From Chiloscyllium plagiosum (Eukaryota): a DNA stretch of 54,244 nucleotides. The notes under the pieces were generated by a model. The model did no database searches. It was not told the DNA's origin and worked only from the letters and a program-made list of their open reading frames with translations. The stretch covers positions 13,954,511 through 14,008,754 of the forward strand of contig NC_057719.1 in NCBI RefSeq assembly GCF_004010195.1, given 5' to 3'. Below are positions 1 to 54,244 of this stretch, piece after piece; positions within the stretch are counted from its first letter, which is position 1; every line of letters starts with the position of its first letter. A program made the translations under genes and the position numbers.

Positions 1-228
1 CCCTCCCCCACTCACCTATTGTACTCTATGCTACTTTCTCCCCACCCCCACCCTCCTCTAGCTTATCTCTCCACACTTCAGGCTCACTGCCTTTATTCCT
101 GATGAAGGGCTTTTGCCCGAAACGTTGATTTCGAAGCCTCTTGGATGCTGCCTGAATTGTTGTGCTCTTCCAGCACCACTGATCCAGAATCTGGTTTCCA
201 GCATCTGCAGTCATTGTTTTTACCAGAT
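1..228 (+). mobile_element. Penelope-like element 3' pLTR, family A (runs off window start)
   Basis: Same sequence as the pLTR attached to GIY-YIG-coding copies at 29560-29848 and 44307-44890; contains a hammerhead core at 99-126. Confidence 0.85.
95..130 (+). ncRNA. Minimal type I hammerhead ribozyme motif, family A
   Basis: CTGATGA(99-105)-A-GGGC-TTTT-GCCC-GAAAC-GTT(124-126); helix I pairing is weak. Confidence 0.75.
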
Positions 229-401
229 TGACAACTGAGCCAATTTCTGCCAAAACTCTGTCCTGTAAAGGGAAATATGCAAGTTCTAAATTGCCCTTAC
301 TCTTTGGTATTATCTGTGAATGGGTTTGTTGGAATTTTAAGATTAACAGGCTCACTAGCTATGGGGTGTCACACAGACAAGATAATGTAGTCACCTCTGC
401 A

Positions 402-1093
402 ATAGCTCTTTGAAAGTGGAGTTGCAGGTAGATAGGATAGTGAAGAAGGATTTGGTATGCTTTCCTTTATTGGTCAGAGTATTGAGTACAAGAGTTGGGA
501 GGTCATGTTGCGGCTGTACAGGACTTTGGTTAGGCCACTGTTGGAATATTGCGTGCAATTCTGGTCTCCTTCCTATCGGAAAGTTGTTGTGAAACGTGAA
601 AGAGTTCAGAAAAGATTTACAAGGATGTTGCCAGGGTTGGAGAATCTGAGCTATAGGGAGAGGCTGAACAGGCTGGGGCTGTTTTCCCTGGAGCATCGGA
701 GGCTGAGGGATGACCTTATGGATGTTTACAAAATTATGAGGGGCATAGATAGGGTAAATAGGCAAAGTCATTTCCATGGGGCCAGGGAGTCCAGAACTGG
801 AGGGCATAGGTTTAGGGTGAGAGGGGAAAGATATAAAAGAGACCTAAGGGGCAACTTTTTCACACAGTGGGTGGTACGTGTATGGAATGAGCTGCCAGAG
901 GAAGTGGTGGAGGCTGGTACAATTGCAACATTTAAGAGGCATTTGGATGGGTATATGAATAGGAAGGGTTTGGAGGGACATGGGCCGGGTGCTGGCAGAT
1001 GGGACTAGGTTGGGTTGGGATATCTGGTTGGCATGGACAGGTTGGACTGAAGGGTCTCTTTTCATGCTGTACATCTCTATGACTCTATGACTT
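402..1093 (+). mobile_element. CR1/HER1-type LINE, 5'-truncated 3' end
   Basis: ORF 457-1008 has CR1 ORF2 C-terminal motifs (LYRTLVRPLLEYCVQFWSP, NFFTQ.VV.VWN.LP); (CTCTATGA)n tail. Confidence 0.93.
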
Positions 1094-1345
1094 TATGTGT
1101 CAAGACTGTAGGAGATATGGTGAGAAAAAAGGTACATTCCTTTACAAATGCTTAACTAGAGATATCCACCACCATTTAATCCCTTTGCTGCCCTCTTGGG
1201 TGACCTGGCAATCCACTTAGTGCTGAAAACAACTACATCAAAAGAAGTTGAGTACCACAGCCTCACCAGTGTTTCCATAGCCCCAAGCAATTTTCTGAAA
1301 AAGTACTTGCCTCAAAAAAAAACTTTTGCGATTCAGTTTTGTTAT

Positions 1346-1435
1346 TAGTTAAAAGTCACACAACCCAAGGACTATTACCTGGTGCTGTGTGATTTTTAAC
1401 TTTGTACACTCCAGTCCAACACTGGCTCCTCCAAA
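1346..1435 (+). mobile_element. Short Penelope-like family B insertion with inverted 5' part
   Basis: Matches the ends of 49149-49346; flanked by 13-bp direct repeat TCAGTTTTGTTAT (1333-1345, 1436-1448). Confidence 0.75.
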
Positions 1436-1687
1436 TCAGTTTTGTTATGGCCTTTTATGAGTAGACGCAAAGTGAAAAGATAGCATATACAAGCCAGAGG
1501 CTTGGAAAACAATAGCATCAAAACTAGGAAATGGAATAGACTGTCTGGCCCTTTCAGCTTTATCTGCCATTCAATAGAATCCCTACAGTGTGGAAGAGGC
1601 CATTCAGCCTATCAAGTCTTATCAACCCTCCAAACAGCATTCTCCCTCTACCCTATCCCTGGATTTTATCATGGTTCACCCACACAT

Positions 1688-3962
1688 CAAAGAACAAAGC
1701 GCAAAGAAACTTTACAGCCCAGGAACAGGCCCTTCGGCCCTCCAAGCCTGAACCAATCCAGACCTACTGTCTATACCCGTCACCCAATTCCTAAGCATCT
1801 GTATCCCTCTGCTCACCACCTACTCATGCATCTGTCCAGATGCATCTTAAATGAATCTACCATGCCTGCTCCTTCTGCCACTGCTGGCAACGTGTTCCAG
1901 GCACCTACCACCCTCTTTGTAAAGTACTTGTCGCATGTTTCCCCCTTAAACTTTTTACCTCTCACCTTGAAAGTGTGCCCTCTCGTTTTTGAACCCTTCA
2001 CCCCGGAAAAAAACTTATCTCTATCTATCCTGTCTATACCCTTCATGATTTTGTAGACCTCAGTCAGTACCTCAGCAATCTCCTTTTTTCTAATGAAAAC
2101 AATCCTTACCTACTCAACGTTTCTTCATAGCTAGCACCTTCCATACCAAGCAACATCCTCGTAAACCTTCTCTGCACCCTCTCCAAAGCGTCCACATCCT
2201 TTTGCTAATGTCGTGACCAGAATCGTACACAGTATTGTAAATGCAGCTGAACCAATGTCTTGTACAATTTTAGCATGATCTGCCAGCTCTTATACCAGTA
2301 TCCCATCCAATGAAGGCAATCATATCATATGCCTTCTAGACTACTCTATCCACCTGTGCAGCAACCTTCAGGGTATAATGGACCTGAACTCCCAGATCTC
2401 TCTGCTCATCAACTTTTCCCATCAGGCTCTTCTGTTTACTGTATAATTTGCTCTCAAATTAGACTTCCCAAAATACATCACCTCACATTTGCCTGGATTG
2501 AAAACCATCTGCCACGTCTCCACCCAACTCTCCAGTCTATCTATGTTTTCCTGTATTCCCTGACAGTCCCCTATGCTTTCTGCTACTCTACCAATCTTTG
2601 TGTCATCTGCAAACTTATTGATCATACCAACAGTGCCCTCTTCCAGATCATTTATGTATATCACAAACAACAGTGACCCCAGCACTGATCCCTGTGGAAC
2701 ACCACTGGTCACCTTTCTCCATTTCAAGAAACTCCCTTCAACTACTACTCTCTGTCTCCTGTTGCTCAACCAGTTCTTTATCCACCTAGCTAGAACACTC
2801 TGCACATCATATGACTTCACTTTCTCCATTAGTCTACCATGGGGAACCTTATCAAACGCCTTACTAAAGTCCATGTATATGACATCAACAGCCCTTCCTT
2901 CATCTAACAACTTGCTCACTTCCTTGAAGTACTCTATTAAGTTGGTAAGGCACGATCTTCCCCGCAAAAAAAAACATATTGCCTATCACTGAGAAGCTTA
3001 TTCTTTTTAAAATATAAATATACCCTATGTCTCAGTACCCCCTCAAACAACTTGCCCACTTCCGACGTCAGGCTCACTGGTTTGTAGTTACCCGGAATAT
3101 CCCTAGTACCCTTCTTGTACAGGGGGATAACATGAGCAACCTTCCAGTCGTCTGGCACCTCACCTGTATTTAAGGATGCCACAAAGATATCTGTCAGGGC
3201 CCCAGCTATTTCCTCTCTCGTCTCCCTCAGCAACCTGGGATAGATCCCATCGGGTCCTGGGGATTTGTCCACCTTAATATCCTCTAGCCTACCCAACACA
3301 TCTTCCCTACTTATGTCAACATGTTCCAGACTAATCAAACTTCTATCTCTAATCTCAACATTCATCATGTTCCTCTCCTCCATGAACACTGATGCAAAGT
3401 AATCATTCAGACTCTCACCCATTCTCTCAGGTTTGACAAAGCATTCCTTCTCCTTATCCTTTATAATCCTTTCTCTAGTTACCCGCTTGCTTCTTATATA
3501 AGAATGAAAGGCTTTGGGATTCTCCTTAATTCTGCTCACTAAAGCTATTTCATGACCACTTTTAGCCCGCTTGTTTCCTCGTTTAAGACTGGTCCTACTC
3601 TCCTGATATTCCTCCAGGGCCCATTCTGTTCTTAGCTGCCTGGACCTTATGTACGCCTCCCTTTTCCTCTTGACTAGTCATATGATCTCTCCTGTCATCC
3701 ACAGTTCATTAATCTTGCCCTTCCTACCTTTGCCTTCAATGGGATATGCCTATCCTGCACTATCTTTGAAAGTCTCCCACATATCAAATTTGGACTTCCC
3801 TTCAAATAGTTGTGTCCAATCCACATTTCCCAGCTCCTGCCTAATTTTGATATAATTGGCCTTGGCCCAGTTTAATACTCTTCCCTTAAGACTACTCTCA
3901 TCTTTGTCTACGAGTATTCTAAAACTTACAGAATTGTGGTCACTGTTCCTAAAGAAATCCCT
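1688..3962 (-). mobile_element. CR1-type LINE, ~2.3 kb frameshifted ORF2 (end of endonuclease, RT, C-terminus)
   Basis: ORFs 3750-3986 (SDHN), 2937-3539 (KSPGPDGIYP), 2422-2967 (DFSKAFDKVPH, GVPQGSVLG, FADD) and 1813-2046. Confidence 0.95.
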
Positions 3963-4022
3963 GGACCCGATGGGACAGTTTACCATGGCTAATTGTTACA
4001 AAGTCGAAAGCATGTATGTTCA

Positions 4023-4545
4023 AAGTTTGGGTGAAGATTTGTAGCTCGGGTGCTCATTGTTGTGGTTCTGTTCGCCGAGCTGGAAACAGCCACCCTCAGA
4101 CAACAACTCACCAGAACGAAGGACCCGATACCCAGCATGGGCAAAACTAATTTAGTGTACAAAATCCCATGCAAGGACTGCACAAAACACTATATAGGAC
4201 AAACAGGAAGACAGCTAACGATCCGCATCCATGAACATCAACTAGCCACGAAACGCCACGACCTGCTATTCCTAGTAGCCACACACGCAGATGACCAGCA
4301 ACATGGATTCGACTGGGACAACACTACCATTACAGGGCAAGCCAAACAAAGAACAGCCAGGGAATTCCTAGAAGCATGGCACTCATCCACAAACTCCATC
4401 AACAAACACATCGACCTGGACCCAATATACCGGCCACTACAGTGGACAGCTGAAACTGACAACCGGAAGCGGCAGAGACAGGCCACTATAAATGCCGGAG
4501 GAAACACCACAGAAGCGCTTCACAGGAGGCTCCCAAGCACTGAGG
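4023..4545 (+). mobile_element. Penelope-like family C fragment with GIY-YIG endonuclease and oppositely oriented 3' terminus
   Basis: ORF 4050-4562 has VYKIPC..C..HYIGQTGRQL.IRIHEH; 4023-4083 is the reverse complement of the terminus at 37323-37383; TSD ATGTATGTTCA (4012-4022, 4546-4556). Confidence 0.92.
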
Positions 4546-4594
4546 ATGTATGTTCAGTTTAAATTCAAAAGCGTTTCTTTGGATTACTCAAGTT

Positions 4595-4720
4595 AACCTA
4601 GAAGAAGCTCATGCCGACATAGAGAGAACATACAAACTCCACAAAGAGAGTCAACCAAGGCTGGAATTAAAACCAGGTCCTTGCACTGTGAGGTAGCAGT
4701 GCTCACCATTCAGCCACTGT
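4595..4720 (-). mobile_element. Degenerate HE1-type SINE 5' part
   Basis: Similar to the 5' half of 13191-13492 (tRNA-like A/B boxes). Confidence 0.6.
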
Positions 4721-4997
4721 GTCTCCTTCTGTGGGATCATGGCTATCTCAAAACCATACTCCCACTTTCTCCCCTTACCTCTTGATGCATTTAAAATCTA
4801 GAAATCTCTTCCTTGAGCATAAGAACCGAAAAACTTCAAGCTGGAGCAGGCAATTCAGCCTCTTGATCCTGCTCCACCATTTAATACAATCTCATCTCAG
4901 CCTCCAACTCCACTTTCTTAGTAACAGTCTAGAATCACAAAAAGAGCATGGTGCCCATTTCAGATCCATTCCATCCTGTCAGAATTGCTATGATATA

Positions 4998-6402
4998 GAC
5001 TGGAGGTCGGCAAACATGGTGCCACTGTTTAAGAAGGGCGATAAGGACAAGCCAGGGAACTATAGACCGTGAGCCTGACATCGGCGGTGGGCAAGTTGTT
5101 GGAGGGAATCCTGAGGGACAGGATGTACATGTGTTTGGAAAGGCAAGGACTGATTAGGGATAGTCAACATGGCTTTGTGCATGGGAAATCATGGCTCACA
5201 AACTTGATTGAGTTTTTTGAAGAAGTAACAAAGAGGATTGATGAGGGCAGAGCAGTAGATGTGATCTATATGGACTTCAGTAAGGCGTTCGACAAGGTTC
5301 CCCATGGGAGACTGATTAGCAAGGTTAGATCTCATGGAATACAGGGAGAACTAGCCATTTGGAAACAGAACTGGCTCAAAGGTAGAAGACAGAGGATGGT
5401 GGTGGAGGGTTGTTTTTCAGACTGGANNNNNNNNNNNNNNNNNNNNNNNNNNNNNNNNNNNNNNNNNNNNNNNNNNNNNNNNNNNNNNNNNNNNNNNNNN
5501 NNNNNNNNNNNNNNNNNNNNNNNNNNNNNNNNNNNNNNNNNNNNNNNNNNNNNNNNNNNNNNNNNNNNNNNNNNNNNNNNNNNNNNNNNNNNNNNNNNNN
5601 NNNNNNNNNNNNNNNNNNNNNNNNNNNNNNNNNNNNNNNNNNNNNNNNNNNNNNNNNNNNNNNNNNNNNNNNNNNNNNNNNNNNNNNNNNNNNNNNNNNN
5701 NNNNNNNNNNNNNNNNNNNNNNNNNNNNNNNNNNNNNNNNNNNNNNNNNNNNNNNNNNNNNNNNNNNNNNNNNNNTATTGGTCAGAGTATTGAGTACAGG
5801 AGTTGGGAGGTCATGTTGTGGCTGTAATGGACATTGGTTAGGCCACTGTTGGAATATTGCGTGCAATTCTGGTCTCCTTCCTATCGGAAAGATGTTGTGA
5901 AACTTGAAAGGGTTCAGAAAAGATTTACAAGGATGTTGTCAGAGTTGGAGGATTTGAGCTATAGGGAGAGGCTGAACAGGCTGGGGGTGTTTTCCCTCGA
6001 GCATTGGAGGCTGAGGGGTGACCTTATAGAGATTTATAAAATTATGAGGGGCATGGATAGGGTAAATAGACAAAGTCTTTTCCCTAGGGTCAGGAAGTGC
6101 AGAACTTGAGGGCATAGGTTTAAGGTGAGAGGGGAAAGATATAAAAGATACCTAAGGGGCAACTTTTCCATGCAGAGGGTGGTACGTGTATGGAATGAGC
6201 TGCCAGAGGAAGTGGTGGAGGCTGGTACAATTGCTACATTTAAGTGGCATTTGGATGGGTATATGAATAGGAAAGGTTTGGAGGGATATGGGCCGGGTGC
6301 TGGCAGGTTAGACTAGATTGGGTTGGGATATCTGGTCAGCATGGACGGGTTGGACCGAAGGGTCTATTTCCATGCTGTACATCTCTATGACTCTATGACT
6401 TT
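4998..6402 (+). mobile_element. CR1/HER1-type LINE (RT to 3' end), spanning an assembly gap
   Basis: RT motifs (NYRP.SLTS, DFSKAFDKVPH); 3' part closely similar to 402-1093; (CTCTATGA)n tail. Confidence 0.93.
5427..5775. other. Assembly gap (N run)
   Basis: Run of N. Confidence 0.99.
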
Positions 6403-7043
6403 ATATTCCTTGAATTTCTGTATATTTTGAGACATCCTGCGCAGGTGCCAGGTCAAAGCAATAGTTGCAGAGTATGATGGGAGTGGACTGAAATAATGCT
6501 GTTCCTCTCATGGACACATTATAATGAAAAGGAGTAGACATTCACCTTAGCTGGCAATGAATCATTGGTGAAAAGCCAATGAGGATGACGAATTTCCAAT
6601 GCAATTCAGGCAGCAGCCTTAGAAAGGGACAGCCACAGGACCTTATTAGTCATGAGTGTTGTTGACCCTTGACATAGAAACAATGAAACTTGCTCAAAGA
6701 TACAGCTGGTTGGAACATGTTTTCAAACCTAATTTACCACATCCATCTCAAACCATAGACCCCTATTTGCCACTTTCTTAAACTATCATCATGAGGAACA
6801 TTTCAGATTATATGCCTTTCCCAGAACAGATAGACATAAAATACCAGCAAGAGTAATGAATTTTAACATTGTTTTTCTGTGACTCACAATTGAATCGTTA
6901 CAATCTGCACACTCCATAAGCCAACAAAATTAAGAGTCAACATCAACCAATTCCACTTACAGACGTATAACAAACCTTCAGCTGGAATTCATTCCCACAT
7001 AGGCATAATTTCATTTGATTAATTATTGTCACACGTACTAAGT

Positions 7044-7165
7044 AGGAGAAAGTGAGGACTGCAGATGCTGGAGATCAGTCGAGATTGTGGTGCTGGAAAA
7101 GCACAGCCGGTCAGGCAGCACCCGAGGAGCAGGAGAATCGATGTTTCGGATATAAGCCCTTTTAA
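7044..7165 (-). mobile_element. Short Penelope-like family A pLTR copy with degenerate hammerhead
   Basis: Reverse complement of the family A pLTR 3' segment. Confidence 0.8.
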
Positions 7166-7194
7166 GGGTAAAGGATAGACCGTAGACAAGCATA

Positions 7195-7292
7195 AGGTTT
7201 GTGTGATGGACTGGGCTTCTTTCACAGCTCTCAGTAATTTCTTGCGGTCTTGGGCAGAGAGGTTGCCCAACCAAGCTGTGATGTATCCAGAA
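7195..7292 (-). mobile_element. Rex1/Babar-like LINE RT C-terminal fragment
   Basis: Translates as SGYITAWLGNLSAQDRKKLLRAVKEAQSIT, typical of Rex1/Babar ORFs; a matching 3'-tail-like sequence lies at ~7010-7043. Confidence 0.65.
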
Positions 7293-7313
7293 GAGTGCTT
7301 TGTAGCAAAATGT

Positions 7314-7450
7314 AGGGGGAAAATTACTGTAGATGCTGCAATCTGTACTGAAAACAACAAATGCTGGAGATCACAGTGGGTCAGGCATCATCCACAGAGA
7401 GAGAGCAAACTAACGTTTCGAGTCCAGATGACTCTTCATCAGAGCTGAAG
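7314..7450 (-). mobile_element. Short Penelope-like family D pLTR copy
   Basis: Similar layout to family A pLTR; carries an intact hammerhead. Confidence 0.7.
7408..7446 (-). ncRNA. Minimal type I hammerhead ribozyme motif, family D
   Basis: Minus strand AGCT-CTGATGA-A-GAGTC-ATCTG-GACTC-GAAAC-GTT-AGTT: 4-bp helix I (one G.U), 5-bp helix II. Confidence 0.82.
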
Positions 7451-8480
7451 CAGCAAAAAGTTTTCTGTTTTACTTGTCTTTGTTTTTTTTAAATTTCTCT
7501 TCTCATTAAGTCTTCATTTGCTGAGACATCGGAACTCGGAAGACAAGGCGGCTCAATGCAACTGAATGCTTCAGGACTGAAGTAAGTCTGTCTGTCACTC
7601 ATTATTTTGAGAGTGGATTTTTGTTTATACTGTGCTGTCACTGGTGTTGTTCAGTCTGAGCATTGTAGCTCCTTCAATATGTAATTTGAAAGCCTGTATT
7701 GTGATTTGATGCTTTGTATTCAAACATACTGAAACTAAACAAATAATTCATTTGTCATTTATGTTTTAACAAAAGGAATAGGAAATAACACTGCAGTGAA
7801 TAACAACTCTAATTGATGGATTCACATGCAGTTTTTAAACCGTAAAAGCAACTATTAGACCCAAGGGGTGTATTTCATAGGCAAACCTTTTTGAAAATAT
7901 TGTTCCACTCTCCTGCTACTGTCAATTTCTTTCCTCAAAATTGGATATCAATAGTTTCTGTTTCTGCTTGCTGACCGCACTTTTTGTAAACTGTGGTTCA
8001 TTTCCTCCAGTCCCTTCATCATTTCTTTGTGGAATTAGTAAGCCTTTCATTTATATTGAGGTATTTTTAAAAATGCTGCACCCCTTTAGAGTGTATGCAT
8101 TGGAAACTCAAGACACAATCTGATTTGCAAATTTGAGCTTCCACTGATTTTGGGGAAGGGGAGTGTTTGTGGATTTCAAAGTGACCCACATATTGCACTA
8201 TGCAGTTCAACTGTCTCAAAGTGCTTCGCACAATGAATCAAGTCTCTCCGTAAGTAAGTCTTGTCTCAGGTTCCTGTTAAACACCTCTGTCATGTCTATA
8301 TACAAAATGAATCCTGAATGTTGTCATACTGGGCATGGATGATCAACATCTCGCAGTTTTGTGACTAAGGTACACTGCTGACAGTAATTCTCTTTTCTAT
8401 ACCGATTCTAAGGCCTGCCTAATTTTTAGGGGTAAAGGATAGGCAAGAAGTGGACCTTGTCAAACATAACCAAAAAGTTT

Positions 8481-8793
8481 AGATTAGTTTCCCTACAATG
8501 TGGAAACAGGCCCTTCAGCCCACAGTGACCCTCTGAAGAGTTACCTACCCGGACCCATTTCCTTCTAATTAATGTACCTAACACAATGGGCAATTTAGCA
8601 TGGCCAATTCACCTGACTTGCACATCTTTGGACTGTGGGAGGAAGCCAGGGCACCCAGCAGAAACAGGGAGAATGTGCAAACGCCACACAGACGGTTGCC
8701 CAAAGCTGGAATTGAACCAGGAACCCTGATGCTATGAGGCAGCAGTGCTAACCACTGAGCCACCATGCTAACCACTGAGCCACTGTGCTACCC
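8481..8793 (-). mobile_element. HE1-type V-SINE
   Basis: tRNA-like head, V-domain (GTTTGCACATTCTCCC), CR1-like tail; 20-bp tandem duplication at 8746-8783. Confidence 0.88.
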
Positions 8794-9368
8794 TAATTTT
8801 ATTGTTTTTTTTAAAGTATTCATGGGATATTAGTATCCCTGGCTGGGCCATCATTTATTGCCCAGCACCAGTTTCCTACACCCAACCTGCAATGGGGTGA
8901 GGGTTAGGGTCTACAGAAGGTCTGTCGAGGGTGATGGGTTTTTTTTGTGTGTCAAAGACTGTGTCAGTTACTTTGAAAAACATTGTTGTTAACTTTTGTC
9001 TGTCTATTTAAATACTCTGGTGTCCATAAAATGAATGCCTTCCTTTCATTTTATGGCTTTAAGTTTAATGGAGAATTAATCATTATTGAGGATAGTGAGT
9101 AATTAGTTTAATTCTGCCTGTGTCTGAGCCTATCTACTACATATATCAAAGCAATACAGAAGGTATAGTTACTGTGCGACAATATCGCCTACCAACTGAG
9201 TCAATGAGAAGGAAAAGGTAGCCCCTGAAAACCATTTGTCTTAATTTCGTGTTGAACTAACATGTTAACTGCAGCTTATTTATATTCCTCTGATCTTTCA
9301 CTTGCCTACTTAACTTTGTATCACTAAATTTGGATATGATAGTATTTAAATAGATCATAGATAACCAA

Positions 9369-9593
9369 CTAGGAGGAAGTGAGGGCTGCAGACGCTGGAG
9401 ATCAGAACTTAAAAATGTGTTGCTGGAAAAGCGCAGCAGGTCAGGCAGCATCAAAGGAGCAGGAGAATCGACGTTTCGGGCATAAGCCCTTCTTCAGCCC
9501 TTCCTGAAGAACGGCTTATGCCCGAAACGTCGATTCTCCTGCTCCTTTGATGCTGCCTGACCTGCTGCGCTTTTCCAGCAACACATTTTTAAG
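9369..9593 (-). mobile_element. Penelope-like family A hairpin insertion (two hammerheads back to back)
   Basis: 90-bp inverted arms 9408-9497 / 9504-9593 with 1 mismatch; TSD CATAGATAACCAA (9356-9368, 9594-9606). Confidence 0.9.
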
Positions 9594-10224
9594 CATAGAT
9601 AACCAAGTCCCTAGTTCTGATCCTCATGATACCCATTGTGGAGCCTGCCAACTTAAAACTTTCTATTTGAATGAATGATTTTTATTGTCATGTGTCTTTT
9701 ACAGTGACAGGAATGGCAGAATACAGTAAAAGGCTTTTCCACTGTTGCCATTTTGAATGTTTCTAAGAATGAAAAGAGATAGAGCTTAAAGAGAATCCAT
9801 CAGTCCTGAGCCAGCTCATCACCAACGACGCTGTGCCACTATTTCTCCTTTGCTGCCTCGCTGCCAGACCTAACCAATGCCCAAATCGCCAATCCTTGGC
9901 CGCTATCTTTCGTCACTGGGCCTACCTCGCTGACGTCACCTCCACCAATGTAGCAGCCACTGATTCTAATGCCTGGGTCTCGTGCTCATCCCAGAAGAGT
10001 AAGGAAGGCCTCACTCAAGTCCACACTGAGATTCTTTACTGCTCTCTGAGTTCATGACAGGAACAAGAAGTAAATAAATAGGAAAGAAATAGTAAGAAAG
10101 GAAAGTGGGATGGTTGGAGCAGATGAGTCCCAGCTTAGGAGCCGTACTCTGCTGCCATCTTGATAATGTCCTAAGTGTTTTGGCTGTTCAGTTTCTGTCC
10201 ACACTCACATTAATCAGTGTTGAG

Positions 10225-10892
10225 TCCCACAAAAATATAGGAGCAGGAGGAGGATGTTCAGCCCATCGAATCTGCTTTGCTCTTCTGGACTGTGAGCTCC
10301 CTCAAGGCCATTTTCCATATCCAATGATGCCATTAGTATCTGGAGTTCTGTTAACCTCTCTCTTGACCCCACTCAGTGACTGCACTTCCATTGCCCTCTG
10401 GAATAGACCATTCTCAGTCCTCTGAATGAAGAAATTTCTCCCCATCACTATCCTAAATGGCTTGGTCCATTTCCTGAGATGATATCTCCTGGTTCTAGGG
10501 GGACCCAGGGGAAACATTCTGATTCTACTGTATCTACCTCTTTAAGAATTTTGTGAGTTTCATTAAGATTAGCTTTTATTCTTCTGATCTCTCCAGAATA
10601 CAGGCCCAATCTCTTCAATCCCTCTTCATGGGATTATCCTAGCAACCAAGCTGGTGAATCTCCATCACATTCTCTCTGGTAAGAAGACCAAAAATGTATG
10701 CAATAGTCAGGAGCAGTCTCAACAACATTTCGATAAAATTGAAGAAGATACCTTTAATCCAGGACTCTAATGATGAAAGCCAGCAGACCATATGCCTTCC
10801 TAATTGCTTGCTGTACTTATAAACTAAGGGCACCAATACTTCCCAATATTTTACCATTTAAAAAATATTCTGCATCTCTATTCCTCCTATCA
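10225..10892 (-). mobile_element. Old CR1-type LINE 3' fragments
   Basis: Degenerate C-terminal motifs in ORFs 10302-10517 (RNFFIQR) and 10639-10857. Confidence 0.65.
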
Positions 10893-10896
10893 AAGA

Positions 10897-11298
10897 GACT
10901 ATCACCTGATGAAGGAGCAGCGCTCCAAAAGCTAGTGCTTCCAATTAACCGTGTTAGACTATAACCTGGTTATGATTAGATTCCCTACAGTGTGGAAACA
11001 GGCCCCTCAGCCCAACACCAACTCTCTGAAGAGTAACCCACCCAGATCCATTTCCCTCTGACTAATGCACCTAACACTATGGGCAATTTAGCACGGCCAA
11101 TTCACCTGACCTGCACATCTTTGAAATGTGGGAGGAAACTGGAGCACCCAGAGGAACCCCACACAGGGAGAACATGCAAACGCCACACAGACAGATGCCC
11201 AAGGCTGGAATTGAACCTAGCCCCTGGCGCTGTGAGGCTGCATTGCTAACCACTGAGCCACTATGCTGCTCCTTGGGGTGCTGTGTGATTTTTAACAA
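10897..11298 (+). mobile_element. Penelope-like family B pLTR split by a SINE
   Basis: CTGATGAAGGAGCAGCGCTCCAAAAGCTA from 10906 (G-to-A in GAAA); sequence resumes at 11277-11296. Confidence 0.75.
10975..11272 (-). mobile_element. HE1-type V-SINE
   Basis: Full head-body-tail similarity to 13191-13492. Confidence 0.88.
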
Positions 11299-11334
11299 AG
11301 TGTGTAACATCACACTTATGCACGTTATATTCCA

Positions 11335-11358
11335 TGTGTGTGTGTGTGAGTTTGTATC

Positions 11359-11394
<36 letters not shown>

Positions 11395-11417
11395 TGTTTG
11401 TGTGTGTGAGTGTGTGT
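11335..11417. repeat. Compound (TG)n(AG)n(TG)n microsatellite
   Basis: Direct inspection. Confidence 0.95.
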
Positions 11418-12922
11418 CCGTGTATGTGGCTGCAAGTGTGATCACTCCTCATGACACCCAGCTTGCATATAGAGGATGCGATATAATGATCTGAGGCAGG
11501 AATCCAGAACCAAGCTAAAACCAGGGTTGCTAAGTGATCCTGGTTTCAATACAAAGTCCATTTGAAAGCATTTATTTCAGACTTGATGTTAATTTCCTGA
11601 GTTCAGAATGCATAAATAATTATTTTGTCTCCAGTTCAACTGCTACTTTCTTGCCCAGAGAACACAGTTCAGTTTCAACCTAGTTACATCAAAAATGCAT
11701 TTGGCTTTATGGCTGCTAATAATCCTTGTTAATAATAGCTGCAATAAACAGACTCAGATTTATCCTTTGATGTTATAGCATAATAATGTAATGGGCAGAC
11801 TGCATTCTTCTCAAGCATTTATTCTTCCCATTTCTAAATTTGTTGGACATTTTAAAGGAATACAGCCCTGCATTATCCTCACAACAAAGAGGAAACTAAA
11901 AATCACAGGTCCTGCTTCAGAGAATGACACTTCTTGCTTTAGCGATGTTGGGAATTGGATCAGGTTAAGATTTCCACATGTGTGTTTCATGGAGGCAGCT
12001 AAGGTTTTAACTCATCAGCTAGCTCTTCTCTCAGTAACCGGGGAGTATAAAACCCAGAGGGTTTGGAAGAGATCTGGCAAGAGTAGATCTGAACTTTGTC
12101 CATTTCTTGAGATAGCCAGAGTAGTCCTTTGGACAGGTAAGATACCCCATTAGATGTGATCCTGGGGGAAATATCAGATGAGGATTGGTGGACATTAGGT
12201 GTGTTTTGGATGGAAGACATTTTATCCTTCTGGGAGGTAGGGTAAGAAGAAAGGTCTCTTCAGAATAATTAAAAGTAGGCATTAATGTGTGTAGAAGTAC
12301 AGAAACTCATTAACCCATCATCACCAAGTCACCATACTTGTCAAAATCAACAGTGATTGGTGTCCAAAGCAACTGTGGAGAAGACATGTAATAAGCAACT
12401 ATCAAAGGATTTCTCAAACTGTCAAGGCATTTAAATGTTTTGAACTGTAAATCTTTGAAACAAAAAATAGTCTGGAGTATTTAAAAAACAACAAGTTGCT
12501 TGCAATTGCACTTTGTTGCTCTAAGCCTGAGGAATACCATTGGTCTATTCCTGACACACAACTGATTTCACAGTCACCTATTATCACAGTAGGGTATTTG
12601 TCATCTCATATGTTGATTTACAGATATGAGTGGCTATAGACTCTTTGAAAAGGAACTACAAATGAATTCCAATGCTTGTTGTCCCAAGGGCTTGTTTATT
12701 TGAATGAGCTTAGTTTTGTTACAAGGCATTATGTAGCTGAACTAATGTAAATAGGTTTTTATGAATGAGCCTGTTACTCTCAATATAGTTAAGTCTGCAA
12801 TGTGCACTTAAATATTTCTTTTAAGAAACTTTATTTTATTCCAAACAAACAAAACTTGCTGGAAGATCTCAGCAGCCCTTGCAGTGTCTGTGCAGAGATA
12901 AAGAGAGTTAATTTTCAGAATC

Positions 12923-13636
12923 AATAGGCTGGGGTTGTTTTCCCTGGAGTGTTGGAGGCTGAAGAGTGACCCTATAGAGGTTTATAAAATCATGAAGGAC
13001 ATGGATAAGGTGAATATCCATGGTATTTTTCCCAGGGTAGGGAGTCCAAAATTAGAGGGCATAGGTTTAAGGTCAGAGGGGAAAGATTTAGAAGAAATCT
13101 AAGGGGCAATCTTTTCACGCAGAAGTTGGTACGTACGTGGAATGAGTTGCCAGAGGAAATGGTGGAGGCTGGTACAATTACAACATTTATGGGCGACACG
13201 GTGGCACAGTGGTTCTCACAGCGCCAGAGACCCGGGTTCAATTCCCACCTCAGGCAAATGTCTGTGTGGAGTTTGCACATTCTCCCCGTGTCTGCGTGGG
13301 TTTCCTCCGGGTGCTCCAGTTTCCTCCCACAGTCTAAAAATGTGCAGGTTAGGTGAACTGGCCATGCTAAATTGCCTGCAATGTTAGGTGAAGGGGTAAA
13401 TGTAGGGGAATGGGTCTGGGTGAGTTGTTCTTCAGATGGTCGGTGTGGACTTGTTGGGCCGAAGGGCCAGTTTCCCCACTGTAAGTAATCTAAGAAAAGG
13501 GATAAATGAATAGGAAGGGTTGAGAGGAATATGGGTCAAGTGCTGGCCAATGGGACTAGATTAATTTAGGATATTTGTTGACATGGACAAAATGGTCTGT
13601 TTCTGTGCTGGACATTTCTCTATCTCTAGGACTCTA
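12923..13636 (+). mobile_element. CR1/HER1-type LINE 3' end interrupted by a SINE
   Basis: Homologous to 666-1090; sequence resumes after the SINE at ~13493. Confidence 0.88.
13191..13492 (+). mobile_element. HE1-type V-SINE
   Basis: GGTGGCACAGTGG A-box, GGTTCAATTCC B-box, V-domain, tail GGGCCGAAGGGCC..TTTCC shared with CR1 3' end. Confidence 0.92.
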
Positions 13637-14792
13637 ATCCAGTGACCCTTCTTCAGAATACTGGATTCAAAACATTAACTGTTCTTTTTCGCCACACGTG
13701 CTGTTAAGAGCTGTCGAATTTCTCCCGTAATTTCTGTTTTTGTTTGTATCAGATCTCTGGCATTCACGGTTCCTTCTTTTATTTTCTCTCTGGGTGGGTC
13801 TCAGAGTCTGCCTGTGGTAGATACGAGGTATGTTGGTATTGCAGGTGTAAAGGAAAAGGTTGGTGTGGTTTGGCTTGAGAACCGTGATGGAGGGGGGGTG
13901 GGGGAGGTTCCATTTCTGCACACCCAATTCGCAAACAAGCGACCAAGCCTGGATATTGTTCTCCCCTTGCTGCGGAAAAATTCCAATTTCTTTCCGTTTT
14001 ATAAACTTGTGGTAACTTTGGTGATATTACAGATTTATTACCCACTTCTTCAAATAGGGAAAGCTTTTTCAAGGCTATTTCTCTGCAAAGAGAAAAGACA
14101 TGATTCATTATTATCTTAGAATGTAAACACAATCTGCTATTCCCTTATAAATATTCAGTTTGCGACTCACTGTGCTATATCCCAAGATTCTGACAATCTA
14201 AAATATGCCTAGTGTCTGCTCATCATTATAATCCACCTTGCTATTCATTACTATTCACTGTAATTTATAGAGCAAGACAAACTCAACATCAGTTCCCCCC
14301 CCGCCACCCCCCTTCACCCGGTTAAAGTTATTAAAGCTACACTGCACTGATTAAATTAGCAATAAGATGGCTAGCACCTGGATTGTAGGTGTGTTTGGTA
14401 TACAATGACTTCTGTCAAGAGTGAGAGTACTGAGTTAAGTGAAATTAGGACATAATTAACAGTTTATTGATATAGTATAATTTTTTTAAAGTTTCAGTTA
14501 TTTAGTGGTTTGTGAGTGTCACTGACAAGGCCGGTGTTTGCTATCTCTCCCTAATTACCCTTAAACTGAATGGTTCCCAAGGCAATTTCAGAGACATGAA
14601 ATTCACAGTTTGATCAGACCAGATAAAGGTGGCAGATTTCCATCCTGAAAGGATAAATGGGCTTTTACAACAGCCATTGGGAGCTTCACTGTGCTTCAAG
14701 TCAATTGGAGTTAGAAGGTAGCTTCACAAACTAAAAAGTTGTGCTGACTGGGACCTAGGAGTGGCTATGACATTTCAGGACAACAGCAACAC

Positions 14793-15383
14793 AGAATCTG
14801 TACAGTGCAGAAAAAGGCCATTTGGCCCATCAAGTCAACACCAACCCTCCAAACAGCATCCCACCCAGACCCACCGTATCCCTGTAATCCCATATTTACC
14901 AAGGCTCATCCACTTAACCTGCACATTGCTGGAACTGTGTGGTAATTTAGTATGGCCAGTCCACCTAACCTGTGCATCTTCATATTGTGGAACGAAACCA
15001 GAGCACCCGGAGGAAACGCATATAGACACAGGAGAGAATGTGCAAACTCCACACCTACAGTCACACAAGGCTAGAATCGAACACGGGTTCCTGGCGCTTG
15101 TTCATCTGACTATAATGTTTATCCTTTGAACTTTGTGTCTTATTTACTAACTTACACTATGAATTACTGTCAGGTAATGTAACTTTTTTTTCTTTATTTC
15201 TCTATTTTGTATCTAAGATTTGTAGCTAGATTCTTTGTACCTAAGATGGTACCATGAGGGATGACTTTGTAAACTTTTCACTCTACTCCTGCACTTCTGT
15301 ACTTGAGTACACATGACAATAAATCTAATTCTAATAAACTAATTCTAACCAGCAGTGCTAACTACTGATCCACTGTGTTGCCC
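14793..15383 (-). mobile_element. HE1-related SINE split by a LINE 3' tail (~15098-15349, + strand)
   Basis: SINE body 14793-15097, head resumes 15351-15383; insert ends ACATGACAATAAA plus (TCTAAT)-like repeats. Confidence 0.7.
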
Positions 15384-16148
15384 TAACTTAGTGGTCTTGC
15401 TATCAGACCAGTAATCCTGGCACAATGCTCTGAATTGAAATTGTATAAAGGCAAGTGGGGTAACTTAATTCATTAAATTTTGATTTGTCGAGCTCACCTG
15501 AAGAATAATGATCCTGAAATGACCCTGTTCATCAACATCCCTCAGGGAAGGGAAATCTCCCTTCGATAACATCCTCTGGCATACACGTGGCTGCGATTTC
15601 AGCTATTCCTGGGATATTGGGACCAGTTTTGGAGGAGTTGGAACATGCACATTCTGAACAAACTGCACCTTGTGGGCAGTTTACTGATGCTAACGGTCAG
15701 GAGTTAAACTGACAAGGTAGAGCGATGGGCACCAAGGTTTTATATCAGAAAGAGAAACCAGGTTCATTAAGGATTGAGAGAAAACTTGAACCAGAATAAT
15801 AAATAGGAAGGCATTAGGCTGGGGAGCTGTGGAAGGCTGAATGTGAATGTATTTTAATGCACAAAACGTATTAAGCAAGATCGGTTAGCTGCAAATTCAG
15901 ACAACCGTTAGGGAATATAATGTTGTGGCGAATAAGGCTGGCTCAAATAGGGCACTCAATAAGTAGAATACAAAATGATCAGGAAAGCTAAGGAAGGAAA
16001 GAAAGGAAGAGGTATAGAACTATGGTTTGAGAAGGATAGTGCTAAGATTTGATTTGCTCTTGTAGCTATTGTATTTATGTGGCCTGTCTAGTTCAGTTTC
16101 TGGTCAATGGAAACACCCAGGATGTTGATAGTGCGGGATTCACTGATG

Positions 16149-16222
16149 CTTAAAAATGTGTTGCTGGAAAAGCGCAGCAGGTCAGACAGCATCAAAGGAT
16201 ATGCAGTCCTCACTTTCTCCTA
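16149..16222 (+). mobile_element. 74-bp Penelope-like family A micro-insertion with inverted 5' part
   Basis: Inverted ~50 bp plus sense terminus GCAGTCCTCACTTTCTCCTA; TSD GGGATTCACTGATG (16135-16148, 16223-16236). Confidence 0.85.
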
Positions 16223-16333
16223 GGGATTCACTGATGGTCATGCCATTGAATTTCGAGTGATGATGGTTATATTCTTTCTTGTTGAAGTTGATCATTGCCT
16301 AGCACTTGAATGGTGCAAATTTTATTTGCCACT

Positions 16334-17070
16334 TAGAGTCATAGAGATGTACAGTATGGAAACAGAACCTTCGGTCCAACCCGTCCATGCCAACCAGACA
16401 TCCCAAACCAATCTAGTGCCACCTGCCAGTACCTGGTCCATATCCTTCCAAACCCTTTCTATTCATATACCCATCCAAATGCCTCTTAAATGTTGCAATT
16501 GTACCAGCCTCCACCACTTCCTCTGGCAGCTCATTCCATACATGTATCACCCTTTGTGTGAAAAATTTGCTCTTTCGGTCTCTTTTATATCTTTCTCCTC
16601 TCATCCTAAACCTATGCCCTCTAGTTCTGAACTCCCCCACCCCAGGGAAAAAACTTTGTCTATTTATCCTATTCATGCCCTTCATGATTTTATAAACCTC
16701 TATAAGGTCACCCCTCAGCCTCCGACACTCCAGGGAAAACAGACCCAACCTATTCAACCTCTCCCTATAGTTCAGATACTCCAACCCTGGCAACGTCCAT
16801 GTAAATCTTTTCTGAACCCTTTCAAGTTTCAAAACATTCTTCCAATAAGAAGGAGATCAGAATTGCACACAATATTCCAACAGTGGCCTAACCTGTACTG
16901 CCGCAACATGACCTCCCAACTCCTGTACTCAATACTCTGACCAATAAAACAAAGCATACCAAACGTCTTCTTCACTATCCTATCTACCTGTGACTCCACT
17001 TTCAAGGAGCTATGAACCTGCATTCCAAGGTCTCTTTGTTCATCAATACTCCCTAAGACCTTATTATTAA
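16334..17070 (-). mobile_element. CR1/HER1-type LINE 3' end
   Basis: ORFs 16413-16832 and 16829-17023; same subfamily as 402-1093. Confidence 0.92.
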
Positions 17071-17074
17071 GTGT

Positions 17075-17285
17075 ATGTGAGCCCGTACCTTGATATTTTT
17101 ACAAACCTTGCTGCTTTGGAATGCTTCAGTATCTGAGGAGTTGTGAGTGTTGCTGAAGATTGTACAATCATCAGCATCACGCGTGACCTTAAGATGGAGG
17201 GAAGGTCATTGATGAAGCGGCTGAAGATGTTTGGGCCTAGGGCACTACCCCTGAGGAACTCCTGCAGGGATGTCCTGGAGTTGGT
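17075..17285 (-). mobile_element. Second LINE family (CR1/L2 group) RT fragment
   Basis: GSALGPNIFSRFINDLPSI; homologous to 25912-26100 and 19620-19830. Confidence 0.7.
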
Positions 17286-17564
17286 GATAATGGCATAGAA
17301 CACCCAGGAAATACTCTCTTATTGGACTTAACCATCTTTGATGCATGTGTGTCAAGAATGTTACTTACCATTTGTCAGCTCAAGACTGACTGTCATCTAA
17401 GTAGAATAGGGATGTGATGTGAGGAGTTGTGAATGGTACTGGACACAGAGCAATAATCTATGTACATGTCCACTTGGAGGGAAGTTCATGGCTGAAACAA
17501 TTAAAGATGGTTATGTCTCATTCAGGACCAGAGGAACTCTTCCTATGTTATCTCTGGAGCTTTT

Positions 17565-17925
17565 TTTTTGCTCTTGCGATCTACGTGTCACTGGTAAGTC
17601 AGCATTAATTGTCTATCTCTAATTACGCTTAAAACAAGTGGCTTGCAGGGCCATATCAGAGAGCAGTTAAGAGTCAACCACATAGCTGTGGAGCCAGAGT
17701 CATTAGTAGACCAGAATAGTAGGCAGATTTCTTTACCTAAAGAACTTTGTAGTGAGCCAGATGGATTTTTACAACAATTGACAATGTTCTTGTGGTTGAA
17801 ATTAAGCCAATTTTTAATTATAATATTGAATTCAAATTTCACCATCTGCTGAGATAGATTTTGAGCCTCTGTCCACAGAGGATTAGTCTAGGGGTCTGGG
17901 TAACTAGTTCAGTGACATTACCAGC
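17565..17925 (-). mobile_element. tRNA-derived SINE, second family
   Basis: Homologous to 27935-28245, 41795-42320 and 53590-53880. Confidence 0.7.
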
Positions 17926-18679
17926 GACCAAGTGATGGCTTCCGACAAGCAGACAAGATAAAACTCTCCCTGATTCCCATTGACTTCAATTTCATAAGGA
18001 CCCCTTGATGCTGCACTCAGTCAAGTACTTTACTGATGCCAAGGCCAGTCTGACTTCACTTTGTTAATAATAACTTTAACTGAACTTGATTCTTTCAGTT
18101 CAGATTTAATAATCACATCCTACCCTTTCAGTACTCGAGGCTGGATGCCAGAAGTGATGAAATGTCAGTGTTTGAATTCATTCTGTCACTAAATTCACAC
18201 TCTGGGAAACATAAGCCACATCTTTTAAGAGGCTGAATCTCCATCAAAGCAGGACTGGCTCCATTGTACAGAAAATGTCAAATTGAGATAAAGGAGGATT
18301 TAATTCCTGGTATCACACTTATCCCTGCATGGACAGATTGTACCAATTCCTAAAAATAACTTTGCTTTTTGCTTTAAAAGCAATAGGAGGGTTATTCAGC
18401 TTTTAGGCTACAGTCCCTTTTTATATGTGCTCCACAAAACTAGTATTTTACAGCTTTCAGAAGCAACTTTGAAAGAACTGGAGATGTATACCAGCCCAAA
18501 GAGCATTTCTCAAGTTTAACTTTGGACTTCGGATTGAGTTCTTTCTTCTTCACAGCTGCAGTTCATTAATGAGACCATGTTGTCCTCCCAGTGTTCCTCC
18601 CCATCTACCGGGACTCCAGCCTTTCTGATCTGTGAGTGGCATCATTCCATTCCTTCAATAAAAAAGGTTCTCTTTTCGT

Positions 18680-19830
18680 GATTTATTTATGAGATCTGGG
18701 AATCGCTGACAAAGACCAGCTCTTATTGCCACCCCCGATAGTCCTGGAGAAATGGTGATGGGCCACTATCTTGGAACTATTGCAAGTCATGTGATCCCAC
18801 AGAGCTGTTGTCGAGGGGACCCAGCGACAACAAAGAAAAGACTTTAGATTTTCAACTGAGGACAGTGCGTGATATCATGGGTCATGTTCCGAGGTGCCTG
18901 ATCACCTTGTCAGTCATGGAAGTCAGGGGTTTGGAAGGTATGGTAGAAAGAAGCACTGGTGAGTTGCTTCTGTTTTTCATGTAGATGGTACAGTCTGAAG
19001 TCCAGTTGTGATGGAGGAGTATAAATGTTTACAGTCACGAATGGGTTGGAATTCAAGTGAGCTGCTTGCCCTGCATTATTTAAACATCTTTTTGAGTGTG
19101 ATTGGAAACGTTCATCCAGGCCAATGCAATGTATTCCATCAAACTTCTGCCTTGTGCCTTGTAGATGGTTGACAGGCTTTGGTCAATCTGGAGGTGAGTT
19201 ACTCACTAAACAATTTGTCACCTCTGACCTTCTTTTGTAGCCATCTAATTTACGTAGCTGACCCAAATAGGTCAGTAGTGACCCTACAGAAAGTTGACCA
19301 TGGGGAAGCTCAGCATTGGTAATGTTATTCAATATTTTGATTTGATTTGAATTGGTTTGATTTGATTTATTAATGTCACATGTACCTAGGTACTGTAAAA
19401 AGTTTTGTTTTGCCCTAAGTGCAGGCAGATCATACCATACAAAGTGCATAAAGACAATAGAACAGAGTGAGGAATGCAAAGTTGCAGCTGAAGAGAGGGT
19501 ACACAAAGAGCTAGGTCAACATTAAATTTATCCAAATTTAATATGAAGTGGAGATTGTTAGATTTTTTCTGGTTGATTAACGTTATTTCGCACTTTTGTG
19601 GCACATAATGCTACTTGCAACTTAGTCAGAACAAGCCTGAATATTGTCCAGATTTTACTGTATGTGGTCAGTGCTACATTATCTAAGGAGCTGTGTATGG
19701 GACAGAACATTGTGCAATCAAAGAACAGTCTGACCTTATGATGGAGGGAAGGTTATTGATGAAACAGTTAAAGATGTTTGTGTCTAGGACGCTATCTGGA
19801 GGAACTCCTGCAGTGAAGCCCTGGGACTGG
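18680..19830 (-). mobile_element. Old LINE (second family) 3' portion, interrupted by a Rex1/Babar-like tail (~19335-19560)
   Basis: Homology to 25912-26350 and 41310-41680; (TTTGA)n tail at 19336-19368. Confidence 0.6.
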
Positions 19831-19929
19831 TGTAATGCTCATTGAATTGGTATCTTTCTACAGGGTAGAATGGTGTGAGTGGGTTTGCAGATGGTAGAAA
19901 TATCATTTGGTGGCCTTGTTGCTATCCCT

Positions 19930-20412
19930 ACCACGGTGGCTCAGTGGTTAGCACTGCTGCCTCACAGGGACGCGGGTTCAATTCTTGCATCAGGCAACTG
20001 TCTGTGCGGAGTTTGCACATTCTCCCTGGGTCTGTGTGGGTTTCCTCTGGGTTCTCCGGTTTCCTCTCGCAGTCCAAAGATGTGCAGGTTAGGTAAATTG
20101 GCCATGCTAAATTACCTATACTGATCAGGGATATGTAGGTTAAGTGCATTAGTCAGGGGTAAATAAAGGGTAAGGGAAGGGGTCTTCGAAGGGTTGGTGT
20201 AGACTTGTTAGGCCAAAGGGCTTGCCTCTATACTGTAGGGAAGCTAATCTAATCTAGCCATGCTAAATTACCTATACTGATCAGGGATATGTAGGTTAGG
20301 TGCATTAGTCAGGGGTAAATATAGGGTAAGGGAAGGGGTCTTCGAAGGGTTGGTGTAGACTTGTTAGGCCAAAGGGCTTGCCTCTATACTGTAGGGAAGC
20401 TAATCTAATCTA
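19930..20412 (+). mobile_element. HE1-type V-SINE with tandemly duplicated 3' 156 bp
   Basis: 20101-20256 is repeated at 20257-20412 with 2 differences. Confidence 0.9.
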
Positions 20413-20661
20413 TAACCATCTTGATCTATCCTCAGTCTCACAGGTAGTAAGTGAAGTCTAGCATTTTAACCGAGGTCCTTAAGTGGGAAAGTGCAGCCTC
20501 CATGTTATCTCTCTGAACCCACACACACCCATCACCCAGATACCCAACCTCCTCCAACTCTTACCATGACACTACCCACAATTATCTTGATGCTGTTGAT
20601 TAGGAACTGGGGACTGCTTGTCCCAGTCATGGCCACCGGTCCCAATGGTGTTGCTGGATCT

Positions 20662-20975
20662 AAGGTAAAGGTAAAATAAAGTTACCATTGTCTTACCAGA
20701 TAGTAGGACTGCTCTCTCATTAGAGATAGAGAAAGAGAGAGAGAGAGAGAGAGGACTGCTGGTGATTCCTGATGAAGGGTTTTTGCCCGAAACGTCAATT
20801 TTCCTGCTTCTCGGATGCTGCCTGACCTGCTGTGCTTTTCCAGCACCACTCTAATCTACACTCTGATTTCCAGCATGTACAGTCCTCACTTTTGCCTGGT
20901 GGTGATTTAACCTGAGGGTCAGCATGCCTTAGGTGAAGGCTAAGGTTGAGAAGCCAAGTCCTCTATGGTAGCCCA
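20662..20975 (-). mobile_element. Third SINE family copy with (GA)n tract, interrupted by a Penelope piece
   Basis: Reverse-complement similarity to 47920-48125. Confidence 0.6.
20768..20895 (+). mobile_element. Penelope-like family A short copy beginning at the hammerhead
   Basis: CTGATGA(20769)-A-GGGT-TTTT-GCCC-GAAAC-GTC; TSD CTG(C/G)TGGTGATT (20756-20767, 20896-20907). Confidence 0.85.
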
Positions 20976-22089
20976 GAGCTTCCCATGGATGGCTAGATGG
21001 ATCTGAGGCAGAACTTCATCCCAAGCAAGGGGCAAGGTATCCTGTCTCCAGCCAATTGGCTCGCCTGGGAATTTTAAAAGTTTTGGGAGGATTGTGGGAA
21101 ACTCTTCAAACTGTGTGGTTGGTAACCCCATTACCTGTTAAATTCTGCCCTTTATTAAAGTATGCTCCGAAATTGGATGTACTCACTGCTGACCATTCAT
21201 AACTATTGGATACCTTCTGGGAGGGTTTTTTTTTAAATGGATGATTCCTTAGCCTTTATTGCAGGCATTTTAAAATTGTGCCATGCATGCACACATCTTG
21301 GCTAGAGCAAGGCAATATGGTTAAACCAACATGTTTTTGTAAGTGTGCTTGCAACAAGGGAAGGGAAGTAATTAATACATTTTGCCACCCATTTAATGCA
21401 CTTACAAGCTGCACAGGACCGGGGCAAACATTAGAAATGTGGAAAGTGACAAATTAGTGTAATTAAATGGAAGGGAAGTGAGAGACAGCTGAGAAACAAG
21501 TTGGGGGATGGTAGTAATGGGAGTAAGATATGTGACAGAGTGAAATGGTTGTGAGAGAGGCAAGCAAGGGAGATAATTGGGAGAAATGTTACACAGCAAC
21601 TGCAAAGGAAGGTTATTTCTCAACACCATGACAATCAAGTGGTTTTGTCAGTGAAATCCTCTGCAGGAATTGAACAGTGTTGCTCAGTACATTTTAAAGG
21701 AATGAATGAGCTTATTCTGTTCAAAGGGTCTCACAGCATTGTCTTATTAGAAGAAGCATTGTGATTCTGTCAAACAGAACAGGCTTGACATTTCCATTTC
21801 CTTTGCTCTTTGACAATGCTGAGCATGCCACTAACATCCCAACCTGTGCACTGACACTGACTGTCACATTCTGGACATTAAGGCACACAGGAGGGGGGAG
21901 TTTAAAAGTGAATATGAATTAATGCCAACCATTGCTCAAGCAGTCAAATCTCTGTCACGATCTGTTGCTTCCCTATTTTGTCCAACCAATTCTCAGTTGC
22001 AGGGATAATTTATATCTCCCATTCTCAATATTCCTGTGTTTAGAAAACGTAATGTTTGCCACTGCCAGACTGAAATGCAACAGAGTTTG

Positions 22090-23600
22090 TTTTACTAGAA
22101 CTTCATTCATTGACCATAGAGTAACAGAAAATGATGAAGAAGGTAGTGCATTGGATGTTGTATGTATGAGCTTTCAAATGGATTTCATAAATCACATGAT
22201 AGCAAACCTGATGTCTTTAGGGTCAAAGAGCAGTGGCTAAGTGGATGAGAACATGATCAAGAATCCGGCAGCGAAGAGTAATGATGGATAGTTATTTTCC
22301 AGACCAGAGGGATGTGTGTAGTAGTGAACTGCAGCTCTTTGGTGCTCTTTCTCTCCATTTATCGCACATTGGATTTCGTCTTACCAGCCTTTGCAGGCGA
22401 TTGCAGCACTGGAATGTCACACCTAAAGGTATCAAAGAAGCTTCAAAAGTGGTGGGGGAGGGGGTTATGCACTAGAAACTGAACTATAATTCCCCCATCG
22501 GCATCTCAATCTGTGAGCATGATGTGAAGAGATGACAGCAGTCTGGGTGTGAGACACATGCGATTTTCAATGATACACAGAGACCGGGGTGAAAAGAAAG
22601 CTTCAGTGCTGGTCTGAATGGCCTGATGTCCCAGTGACAGTGGATGAAAACATAAAATTACTAAGATATATCAATAGAATGAATTAATTGGACAAATCTG
22701 TGACAACTTACAAACGTTTCGAAATGAAGGCAAATGTGAAGATATCCACTCTATCTTCTAAAAAAGGATTGGGATAGATCACCTTCAATATGGTGAAAAT
22801 CTGACCAGTGGATGTCTAAAGATGTTTGGAGATGGATGAACACAGATCTAAAAATATCTTCAACCATTACAGAAGTAATCATAAAGGTTAATGAAACATT
22901 GGACTTTATATTTCGAGGTAATGAGACAATGTATTTGAGCAATTTGAATTATCAGTAAACAAGAGAATGCTGAGTATTATAGAGGAACAGAGGGGTTCTG
23001 GAGCGTATGTCCACAGATCCCCGCAGGGAGCAGGGCATTTGGATAAAGTGGTTCAGCACGTACAGAATACTTGTCTTTCTTGTGTATAGCATTAAATACT
23101 AGAACAAGGAGGTTATGCTGAACCTATATGAGACACTAGTTAGACATAGGTTCTTGCACACTGTTCTGGTCACCCAACACCAGGTTATAGTCCAACAGGT
23201 TTAATTGGAAGCACTAGTTTTCAGAGCGCTGCTCCTTCATCAAGTGGTTCATCAGATGAAGGAGCGGCGCTCTGAAAGCTAGTGCTTCCCATTAAACCTG
23301 TTGGACTATAACCTGGTGTTGGGTGATTTTTAACATTGTACACCCCAGTCTAACACCGGCACCTCCAAATCATGTTCTAGTCACCACATTACAGGAAAGA
23401 AGCAACTACACAAGAGGTGTATCAAGCAAATTTACGACACAGTTACCGTTAATAGAGAAATTTCACTGAAAAAAGATTAGGTAGACGGGTTGGTTTTCTT
23501 TGGAACAGAGGAGGCTGAAGGGAGATTTTACCGAGGTGTTAAAATTTATTCAACTTCGGAAGGAAGCAAATTCTCCATTCATCCCAGGGTGCTGCAGAGA
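22090..23600 (+). mobile_element. Highly decayed CR1-type LINE fragments
   Basis: DEEGSALDVVCMSFQ remnant and 3' ORF2-like nucleotide similarity around 22980-23545. Confidence 0.5.
23175..23372 (+). mobile_element. Penelope-like family B hairpin insertion
   Basis: ~72-bp inverted arms (23170-23241 / 23255-23326); TSD TGTTCT(G/A)GTCACC (23162-23174, 23373-23385). Confidence 0.85.
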
Positions 23601-24848
23601 GGGGCATTGAAAATTTCCTCTGGCTTTCAGTATACAACCATCTGTGGCACTACAAAGTACCTTGATAGTCAGGCTGCAGTCACAGTCTTGACTCTTGATA
23701 AAAACAAAAAAAAAATTGAAAAAAAAATTTCAACACGCCCCATGTAAGGGACCTCGGAACAAATCGTCATTTTTTTCCAAAATCGACCCTGCTAAGACAC
23801 AGCCGTGAACTTAGGATTTTAAGGAACGAGGAATATATTTTGCATTGCGGCTTTTCTTGCAGCTCCTAAAAGAATGATTTAACACGGTAACAAATAAACA
23901 TGAGTCACTGAGGTGGAAATAGTTTTCCCTTGCCTAGAGGGACTGTCAGTCTCACAGAGTAATGAGTAAACCGGGTGACAACTGTATCAATGTTGAGGCT
24001 GCGTTGGTTATGATAAGGATTGTTCAATGAAAATGTATTCTTTGAACCAAATTCATAATATGCTCTGTCCTGGCACACTGTAACCAGTCCATTCCACTGT
24101 TAGGATGAATCTAATTTATGAAGGAATTATAATTTGCTAATGCCTTCGTACCCAAAGCCATTTCTGTTCTTTGACAGAAGGAGCATACCAGACTCAAACA
24201 CAACATGGAAAACAACAGGCTGTCTAATTAACAGCTTGTCAGTCCCTGTTCAATTCCAAAATGGTTGTTGAGTCATGGATGCCAACACAGAAATGGCTCA
24301 AAGCAGTGTTAGAAAGACAAAGGTTATCACTCAACCACAAAGCTGTACCCATGATAGTGAGAATCAAGGCTAAGTCAGGAGAGTTTCTCTTCAAAGAAGA
24401 ATGGAAAACAAAAAGCTTTTGCAAATTCCAAATTCTTTTTGTTCCTTGCACAACCAAACAAAGCTGGTCACATTGTTGGCATCCACAGTATAAATTCCAA
24501 ACTACCATGGACTGGTAATTATCCAATACTTTATGTATAAACTGTTTGAAGCCCTTCCTTAGACGTCAGACTGTAATTTTCTCCATGACATCAAGTGCTA
24601 ATCTGAAAGAAATTGAATATAATTTAAAAAAATAAAGGGTGTCGATATTCTGCTGAAGTCTTTCATGGTGAGACTTCATCTCAAATTCAATGTGCAGGTT
24701 TTGTCTTATTTAAGCAAGGGTTTTTATTGTTATTTATTTATGGATGTGGCCATCGTTGGTTGGACCAGCATTTATTTCCTAGATCAAATTGCCCTTCATA
24801 AAGAGTAGTAAGCTACCTACTTGAAGCATTGTAATCCTTAGGATGTAA

Positions 24849-25552
24849 TGTTATGGACCAGACTCTTCAAATATATCAAGGAGATAGCCTAGACTCTAAC
24901 TTCTATCTTAGTTACACGCAAGTGTGAGATGTTGTGTTCCTGATGTAACTCAGTTGGCCACTCTACTCAGCTTTAAGCAAAACACACTTTATTCTTAGAC
25001 CCAATTAAAATGCAAACAAAAGAAAGAACTGGTATAATTTTAAGTCTATTGGAAAACATAACAGAATAATAGGTTATATAGCTATTAAAGAGCACATGTT
25101 CCAATACAGTAACACCCCACAAACACACCCTTGGCAAAGGCAAATTCAGTAAAATAGGTATGTAATGTTTCTTCAGTCCAGGGGGAAAGAACACCAACAG
25201 AAAATTCTGACAGAGAGAGATAGAGAGAGAAAGAGAGAACTTGAGCATTTTGCTCTGGCCAAGAGAAATGTCTAAGAGCTTCCATAGACAACTTCAAAAC
25301 CCTAACAACTGCTGAAGGCTAAACTGAAACCTTGGTTCTGTAAGAGCTTGACTCCAACCATTCATGCTGTTTCTATTCTAACTTTAAAAATGTCCAGGTC
25401 CTCACAAACTGTTTACTTTATTGGCTTGGAAGAGAAAACCTCTGGCTCAAAGCTTCTCTTCAAAGAAAAGGATAGAATACAGGTCGGAAAGCCACAATAG
25501 GAATGGACAGCTCCCGTTCTGTAATTACCTGCCCTCTCGATTGGTCATGACA
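24849..25552. mobile_element. Probable degenerate LTR related to 33932-34567, opposite orientation
   Basis: Starts TGTTATGGAC..AGCC.AGAC..TAACTT, matching the reverse complement of the 34567 end; right boundary uncertain. Confidence 0.45.
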
Positions 25553-25911
25553 AGGTTACTTTAGAAAGGATCTTTAGCCTTGTTTCTCCCAGCAATAAAC
25601 GAATTCATTATACTTTTCAAAGAAGAGCCTAGTTAAATGACTTGAGTTAAGAAGGAAGGAGTTCAAGAATGACTAAATGCAAGAAGAGCTAGTAACGCAA
25701 CATACATTCACACCTATTAGAAATAAGTGGTATCTAAAAAGATAAATATTAAAAAATGCAGTATTGACAAATATGCAGATCAGTCTCAATCATTTTTGAA
25801 GTGTAGATAGTTGGACGTTGTGGTCTTGAATGTAATGGAGACGTTCAGGAGTTGGTGGTTAGCAGTCAAATTCAAAACTCTTAGTTTTGCAGTTGGGTTC
25901 TCAGCTTCAAG

Positions 25912-26355
25912 ATGTCTCTGCAGGAGTTTCATAGGATAGTGTCCCAGGCCCAACCATCTTCAGCTGCTTCATCAACGACCTTCCCTCCATCATAAGGTCA
26001 GAAGTGGGGATGTTCGCCGATGATTGCACCATGTTCAGCACCATTTGCGACTCCTCAGACACTGAAGCAGTCCATGTCCAAATGCAGCAAAATCTGGACA
26101 ATATCCACACTTATGTTGACAAGTAACATTTGTGTTACACAAGTGGCAGCTAATGAACTCTCCAACGAGAGAGAACCTAAGCTCAGCCTATTGATACTCA
26201 ATGGCATTACCATCACTGAATTCCTCACTATCAACATCCTGGGGGTTGCAATTGTCTAGAAACTTAATTGCATTAGCTATATAAACACAATGGCTACAAG
26301 AGCAGGTCAGAGGCTAGGAATACTGCAGCAAGTAACACAACTCCTAACTTTCCAA
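25912..26355 (+). mobile_element. Second LINE family RT fragment
   Basis: Encodes GPTIFSCFINDLPSIIRSEVGMFADDCTMF. Confidence 0.8.
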
Positions 26356-26600
26356 GGCAGATGATGGAATTTGAATCCAATAAAAACCTGGAATTAAAAT
26401 TCCAATGATACCATGAAACCATTCCTGATTGTCAGACAGAACCCATCTGGTTCACTAATGCCCTTTAGGGAAGGGAACTGTTAGCCTTTCTTGGTCTAGC
26501 CTATATGTTGACTTGTAACTGCCCTCTGGGCAATTAGGGATGGGTAATAAATGCTGGCCAAGCCAGTGACACCATCAGCTTGTGAATAAGTAAAAAAAAT
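26356..26600 (+). mobile_element. tRNA-derived SINE, second family (3' part)
   Basis: Shared AACCCATCTGGTTCACTAATG..GGGCAATTAGGGATGGG.AATAAA. Confidence 0.75.
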
Positions 26601-26989
26601 TACCTAACACAGAACTATTCCAGCCCACTCATGAGGGTCTCTGACATTCCACCATCTGCTGTTCATCCAAACCTGTAATGTCCATGGCTTAACTCACATT
26701 ACTATCTCTGCTGGGCTCACTGAAATACATTGGCTCCCAGCCAAGAACATATCGATTTCTAAAGTTCTCAAATTCCTCCTTTGTCTTGCCTCCCCTATTT
26801 CTATAATTTACTTGAGCTCAGCAACCCTCTGACTTGAACGTGATCATCCACTTCTGTCCTTTTGAATATCCACAACTTTAATAGCTCCACCACTGGCACA
26901 TTATCCAGGCACCAAGTTCTGGAATTGCAAACTTTCCACACCCCCACCTCACCCCACAATCACTGATCTCTGACATCTCGTCAACTTGA

Positions 26990-27520
26990 TCAAGTTTAGA
27001 AGGTTGAGGATGCATTTCATTGAAACTTACAGAATACTGTGAGGCCAAGATAGAGTAGATGTGGAGAAGATGTTTCTCTAGTCAGAGAGTCGAGGATCCA
27101 AGTGCACAGTCTCCGAGCAAAGAGACTACCATTTAGAATGAAAATGAGGAGGAAGTTCTTCAACCAGAGTGTGGTGCCTCATTGTTGCAGAAGGCAGTGG
27201 AGGTCAAGTCATTGCGTGTAATCAAGACAGAGACAGGTAGGTTTACAGAAGTCGCAGTGATGATGTTACCCAGTATGGTCATAAAAAGTCTGCATGATAA
27301 CCCAACAGCTCTGTTAACTAACCACCTACCTCATCCACAACCCGAGCTACATGTATTTGTGAAAACTTTAAAGGTTCTTGATTAAGTTGGGGGAATCAAG
27401 GGTTAGGGGAGATGGCAAGAGAATGGGATTGAGAAACATATCAGCCAAGATCAAATGGCACAGCAGACTCCATGGGCTGAATGGCCTAATTCTGATTCTA
27501 CTTCCTATAGTCTTATGGTC
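26990..27520 (+). mobile_element. Old CR1-type LINE 3' end
   Basis: Nucleotide similarity to CR1 C-terminal region and 3' stem-loop tail. Confidence 0.6.
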
Positions 27521-27934
27521 TAACTGTCTACCTGGCTTTGGAGTTATAGAGTCATATCACACAGAAGAGGCCCTTTGGCTCATCATGCCTGCTGACTTAG
27601 CTACATCAATCCAGCACTTGGCCAATAGACTTGAATGCTATGACATTTCAAGTGCTCATCGACATACGTCCCACAGATTTTGAGGATTCCCACCTCCAAT
27701 GCTCTCCCTGGCAATGCATTCTAGATTCGGACTTCTCCAAACTCCTTCACCTTAAAATTATGTCCCTTCATTATTGCAACTTCAAATAAAGCACAATAGT
27801 TTCTTCCTTTAAGACATTCTTTGAAAAGGACCAAGGTCCAACCTTTTGGGCATCTGGCCTCACATCTCCTTTAGCACTTTGATGCCATGATTTATCAAAT
27901 GATGCCCCAATAACATGGCATTGATAGGGAGGTG

Positions 27935-28245
27935 ATTGAATAGTGGTACTAGCATTAGACATTTAAACAAGGGACCTTAGAAATGATCTGAGGAACTCAG
28001 GTTTAAATCCTGCCACAGTGGAAATTCGATTCAACAAAAAAATCTGGAACGAATGGTCCAATGATATCGATTGTTCACCAACATCCTTCAGACAAGGAAA
28101 TCTGCCATCCTCACTTGACCTACAATACATGCGACTCCAGACCTACAGCAATGTGGTTGACTCCTAACTGCCCTCTGGGCCTTTAGGGATGGGCAATAAA
28201 TATTGCCAGCGATGTCCTCATCCCATGAATGAATGTTTAAAAAAT
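27935..28245 (+). mobile_element. tRNA-derived SINE, second family
   Basis: GGTTTAAATCC B-box; body homologous to 26356-26600. Confidence 0.7.
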
Positions 28246-29107
28246 AATGATGCAACTGGAGAGCAATGGCTTGGTCAAAAGTGCTGTCTAAATGTAAATA
28301 ATTGTTGTTGCAGTATGTCGAGATATATCTCTTTGGTTACCTAATCTTCCAAATCGCTTTAAAATTCCAAGGCTGAGGGGAGGTAGGGAGGTGATTCAAA
28401 GTCTTTGCTCGTTTAATTCTCGTGCGTTCAACTCACAGATGCTGCTCCTTCGAGAATGACTGACGTGACTCAAAGGTGCCCTTTTATGTTAATTTCCCCA
28501 TACTAACCCGATATTGCATTTATGATTTGATGATCTCGGTTGCTATAGTGAACGAGATTAAAGAGAGGCGAGTGATCACATTGTACCAACAGAATGTCTA
28601 CCGGATCATTGAGAGCTGATAACATTCGAGGATTGTCAGTGAGTGTTTCTGTTGCCATCATTAACTGAGAGTGAAGCTCCAGACAGAATTATTGGCTCAG
28701 CCTCACTGTCCTGCATGTTAATGCATTATTTATTCTTTATAATATATCAGAGCTGCTTGATAACATTCTCCATCTGGATAGGAAAGGTTGCTATGTCAGT
28801 TTTGTATCATTTGCAAGTGATTTAAATACACCTGGCCCAATGCAACTAACCAGATTGTTTTGAAGGGTGAAAACAGACTGGGATTTTCAACATCTTCGCT
28901 TTCTGATGAGCCACAGGAAATAAAGCAATTCATGGCATTTAATTAACTGCAAGAAAGTTTAATCTTAGTGAACATCAGATTCCATCACACTTGGAAAAGG
29001 CAAGGAAAGAAAATTTTAAATTGTGTATTCCCTAGAACTGCCAAAGCCTTTCAAAGTTAATGAATGACTTTGTAGCTATTTGTTATGCTCAGCATAAGAA
29101 TTAGTCT

Positions 29108-29848
29108 TTCAGGAATGAGGAAAATGTGCCAAGCAGGCTAAGATAAAAGGTAGGGAGGAGGGACTTGGGGGAGGGGGGTTGGAAATGCGATAGGTGGAGG
29201 TTGGGTTGGTGGGGGGTGTGGACCTGATGAGGGAGCCACGGAGGGACTCTCAGGTCCACACCCCCCACCAACCAAACCTCCACTCCCGGCACCTTCCCCT
29301 GCAACCGCATGAAATGCAAAACTTGCGCCCACACCTCCCCCTTTACTTCCCTCCAAGGCCCCAAGGGATCCTTCCATATCTGCCACAAATTCACCTGCAC
29401 CTCCACGCACATCATTTACTGCATCCGCTGCACCCAATGTGGCCTCCTCTATATTGGGGAGACAGGCCGCCTACTTGCGGAACATTTCAGAGAANNNNNN
29501 NNNNNNNNNNNNNNNNNNNNNNNNNNNNNNNNNNNNAAATCCCTCGAACTCAGCACCGCCTTCCTAACCTGCAATCTTCTTCCTGACCTCTCCGCCGCCT
29601 ATCACCCTCACCTTATCACCCTCACCTTAACCTCCTTCCACCTATCGCATTTCCAATGCCCCTCCCCAAGTCCGTCCTCCCTACCTTTTATCTTAGCCTG
29701 CTTGGCACACTTTCCTCATTCCTGAAGAAGGGCTCATGCCCGAAACGTCGATTCTCCTGTTCCTTGGATGCTGCCTGACCTGCTGCGCTTTTCCAGCAAC
29801 ACATTTTCAGCTCTGATCTCCAGCATCTGCAGCCCTCACTTTCTCCTT
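29108..29848 (+). mobile_element. Penelope-like family A with GIY-YIG fragment, inverted 5' portion and intact hammerhead (N gap 29495-29536)
   Basis: CTSTHIIYCIRCTQCGLLYIGETGR; 29108-29200 is the reverse complement of ~29632-29727; CTGAAGA(29722)-A-GGGC-TCAT-GCCC-GAAAC-GTC. Confidence 0.9.
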
Positions 29849-29879
29849 ACTGTTTAAACCTGGAGTTTATATTTCTTTA

Positions 29880-30220
29880 AGAGTCCCTACATTGTGAAAG
29901 CAGACCATCGAGTCTTTAGTGACCCTTTGAAGTGTAGCCCACTCAGACATATCCCCCCCCCCCCAATAACTACCCTATCCCCTGCATATCCCATGGCTAA
30001 CCAACCTAGCCTGCACATCCATGGACATTATGGGTAATTGAGCATGGCCAATTCACCTGACCGGCACATCTTTGGATTGTGGGAGGAAACCGGAGCACCT
30101 GGACGAAACCCACACAGACATGGGGAGAATGTGCAAACTCTACACAAACAGTCACCCAAGGGTGGAACCGAACCCAGGTCCCTGGCGTTGTCAGGCAACA
30201 TTGCTAACTGTACCACCCCA
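29880..30220 (-). mobile_element. HE1-type V-SINE
   Basis: Head, V-domain and tail homology. Confidence 0.85.
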
Positions 30221-30597
30221 AATTTGATCGTAGAGAAATATTCCCACACATCCCAGCATTACTGCCTGGATGCACCCAAACCAATTGTTCCCTCATCGCG
30301 GAATACACTGCCTATCGCATGTACATTTCCCACCGTTCATCAGTTCCTACATCACTTCTTTCACTGTAATTGTTTGACGTCATCCTGAGGTTGTGAAAGG
30401 TGCCATATAAATGCACATCCTTTGTTCTTCCTGTCATTCCATGCTCAGCTCAATTTATGACTTCAATAATCAGCTGCAGTTGCAATATTATGTGGTTCCC
30501 TCTACATTATGGTTGCTTCAAATAAAACATTATTTTTACTTAGGAATGCATTGGCAAATTCCACCGTTGTGAGATGTCAAACTAGCTTCATTCAGAA

Positions 30598-30746
30598 GAA
30601 GTCACTCAACACCAGATTATAGTCACTAGCTTTCACCTGACAAAGGAGCAGGACTCCAAAAGCTTGCGATTTCAAATAAACCTGTTGGACTATAACCTGG
30701 CATCGTGTGACTTCTGATCCCAGTCCAAAACCAGCACCTCCTCATC
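30598..30746 (+). mobile_element. Degenerate Penelope-like family B hairpin
   Basis: Similarity to 49149-49346. Confidence 0.65.
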
Positions 30747-31217
30747 CTTCAGAAGAGGTATGATGGGTTGGATTCCTGTTCTTGGTGCTGTCTGTGCTGG
30801 AAAATGACAGTCTAGCACTGGTGTTAAAATAACAAAACAGTTAAGTAAATAGATTTGCCGTTGCGAAACAAGCAGAAAATTATAACAACTTATCAACTGC
30901 AAAAACATGGGATTGGGAGCACACAATGCCACTAACTGTGTGTTTCCAAGACAGTTATTGTTTTCTGAAACATTATTTAACAACAGCAGCCGCCAAACAT
31001 ATTTTCTTTGCTGCATCACTAGCTGGTACTGATTGAAGCATTTTGTCAATAACCACAGGATATTAAGCTTCCAACCTTTGAATCACTTCATAAAGCTTCA
31101 AAGCTATCCTTGGTATCTATCATAAGCTGCTCCAGTATTAAAAAATACAATAAAGCTAAAACTTGAGGAAAAATGGTTTTCTTTTGTGAATGCAGGAAAT
31201 AATGAAACAACTTTAGA

Positions 31218-32550
31218 TAATAACATAAGATATAGAAGCGGAATTAGTCCATTCAACCCATCAAATCTGCTGCGCCACACAATCATGACTGATCCCATTC
31301 TCCTGACTTCTCTCTGTAACTCTTGATCTCATTACTAATCAAAATCTATCTATCTCTGTCCTTAATACACTCAATGACTTGGCCTCCACAGCTCTCTGCG
31401 ATAATGATTCCACTGATTCATCTCAGTTCTAAAGGGTTGTCCCTTCAACCTGAGGCTACCTTTGGGTCCTCGTCTCTCCTACTAGTGGAAACATTTTGTC
31501 CACACCAAGTTTCAATGACAGGCCCTTCATTCTCCTAAACTCCACCAAGTACAGACTCAGAGTCCTCAATCAGTCCTCATATGACAAGCTCTTCATCCCC
31601 AGGACCCTTTGCATTAACTTCCTCTGGACCCCCTCTGATCCTTCCTTAAATAACAGGGCAGAGAACTGCTCACAATATTTAAAATATTCAGTTTGATCAG
31701 AGTCTCATTCAGCCTTAGTAGTACATCTCTGCTCTTGTATTCTAGCCCCTTTGAAATAAATGTTAATAATGCATTTGCCTTCCTATTTTCCTGTATGTTA
31801 ACCTTAAGAAAATCCTGAACTTAGTCTCCAAAGTCTCTTTGTGCTTCAGATTTCCAAAGTATTTCCTCATTTAGAAATAGTCGATGTCTCTATTCTTTCT
31901 ACCAAAGAGCATAACCTCATACTTTCCTACACTGAATTCCATCTGTCACTTCTTTGCCCACTGCCCATAGCCTGTCCAAGTCCTTCTGAAGCCTGCCCAA
32001 TTGCTCAGCACTATCTGTCCTTCCACCTATCTTTATGTCATCTGCAATCTTAGCAACAATGTCCTTAGTTCCTTTTTCCAGATCCGTAATGCATAACATG
32101 AATAGTTTTGGTCCCAACACAAACCCCCGTGGAGCTCCACTAGCCATCAGATTCCATCCTGAGAAAGATCCCTTTATTCCCGTTTGCTGTCTTCTGCTAG
32201 TCAGCCAATTCTCTATTCACACCAGTATGTTGCCCCTAACACTATGGGCTCTTACATTATTTAGCAGCCTCCAGTGTGACATCTTATCAAATGCCTTCTG
32301 GAAATCCAAAGAGATCACATCCACTGGCTCTCCTTTGTCTAAGTTGCTTGTTACATCGTCAAAGATGTCTAACAGATTTGTCAGGCGTGACCTGCCCTTG
32401 ACAAAGCCGTGTTTACTCAACCCTATTCTTCTATGCACTTTCAAATGCTCTGCATTCTTCTCTTCAGTAATGGACTCTAAAATCGTACCAATGACCGAGG
32501 TCAGGCTAACCAGCCTATGGTTTCCTGTCTTCTGCCTCCCTCCATTCTTA
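31218..32550 (-). mobile_element. CR1-type LINE (RT to 3' end), older subfamily
   Basis: DFQKAFDK, GAPRGFVLGP, IADD motifs in ORFs 32217-32444 and 31917-32147. Confidence 0.88.
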
Positions 32551-32551
32551 A

Positions 32552-32768
32552 AGACAAAAAAACTGTAGATGCTGTTATCCTAAGCAGACAGGCAGGAGGC
32601 TGTAAGATCACAGCAAACCAGGCAGCATCAGGAGGTGGAGAAATTGACGCAGATCCCTTTACAACCACCCCCAGACCTGAAGAAGGATTAGACCAGAAAC
32701 GTCGACTTCTCCACCTCCTGATGCTGCTTGGCTTGCTGTGCTTTTCCAGCCTCCTGTCTGTCTACTCC
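32552..32768. mobile_element. Penelope-like hairpin (family A-related) with degenerate hammerhead
   Basis: Inverted arms ~32584-32649 / 32700-32765; CTGAAGA at 32677 and GAAACGTC at 32696-32703. Confidence 0.65.
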
Positions 32769-32822
32769 CTCCAATCTTAAACAGGGCTGTTACAGTAGTC
32801 CTTTCTCCCAGTCCTCTGAACC

Positions 32823-33003
32823 TGGTGGAGGCTGGTACAATTGCAACATTTAAGAGGCATTTGGATGGGTATATGAATAGGAAGGATTTGGAAGGATATG
32901 GGTTGAGTGCTGGCAGTGGGACTAGATTGTCTTGGGATATCTGGTCGGCGTGGACGGGTAGGACAGAAGGGTCTGTTTCCATGCTGTACATCTCTATGAC
33001 TCC
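32823..33003 (+). mobile_element. CR1/HER1 extreme 3' fragment
   Basis: Near-identical to 904-1085. Confidence 0.88.
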
Positions 33004-33442
33004 CATCATTCCTGAAAGATTACACCAATGCCTTTAGAATCTCAGCTATCTCCTGCTCCTCACTTTCTCCTATCTCCTTCAAAAACCCATTCTGCTGTGT
33101 GCTCACAGTGTGCACATCAGTGAAGGTGTTTTTTTAAACTAAAAGCTAATAGCCCTGCACACTAAACATCTCACAGATGGGAAACAAAAGTGATTTTTAA
33201 TGAACTGGAATGTATTTGTGTTCACAAAAGATTTACTTGACTAAAACATGGAACAGCTGAATAGTTTCACGAGAAAATCTCGGACAGACTAAAATCGTTC
33301 CATGTTGTGTTTAAAGGGGTAAAAGATTATTTGAATGAAACATCGAAGAAGTTTTAACAGGGTGGATGTGGAAAGGATGCTCTTCCCCTTGTGAGAGAAT
33401 CTAGAACTAGGGTTCACTATTTAAGAGGAAGGGGTCCTCTAT

Positions 33443-33843
33443 TCATAGAGTCATAAAGCCATACAGCATGGAAATAGACCCTTTGGTTCAAAAGGTCCAT
33501 GCCGACCATAATCCCAAACTAAAATAGACCCATCTGCTTGTGTTTGGTCCATATCCCTCCAAACATTTCTTATTCATATACTTATCCAACTGTCTTTTTA
33601 ATGTTGTAACTATACCTGCATCCAACACTTCCTCTGGAAGTTCATTCCACACATGAACCATACTCTGTGTAGAAAATTGCCCCTTGTGTTCTTTTTAAAT
33701 CTTTCTCCCCTCACCTTAAAATATGTCCCTTAGACTTGAAATCCCCCACCCTAGGGAAAAGACATCTGCCAGTCACCTTATGTATGCCCCTCATGACTTT
33801 ATAAACCTCTATAAGGTCACCCCTCAATGTTGTATATTCCAAT
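33443..33843 (-). mobile_element. CR1/HER1 3' end nested in an older + strand CR1 (~33330-34740)
   Basis: Homologous to 16334-16735. Confidence 0.8.
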
Positions 33844-33931
33844 GATTTAAGGCAAAAGTAAGTGGACTTTGTTTTCAGGGTTCTGAATCTTTGGGAATTC
33901 TCTTCCTCAAAAGGTGTTGGAATGTGTCTTT

Positions 33932-34567
33932 TGTCACAAAGCTAGTCCCTTTTTTTACTAAAAGCTGTTTCTTGGCTCAAGGAAGCTCTGTCCTTGATTT
34001 TTTTCAGAGGGCTAATAAACCAGGCCAGGCTCCGATTAGTCTGGTTTGGTCCAGCGATTAAAGGGTATTGAGAGGCCTTTTTGTTTATCTTTAAACAGAT
34101 GAGACTTCAAGCCAAAGTGGTCATGTTTTAGAAGTGACCTGTAGAATGAAAAGGGTGTGGTCAGCTCTCTAGCTGAGAAATTTAATTCAGTCCAGAACTG
34201 GTTAGGAGTTCAACAGTGAGCTGTGTGGAAACTCTCTCTTCTGCCCTTCAATCTGTAAGCATCTGACCTATTTTAGTACTGTGTTTTAAAGCAGGTTTGC
34301 TTATTGGGACTATTGTGTATATTCGGAACAGCATACTTAAGTCTAGTTTGGATAGACTGTGTTCTGAGGAGGTTCTTTATTCTGTTTTTCGTGTTTCATT
34401 GTGTAATTTTGTGAATAAGTGTTTTTGTCTGTTTTAAACCTTGGTAGTCAACCTCACTAACTTACTCTGGGTAATTTTCACTGTACACTTACTGAAACAA
34501 ATTGCAAAGTTATGGTCTGGGCTGACTGTTTAAGAATGCTTTGAGTGGTCGGGCCTCGTCCATAACA
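33932..34567. mobile_element. Solo LTR, 636 bp (Gypsy- or ERV-type)
   Basis: TG...CA termini, 4-bp TSD CTTT (33928-33931, 34568-34571); the flanking old CR1 reads through when it is removed. Confidence 0.75.
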
Positions 34568-34960
34568 CTTTGAAAATGTTTAAGACTGAAGTGGCTAGAT
34601 TCTTGAGCAGCAAGGCTGTAAACAGTTATTGGGGACAGGGTGGAATGCAGAGTAATCGATCAACCATGATTTTGTTAAACAACGGAGCAGGCCTGAGCAA
34701 CCGAGAGACCTACTCATGCTCCTAATTCACATGGTCATGTGTAAAAGCGACATCCAGCCTCCTTTGAAAATGGATGAACAGGAAAATATCATCTATATGT
34801 ATTAAGATAAAAAGGCTAATTACATGAGACTCCTCAATCTGTCTCAAAGGAGCATTTAATAATCAGGCCAACAAGAGTAACAAGGATTTGGAGCTGCAAA
34901 CAATGGTGAGGTTAACAGTGATCCCAGTTATTGCAATGTAAATTGGATGGTTAAAAATCA

Positions 34961-35224
34961 TTTTCTGAAGATGGGCTTATGCCCAAATCATCGATTCTCC
35001 TGCTCCTTGGATTCTGTCTGGCCTGCTGTGTTTTTCCAGCACCACATTTTTCAAATCTGGTCTCCAGCATCTGCAGTCCTCACTTTCTCCTAGTTAAAAA
35101 ATCACACAACATCAGGTTATATCCAACACCTAGCACTTCCAAATAAAGCTGGTGGACTATAACCTGCTGTTGTGTGATTTTTAGCTTTGTCCACCCCAGT
35201 CCTACACCGGCTCCTCTACATCAT
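34961..35224 (+). mobile_element. Family A short copy (34961-35092) abutting a family B hairpin remnant (~35095-35224)
   Basis: Mutated hammerhead at 34965; near-duplicate GTTAAAAA(A)TCA at 34950-34960 and 35093-35104. Confidence 0.7.
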
Positions 35225-35304
35225 GTAAAATGGAGGCCTTTATCTTCTAGAAACTGAATACTAACAGTCTTTTGCCACCAAAATACATTGAATAGCATGG
35301 AGAT

Positions 35305-35590
35305 GTTAGATCAGATTTCTTACAGTGTGGAAACAGGCCCTTTGACCCAACCAGTCCACACCGAGGAGTAACCCACTTCTCCCTAACTAATGCACTAATT
35401 CACTGGGCAATTTAACATGGCCAATTCACCTGCACATCTTGGGATTGTGGGAGGAAACCGGAACAAGCCCGTGCAGACACAAGGAGAATGTGTAAACTTC
35501 ACACAGACAGTCACCCAAAGCTGGAATTGAACCTGGGACCCTAATGCTGTGTGGCAGCAGTGCTAACCACTGTGCCATCATGCCACCCAC
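35305..35590 (-). mobile_element. HE1-type V-SINE
   Basis: Head, V-domain and tail homology. Confidence 0.85.
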
Positions 35591-36513
35591 GCTATACCTA
35601 CTTGATACGTACACACTGAACTTACCTTACACAGTGATAGTTTATCTGTTCCAATGTAAGTTCCCCTTAAATATAATGCAGAGTTATCGTCAATTACCTT
35701 CTGTGACACATAAGATTAAGTTAACAAGTATGGAGACTTCAGAGAAAAGTTAGAGTTTATGGATTAAAAGGGTCAGTAGTAACATGTTTACAACATTGAC
35801 TGAGGGATAGGAAACAAAGGGGAATGGTTGGTGGGTATTATTCAGGCCCATGGAAAGTTTGTAGTGGAACTCCCATGGGTTTGGTATGGGAGCCTTACTT
35901 TTCCTGAGATTTATATAAATCACCCTGATGTGCCAGGAACAACTTCAATGTTTGTGGATAAATTTATAATGTAGAAATCCAAAAAAAAATTGATAATCTA
36001 ATGTAGTGGCTAATAGGCAGCAGGTGAAGTTTAATGTATAAACTTCATGGCATGATCCATTTTGATGCAAATGTCAGGAAGAGACAATAGAAAATAAAGG
36101 ATGTGTAGGAGAGCAGAGATGTGGGTAAATGTACATAAGTCATCAGGACAGGCAAAGAGAGATGTTAATGAAGTATATGTATTCTAGACTTCGAGAAAAC
36201 ACTAGTTAGACCTCAGCGAGAGGATTGTCTATGGTTCTGAGTGGCACAATCCAGGAAGGCAAACAGAGAGTGCAACCATCACAGCCAATTCTAGCTCATC
36301 TTACCAAATGGTATTTTCAGATTAATTCACCACTGTTGGATATTCTGGAATTAACTGGTACATCGCGTGCCTGTGTGACTTTTAAAAGCTCATTGTGACA
36401 TGCACTGTCAGTCTGGAACTACCCTGCATACTTCCTGACATTTGCCTCAGACATGGCACTCAGCTTTGTGGGCAAGGTCCTGGATACCTGCTAGACTGGG
36501 TGATGTAGACTCT

Positions 36514-37383
36514 GTTGTGGTTCTGTTCGCCGAGCTGGGAATTTGTGTTGCAGACGTTTCGTCCCCTGTCTAGGTGACATCCTCAGTGCTTGGGAGCTTC
36601 CTGTGAAGCGCTTCTGTGATGTTTCCTCCGGCATTTATAGTGATTTGTATCTGCCGCTTCCGGTTGTCAGTTCCAGCTGTCTGCTGCAGTGGTCGGTATA
36701 TTGGGTCCAGGTCGATGTGCTTATTGATTGAATCTGTGGATGAGTGCCATGCCTCTAGGAATTCCCTGGCTGTTCTCTGTTTGGCTTGTCCTATAATAGT
36801 AGTGTTGTCCCAGTCAAACTCATGTTGCTTGGCATCTGAGTGTGTGACTACTAAGGATAGCTGGTCATGTCGTTTCGTGGCCAGTTGGTGTTCATGGATG
36901 TGTATCGTTAGCTGTCTTCCTGTTTGTCCTATGTAGTGTTTTGTGCAGTCCTTGCATAGGATTTTGTACATTACATTGGTTTTGCTCATGCTGGTTATCG
37001 GGTCCTTTGTCCTGGTGAGTTGTTGTCTGAGAGTGGCTGTTGTTTTGTGTGCTGTTATGAGTCCTAGTGGTCGCAGTAGTCTGGCTGTCAGTTTTAGGAC
37101 AGTTTTAGGCATGGCACTCATCCACAGATTCAATCAATAAGCACATCGACCTGGACCCAATATACCGGCCACTGCAGCAGACAGCTGGAACTGACAACCG
37201 GAAGCGGCAGATACAAATCACTATAAATGCCGGAGGAAACATCACAGAAGCGCTTCACAGGAGGCTCTCAAGCACTGAGGATGTCACCTAGACAGGGGAC
37301 GAAACATCTGCAACACAAATTCCCAGCTCGGCGAACAGAACCACAACAACGAGCACCCGAGCTACAAATCTTCTCCCAAACTT
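36514..37383. mobile_element. Penelope-like family C, inverted-duplication insertion with GIY-YIG fragment
   Basis: ORF 36570-37133 (-) is GIY-YIG; 241-bp inverted arms 36514-36754 / 37107-37347; TSD TGATGTAGACTCT (36501-36513, 37384-37396). Confidence 0.93.
36550..36589 (-). ncRNA. Type I hammerhead ribozyme motif, family C (second copy at 37272-37311 +, with GTC changed to ATC)
   Basis: GCA-CTGAGGA-T-GTC-ACCTAGACAGGG-GAC-GAAAC-GTC-TGC. Confidence 0.8.
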
Positions 37384-38489
37384 TGATGTAGACTCTCTCT
37401 CTTCCCTTCGACCAGCAGTGGAGGTCACGACACCAGACCTTATTCTTCCTAACTACCCTACCTGAACCCCTCATAATTTTATACCTCTTACTTGAACTTC
37501 CCCTCAGCCTCCTTTTTTCCAAAGAAAACCTCCCCAACTTTCTGCATTAGTAAAATTTGCAGACGCGCAGAGCCAGCAACATCCCAGTAGAGTCCCTCTG
37601 ACTAACATGTCTCCCCAGTGCACCCTCCCACCTTCCCAATCTCAGCCCCCAGCCCCATCCTCTTCCTGAACTGGCACCAGAAAAACCCTGGATTAATGAA
37701 ATTCTGAGGAAAGGTAATCAATCTGAAATATAAATTCTCTTTCTCTCTCTCTGTCTCTTAATTCAAAATGTGTTTCACTTTGGTATAGAGCTTTGGAAGG
37801 TTTGTTATATACAGTGTGATAAATGAACTGTGAGCAAACACATTAAAGACATCAGTTCCAAATTGACAAAGTATAAACATCATTTCACAAGTAGAAGTGA
37901 GTCAAACATTTGGTTTGGAACTGGACTGAGGATGACGGTGATAAATATGCTGAACCAACACCTGTAGACCATAACTTTTACCGATTGTGCTTAATTTCTC
38001 AATTTTTCCAAAATTGTGAAGTCAAGAAACAAACCTGCTCAGGCGCCTTGCTCTGTTAAAAGGCTGAAAACGTAGCATAACAAATTTAAACAAATATGGA
38101 AGATCTGAGTTGGACTTCCTCATCCAGACTTTTTTTTAAAAAGCTGTTGGTCAATTATTATTCCTAAGTAAGGGATGTCATATCCTAGAAATCTCACAGT
38201 GTTAATGTTGGAGACTGTCCTATGGATTTCAATGTGGCTGCAGCACTTTCTCTCCTAGAAGAGAAAACTGATAAATGAGACATATTGTTCCAATTTGTTT
38301 TGTATTACACAGAACAGTGCTCCAGTTTGACCTGTACTTTCACTTCCAAGTGTTACTGGTCCTTCGCTCTCTAGCAGTTCATGTTCCCTCAATACTGACC
38401 CACTGTCAGTGCAACACTCCCTCTGAATTTAATTTGGACTGTTAGCCTGGATTATGTGCCCAGTTGTCTGAAGTTTCAGGTAGGAGATT

Positions 38490-38670
38490 GTTTTACTGTA
38501 AAGTAGCCATAGTCTCACTGTCTCAGTAAAGAGTGACAGTTTAACCTGATGGTTACCACGCCTCAGGTGAGGGGAGAGGTTGAGCAGGAGAGTCCTTCAT
38601 GGTAACCACACTGTTGACATCACTTGGCATTGCAAACCTGCCATCCAGCCAACTGAGTTAACTGGCATCC
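38490..38670 (-). mobile_element. Third SINE family copy
   Basis: Reverse-complement similarity to 47920-48125. Confidence 0.6.
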
Positions 38671-39174
38671 TTGTTTAGAGATAATTAGGGTCATATGGAT
38701 GGTCTTAGTGGGAAGGTGAATTGCTGCAGCATCATGTACTTTTCATATTGCTGTTGTAGTCTGGACTCGTGGATAGCCAAGGTAGAGGCTCCACTTTCTT
38801 CTCCATGAAATGATTGGCAAAGAATCTCTCTTGCTTTTGTTACCTGCCATTGGTACATGTTGGAAGGATTTGCAGATTGATGCTAAAACTGCCTGGTCAC
38901 AGAATGAGCATACCTCCTTAGCTGGGATGGCAGCCAAACCCACAACCATAGGCTCAGAACCAACGCTGTTAACCACAATGCATTACAACACAAATATAGA
39001 TGTCCGACTGGCATTGTGGGATGGGACTGGTCACAGCCTGCACTGTGCACTGACTGACCTTCCCCACCAGCAAGATTGACGATGATGCCCCAGAAAACTA
39101 AGGGTTACACAATCTTTCTGGATATCAGAGTAAGAAAAATAGAATTAAATTTTGAAGGTGATTCAATTGCTCTT

Positions 39175-39503
39175 CATAGAATCCCTACAACGTAGAGATA
39201 GGCCATTCAGCCCATTTAGTACAGACCCACCCTCAAAAGTGCAGCCCACCCAGACTTACCCCATCCCTGTAACCCTGGATATCCCATGGCTAACCCATCT
39301 AGCCTGCACACCCCTGGATACTATGGGCAATATTGTATGGCCAATCCGTCTGACCTGCATATCTTTGGACTGTGGGAGGAAACGCACATAGACAAGGGGA
39401 GAATGTGCATACTCCACACAGGCAGTTGCCTAAGGCTGGAATTAAACCCAGGGCCCTAACACTGTAAGACAGCAGGGTTAACCACTGAGCCACTGTGCCA
39501 TCC
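39175..39503 (-). mobile_element. HE1-related SINE
   Basis: Head, V-domain and tail homology. Confidence 0.82.
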
Positions 39504-40791
39504 GCTCTTCAGAGTATCGCTACATTCTCAGTTGGAGCTGACCTTCAGCAGAAGCGAGGAAAAGTGAAAGCTTAATAAGTCCAATGCCAAGTTTAGTGGG
39601 AGTAGTTTGAGATCTAATCCTCGAACCAGTGTCTCACCTTTGCTCAGGCTTGAGTCAGCTAAAGAAGATGAAATGGTTCAGTAGTTCGATGAAGGCTTCA
39701 GGTAATCTGTGAGGAATGCAGCGTGGGTTAGCATGCTGTCTTTTCAGCTCTGCAAAATCTGGATGTGAACCCTATGAAGAAAGATGGATTAAAAATCATC
39801 TTTCTCTGCGCTTTGCAATATCCTTAACTGAAATGAGATCAGAAAGTGTCAGTATAATCTGCTGATAAGGAGCATTAAAATCATCAACTTCACTCAGAAA
39901 GGCCACAGGGATGCAGTTGGAGATAGTGTCCAGGTGCTGAAATTAAATTCCTTGGCCATGTTTATTATCTCTGTTTATTATATCTCGTAGATAAGATCCT
40001 GAATAGTCCTAACAGGGTAGAGCTGGAAGGAATGTTTCCCCTTTAAAGAGAATCAGGAACTAGTGGCCTCTGTTTAAATATCAGGGGCTCACCCACATAC
40101 AACAGAGATGAGATACAAGCTTTTGTCTCAGAAGGCCACGAGTATTTGCAATTCTTCTCCTGAAAATGTGAGGATATGGCCCACTGTATTGTGTGCCACT
40201 AATCACTGTGCTCAATGGGATTGGTTTCTGAAGACTGGAACTCAAATCTGGGCATCCTGGCCTCTGTGGGACAGTAGCAGTTGCATAGTATTCAATTTGC
40301 TTGGTATGTCTCCCACTCTATCAATACCATCAAACCCTTGATCAATGAAGAGTGAAGGAGGGTATGCCAAGGGCAGCACCAGGGCAGCACCAGGGATATT
40401 CCTAATAATAAGGTGTCAACCTGGTGAAGATATAAGACAGGACTACAGGATTACCTACATGCTAAACAATGGTAATGGTATGCTATAAATGAGTTAAAAA
40501 GATCTCACAACCAACATTTCCAATCTAAGCTCTATAGCCCTGTCACAACTAACAGCAAAGGAGGCTTCACTGGCCCTCAAAGATGCCCAGAGCATCAATG
40601 TAAAGGAGAGGGGGCTGAAGCATTTGCGCCCACCTTCAGCCAGAAGTGTCAAGCGGGTGATCTACCTTGGCCTCCGCCTGATTCAATTTACTCCATGTGA
40701 TGAGAAGGAACTGGAATTAGCAGAGGCGTTGAGTCCTGATTAAGTTCTGGCAGTAATACTGTGCTTTAGAGAAAGCAGAGTGGGAGAGTAC

Positions 40792-41104
40792 TTGCTGTGC
40801 TTTTCCAGCACCACTCTGATCTAAACTCTGGTTTCCAGCATCTGCAGTCCTCACTTTTGCCTAGTTGATTTTAACCTTACTGCGAATCCTCTTGCAAGGA
40901 TGCCTACCTTGAAGAAGTTCTCCTCCTCTCTCCACAAGAATCTCAGTGAGTCTCTCTCTCACTGCAACCCCCAGGTCATCTCCTCTGCCCTGAAGCTCGT
41001 CAATCATGTACTCTTTGCTACCTTCCTCCGCCCTCCTCTCTGACCTATCACCTCCATCCCCACCCTCATTCACCTATTGTACTCTTTGCTACCTTCCTCC
41101 ACCC
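40792..41104 (+). mobile_element. Penelope-like family A piece: pLTR end, probable ORF start, then rearranged pLTR
   Basis: pLTR end at ~40864 followed by ATG at 40900 (MPTLKKFSSSLHKNLSESLSHCNPQVISSALKL); 23-bp direct repeat 41007-41029 / 41078-41100. Confidence 0.65.
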
Positions 41105-41309
41105 TGAGGCAATGGTGAGCCCAGGCACATAAGTGTCTGTGATTGCAATGCGAATATGTTGATACTTGGTGCTGTCATTAAAAAGTCACTAAGTTCTTCA
41201 ATACGGTGTGTCCCACAACTCCCCCTTATGTCACAGGAGCTCACATAGGTTCCACAGTGTGATAATGGAAGATCATCAATATGTCATGTCACATCACATC
41301 ATCCTACAA

Positions 41310-41680
41310 ATACAAGTCAGTAGTGTGATGGAATATTCCTCCCTTGCTTGAATGAGTGCTGCTCTGTCAAGAAGATTGATACCATCTAGGACAAAGCAGC
41401 CCACTTGATTAACATCTCATCGACTACTTTCAACACTTACGACCTTGTCCACTGACACACAGTAGCAGCAACATGTGCCATCTACAAGATGCATTACAGG
41501 GACTCATTCGGGCTCCCTTACTAGGACCACATAGAAAGACATGGTTGGCAGATGCTTGCAAATACCTGCAAGTTCCCCTCCCAAACCACACACCATCTTG
41601 ACTTGAAATGTATCCTTCACTGTTGCTGGGTCAAAATTCTGAAACTTCCTCCCAGATAGTATTGTAGCTATACCTAGACC
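41310..41680 (+). mobile_element. Second LINE family 3' fragment
   Basis: Reverse-complement homology to 18780-19170. Confidence 0.6.
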
Positions 41681-41833
41681 AAAATGTTGGACTGAACCCC
41701 TAAGTGGGGTCACTCACTCTGAGGCAGCAAAGGCCATGTTGGAGTTCTGACATTGTTATAACAGCCGCACTCCCCATTTAAGGGGGAGGCAGGGCTGGTA
41801 GAATAGTAATGGTAGTCAAATAGTAATCCACAA

Positions 41834-42007
41834 TGTCAAAACGTGTGGCACTGGAAAAGCACAGCAGGTCAGGCAGCATCCCAGGAGTAGGAGAGTCGAT
41901 GTTTCAGGCATAAGCCCTTCATCAGGAATGCTGCTTGACCAGCTGTGCTTTTCCAGTGCCACACATTTCAATTCTGATCTCCAGCATCTGCAGTCCTCAC
42001 TTTCTCA
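41834..42007 (+). mobile_element. Penelope-like family A inverted insertion inside a second-family SINE (41795-42320)
   Basis: TSD TAG(T/C)AATCCACAA (41821-41833, 42008-42020). Confidence 0.82.
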
Positions 42008-43159
42008 TAGCAATCCACAACAGCAGCCAAATGATCTGGGTCAGGGGTTTGAATCCCACCATCTCAGATGATCCACTTAAAACCCAAAACTGGGAATACA
42101 ATGTCAACCAAGAAACTATTGTCGATTGTCATGAAAACCCATCTGGTTCACTGATGTCCTTTGGGGAAGGAAATCTGCCATCCTTTCCTCGCCTGGTCTA
42201 TTTGTGAGTCCAGACCAACAGCAACATGGTTGTCTCTTAGTTGCCCGTATGAAATGGTCTTGCAGGCAACAAATAGTGAACCTGCCAGCAATACCTACAT
42301 CCTATAAAAAATATTTTTTAAGAAAAAGCACCCACTCTCACAGGTCTCACTGAAGGATGCCAATTTCAATACTTAGCGAGAACTCGTTCGGGAAATGCTG
42401 ACCCTCACTCCATGGACTGCAGTGACTTGTCACCTCCTTCTCAAGGGCATTGTGGGATGGATGTTTAATGTCACAGTGCAGTTGATGCTGCTGAGAAAGG
42501 GGATGTAAATGCACCCCAGGGGATAAAGCCATTGCAATTGTGTTCTAGAGAAAATGTCATTAACCTGTCTTTAATGGGAACATAAGTCATCGTGTGAAAT
42601 GCCTATGTTAATGTTTTAATCGCTTCTTCCTAATTTTCTGCATTTCTCCAATCTGCCATCCTGAATTGAAATGACATTGAATCCCTTATGTTATTTCCTT
42701 TGTAGTTTAAATTTACTTTCAATCCACTTAATTTTCTGTTAATGATTCCTCTCAATGTTGAAAACCAGTTAACATAAGCCACCAGTTAAATAATTAAAGC
42801 TAAATATCTTCTGTTTCAAGTAATGAATGTCTCATTAAAGGGTGAATGTTTGTAGGATTCAGAGCCACGATTTGTCATGTCACTTGATTAATCATTCACC
42901 ACAAATTGATCTACCAATGACCAAGATTTAAGACCACAATTCTTTTATGTTCATCATTGTACCATCAATACTGTGGGAGGGATTCCAGCTACTCAAAATA
43001 ACCTTTCTGTCTTCTTGCGGTTGGTTGTGGGGGAATGAATGATTTAATAAATTAGTACAAATGCATTGCGTCTTCCCACAGAAACTTCATAAGGTGAATA
43101 AGTCAGCTGACCTCCTGAAAAATAAATGAAAGTGTACCAAAGCAGCTTTTATTCAGTGT

Positions 43160-43605
43160 AACAAAAACAGAAATTGCTGGAAAAGCTCAGCAGGTCTGAC
43201 AGCATCTTCAGAAATGTTTTCAATGTGAAACGTTCGCTCTGATTTCTCTCCACAGACCTGCTGAGCTTTTCCAGCAATTTCTGATTTTGTTTCTAATTTA
43301 CAGCATCCGCAATTGTATTGGTTTTTATTCTGTATTGTAAACTTGATAGCATCTACAGGCTGTTCAAGTAAAGTATGATTCCAGCTGTAACAACCACAGA
43401 GATTGCTGGAGAAATTCAGCAGTTCTGGCAGCAATTCCAGAAAAAAAAAGTCAATATTCTGGTATAACTCTTCTTTTGAACTTCAGAGTCATAGCAGACT
43501 CAAAATGTTACTTCTGTTTCTCTCTCTCCACAGATATTGCTCGCCTTTCTCCAGCATTTACATGTTTGTTTCAGATTCCCAGCATTCACAATATTTTGCC
43601 TTTGT
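43160..43605. mobile_element. Two adjacent degenerate family D-like Penelope hairpins
   Basis: Inverted CAGAAATTGCTGGAAAAGCTCAGCAGGTCTG / CAGACCTGCTGAGCTTTTCCAGCAATTTCTG; similar to 45590-45715. Confidence 0.6.
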
Positions 43606-43681
43606 CTAATATTCTGTCCACCACTGATTCCCACACGTTTACAGCAAGGTGCTGGAATACCAGTGAGGGGCATAATCTGAA

Positions 43682-43755
43682 GGCTCCATAGCTCAGTGGG
43701 TGAGAGCACTGGCCTTGTAAACCCGGGGTCGTGAGTTCAATCCTCACTGGGCTCT
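43682..43755 (+). tRNA. tRNA-Thr(TGT)-like, probably a pseudogene
   Basis: GGCTCCATAGCTCAG..CTTGTAA..GTGAG-TTCAATC-CTCAC; intact A/B boxes and T-arm, but C3:C70 and two anticodon-stem mismatches and no adjacent T4 terminator. Confidence 0.85.
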
Positions 43756-43849
43756 TACCCAGTTTAATGAAAAATAAAAGTCTCAAAGATGAGGGGAATG
43801 TTTTAAAACTCTGAAAGAAAACGACAACTCTCAGAGAAATGCATGACAG

Positions 43850-45592
43850 AAAAGTGGGAGTTTATTTCGGAAGCACTTGCTGATTGTCCCACTAAGGAAA
43901 GGTAAAGGACGGTAGGGTGAAAGAACCTTGCATGACAAGGGATGTGGAACATCTCATCAAGAGGAAGAAGGAAGCTTACTTAAGGTGGAGGAGGCAAGGA
44001 TCAGACAGGACTCTAGAGGATGACAAGATAGACAGGAAGGAATTGAAGAATGGACTTAGGAGAGCTACAAGGGTGCATGATAAAGCCTTGATGGGTAGGA
44101 CTAAGGGAAAACCCTAAGGTGTTCTACACTATGTGAGGAACAAGGGGATGGCCAGCATAAGGGTAGGACTGACCATGGATAGTGGAGGGAACTTGTGCCT
44201 GGAGTCGGAGGACATAGAGGAGGTCTTTAATGAATACTTTGCTTCAGTATTCACTGGCTTAGAGGGACTTTGACACTTCTGAGGACAGCATGATATACTT
44301 GTGCAGAGGGTCAGGCAGCATCCGAGGAACAGGAAAATCAACGCTTCGGGCAAAAGCACTTCATCAGGAATTGAAGTAGGGTGCCTGCAGGGTGGAGAGA
44401 TAAATGAGGTGGGGAGGGCTGGGGGAAGGTAGCAAAGAGTACAATGGGTGAATGGGGGTGGGGATGAAGGTGATAGGTCAGAGAGGAGGGTGGGGTGGAT
44501 CAGTGGAAAGGAAGATAGGCAGGTAGGACAGGTCATGAGGGCGGTACTGAGCTGGAAGATTGGAGCTGGGGTGAGGTGGGGAAAGGGGAAATGAGTAAAC
44601 TGGTGAAGTCCACATTGATGCCATGGGGTTGAAGTGTTCCGAGGCGGAAGATGAGGCATTCTTCCTCCAGGCGATGGGTGGTGAGGGAGCTGCGGTGAAG
44701 GAGGCCCAGGACCTGCATGTCCTCGGCAGAGTGGGAGGGGGAGTTGAAATGTTGGGCCACAGGGCGGTGGAGTTGATTGGTGCGGGTGTCCCGGAGATGT
44801 TCCCTAAAGCGCTCTGCTAGGAGGCGTCCAGTCTCCCCAATGTAGAGGAGACTATCTAGACTCTGGTTTCCAGCTTCTGCAGTCCCTACTTGATATGCTT
44901 GTACAGTTTGGTGTTAGGAAGGAGGATGAGCTGAAAGTTTTGAAAAACATAAGGAAAGGTAAAACCCCTGGACTAGGCAGATTATGCCCTCGGTTACTAC
45001 AGGAAGTGAGGGAAGAGATTGCGGCATGTTTGGTGATGATCTTTGTGTCCTCCCTGTCCATTGGAGTAGTGCCAAATGATTGGAGGGTGGCAAATACTAT
45101 TCACTTGTTCAAGAAAGAGAATAGGGATAATCCTGGGAAATACGGACCAGTCAGTGTTACGTTAGTGGTGGGCCAAAGTATTGGAAAAGATTCTAAGAGA
45201 CAGGATTTATGATTACTTTAAAAACCATAATTTGATTAAAGATAGTCAGCATGAGTTTGTGAGGGGGAGGTCATGCCTCACGAACCTTATTCAATTATTG
45301 AGGATGTGACAAAACATGTTGATGAAGGTAGAGCAGTGGATATGGTGTACATGGATTTTAGCAAGGTGTTTGATAAGGTTCCCCATGGTAGATTCTTTGA
45401 GAAAGAAAGGAGGCATGGGATACAGGGAAATCTGGCTCTCTGGATACAGAACTGGCTGGCCCACAGAAGACAGAGGTTGGTGGCAGATGAAAAGTACTCA
45501 GCCTGGAGCTCACCGAACATCAGTGATGTTTCGCAGGGATCGGTTCTGGGACCTCTGCGCTTTGTGATTTTTATAAATGACTTGGATGAGGA
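43850..45592 (+). mobile_element. CR1-type LINE internal fragment interrupted by a Penelope element
   Basis: ORFs 43917-44117, 44895-45212 and 45273-45617 (DFSKVFDKVPH, QGSVLGPL). Confidence 0.88.
44307..44890 (-). mobile_element. Penelope-like family A: inverted GIY-YIG C-terminus/pLTR plus short opposite-strand terminus (~44854-44890)
   Basis: AQHFNSPSHS..LIFRLGTLQPHGINVDF; TSD TGATAT(A/G)CTTGT(G/A)CAG (44291-44306, 44891-44906). Confidence 0.88.
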
Positions 45593-46856
45593 AGAGTCAC
45601 TGGACCTGAAACGTTAACTCAAATTTCTCTTCACAGATGCTGCCAAACCTGCTGAGCTTTTCCAGCAACCTCTGTTTTGTTTCTGTTTTACAGCATCCAC
45701 AGTTCTTTCGGTGTTTATTCACCACAAACGATAATGATTTGACCATTCATGTGAAGCCCCTACCTTACCTGTCGAATGGAAGCAGGTAGATAGGAGAAAA
45801 TTATGACCAGGTTTCTATACTTAACAAGACTATTTATTATAACTAAATACCAAACAGGGGCAGAACAAAACTATGATTTATTAAAAGGTAACTTTACTAG
45901 TTGAAATTCTAACCCCTTTAAAAATCAATAGGTACGTATATGGACAGTCCCAGACAAACAAAAATGTATTGGGTGGAGAATGAAAAACTGGGGAAACACA
46001 GTTCAATAGCACCAGTCCACAGAACTCATGAAATGTTACTTTCACTTCACAGGAATTCTGTTCTGCAAACCCTTTCTCCAGACTCTGTCACACAATTCAT
46101 TTGGGACACTGAATATGTCACTCCTTGTACCACCAATGCTGCTGTCTCCTTTCTCAGAGATGGTGGCGAGAGGGCGGCAAGAGATTTGTGATAGGTTGCT
46201 GCAGACCACATGGTACAGGGGGCATGCTCTTTCTTAAAGGTAAGCTGCCTCGCCGAGAAAACTGCTCAAAGGACTCACCCCCCAACGCAAATTCCTGCAA
46301 ACGGAATGTCAGGTCCACAGTGGAATCCAGACTGGTGGATGTGGCATAGGTGGGAAGGAGGAGAGGTATCATGTTCCTGCATGGGGTGAGGGGACGCTGA
46401 AAGGTCACATGCATAATGAAGTGGATAGAGGAAGCCTAGGAAAGCTAACTGCTTGTATCCACAAGGATTTACATCAGGAATGTTATCAATTACCTTTTTA
46501 CACCATAAGACCAAAAGATCATAAGATATAGGAGCATAGTTGGCCTTTGAGTCTGCTCTGCCACTTGATTGCAGCTGATGTGTTTCTCAACTCCATTCTC
46601 CCACCTTCTCCCCAGAACCCATGAGCCCTTTACTAATCAAGTTTCTCTGTTTTAATACACTCGATGACTTGGCCACTACAGCTTTCTGTGGCAATGAACT
46701 TTACAGATTCACCACCTTCTGGTTGAAGAAGTTCCTCCTCATCTCAGTTCTAAAGGGTCATCTCTACAATCTGAAGCTGTGCCCTCAGGTCTTAGTCTCT
46801 CCCATTAGTGGAAACATCTTCTCTACATCCATCTATCAAGGCCTCTCAGTATTCTG

Positions 46857-47087
46857 GGCTGAAAATGTGTTGCTGGAAAAGCGCAGCAGGTGAGGCAGCA
46901 TGCAGGGAACAGGAGAATCGACGTTTCGGGCATAAGCCCTTCTTCAGGAACTTTCCTCATTCCTGAAGAAGGGCTTATGCCCGAAACGTTGATTCTCCTG
47001 TTCCCTGGGTGCTGCCTGACCTGCTGCGCTTTTCCAGCAACACATTTTCAGTTCTGATCTCCAGCATCTGCAGACCTCACTTTCTCC
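46857..47087 (+). mobile_element. Penelope-like family A hairpin insertion
   Basis: 92-bp inverted arms 46859-46950 / 46960-47051; TSD CCTCTCAGTATTCTG (46842-46856, 47086-47100); both hammerhead cores intact. Confidence 0.9.
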
Positions 47088-47222
47088 TCTCAGTATTCTG
47101 TAAGTTTTGATCAGATCCAACCCTCATCCTAAAAACTCCATCGAGTACAGGTGCAGAATCCTCAACCAACACGTCCTTCCTTAGATACAGGGCTCAAAAC
47201 TGCTCACAAAATTCCAAATGTT

Positions 47223-47334
47223 GCTCTATTCCTGATGAAGGGCTTTTGCCCGAAACATCGATTTTCCTGCTCCTCTGATGCTGCCTGACCTACTGTGCTT
47301 TTCCAGCACCACGCTGATCTAAACTTTTGCCTAT
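47223..47334 (+). mobile_element. Penelope-like family A short copy beginning at the hammerhead
   Basis: CTGATGA at 47232; TSD ATTCCAAATGTT (47211-47222, 47335-47346). Confidence 0.82.
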
Positions 47335-47919
47335 ATTCCAAATGTTATTTGTACTCCAAATGTATTCCTAATGAGAGATCCTCCACAGACTGTTTCACCA
47401 TCACACTGACTGTGAGGAACATATAAGAAACAGGAAGGTGCAAGGGAGAGATCCTTTGGAATCTGGAGGGTATAGGAGTAGGAAACAAAGCCATTGCTGA
47501 TGAACCTCTGGCTATGAATGGCTATTCAAGAGTGGAACTTTGTGAGTGTAACCTCACTGAGCAATGAAGAGTTTTGAAGGGGTTTGGTGTGGTCAGGTGT
47601 GTCTGAGGCTGCAAGAAGTTTATGAATGATGAGGAAAGAGAGTTGATTTTGTCATTTTGACTAGATCACAGGCTCTTGGCTCAAGTGCAATCCTACTTAC
47701 TGGGTTGAGCATGGATCAAGTTTTGTGTAATGCCAATGCATCAAGAACTTGTTGGGGTTGTTGCGGGGGGGGGAGGTGGAGGAGTGGAATTTATAGGTTT
47801 GAGCAAGTGCTATATCTGAGGCATGGAAACCTTGAACATTAGCAATTAAGGTAGAGAGCTGGAAAGGATATTCAGTGACCAGTGCACCTACTATTCGGGA
47901 AATCAGTAGCACATAACAG

Positions 47920-48125
47920 GGGTCAGATTAGCTCGGTTGGTTGGATGAATGGTTTGTGATGCAGGGTAACACCAACAGCTTTGATTCCCACACTGGCTGA
48001 GGTCACCATAAAGGATTCTTCTTCCCAAACCTCTCCCCCGATCCGCGGTGCAGTGACGTTCAGGTCAAACCACCACCAGCCATCTCTGTAATGGGAGAGC
48101 AGCCCGATGGTGACTTTACCTTTTA
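47920..48125 (+). mobile_element. tRNA-derived SINE, third family
   Basis: TAGCTCGGTTGG A-box-like head; three copies in the window. Confidence 0.6.
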
Positions 48126-48993
48126 GCATGCTAACTCCTTGATTGGAAAGCAATGAGTGAAATGTAGCCGGCCTGCACTGAATATGTAAGATTGCTGATT
48201 AGTACTTCACATTGGCAACTATCTTCCTCCACACTCGTAGAACATAAGGGACAGGAGCAAAGAAAGACCACTTGGTGCTTTGAGCAACATAGCTGATCCT
48301 CGAGCTCAACTCCAATTTCCCATCTTATCCATTTGTCCAGTGACTCCCTTCCTGCCCAGATATCCATGAACCTCACTTTCGGAAATAATCAGCAACTGAG
48401 CATCCCTCGTCCTCTGGGATGTATGCAACTCTCAGAGGTAATCCTTGCTCATAGCCGTAGCACAGGGTTTGATGAAGTGGTGGGAATATAGCAGGAAGTC
48501 AACCTACGTTGGCCAACCCATTCCTTACAGAGCCATTAACTGGGTCATGAGCAATTTCCTCAGTCAAATTGGGTGTTGGAAATGGCAAAACAAAATCGCC
48601 AAATAGAAACATAGGTGTGGACAGCAGGTCATTTATGGGGTAACAGTTATATTGTGATTCTTATCCTGGATTTCAATTTATTGAGAATGACTTGACAATA
48701 ATAGGAAATTTTCTAAGCTGTCTCTAGTAATGAACCGTCTCCACTATGTTGCAAATTAATTAACTCCAATCAGGCTTTCATTCTGTATGCAAATCAGCCG
48801 AACTAAATTAAACATTTTCCACATTAATGAAAAGAAGGATTACCGATCTACGCAGCATGCTTTAATACACTTGTTTAAATGGGGTGACTGAGGGTCTAGG
48901 CCAGAAATCCAGAGCTGGTCAGAGATACGAGGTAAACGAAGTTCTGATTTTCTGTGTTTTGAGAAGTTTGTCTTGGATTCACTTATTGACTAA

Positions 48994-49009
48994 CAGCGCC
49001 ATCTAGCAG
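48994..49009 (-). promoter_or_regulatory. Candidate CTCF motif
   Basis: Minus strand CTGCTAGATGGCGCTG resembles the CTCF core; motif match only. Confidence 0.35.
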
Positions 49010-49148
49010 TATTTCAAAGGAATGGTTCACTTTGTTTACAAGACCAATTGCAAATACAAGACCAGTTCAATCTTAGTAAAACATTGCAAGGGTTTGTCAG
49101 AAAATGTTCCATTTTGTTCTGAATAACATGTCTTCACACACAAAGATA

Positions 49149-49346
49149 AAAATCACACAACACCAGGTTGTAGTCCAACAGGTTTAATTGGAAGTACACT
49201 AGCTTTCGGAGCGACGCTCCTTCATCAGGTGATAGTGCGTCGCTCCGAAAGCTAGTGTGCTTCCAATTAAACCTGTTGGACTATAACCTGGTGTTGTGTG
49301 ATTTTTAACTTTGTACACCCCAGTCCAACACCAGCATCTCCCGAAT
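49149..49346 (+). mobile_element. Penelope-like family B hairpin insertion
   Basis: 71-bp inverted arms 49147-49217 / 49237-49307; TSD CACACAAAGATA (49137-49148, 49347-49358). Confidence 0.88.
49197..49231 (-). ncRNA. Minimal type I hammerhead ribozyme motif, family B
   Basis: CAC-CTGATGA-A-GGAGC-GTC-GCTCC-GAAAG-CTA-GTG. Confidence 0.82.
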
Positions 49347-49802
49347 CACACAAAGATACATTTGGTATCCCTTCCTATTGCAGTCCTGGTTGATCTATCA
49401 TTCAACACTCCAGAGCTACCAAAACAGTTCAACAAACTATGACATTTTTTTTAAAATGTGCCTTTATTTCCAGTGACAGATTACATTCAAGATGGACAGT
49501 ACAAACACAGGCCCCACCCTGAACCTTGTAAATCAAAGAGTGCAGTCTGTGAGGGTGGCACTACCTGTGGGACAGTCATTCTGCCAGCCTCCATGCCATA
49601 GCCTTATCTGTGCCCAAGTATTCATTGAGGTAGGACATACATTGTCCACCAGACTGCAAGAGACTGAACTGTCTATGGTCTGGAGAGCATAGACCTTATG
49701 GGGAATAACATTTACCTTGTTACATTTAACAGGAAGTGATAGGATGGAGCAGGGGTAGTGGTAATGTCACTAGACTGGCACTCCAGGACCTCAGGAAATG
49801 TC

Positions 49803-52800
49803 TTCAGTACTGAGGGAGTGCTGCACTATCAGAGGGTCAGTACTGAGGGAGTACCACACTGTCAAAGGATCCATACTGAGGGAATGCCCACTGTCCCTTA
49901 GTACTGACCCTCTGTCAGTGCGGCACTCTCTCAGTACTGATCCGCTGACAGTGCGGTACTCCTTTAGTACTGACCCTCAAACAGTGCGGCACTCCCTTAG
50001 TATTGACACTCTGTCAGTGCAGGACTCCCTCAGTACTGACCCTCCAAAAGTGCAACACTCCTTCAGTACTGACCCTCTGACAGTGCAGCACTCTCTCAGT
50101 ACTGACCCCCTGACAGTGCAGGACTCCCTCAGTACTGACCCCCTGACAGTGCAGGACTCCCTTAGTATGGACCTTCTGACAGTGCGGCACTCCCTCAGTA
50201 TTGACACTCTGTCAGTGCAGGACTCCCTCAGTACTGACCCTCCAATAGTGCAACACTCCTTCAGTACTGATCCTCTGCCAGTGCAGCACTCCCTCAGTAC
50301 TGACCCTCCAATAGTGCAGCACTCCCTCAGTACTGACCCTCCAATAGTGCAGCACCCCCTCAGTATTGACCCTCAGAAAGTGCAGGACTCCCTCAGTACT
50401 GATCCTCTGACACTGCGGCACTCCGTCAGTACTGACCCTCCAATACTGCAGTACTCAGTACTGATCCTCTGACAGTGCAGCACTCCCTCAGTACTGATCC
50501 TCTGGTAGTACAGTACTCCTTTATTACTGACCCTCTGTCAGTGCGGCACACCCTCAGTACTGATCCTCTGACACTGCGGCACTCCGTCAGTACTGACCCT
50601 CTGACTCCTTTAGTACTGATCCTCTGACAGTGCAGCACTCCCTCAGTACTGACCTTCTGTCACTGCAGCACTCCCTCAGTACTGATCCTCTGACAGTGCT
50701 GTACACCTATATTACTGACCCTCTGTCAGTGCGGCACTCCTTCAGTACTGATCCTCTGACAGCGCGGTACAACTTTAGTACTGACCCTCTGACAGTGCAG
50801 CACTCCCTCAGTACTGACCATCTGTCAGTGCAGGACTTCTTCAGTACTGACCCTCCAATACTGCAGTACTCAGTACTGATCCTCTGACAGTGCAGCACTC
50901 TCTCAGTACTGACACCCTGACAGTGCGGTACTCCTTTATTACTGACCCTCTGTCAGTGCGGCACTCCCTCAGTACTGATCCTCTGACAGTGCGGTACTCC
51001 TTTAGTACTGATCCTGTGACAGTGCGGCACTCCCTCAGTACTGATCCTCAGACAGTGCTTACTCCTTTATTACTGATCTTCTATCACTGCGGCACTCCCT
51101 CAGTACTGATCCTCTGACACTGTGGCACTACCTCAGTACTGATCCTCTACTCCCTCAGTACTGATCCTCTGACACTGTGGCACTACCTCAGTACTGATCC
51201 TCTGACAGTGCATTACTCCTTTAGTACTGACCCTCTGACAGTGCATTACTCCTTTAGTACTGACCCTCTGTCACTGCGGCACTCCCTCAGTACTGATCCT
51301 CTGACAGTGCGGCACTCGCTCAGTACTGAACTTCTGTTACTGCGGCACTCCCTCAGTACTAATCCTCTGACAGTGCGGTACTCATTTAGTACTGACCCTC
51401 AGACAGTGCGCCACTCCCTCAGTACTGACCCTCTGTCAGTGCATGACCCCTCAGTACTGACCCTCTGTCAGTGCAGGACTCCCTCAGTACTAACCCTCCA
51501 ATACTGCAGCAATCAGTACTGACCCCCTGACAATGCAGCACTCTCTCTGTACTGACCCGCTGACAGTGCGGTACTCCTTTATGACTGACCCTCTGACAGT
51601 ACGGCACTCCCTCAGTACTGATCCTCTGACAGTACGGTACACCTTTTGTACAGACCCTCTGACAGTGCGGCACACTCTCAGTACTGATCCTCTGTCAGTG
51701 CGGTATTCCTTTATTACTGACCCTCTGTCAGTGCGGCACTCCCTCAGTACTGATCCTCTGACAGTGCGGTACTACTTTAGTTCTGATCCTCTGACAGTGC
51801 GGCACTCCTTCAGTACTGACCCTCTGTCAGTGCGGTATTCCTTTATGACTGACCGTCTGACAGTGCGGCATTCCCTCAGTACTGATCCTCTGACAGTGCA
51901 GTACACCGTTAGTACTGACCCACTGACAGTGCGGCACTCCCTCAGTACTGACCCTCTGTCAGTGCGGTATTCATTTATTACTGATCCTCTGACAGTGAGC
52001 ACTCCCTCAGTACTGTCCCTCTGTCAGTGCAGTACTTATTTATTACTGACCCTCAGACAGTGCGGCACTCCCTCAGTACTGATCCTCTGACAGCGTGGTA
52101 TTCCTTTAGTACTGACCCTCAGACAGTGCGGCACTCCCTCAGTACTGACCCTCTGTCAGTGCAGTATTCCCTCAGTACTGACCCTCTGACATTGCAGTAC
52201 ACCATTGTACTGACCCCCTGACAGTGCCGCATTCCCTCAGTTCTGACCATCTGACAGTGTAACACCACCTCATACTGACCCCCTGCCAGTGCCACACCCC
52301 CTCAGTTCTGTCCATCTGACAGTCCCCTGCAGTACTGACCCACTGACAGTGCAGCACTCCCTCAGTATTGACCTCCTGACAGTGCAGCACTACCTCAGTA
52401 CTGACCCCCTAACAGTGCCGCACTCCCTCAGTTCTGATCATCTGACAGTCCCCTGCAGTACTGACCCACTGACAGTGCAGCACTCCCTCAGTACTGACCC
52501 CCTGACAGTGCAGCACTACCTCAGTACTGACCCCTAACAGTGCCGCACTCCCTCAGTTCTGATCCTCTGACAGTGTGGTACTCCCTCAGTGCTGGCCCTC
52601 TTACAGTGCTACACTCCCTCAGTGCTGAGCCTCTGACAATACGGCGCTACCTTAGTACAGACCCTCTGACAGTCCAGCATTCCTCTGCATTGATCCATTA
52701 TCTGACCATCTGACAGTCCCCTGCAGTACTGACCCACTGACAGTGCAGTACTCCCTCAGTACTGATCCACAGACAGTGCGGTACTCCCTCAGTACTGATC

Positions 52801-53595
52801 CTCTGACAGTGCGGCACTCCTTCAGTACTGATCCTCCGACAGTGCAGGAGTCCCTCAGTACTGATCCTCTGACAGTGTGGTACTGCTTCAGTACAGACCC
52901 TCCATCATTTCAGCACTCCCTCAATTTCCCTCTGATAGTGCAGAGCTCCCTCAGTACTGACCCTCTGACAGTGTAGTGCTCCCTCAATACTAAACCTCTA
53001 ACAGTGTGGCACTCCCTCAATACTGACCCTTTAACAGTGTTGTACTTCCTCAGTAGTGACCCTCCATCAGCGCAGTGCTCCCTCAGTACAGACAATCTGA
53101 TAGTGCTATACTCCCTCAGCACTGATCCTCTGACAGTGCGGTACTCCCTCAGTACTGACCCTCTGTCAGTGCAGTACTCCCTCAGTACTGACCCTCTGAT
53201 AGTGCAGTACTCCCTCAGCACTGATCCTCCGACAGTGCGATACTCCCTCAGTACTGATCCTCTGACAGTGCGGCACTCCCTCAGTACTGATCCTCTGACA
53301 GTGCAGTATTCCCTCAGTATTGATCTTCTGACAGTGCGGCACTCCTTCAGTACTGATCCACCGACAGTGCGGTACTCCCTCAGTACTGACCCTCTGACAG
53401 TGCGGTACTCCCTCAGTATTGATCCTCTGACAGTGTGGTACTCCCTCAGTGCTGGCCCTCTTACAGTGCTACCCTCCCTCAGTGCTGAGCCTCTGACAAT
53501 ACGGCGCTACCTTAGTACTGACCCTCTGACAGTACTGCACTCCCTTGGTATTGACCCTGTGATTGTGTAGCACTCCCTCAGCACTAACCCTCCAA
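49803..53595. repeat. 33-bp tandem satellite (consensus approx. CACTCCCTCAGTACTGACCCTCTGACAGTGCGG), roughly 110-115 units
   Basis: Direct inspection; 11-residue periodicity (HSLSTDPLTVR) in the ORF track. Confidence 0.97.
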
Positions 53596-53880
53596 CATGG
53601 TAGATGACAAAATTTAAATCCAATCAAATGTGCAATAAAGGGCTGGCTGAAGGACAACAGTGTATTGTTGTCAACACTGTAAATTGTTGTAAAAATCCAT
53701 CTTTTCACTAATGTGGTTTTGGGATGGAAAATCTGCTGTGTTCATCTGCTCTGGCCTACATGTAACTCCAGACCTGCAGCAATGGGGTTGTTTCATAATC
53801 ACCCTCAGAGCAATTAGGGATGGTCAATAGATTCTGACTTAGCCAGTGATGACCATCTCCCGTGAACTGATTAAAAACAA
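53590..53880 (+). mobile_element. Second-family SINE 3' part (its 5' head lies at ~49748-49802)
   Basis: Homologous to 28010-28245; the head TAGTGGTAATGTCACTAGAC lies on the other side of the satellite. Confidence 0.7.
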
Positions 53881-53917
53881 CAACCTTTTCTGTTTTATTA
53901 TCGGGATTGCCATCCTT

Positions 53918-54244
53918 TAGAATATAGAACATAGAACAGTACAGCACAGAACAGGCCCTTCAGCTCACGATGTTGTGCCGACCACTGATCCTCATGTATG
54001 CACCCTCAAATTTCTGTGACCATATGTATGTCGAGGAGTCTCTTAAATGTCCCCAATGACCCTGCTTCCACAACTGCTGCTGGCAACGCATTGCATGCTC
54101 TCACAACTCTCTGTGCAAAGAACCCACCTCTGACATCCCCTCTATACTTTCCTCCAACCAGCTTAAAACTATGACCCCTCGTGTTAATCATTTCTGCCCT
54201 GGGAAATAGTCTCTGGCTATCAACTCTATCTATGCCTCTCATTA
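53918..54244 (-). mobile_element. CR1-type LINE 3' end (runs off window end)
   Basis: ORF 54006-54242 (TRGHSFKL, FFAQRVV..NALP); (TTCTATG)-like tail. Confidence 0.9.

Follow-up and report, generated by a model that had tools for sequence, protein, structure and literature searches.

Introduction

Minimal type I hammerhead ribozymes (min-HHRs) are known from the Penelope-like elements (PLEs) of metazoans, and multiple families per genome, opposite-strand pairs and fish examples of the Poseidon and Neptune groups have already been published (Cervera & De la Pena, 2014, PMC4209133). Of the vertebrate elements that have been assayed, the nearest is PAc, a Poseidon element of Anolis carolinensis, in which the element protein is needed for cleavage and cleavage is dispensable for insertion, as far as the sections consulted here describe it (Frangieh et al., 2024, PMC11167929). 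A Cx2-5CxxC linker marks the Neptune and Nematis groups, according to the parts of a recent survey on which we draw, and these parts still call the role of ribozymes in endonuclease-positive PLEs unclear (Craig et al., 2021, PMC8557442). The non-LTR retrozymes, as outlined in portions of two further sources, are short, non-coding and PLE-related and carry a type I hammerhead (Cervera & De la Pena, 2020, PMC7229834; Li et al., bioRxiv 10.64898/2026.07.22.740005); the second of these, a 2026 preprint, covers one chondrichthyan genome.

We followed up a sequence-only reading of DNA from the shark Chiloscyllium plagiosum. The window, that is the whole stretch analysed, is 54,244 nucleotides long and was said to hold at least four Penelope-like families (A-D) with hammerheads that might be uncharacterised. 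We consider it probable that the motifs belong to the terminal repeats of broken PLE copies and are hammerhead sequences of the minimal type I, with C of Poseidon type, A and B of Neptune type and D likely kin to A, and that most of these copies were likely reverse-transcribed from uncut RNA.

The pairing of min-HHRs with PLE repeats is a known one, and as a catalogue entry the shark copies add little; in this respect the novelty was overstated. No paper with a shark-specific description or the 5'-end pattern reported below was found in the literature searched, which covered few subscription papers and neither Repbase nor Dfam, so that existing annotation is possible. No cartilaginous fish was found in the part of the alignment examined or in two term-searched supplementary files of PMC4209133, the text examined of that paper makes no mention of 5'-end clustering at the ribozyme, and a paper on killifish Neptune mentions neither hammerheads nor pLTRs.

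Results and discussion

Hammerhead motifs in the window

A strict descriptor (CTGANGA, helix II of at least 3 bp, GAAA, a Watson-Crick palindrome and TH) has 10 perfect matches in the 54-kb window, against a mean of 0.022 and a maximum of 1 in 500 dinucleotide shuffles of the window. With a helix I of at least 2 bp added there are 8 matches and none in the shuffles; with up to one mismatch allowed there are 16, and 14 of them fall in the four families (8 A, 3 B, 2 C, 1 D). The claim that Penelope-linked cores recur here is borne out. The two remaining matches, at 27988 and 37704, were rejected as family members: both are without repeat context, and 37704, although perfect, has a weak helix II that fails to combine an unpaired 5' base with G10.1-C11.1. 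An isolated perfect match of this sort is what would be expected if the motifs had arisen by chance or served a host gene. Chance is refuted by the excess over the shuffles, however, and the other nine perfect matches sit in insertions of recognisable families, on both strands and many of them decaying, so that we give this explanation practically no weight.

The cores listed by the sequence-only reading (for A, on the + strand, 99, 9504, 20769, 29722, 46963 and 47232; for B, C and D as in Table 1) are all present where it placed them, although several are damaged rather than intact. Further cores belong to A [9497(-), 46947(-), 41925(-), 44367(-), 34965, 32677 and 7161(-)] and to B [23253, 23243(-) and 30636]. 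No compatible pair of intact cores on the same strand lies nearer than about 9 kb anywhere in the window. None of the 53 matches (E up to 5) from an Rfam covariance-model search of the window is to a hammerhead family; they are microRNA-like hairpins over head-to-head insertions, plus one tRNA.

Table 1. Insertions of families A-D, in window coordinates, with their cores and target duplications.
Family and form	Position (strand)	Motif and other features	Target duplication
A (A2), 3' end	1..225 (+)	Core 99-126, predicted cut after 126; runs off window start; 79% to 44462-44311	
B, head-to-head, core absent	1347..1438		13 nt
C	4020..4549 (+)	Inverted tail arm 4020-4086 (-); GIY-YIG arm 4085-4549 ending inside core	14 nt, 1 mismatch
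A, short copy	7044..7170 (-)	Decayed core 7161(-)	
D, short copy	7310..7446 (-)	Intact motif 7408-7446, core 7412-7442 (-); GAGTC/GACTC, palindrome ACGT	
A1, head-to-head	9371..9589	Cores 9497(-) and 9504(+), the latter with CGGC/GCCC, first helix II pair broken; arm ends +125 and +85	13 nt
B, short copy	10898..10970 (+)	Core 10906-10934, AAAA in place of GAAA	
A, head-to-head, core absent	16153..16221		14 nt
A2, short copy	20765..20913 (+)	Start 4 nt before core 20769, with GGGT in helix II, first helix I pair broken; adjoins (GA)n run	
B, head-to-head	23170..23375	Damaged cores 23243(-), 23253(+)	13 nt, 1 mismatch
A1, long copy	29108..29847 (+)	Inverted arm 29108-29198 ending in core; Cx4CxxC linker and GIY-YIG 29231-29494; assembly gap; intact motif 29722-29749; tail to 29847	
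B, head-to-head, older	30599..30741	Core 30636	12 nt, 1 mismatch
A-related, head-to-head	32599..32750	Different helix II; decayed core 32677	
B, head-to-head	34950..35226		13 nt, 2 mismatches; read from sequence
A, nested in the preceding B	34961-35092	Core 34965	Own, 11-12 nt; read from sequence
C, head-to-head	36513..37386	GIY-YIG arm 36513-37106(-), intact motif 36553-36586 (-)	13 nt
Same insertion, second arm	37107-37386 (+)	Core 37275, ACAT in place of ACGT; AUG at 37281; 38-nt tail	
A2, tail	40790..41104 (+)	Then possible ORF start and jump to 3' sequence	
A, head-to-head	41838..42006	Damaged core 41898-41925(-)	14 nt, 1 mismatch
D-like, head-to-head, core absent	43164..43330		
A2, long copy	44303..44891 (-)	GIY-YIG 44536-44853(-); core 44367(-) with GAAG; inverted tail 44854-44891	12 nt, 1 mismatch
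D-like copy	45590..45720 (+)	Decayed core	
A1, head-to-head	46858..47088	Intact cores 46947(-), 46963(+)	15 nt
A2, short copy	47223..47333 (+)	Core 47232, ACAT in place of ACGT	12 nt, sets 5' end at -9
B, head-to-head	49140..49345	Intact core 49200-49228(-), palindrome AGCT	12 nt

Ribozyme features

The core CUGANGA...GAAA...UH of the metazoan min-HHR is present. Helix II, with an unpaired 5' base and G10.1-C11.1, has 4 bp in A, 5 bp in B (GGAGC/GCTCC) and D (GAGTC/GACTC) and at least 3 bp in C. Helix III consists of a palindrome only, ACGT in A, C and D and AGCT in B; the loop III of zero nucleotides means that a monomer is unable to form this helix, which matches the published definition of a min-HHR. 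The type I core, the unpaired base before helix II, G10.1-C11.1, the palindromic 15.2-16.2 positions and a short helix I are shared with the min-HHRs in the portions of PMC4209133 used for comparison, as are several families per genome, mostly single truncated copies and opposite-strand pairs. Unlike those min-HHRs, the shark copies have a helix I of only 2-4 bp (4 bp in D, 3 bp in both B and C, and 2 bp with one additional pair in A). In A, a 4-bp helix I that starts from -4 (AUUC/GAAU) is completed by a common variant, 29752 T>A, present in 159 of 1629 reads of run X21. Cleavage of B is predicted after CUA (core 49200-49228). In C the AUG lies inside the core (CTGAGG-ATG), 28 nt before the cut site.

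The helices had been described as covarying. This is true between families, which supply four to five independent examples, but not within them: no compensatory change occurs in the window, and within-family helix variants disrupt the pair or maintain it as G-U. In a MAFFT alignment across families, C and D were misplaced. The predicted active dimer lies 9-18 kcal/mol above the predicted lowest-energy fold (4-nt flanks), a range that understates C, for which only 3 bp of helix II entered the calculation.

Relationship to Penelope-like elements

A Penelope-like origin of the four families is supported, and the linkage to GIY-YIG reading frames reported for A (29231-29494 and 44536-44853) and C (4086-4562 and 36570-37094) is real. 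Pfam matches to these short pieces are weak (E of 0.035-0.082 for three of five, none for two). The best protein matches are to C. punctatum, at 88-90% identity. The C endonuclease is 89-90% identical to Chiloscyllium proteins with a reverse transcriptase (RT) and GIY-YIG (P0001 and P0002), and the A endonuclease, which has a Cx4CxxC linker, scores 71-76% to another RT and GIY-YIG protein (P0016). Close shark relatives of A (P0016) and of C (P0001/P0008) have an RT with C-terminal GIY-YIG in one ORF; the window itself holds only endonuclease pieces for either family. A hammerhead motif lies downstream of the endonuclease in the pLTR, on the sense strand, at 29722, 44367, 36586, 4540 and, in the metagenome contig L002, at 1334.

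C has no cysteine linker and its layout resembles that of PAc, and on these two features it is provisionally classed as Poseidon-type. As far as the relevant sections of PMC11167929 go, C and PAc share the same CUGAGG-AUG overlap and two 3' ends, 38 nt apart in C; the cut site follows the AUG by 28 nt in C and by 26 in PAc, and the tail end reaches 106 nt into the reading frame, compared with 111-118 in PAc. They differ in that PAc cleavage has been assayed whereas that of the shark copies is predicted, and A, B and D belong to another PLE group.

A and B are provisionally classed as Neptune-type by a linker present in A and in L002, a contig that bears the B motif; the linker is common to Nematis too. 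The parts of PMC8557442 that treat Neptune and Nematis elements describe a CX2-5CxxC before a C-terminal GIY-YIG, as in A and in relatives bearing the B motif, and partial, inverted, 5'-truncated copies with a 30-40-bp tail at one end. B and D had been assigned to Penelope by analogy only; the placement stands and now rests on more than analogy. B has head-to-head arms, a tail of about 40 nt and 12-13-nt target duplications, and its 28-letter motif occurs in two metagenome contigs (L001 and L002), in both downstream of a Neptune-type endonuclease or RT. Upstream on the same strand, L002 has an ORF with Cx3CxxC and a GIY-YIG-like domain, 34-35% to A, and L001 carries part of an RT in inverted orientation that scores 41% to P0016 and 31% to P0001. 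The two contigs represent one family from a marine host, with weak resemblance to B beyond the motif. Viral contigs gave no match to the motif. Of eight candidates of similar length examined as shark relatives of the L002 endonuclease, one matched, and it belonged to the L002 family itself. D shares the downstream repeat of A (72-77% over 60-90 nt, E of 5e-10 to 0.02), a modest link that makes D likely kin to A. The data searched yielded full-length elements for none of A, B and D, and neither B nor D had a shark ORF there.

Structure of the insertions

Target duplications of 12-15 nt bound the insertions. A duplication score of at least 9 was obtained for 12 of 24 tested insertions, four of them B, against 1% of 293 random pairs; this count leaves out the B insertion 34950..35226, whose duplication was read from the sequence. 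Two fixed 3' ends lie about 40 nt apart and 75-125 nt downstream of the core (+85/+125 in A, +73/+111 in C, about +75-88/+113-122 in B), and loose 3' ends appear at 29802-29807 and 29846-29847 in all three informative read runs. An inverted, 5'-truncated copy with a 30-40-bp tail at one end is seen in A, B and C and in the D-like 43164-43330.

The less usual detail concerns the 5' ends. In A and B, 12 of 20 insertions start between -13 and +6 of the core, most commonly at -4, and one starts near the cut site (per-insertion scan statistic, P of at most 5e-5 for A and 0.004 for B). Four of these 12 ends (7161, 10898, 20765 and 32676) are alignment ends only, which subfamily-specific upstream sequence could explain. 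Raw reads agree: loose 5' ends in X21 are most numerous at -4 (173 reads, flanks mixed), where their consensus is pyrimidine-rich like the DNA upstream of A2, and coverage drops from 894 (position 29726) to about 230 (29712). No read pile-up is listed at the cut site in X21, a library unable to show cleavage, and the RNA run is of poly(A) single-cell data with copies embedded in host transcripts on both strands, which can show neither cleavage nor a start site. Because the 5' ends fall at the front of the core and not at the cut site, the templates were likely uncleaved.

The 5'-end pattern offers a cheap genomic readout of what the ribozyme does in endonuclease-positive PLEs. If it holds genome-wide, it would be fossil support for what was found in vitro, namely that the template is unprocessed RNA, and would point to a testable regulatory role at the 5' end of the transcript.

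Clustered ends might also arise if the RT stalled or folded back at near-palindromes over the start of the core (TCATTCCTGA in A, ATCACCTGAT in B), and would then be silent on where the transcript starts. We take this to be possible, if doubtful. Two copies without a partner arm, both duplication-bounded, begin in the same region (34961 at -4 and 47223 at -9), and an RT halted by RNA structure should stop on the 3' side of a helix, before it enters, rather than beyond it. There are nevertheless fold-back-like junctions at 23248 and 9498-9500, and inverted-junction palindromes of rotifer Penelope elements have been read as self-priming (PMC3846280).

Another reading makes the short copies non-autonomous, retrozyme- or SINE-like units amplified from a few short masters, possibly via tandem dimers and circular RNA. 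PLE-derived non-LTR retrozymes have been described, one chondrichthyan genome included, in the portion of the preprint considered here (bioRxiv 10.64898/2026.07.22.740005), and in related genomes contig joints in X4 and X7 run from +29..+31 back to -7..-3, hinting at tandem ribozyme repeats of about 36-48 nt. We think this reading improbable. Retrozymes, in the same sources, form head-to-tail tandem arrays, whereas the shark copies are dispersed, single or head-to-head and bounded by duplications; the window has no head-to-tail tandem units each with a hammerhead, and none of its six tandem-repeat rows is a hammerhead-bearing array. Head-to-head junctions differ between insertions, even between two A1 hairpins, as for independent events, and circle-derived copies should start at the cut site or exceed one unit.

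A possible mechanism

Extending the anole PAc work to broken PLE copies made from uncut RNA, we suggest that the element protein would start reverse transcription internally, at two sites, from one DNA strand or the other. Copying in A and B would often be short and end at the front edge of the ribozyme, and the resulting copies of 100-250 nt would keep the whole motif, which would explain why it is so dense. Cleavage by the ribozyme itself would be slow, either in dimers paired at the ACGU or AGCU palindrome, or with the element protein as helper, or both. Most likely, the copies scattered through the window are inert.

The ribozyme may open the transcript. One such proposal, possible though on balance unlikely, is that its 5' edge is the transcription start of A and B; cleavage would then remove the cap and the first ~32 nt (and the AUG in C), acting as a concentration- or protein-triggered off-switch and not as a template-making step. 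The 5' ends do peak at -4, the first base of helix I, and the variant 29752 T>A perfects the 4-bp helix that begins there. A match to the initiator-like consensus YYANWYY sets +1 at -4 or -5 in all four A upstream sequences; such matches are common in this pyrimidine-rich DNA, however (two more in one copy, one in another), and none was confirmed at the -8 start of B. PAc inserts from unprocessed RNA with an AUG 26 nt upstream of the cut, on the sections of PMC11167929 cited above, and Penelope of D. virilis has an internal, TATA-less promoter with an Inr, but its start lies about 120 nt upstream and an intron ends at helix I (PMC2377424).

A more specific version, which we advance as a speculation and hold to be rather unlikely, is that the transcript of shark Neptune-type elements starts at the first base of helix I, that the short copies are complete cDNAs of the RNA 5' end, for which uncut RNA was primed at the internal start sites in their upstream copy, and that the ribozyme is a self-decapping switch. 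It would fire when element RNA or protein is abundant and so limit spread, rather than process the RNA for transposition.

The 5' ends of C are not clustered (+45, -168, -455 and -520). Two arms, at 29108 and 4549, stop within the core some 25 nt upstream of the cut, and cleaved templates could be their source. The start of one B arm, at +26, is 3 nt away from the cut.

Hammerhead motifs in the window

All the cores named in the sequence-only reading were found again at their places in a scan of both strands. A strict minimal-hammerhead descriptor gave 10 matches, against a mean of 0.022 and a maximum of 1 in 500 dinucleotide shuffles; allowing up to one mismatch gave 16 (eight of family A, three of B, two of C, one of D and two without a family). 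Five of the copies listed there (9504, 10906, 20769, 37275 and 47232) are damaged. The covariation claimed for the motifs holds between families, where helix I, helix II and the helix III palindrome vary with pairing kept (4–5 examples), but not within them; no compensatory change was seen inside any one family among the copies in the window. About 26 pieces derived from Penelope-like elements (PLEs) make up ~11% of the window (see table for these and other features).

The motifs are minimal hammerheads of PLE terminal repeats, and no model in an Rfam search of the window matched them. They had been thought possibly novel. However, a 2014 report already describes genomes with several such families, examples from Poseidon and Neptune elements of fish, and pairs on opposite strands (PMC4209133), and a 2026 preprint that ties PLE repeats to retrozymes covers a single chondrichthyan genome (bioRxiv 10.64898/2026.07.22.740005). 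Within the literature searched, which excluded Repbase, Dfam, Lunse et al. (2017) and some supplements, no description turned up either of these shark families or of the 5'-end pattern.

Features of the window
Feature	Position	Remarks
Family A endonuclease	29231–29494, 44536–44853	Cx4CxxC linker
Family C endonuclease	4086–4562	Cysteine linker absent
TATAAA, family C copies	Cores at 4540, 36586(–), 37275	53 nt upstream of core, 3 of 3 copies
Family A copy nested in family B arm	34950–35226	Separate target duplication for each
Family A fragment	40790–41104	A2 tail, possible ORF start (MPTLKK...), jump to pyrimidine-rich 3' region
D-like head-to-head insertion	43164–43330	Core absent
Perfect descriptor match	37704–37732 (+)	Palindrome ATAT, 4 bp helix I, weak helix II, repeat context absent; chance or very old fifth family
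LINE fragments with RT-like frames	402–1096, 1819–3158, 4998–6404, 16334–17046, 45069–45591, others	Presumably CR1-like
SINE-like repeat, ~300 bp	8479–8775, 10969–11267	Examples; at least 8 copies
Exact 156 bp tandem duplication (98%)	20101–20412	Inside a SINE-like copy; either recent or an artefact of assembly
tRNA-Thr(TGT)-like	43681–43756 (+)	ARAGORN; Rfam 47.6 bits; some mismatched stem positions; tRNA gene or SINE head
Minisatellite, 33 bp unit	49894–53592	About 114 copies; related piece 38369–38423

The 5' ends of insertions

Counting the longer arm of each insertion, we placed the 5' ends of 14 family A and six family B insertions relative to C3 of the core. They fall within –13 to +6 in eight of the 14 and four of the six, respectively; three A insertions begin far upstream and one of the 20 begins near the cut site. 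Under geometric truncation models, a scan statistic puts the P value of this clustering at no more than 5e-5 in A and 0.004 in B. Eight of the 12 clustered ends are fixed by a junction or target duplication and four come from alignment ends alone.

In X21, a poly(A) single-cell RNA set with the same species label (3356 reads mapped), the biggest 5' loose end lies at position 29718, which is –4 (173 reads, agreement 0.41), and read coverage drops from 894 (29726) to about 230 (29712). Since 72% of the reads keep the reference N7 base at 29726, upstream subfamily divergence is unlikely to cause the whole drop. Strand-switch joints occur at 29718–29719 in DNA contigs. The X21 listing has no place rich in read starts or ends; the copies in this library sit inside host transcripts, in either orientation, and such data cannot reveal cleavage. 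Two fixed 3' ends recur as loose ends (29802–29807 and 29846–29847) in X21 and in two other independent sets, X4 and X7, and by analogy with the anole Poseidon element PAc would be two internal reverse-transcription start sites.

Had the ribozyme cut the template, copies would start at +28, without the core. Because the A and B copies pass the cut site and halt at the leading edge of helix I, they were likely made from uncut templates. This agrees with PAc, for which unprocessed RNA is the main substrate in vitro (PMC11167929). Against this, the family C 5' ends are not clustered, two arms terminate within the core and one B arm begins 3 nt away from the cut site.

The position of the ends at helix I can be read in several ways. 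Transcripts might start at –4/–5, in which case the ribozyme would be the first 32 nt of the transcript and cleavage a decapping switch. Initiator-like sequence sets +1 at –4 or –5 in all four A upstream sequences, but such matches are frequent in pyrimidine-rich DNA and so argue only weakly for a start there. Alternatively, a fold-back at the near-palindrome covering the start of the core could set the 5' ends, or the amplification of short master elements could have produced the clusters. The 5'-end pattern is one testable lead to the purpose of the ribozyme.

Predicted dimer dependence

Since loop III is absent, the monomer cannot adopt the active fold, as structure and PMC4209133 indicate; in that paper, a Schistosoma minimal hammerhead showed weak cleavage when dimeric or trimeric and none as a monomer. 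Modelled active dimers lie 9–18 kcal/mol above the predicted best fold, the family C value being understated. The nearest same-strand, same-family pair of perfect cores (20769 and 29722) is 8953 nt apart, with helix I of 20769 damaged, and closer same-strand neighbours either carry different palindromes (46947 of A and 49228 of B) or, at 9497, have no helix I. Close pairs lie on opposite strands and would pair into long hairpins, burying the motif. The copies in the window are therefore most likely inert.

Joints from 29751–29753 back to 29715–29719 in X4 and X7, mapped to 29537–29900 (one with a summed depth of 632), point to tandem family A ribozyme repeats of about 36–48 nt elsewhere in related genomes, which could serve as in-cis dimers.

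Assignment of the families

The family C endonuclease shares 89–90% identity with proteins of Chiloscyllium punctatum, and in one of these an RT domain is present as well. The core reads CTGAGG-ATG, and from this AUG onward the frame is open through the rest of the copy, with 28 nt to the cut site and 106 nt to the tail end. The layout is shared with PAc, where the ORF begins at stem II, the cut is 26 nt downstream and reverse transcription starts at 111–118 (PMC11167929). Judged by sequence, TATAAA is a possible promoter, unlike that of family A.

Family B had been assigned to PLEs by analogy, and arms with a one-sided tail, target duplications and the metagenome context of the motif now support this. 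The copies are head-to-head insertions with arms ending at about +75–88 and +113–122; these unequal ends match the one-sided tail described as typical of PLEs in PMC8557442. An automated test found 12–13 nt target duplications at four B insertions and a fifth was read around a nested A copy. Duplication scores of at least 9 were obtained for 12 of 24 tested insertions and for 1% of 293 random pairs. The motif has no match among viral contigs and occurs in two contigs of a metagenome collection, L001 and L002. In L002 it lies (1334–1361) downstream of a same-strand ORF with Cx3CxxC and GIY-YIG-like parts (48–581), for which a Pfam search gave no match; in L001 it adjoins an RT fragment in inverted orientation (99–449), 41% to the relative of family A against 31% to that of C. 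The two contigs are one family from a marine host, with weak likeness to B outside the motif. In this host, which is unrelated to the shark, a probable Neptune-type element thus has a hammerhead nearly identical to that of shark family B, through either common descent or horizontal transfer.

For D, assigned by the same analogy, a downstream repeat is common to D and A (72–77%) and there is a D-like head-to-head copy; no ORF belonging to D, or to B, was found in the shark sequence.

The family A endonuclease matches a shark RT and GIY-YIG protein (P0016) at 71–76%, and its cysteine linker is, according to PMC8557442, a mark of Neptune and Nematis elements. The fragment with the possible ORF start may be the sole piece of the A 5' ORF within the window. 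Nesting in a B arm places A activity later than the insertion of that B copy. The variant 29752 T>A (159 of 1629 X21 reads) makes helix I of family A a perfect 4 bp AUUC/GAAU stem and may mark a more active subfamily.

Follow-up and report, generated by a model that had tools for sequence, protein, structure and literature searches.

An inverted, 5'-truncated copy with a tail of 30–40 bp at one end only is described as typical of Penelope-like elements (PLEs), even of those without canonical hammerheads (Craig et al., 2021, PMC8557442). In the account of such units by Arkhipova et al. (2013, PMC3846280), head-to-head inverted pLTRs, a tail, target-site duplications (TSDs) of 8–10 bp and palindromes at the junctions are described, and antisense self-priming is proposed. 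In the insertion experiments with purified PAc (Poseidon from Anolis), both strands are cut and extended, a dimer is predicted, insertion proceeds normally with a dead ribozyme, and the tail seen in genomic copies is bounded by two internal starts of reverse transcription (Frangieh et al., 2024, PMC11167929). The minimal hammerheads of metazoan PLEs occur mostly as solo motifs from truncated elements, with pairs on opposite strands 100–700 bp apart (Cervera and De la Pena, 2014, PMC4209133); sharks are not mentioned in the main text of that paper. Non-LTR retrozymes, which like the copies described below are non-coding, hammerhead-bearing and pLTR-derived, are set out in their preprint as head-to-tail tandem units (bioRxiv 10.64898/2026.07.22.740005), whereas the copies here are head-to-head or single: we found no head-to-tail hammerhead array of at least two units in the window, and a few head-to-tail joints elsewhere in the genome contigs.

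The window, a stretch of 54,244 nucleotides from Chiloscyllium plagiosum, contains many short insertions of this kind, whose layout is largely known and ordinary for PLEs. What remains as novel is that copies stop at the 5' edge of the ribozyme, where the RNA perhaps starts. A genome rich in such stubs is a large natural record of the sites at which PLEs prime and stop, in a mechanism that has been only partly worked out, and the stubs themselves are prone to being mislabelled as MITEs.

A hairpin made of two Penelope-like end-pieces

The hairpin at 9356–9606 consists of two PLE end-pieces lying head to head between 13-base target repeats, and is no MITE. Its anatomy (Table 1) is exactly that given in the preliminary description, with 90-bp arms carrying one mismatch, a 6-nt loop, a 13-bp TSD and a 39-nt unpaired end. 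The paired arms match at 89 of 90 positions, the fold (z = −22.8) was equalled by none of 200 shuffles, and a 13-mer match such as that of the TSD has a chance of about 3e-5 over 40 × 40 (1,600) offsets. Counted, like all arm offsets, from base 1 of the CUGA core (position 0), the full left arm runs from 0 to +128 and the right arm from −3 to +89; both are one repeat end, each read from the centre outwards, so the unit is head to head. The same tail terminates single-arm copies at 20766, 34957 and 29719. The 6-nt joint repeats left-arm sequence close by and resembles a templated slip, from which it may derive.

The putative hammerhead of the tailed arm also has a palindromic helix III and the cut triplet GUC, and is missing the 5' strand of helix I; its core, the unpaired base before helix II and the palindromic helix III are those of the minimal type I hammerheads of metazoan PLEs (PMC4209133). 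The motif was located in the pLTR by a motif scan and lies below the Rfam gathering threshold: no hammerhead reached the gathering score, and the sole Rfam match in the window was to a tRNA-like sequence at 43682.

Table 1. Positions of the insertions discussed and of the parts of the 9356–9606 hairpin (arm ends in nt from position 0)
Feature	Position	Strand	Details
Left TSD copy	9356..9368		13 bp; exact match (13/13) to 9594-9606
39-nt PLE tail	9369..9407	-	unpaired; +90 to +128 from hammerhead core; spans proximal-to-distal 3' ends
Tailed arm	9408..9497	-	pLTR end-piece; 0 (core base 1) to +89; pairs with 9504-9593
Hammerhead motif, putative	9470..9497	-	minimal type I, motif scan; CUGAAGA core, 4-bp helix II, GAAA
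Joint of both 5' ends	9498..9503		6-nt loop = 3 extra bases + initial 3 bases of right arm
Short arm, tail-less	9501..9593	+	-3 to +89
Right-arm hammerhead motif, putative	9504-9531		G-to-C at 9512 disrupts helix II pair 1
Right TSD copy	9594..9606		exact match to 9356-9368
Family A inversion	46857..47087		5' ends -3 (short arm), -13 (tailed arm); TSD 12-15 nt
Family B inversion	23175..23372		5' ends -3, about -4; TSD 13 nt, 1 mismatch
Family B inversion	49149..49346		5' ends -8 (short), +11 (tailed); TSD 12 nt
Family D inversion	32552..32768		tailed arm to +23, short arm -27 or beyond; TSD 17 nt, 1 mismatch
Family C inversion	43160..43330		5' ends +22, +49; full hammerhead in neither arm; TSD degenerate, 11 nt, 1 mismatch
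Family A inversion, arms non-overlapping	16149..16222		+39..+89 reversed, then +106..+128; TSD 14 nt
Family A inversion (site 41818)	41834..42010		5' ends -5 (short), +44 (tailed)
Family A inversion, arms non-overlapping (site 44303)	44307..44890	-	TSD 16 nt, 2 mismatches
Family E inversion	36514..37383		242-bp arms, 35-nt tail, perfect 13-nt TSD; own hammerhead 170-500 nt downstream of the joint
Family E inversion, arms non-overlapping	4023..4545		TSD 11-14 nt
Long family A copy, reference	29103..29849	+	linker + GIY-YIG start 29252-29494, pLTR, hammerhead 29722, tail
Single-arm family A copy	20768..20895	+	starts -4; TSD 12 nt, 1 mismatch
Further single-arm family A copies like 20768..20895	47223-47334; 34961-35093

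To which element do these end-pieces belong? Upstream of the repeat, the longer family A copies pass first through a pyrimidine-rich repeat and next into a reading frame. At 29252–29494 this frame encodes a CxxxxCxxC linker followed by the beginning of a GIY-YIG domain, and at 44557–44850 the end of one. These two pieces match residues 765–899 of a 902-aa RT + GIY-YIG protein (E 3e-27 and 5e-27; 59% and 52% identity), and the best named relatives are cartilaginous-fish proteins; compared directly with Pfam, the short pieces gave weak matches (E 0.06–0.07). The CX2-5CxxC linker ahead of the endonuclease, defined for the Neptune clade in PMC8557442, is present in the 29252–29494 frame (protein P0001), and by this motif family A is classed as a Neptune-type PLE. 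Since longer copies of the same repeat follow a GIY-YIG endonuclease with a Neptune-type linker, the hairpins are PLE end-pieces, which supports the Penelope pLTR origin suggested earlier. A tblastn search of the window with the homologues found the endonuclease part only, the RT being present in homologues P0014 and P0015; no RT domain of the family A element lies within the window, and Pfam searches of 24 window ORFs gave no PLE domain at E 0.01 and three RT matches unrelated to these copies. The six sites listed in the preliminary description belong to four repeat families (A, B, C and D), not to one, and a fifth family, E, with its own GIY-YIG remnant and hammerhead motif, occurs at 4023–4545 and 36514–37383. 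Pattern scans for additional copies found none in viral contigs and none in metagenome contigs.

GIY-YIG sequence upstream of the pLTR, a one-sided tail of 30–40 nt, a head-to-head truncated copy and one TSD, features of EN+ PLEs, are present. Published EN+ PLE units (Arkhipova et al., 2013, PMC3846280; Craig et al., 2021, PMC8557442, Fig. 2), as there described, have the same head-to-head truncated copy and one-sided tail, and are also alike in having one TSD per unit, a pLTR hammerhead and palindromic joints.

At 40790–41104 a family A copy continues beyond the tail into a candidate 5' UTR and a candidate ATG at 40900, followed by scrambled pLTR pieces; the 40-aa frame that begins there had no match to 12 homologues. 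This ATG lies about 35 nt past the tail, whereas the ORF of PAc, in its published description, starts in helix II (PMC11167929).

Census of insertions in the window

Hand curation of this one window gave 25 insertions, 14 of them with two arms (each with one TSD) and 11 with a single arm. Their 5' ends are uncertain by a few bases at 23175, 30598 and 45586, and the counts leave out 43385–43605, a 21-nt fragment at 11277, the left arm at 29103 (which has no TSD) and the scrambled pLTR pieces at 41007–41104. All five sites named earlier beside the 9356 hairpin proved to be real two-arm insertions with a one-sided tail and a TSD (degenerate at 43160), and eight further inverted insertions (at 1345, 4023, 16149, 30598, 35094, 36514, 41818 and 44303) had been missed.

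Two fixed 3' ends and variable joints mark these insertions. All 14 inversions pair a tailed with an untailed arm, and in 12 of them the 3' ends of the two arms differ by 35–44 nt, the other two being primed further in. The 5' ends of the arms are offset from one another by 1–566 nt, with 14 different joints among the 14 inversions, and the TSDs (10–17 nt, median 12.5, n = 14) are unrelated in sequence. Compared with rotifer PLE units, where TSDs of 8–10 nt are described (PMC3846280), the TSDs are longer and most units measure only 75–240 bp, so that the palindrome is the whole insertion. Hammerhead pairs here lie 3–20 nt apart, against the 100–700 bp given in PMC4209133.

Several copies have features of their own. 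The long arm of 44307–44890 carries the GIY-YIG C-terminus (44557–44850), the pLTR and a hammerhead motif. The long copy at 29103–29849 has a complex inverted 5' side, where a TSD was looked for and not found: after a 34-bp fold-back in the ORF remnant (29194–29283) the sequence jumps to a pLTR piece in inverse orientation, whose 3' end lies at hammerhead +4, again with no TSD found. Untailed arms at 4540–4548 and 29103–29110 end (that is, were primed) within the hammerhead core, at +8 and +4, one of them with TSD microhomology. At 34950–35226 a family A stub with an 11-nt TSD is nested within an older inverted insertion of family B, at its left end. A canonical TATA box occurs in family E at 37222–37230, about 53 nt upstream of the hammerhead core. 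At 43385–43605 two old and dissimilar family C-like arms (47 of 102 positions alike) lie head to head at the hammerhead edge without a TSD; they are possibly two insertions or a mixed-template pair, which, if counted, would be one more edge-centred pair.

Copies tend to stop at the 5' edge of the hammerhead

Seventeen of 39 5' ends lie at −15..+11, against 3.9–4.3 expected at a constant stop rate (scan-corrected p 0.0001–0.003; the zone was picked after the data had been seen); a count on the first 12 inversions had led to a like result. The hammerhead edge is a real 5' stop, whether the copy is inverted or not: 5' ends fall in the zone in 7 of 11 single-arm copies and in 10 of 28 inverted arms (Fisher p 0.16). 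Such a pile-up is not stated for the published PLE units in the relevant parts of PMC3846280 and PMC8557442.

This bears on the earlier suggestion that, in the clearest cases, the symmetry centre lies at or just 5' of the ribozyme core. At four of the six sites then listed (9356, 46857, 23175 and 49149; Table 1) both arms indeed end there, while at 32552 and 43160 they do not. These four are the only inversions among the 14 with both arms in the edge zone (none of the eight additional ones has this form), and all came from the earlier list, since a search for neat hairpins favours them. A special link between inversion and hammerhead finds no support: single-arm copies end there too, and in 10 of 14 inversions at least one arm ends elsewhere. 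Inversions centred on the hammerhead are a side effect of this general 5' stop and of the selection of the neatest cases. One observation does favour the preliminary description: when one arm is at the edge its partner tends to be too (pair table 4, 1, 1, 8), a coupling not expected under fully independent stops, with a one-sided p of 0.023 for a window chosen post hoc and of 0.28 for −10..+6.

Ribozyme cleavage at +28 was considered as a source of the 5' ends and rejected, 4 of 39 ends lying in +18..+30 without a pile-up.

Origin of the two arms

We put at roughly three in four the probability that the hairpin arose, dead on arrival, when the ribozyme-bearing end of a Neptune-type PLE was inserted by two-strand priming, separate stops and end joining, with no need of a ribozyme dimer. 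The element's protein would nick both target strands, 13 bases apart, and each nicked strand would prime its own cDNA, one from the distal of the two internal starts (+128), which would account for the tail, and the other from the proximal one (about +89). Each cDNA would stop on its own, most commonly at the hammerhead 5' edge, and the cDNA 3' ends would be joined via microhomology or a short templated slip. Two stops at the edge would give a near-perfect hairpin that mimics a MITE, stops elsewhere a lopsided or non-overlapping inversion, and failure of the second priming a single-arm copy. For overlapping arms one stretch would have to serve twice as template, whether through displacement along a single RNA, through use of both pLTRs of a tandem transcript, or on two RNAs.

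In three of the 14 inversions (16149, 44303 and 4023) the arms do not overlap, which is the layout expected from one RNA primed twice, and for these one-RNA twin priming suffices; that at 16149–16222 has the layout with neither hairpin nor hammerhead. In the L1 twin priming that Ostertag and Kazazian are said to have described in 2001, the second target strand reportedly primes on the RNA, so that the 5' part is inverted, the joint carries microhomology or inserted bases, and the arms do not overlap. That layout fits the three inversions just named; the arms overlap in the other 11, unlike those of L1; presumably the second start has a fixed place some 39 nt away from the first, which leads to double copying of one stretch. 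In seven of the 14 the short arm reaches at least 5 nt further 5' than the tailed arm, each arm having sequence absent from the other, so that neither arm there is a plain copy of its partner. Together with the two-strand extension observed in vitro (PMC11167929), this speaks for cDNA priming from both target strands, as had been supposed. PAc, as described by Frangieh et al. (2024, PMC11167929), offers the same two-strand cutting and extension, a hammerhead about 110–150 nt upstream of the starts, a tail bounded by two internal RT starts and a start in an AC-rich stem-loop; it differs in belonging to another clade (family A having the Neptune-type linker), and the model in that paper includes no inverted products.

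Might one arm nevertheless have been copied from the other? A cDNA or antisense RNA might fold near its end and be copied back, the endonuclease trimming one tail, and this, although unlikely, is the alternative that fares best. Antisense self-priming was proposed for rotifer PLEs from the palindromes at head-to-head joints (PMC3846280), 'EN-mediated resolution' of the tail has been suggested (PMC8557442), and seven of the 14 inversions are also compatible with such folding. Each of the 10 arm pairs compared comes from a single subfamily, as would two RNAs of one locus; the youngest pairs are closest to each other (1/90 at 9356 against 7% for the nearest other window copy, 2/69 at 49149 against 10%), the older being uninformative. 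At 23170–23330 a G present in both arms, and lacking in other family B copies, agrees with the base of the target where the short arm ends; this could reflect arm-to-arm copying or a rare source variant; 49149 shows the opposite. Against folding stand the unique sequence on both arms in half of the inversions, the three without overlap and the offsets of up to 566 nt, which would need large loops and extra trimming, and the two RT starts that coincide with the tail ends in vitro (PMC11167929).

The route offered in the preliminary description, in which two RNAs held together by the hammerhead dimer supply one arm each and the centre is fixed at the ribozyme, is improbable. Minimal PLE hammerheads do look made for dimer action (PMC4209133), and the four inversions with both arms at the edge exceed independence for one window (p 0.023). 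However, helix III and the cut site (+18..+30), where the RNAs would cross, receive both ends in none of 14 joints, single-arm copies stop at the edge no less frequently (7 of 11), the centre lies elsewhere in 10 of 14 inversions, and none of the 10 arm pairs is of mixed subfamily (a comparison of low power). Moreover, N-terminal-EN PLEs without canonical hammerheads are described with the same inverted layout (PMC8557442), and ribozyme-core mutants insert unchanged in vitro, although pairing is not necessarily broken in them (PMC11167929).

That the hairpins formed after insertion, by an adjacent second insertion or by repair or gene conversion, is very improbable: PLEs are able to target their own pLTR (PMC11167929), and one insertion at 34961 is nested within the 35094 element, but a single TSD surrounds both arms in 14 of 14 inversions, which always pair a tailed with an untailed arm. 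A true MITE or self-propagating hairpin family, suggested by near-perfect terminal arms, a TSD and the very high copy number of the repeat as a whole, is scarcely credible when every joint is different, the ends are asymmetric, the hairpin sequence comes from a GIY-YIG retroelement, of which it is the 3' end, and offsets of 1–566 nt and TSDs of 10–17 nt take the place of fixed breakpoints and a constant short TSD, so that the earlier reading as a MITE lookalike was sound.

A possible RNA start at the hammerhead edge

Why should copies stop at the hammerhead edge? Our preferred guess is that this edge is where the template RNA has its start. Tentatively, and with rather more doubt than confidence, we suggest that the 5' end of the PLE mRNA lies a few bases before the hammerhead, and that, with the RT priming internally, most events copy nothing but the 5' leader before running off its end. 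Run-off on both target strands would then give a near-perfect hairpin and run-off on one a 130-nt stub, while a jump from the end of one RNA to the start site of another would give head-to-tail joints that rebuild pLTRs. If true, one rule would cover the tail, the inversion, the pLTR and the flood of solo minimal hammerheads, and the formation of pLTRs and inverted copies would have a simple model that is open to testing. Hints in this direction are a stop rate that is flat beyond −10, head-to-tail joints from +85..+93 to −5..0, the coupling of stops between arms, and a hexamer conserved at −34/−36/−36 in three diverged subfamilies. A further hint is an initiator-like motif, a possible start site, whose A falls at −4, the position at which loose ends accumulate; the motif is of low information, and helix I pairing may hold that A. 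A cap-derived extra G was not evident, by eye, at the 5' joints of four single-arm copies with a TSD. In Drosophila virilis, according to PMC2377424 and PMC4209133, helix I is separated from the start, which lies upstream, by 46 nt and an intron of 75 nt, so that an RNA start at the hammerhead edge is as yet no general rule. Other possible causes of the stop are a block by protein or structure, or an endonuclease nick at an ATT motif.

Three DNA runs and one raw RNA run (polyA, single-cell), four of 24 listed, were aligned at 85% identity to 29545–29880 of the long copy. This reference is matched by 85,000–92,000 contigs per DNA run, a number that refers to the whole repeat. Of the matching reads in the RNA run, 94% continue into unlike sequence, with both orientations present; RNA reads with the repeat are dispersed copies inside host transcripts. 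No pile of RNA ends indicative of self-cleavage was reported for this run, which is of a kind unable to reveal it, and no RNA record containing 9100–9800 was listed, which speaks neither for nor against its transcription. Read depth in the RNA run falls from 1821 at +38 to 1156 at +13, 894 at +4, 229 at −10 and 222 at −27, a loss of 9% per base across +4..−10 and of near zero just beyond. The other core variant accounts for only 248 of the 894 reads at +4; the drop is thus larger than subfamily divergence could cause, and most of it consists of real ends. Loose ends lie before −4 in three of four runs, among the rows listed (226, 204 and 173), counts that are inflated by the divergence of subfamilies upstream of −4. 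Among the 15 listed of 84 joints, nine are strand switches, six of which join −5..+9 to +39..+93, and three are head-to-tail (+85..+93 back to −5..0); none of the nine strand switches has both sides at the edge, and symmetric hairpins may be poorly retained in contigs. The 3' end of the repeat is sharp, at +125..+128. As regards A-to-I editing, the RNA run had 28 A>G places against 8–9 in the DNA runs, with all change types raised and reads drawn from many loci.

Transcripts of the hairpins and other features of the window

The expectation that either strand would yield a long dsRNA hairpin containing a ribozyme is true as far as the sequence goes. A transcript of either strand makes the antisense arm first, however, so that a duplex of about −180 kcal/mol would hide the ribozyme, and the right arm has lost its first helix II pair (at 9512). 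Transcribed hairpins would put 70–90 bp of dsRNA into host transcripts as silent duplexes, not as working ribozymes.

The tail ends of families A and D (29838–29849, 9369–9385 and 32552–32570) are pyrimidine tracts closing with AG; in three A subfamilies another AG of this kind precedes the core by 21–25 nt. Arm ends were considered as 3' splice sites and this was rejected, pyrimidines plus AG being found in families A and D and absent in B and E.

Among sequences of other kinds in the window, reverse transcriptase (RVT_1) fragments of other LINE-like elements lie at 2425–2982, 5066–5425 and 45255–45614, and a SINE-like sequence at 20101–20412 contains a 156-bp tandem duplication, 98% identical. 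The tRNA-like sequence at 43682–43755 (Rfam RF00005, 47.6 bits) is a tRNA gene or the head of a SINE, and a 33-bp satellite of about 114 copies occupies 49804–53592, with a short inverted block at 49804–49892.
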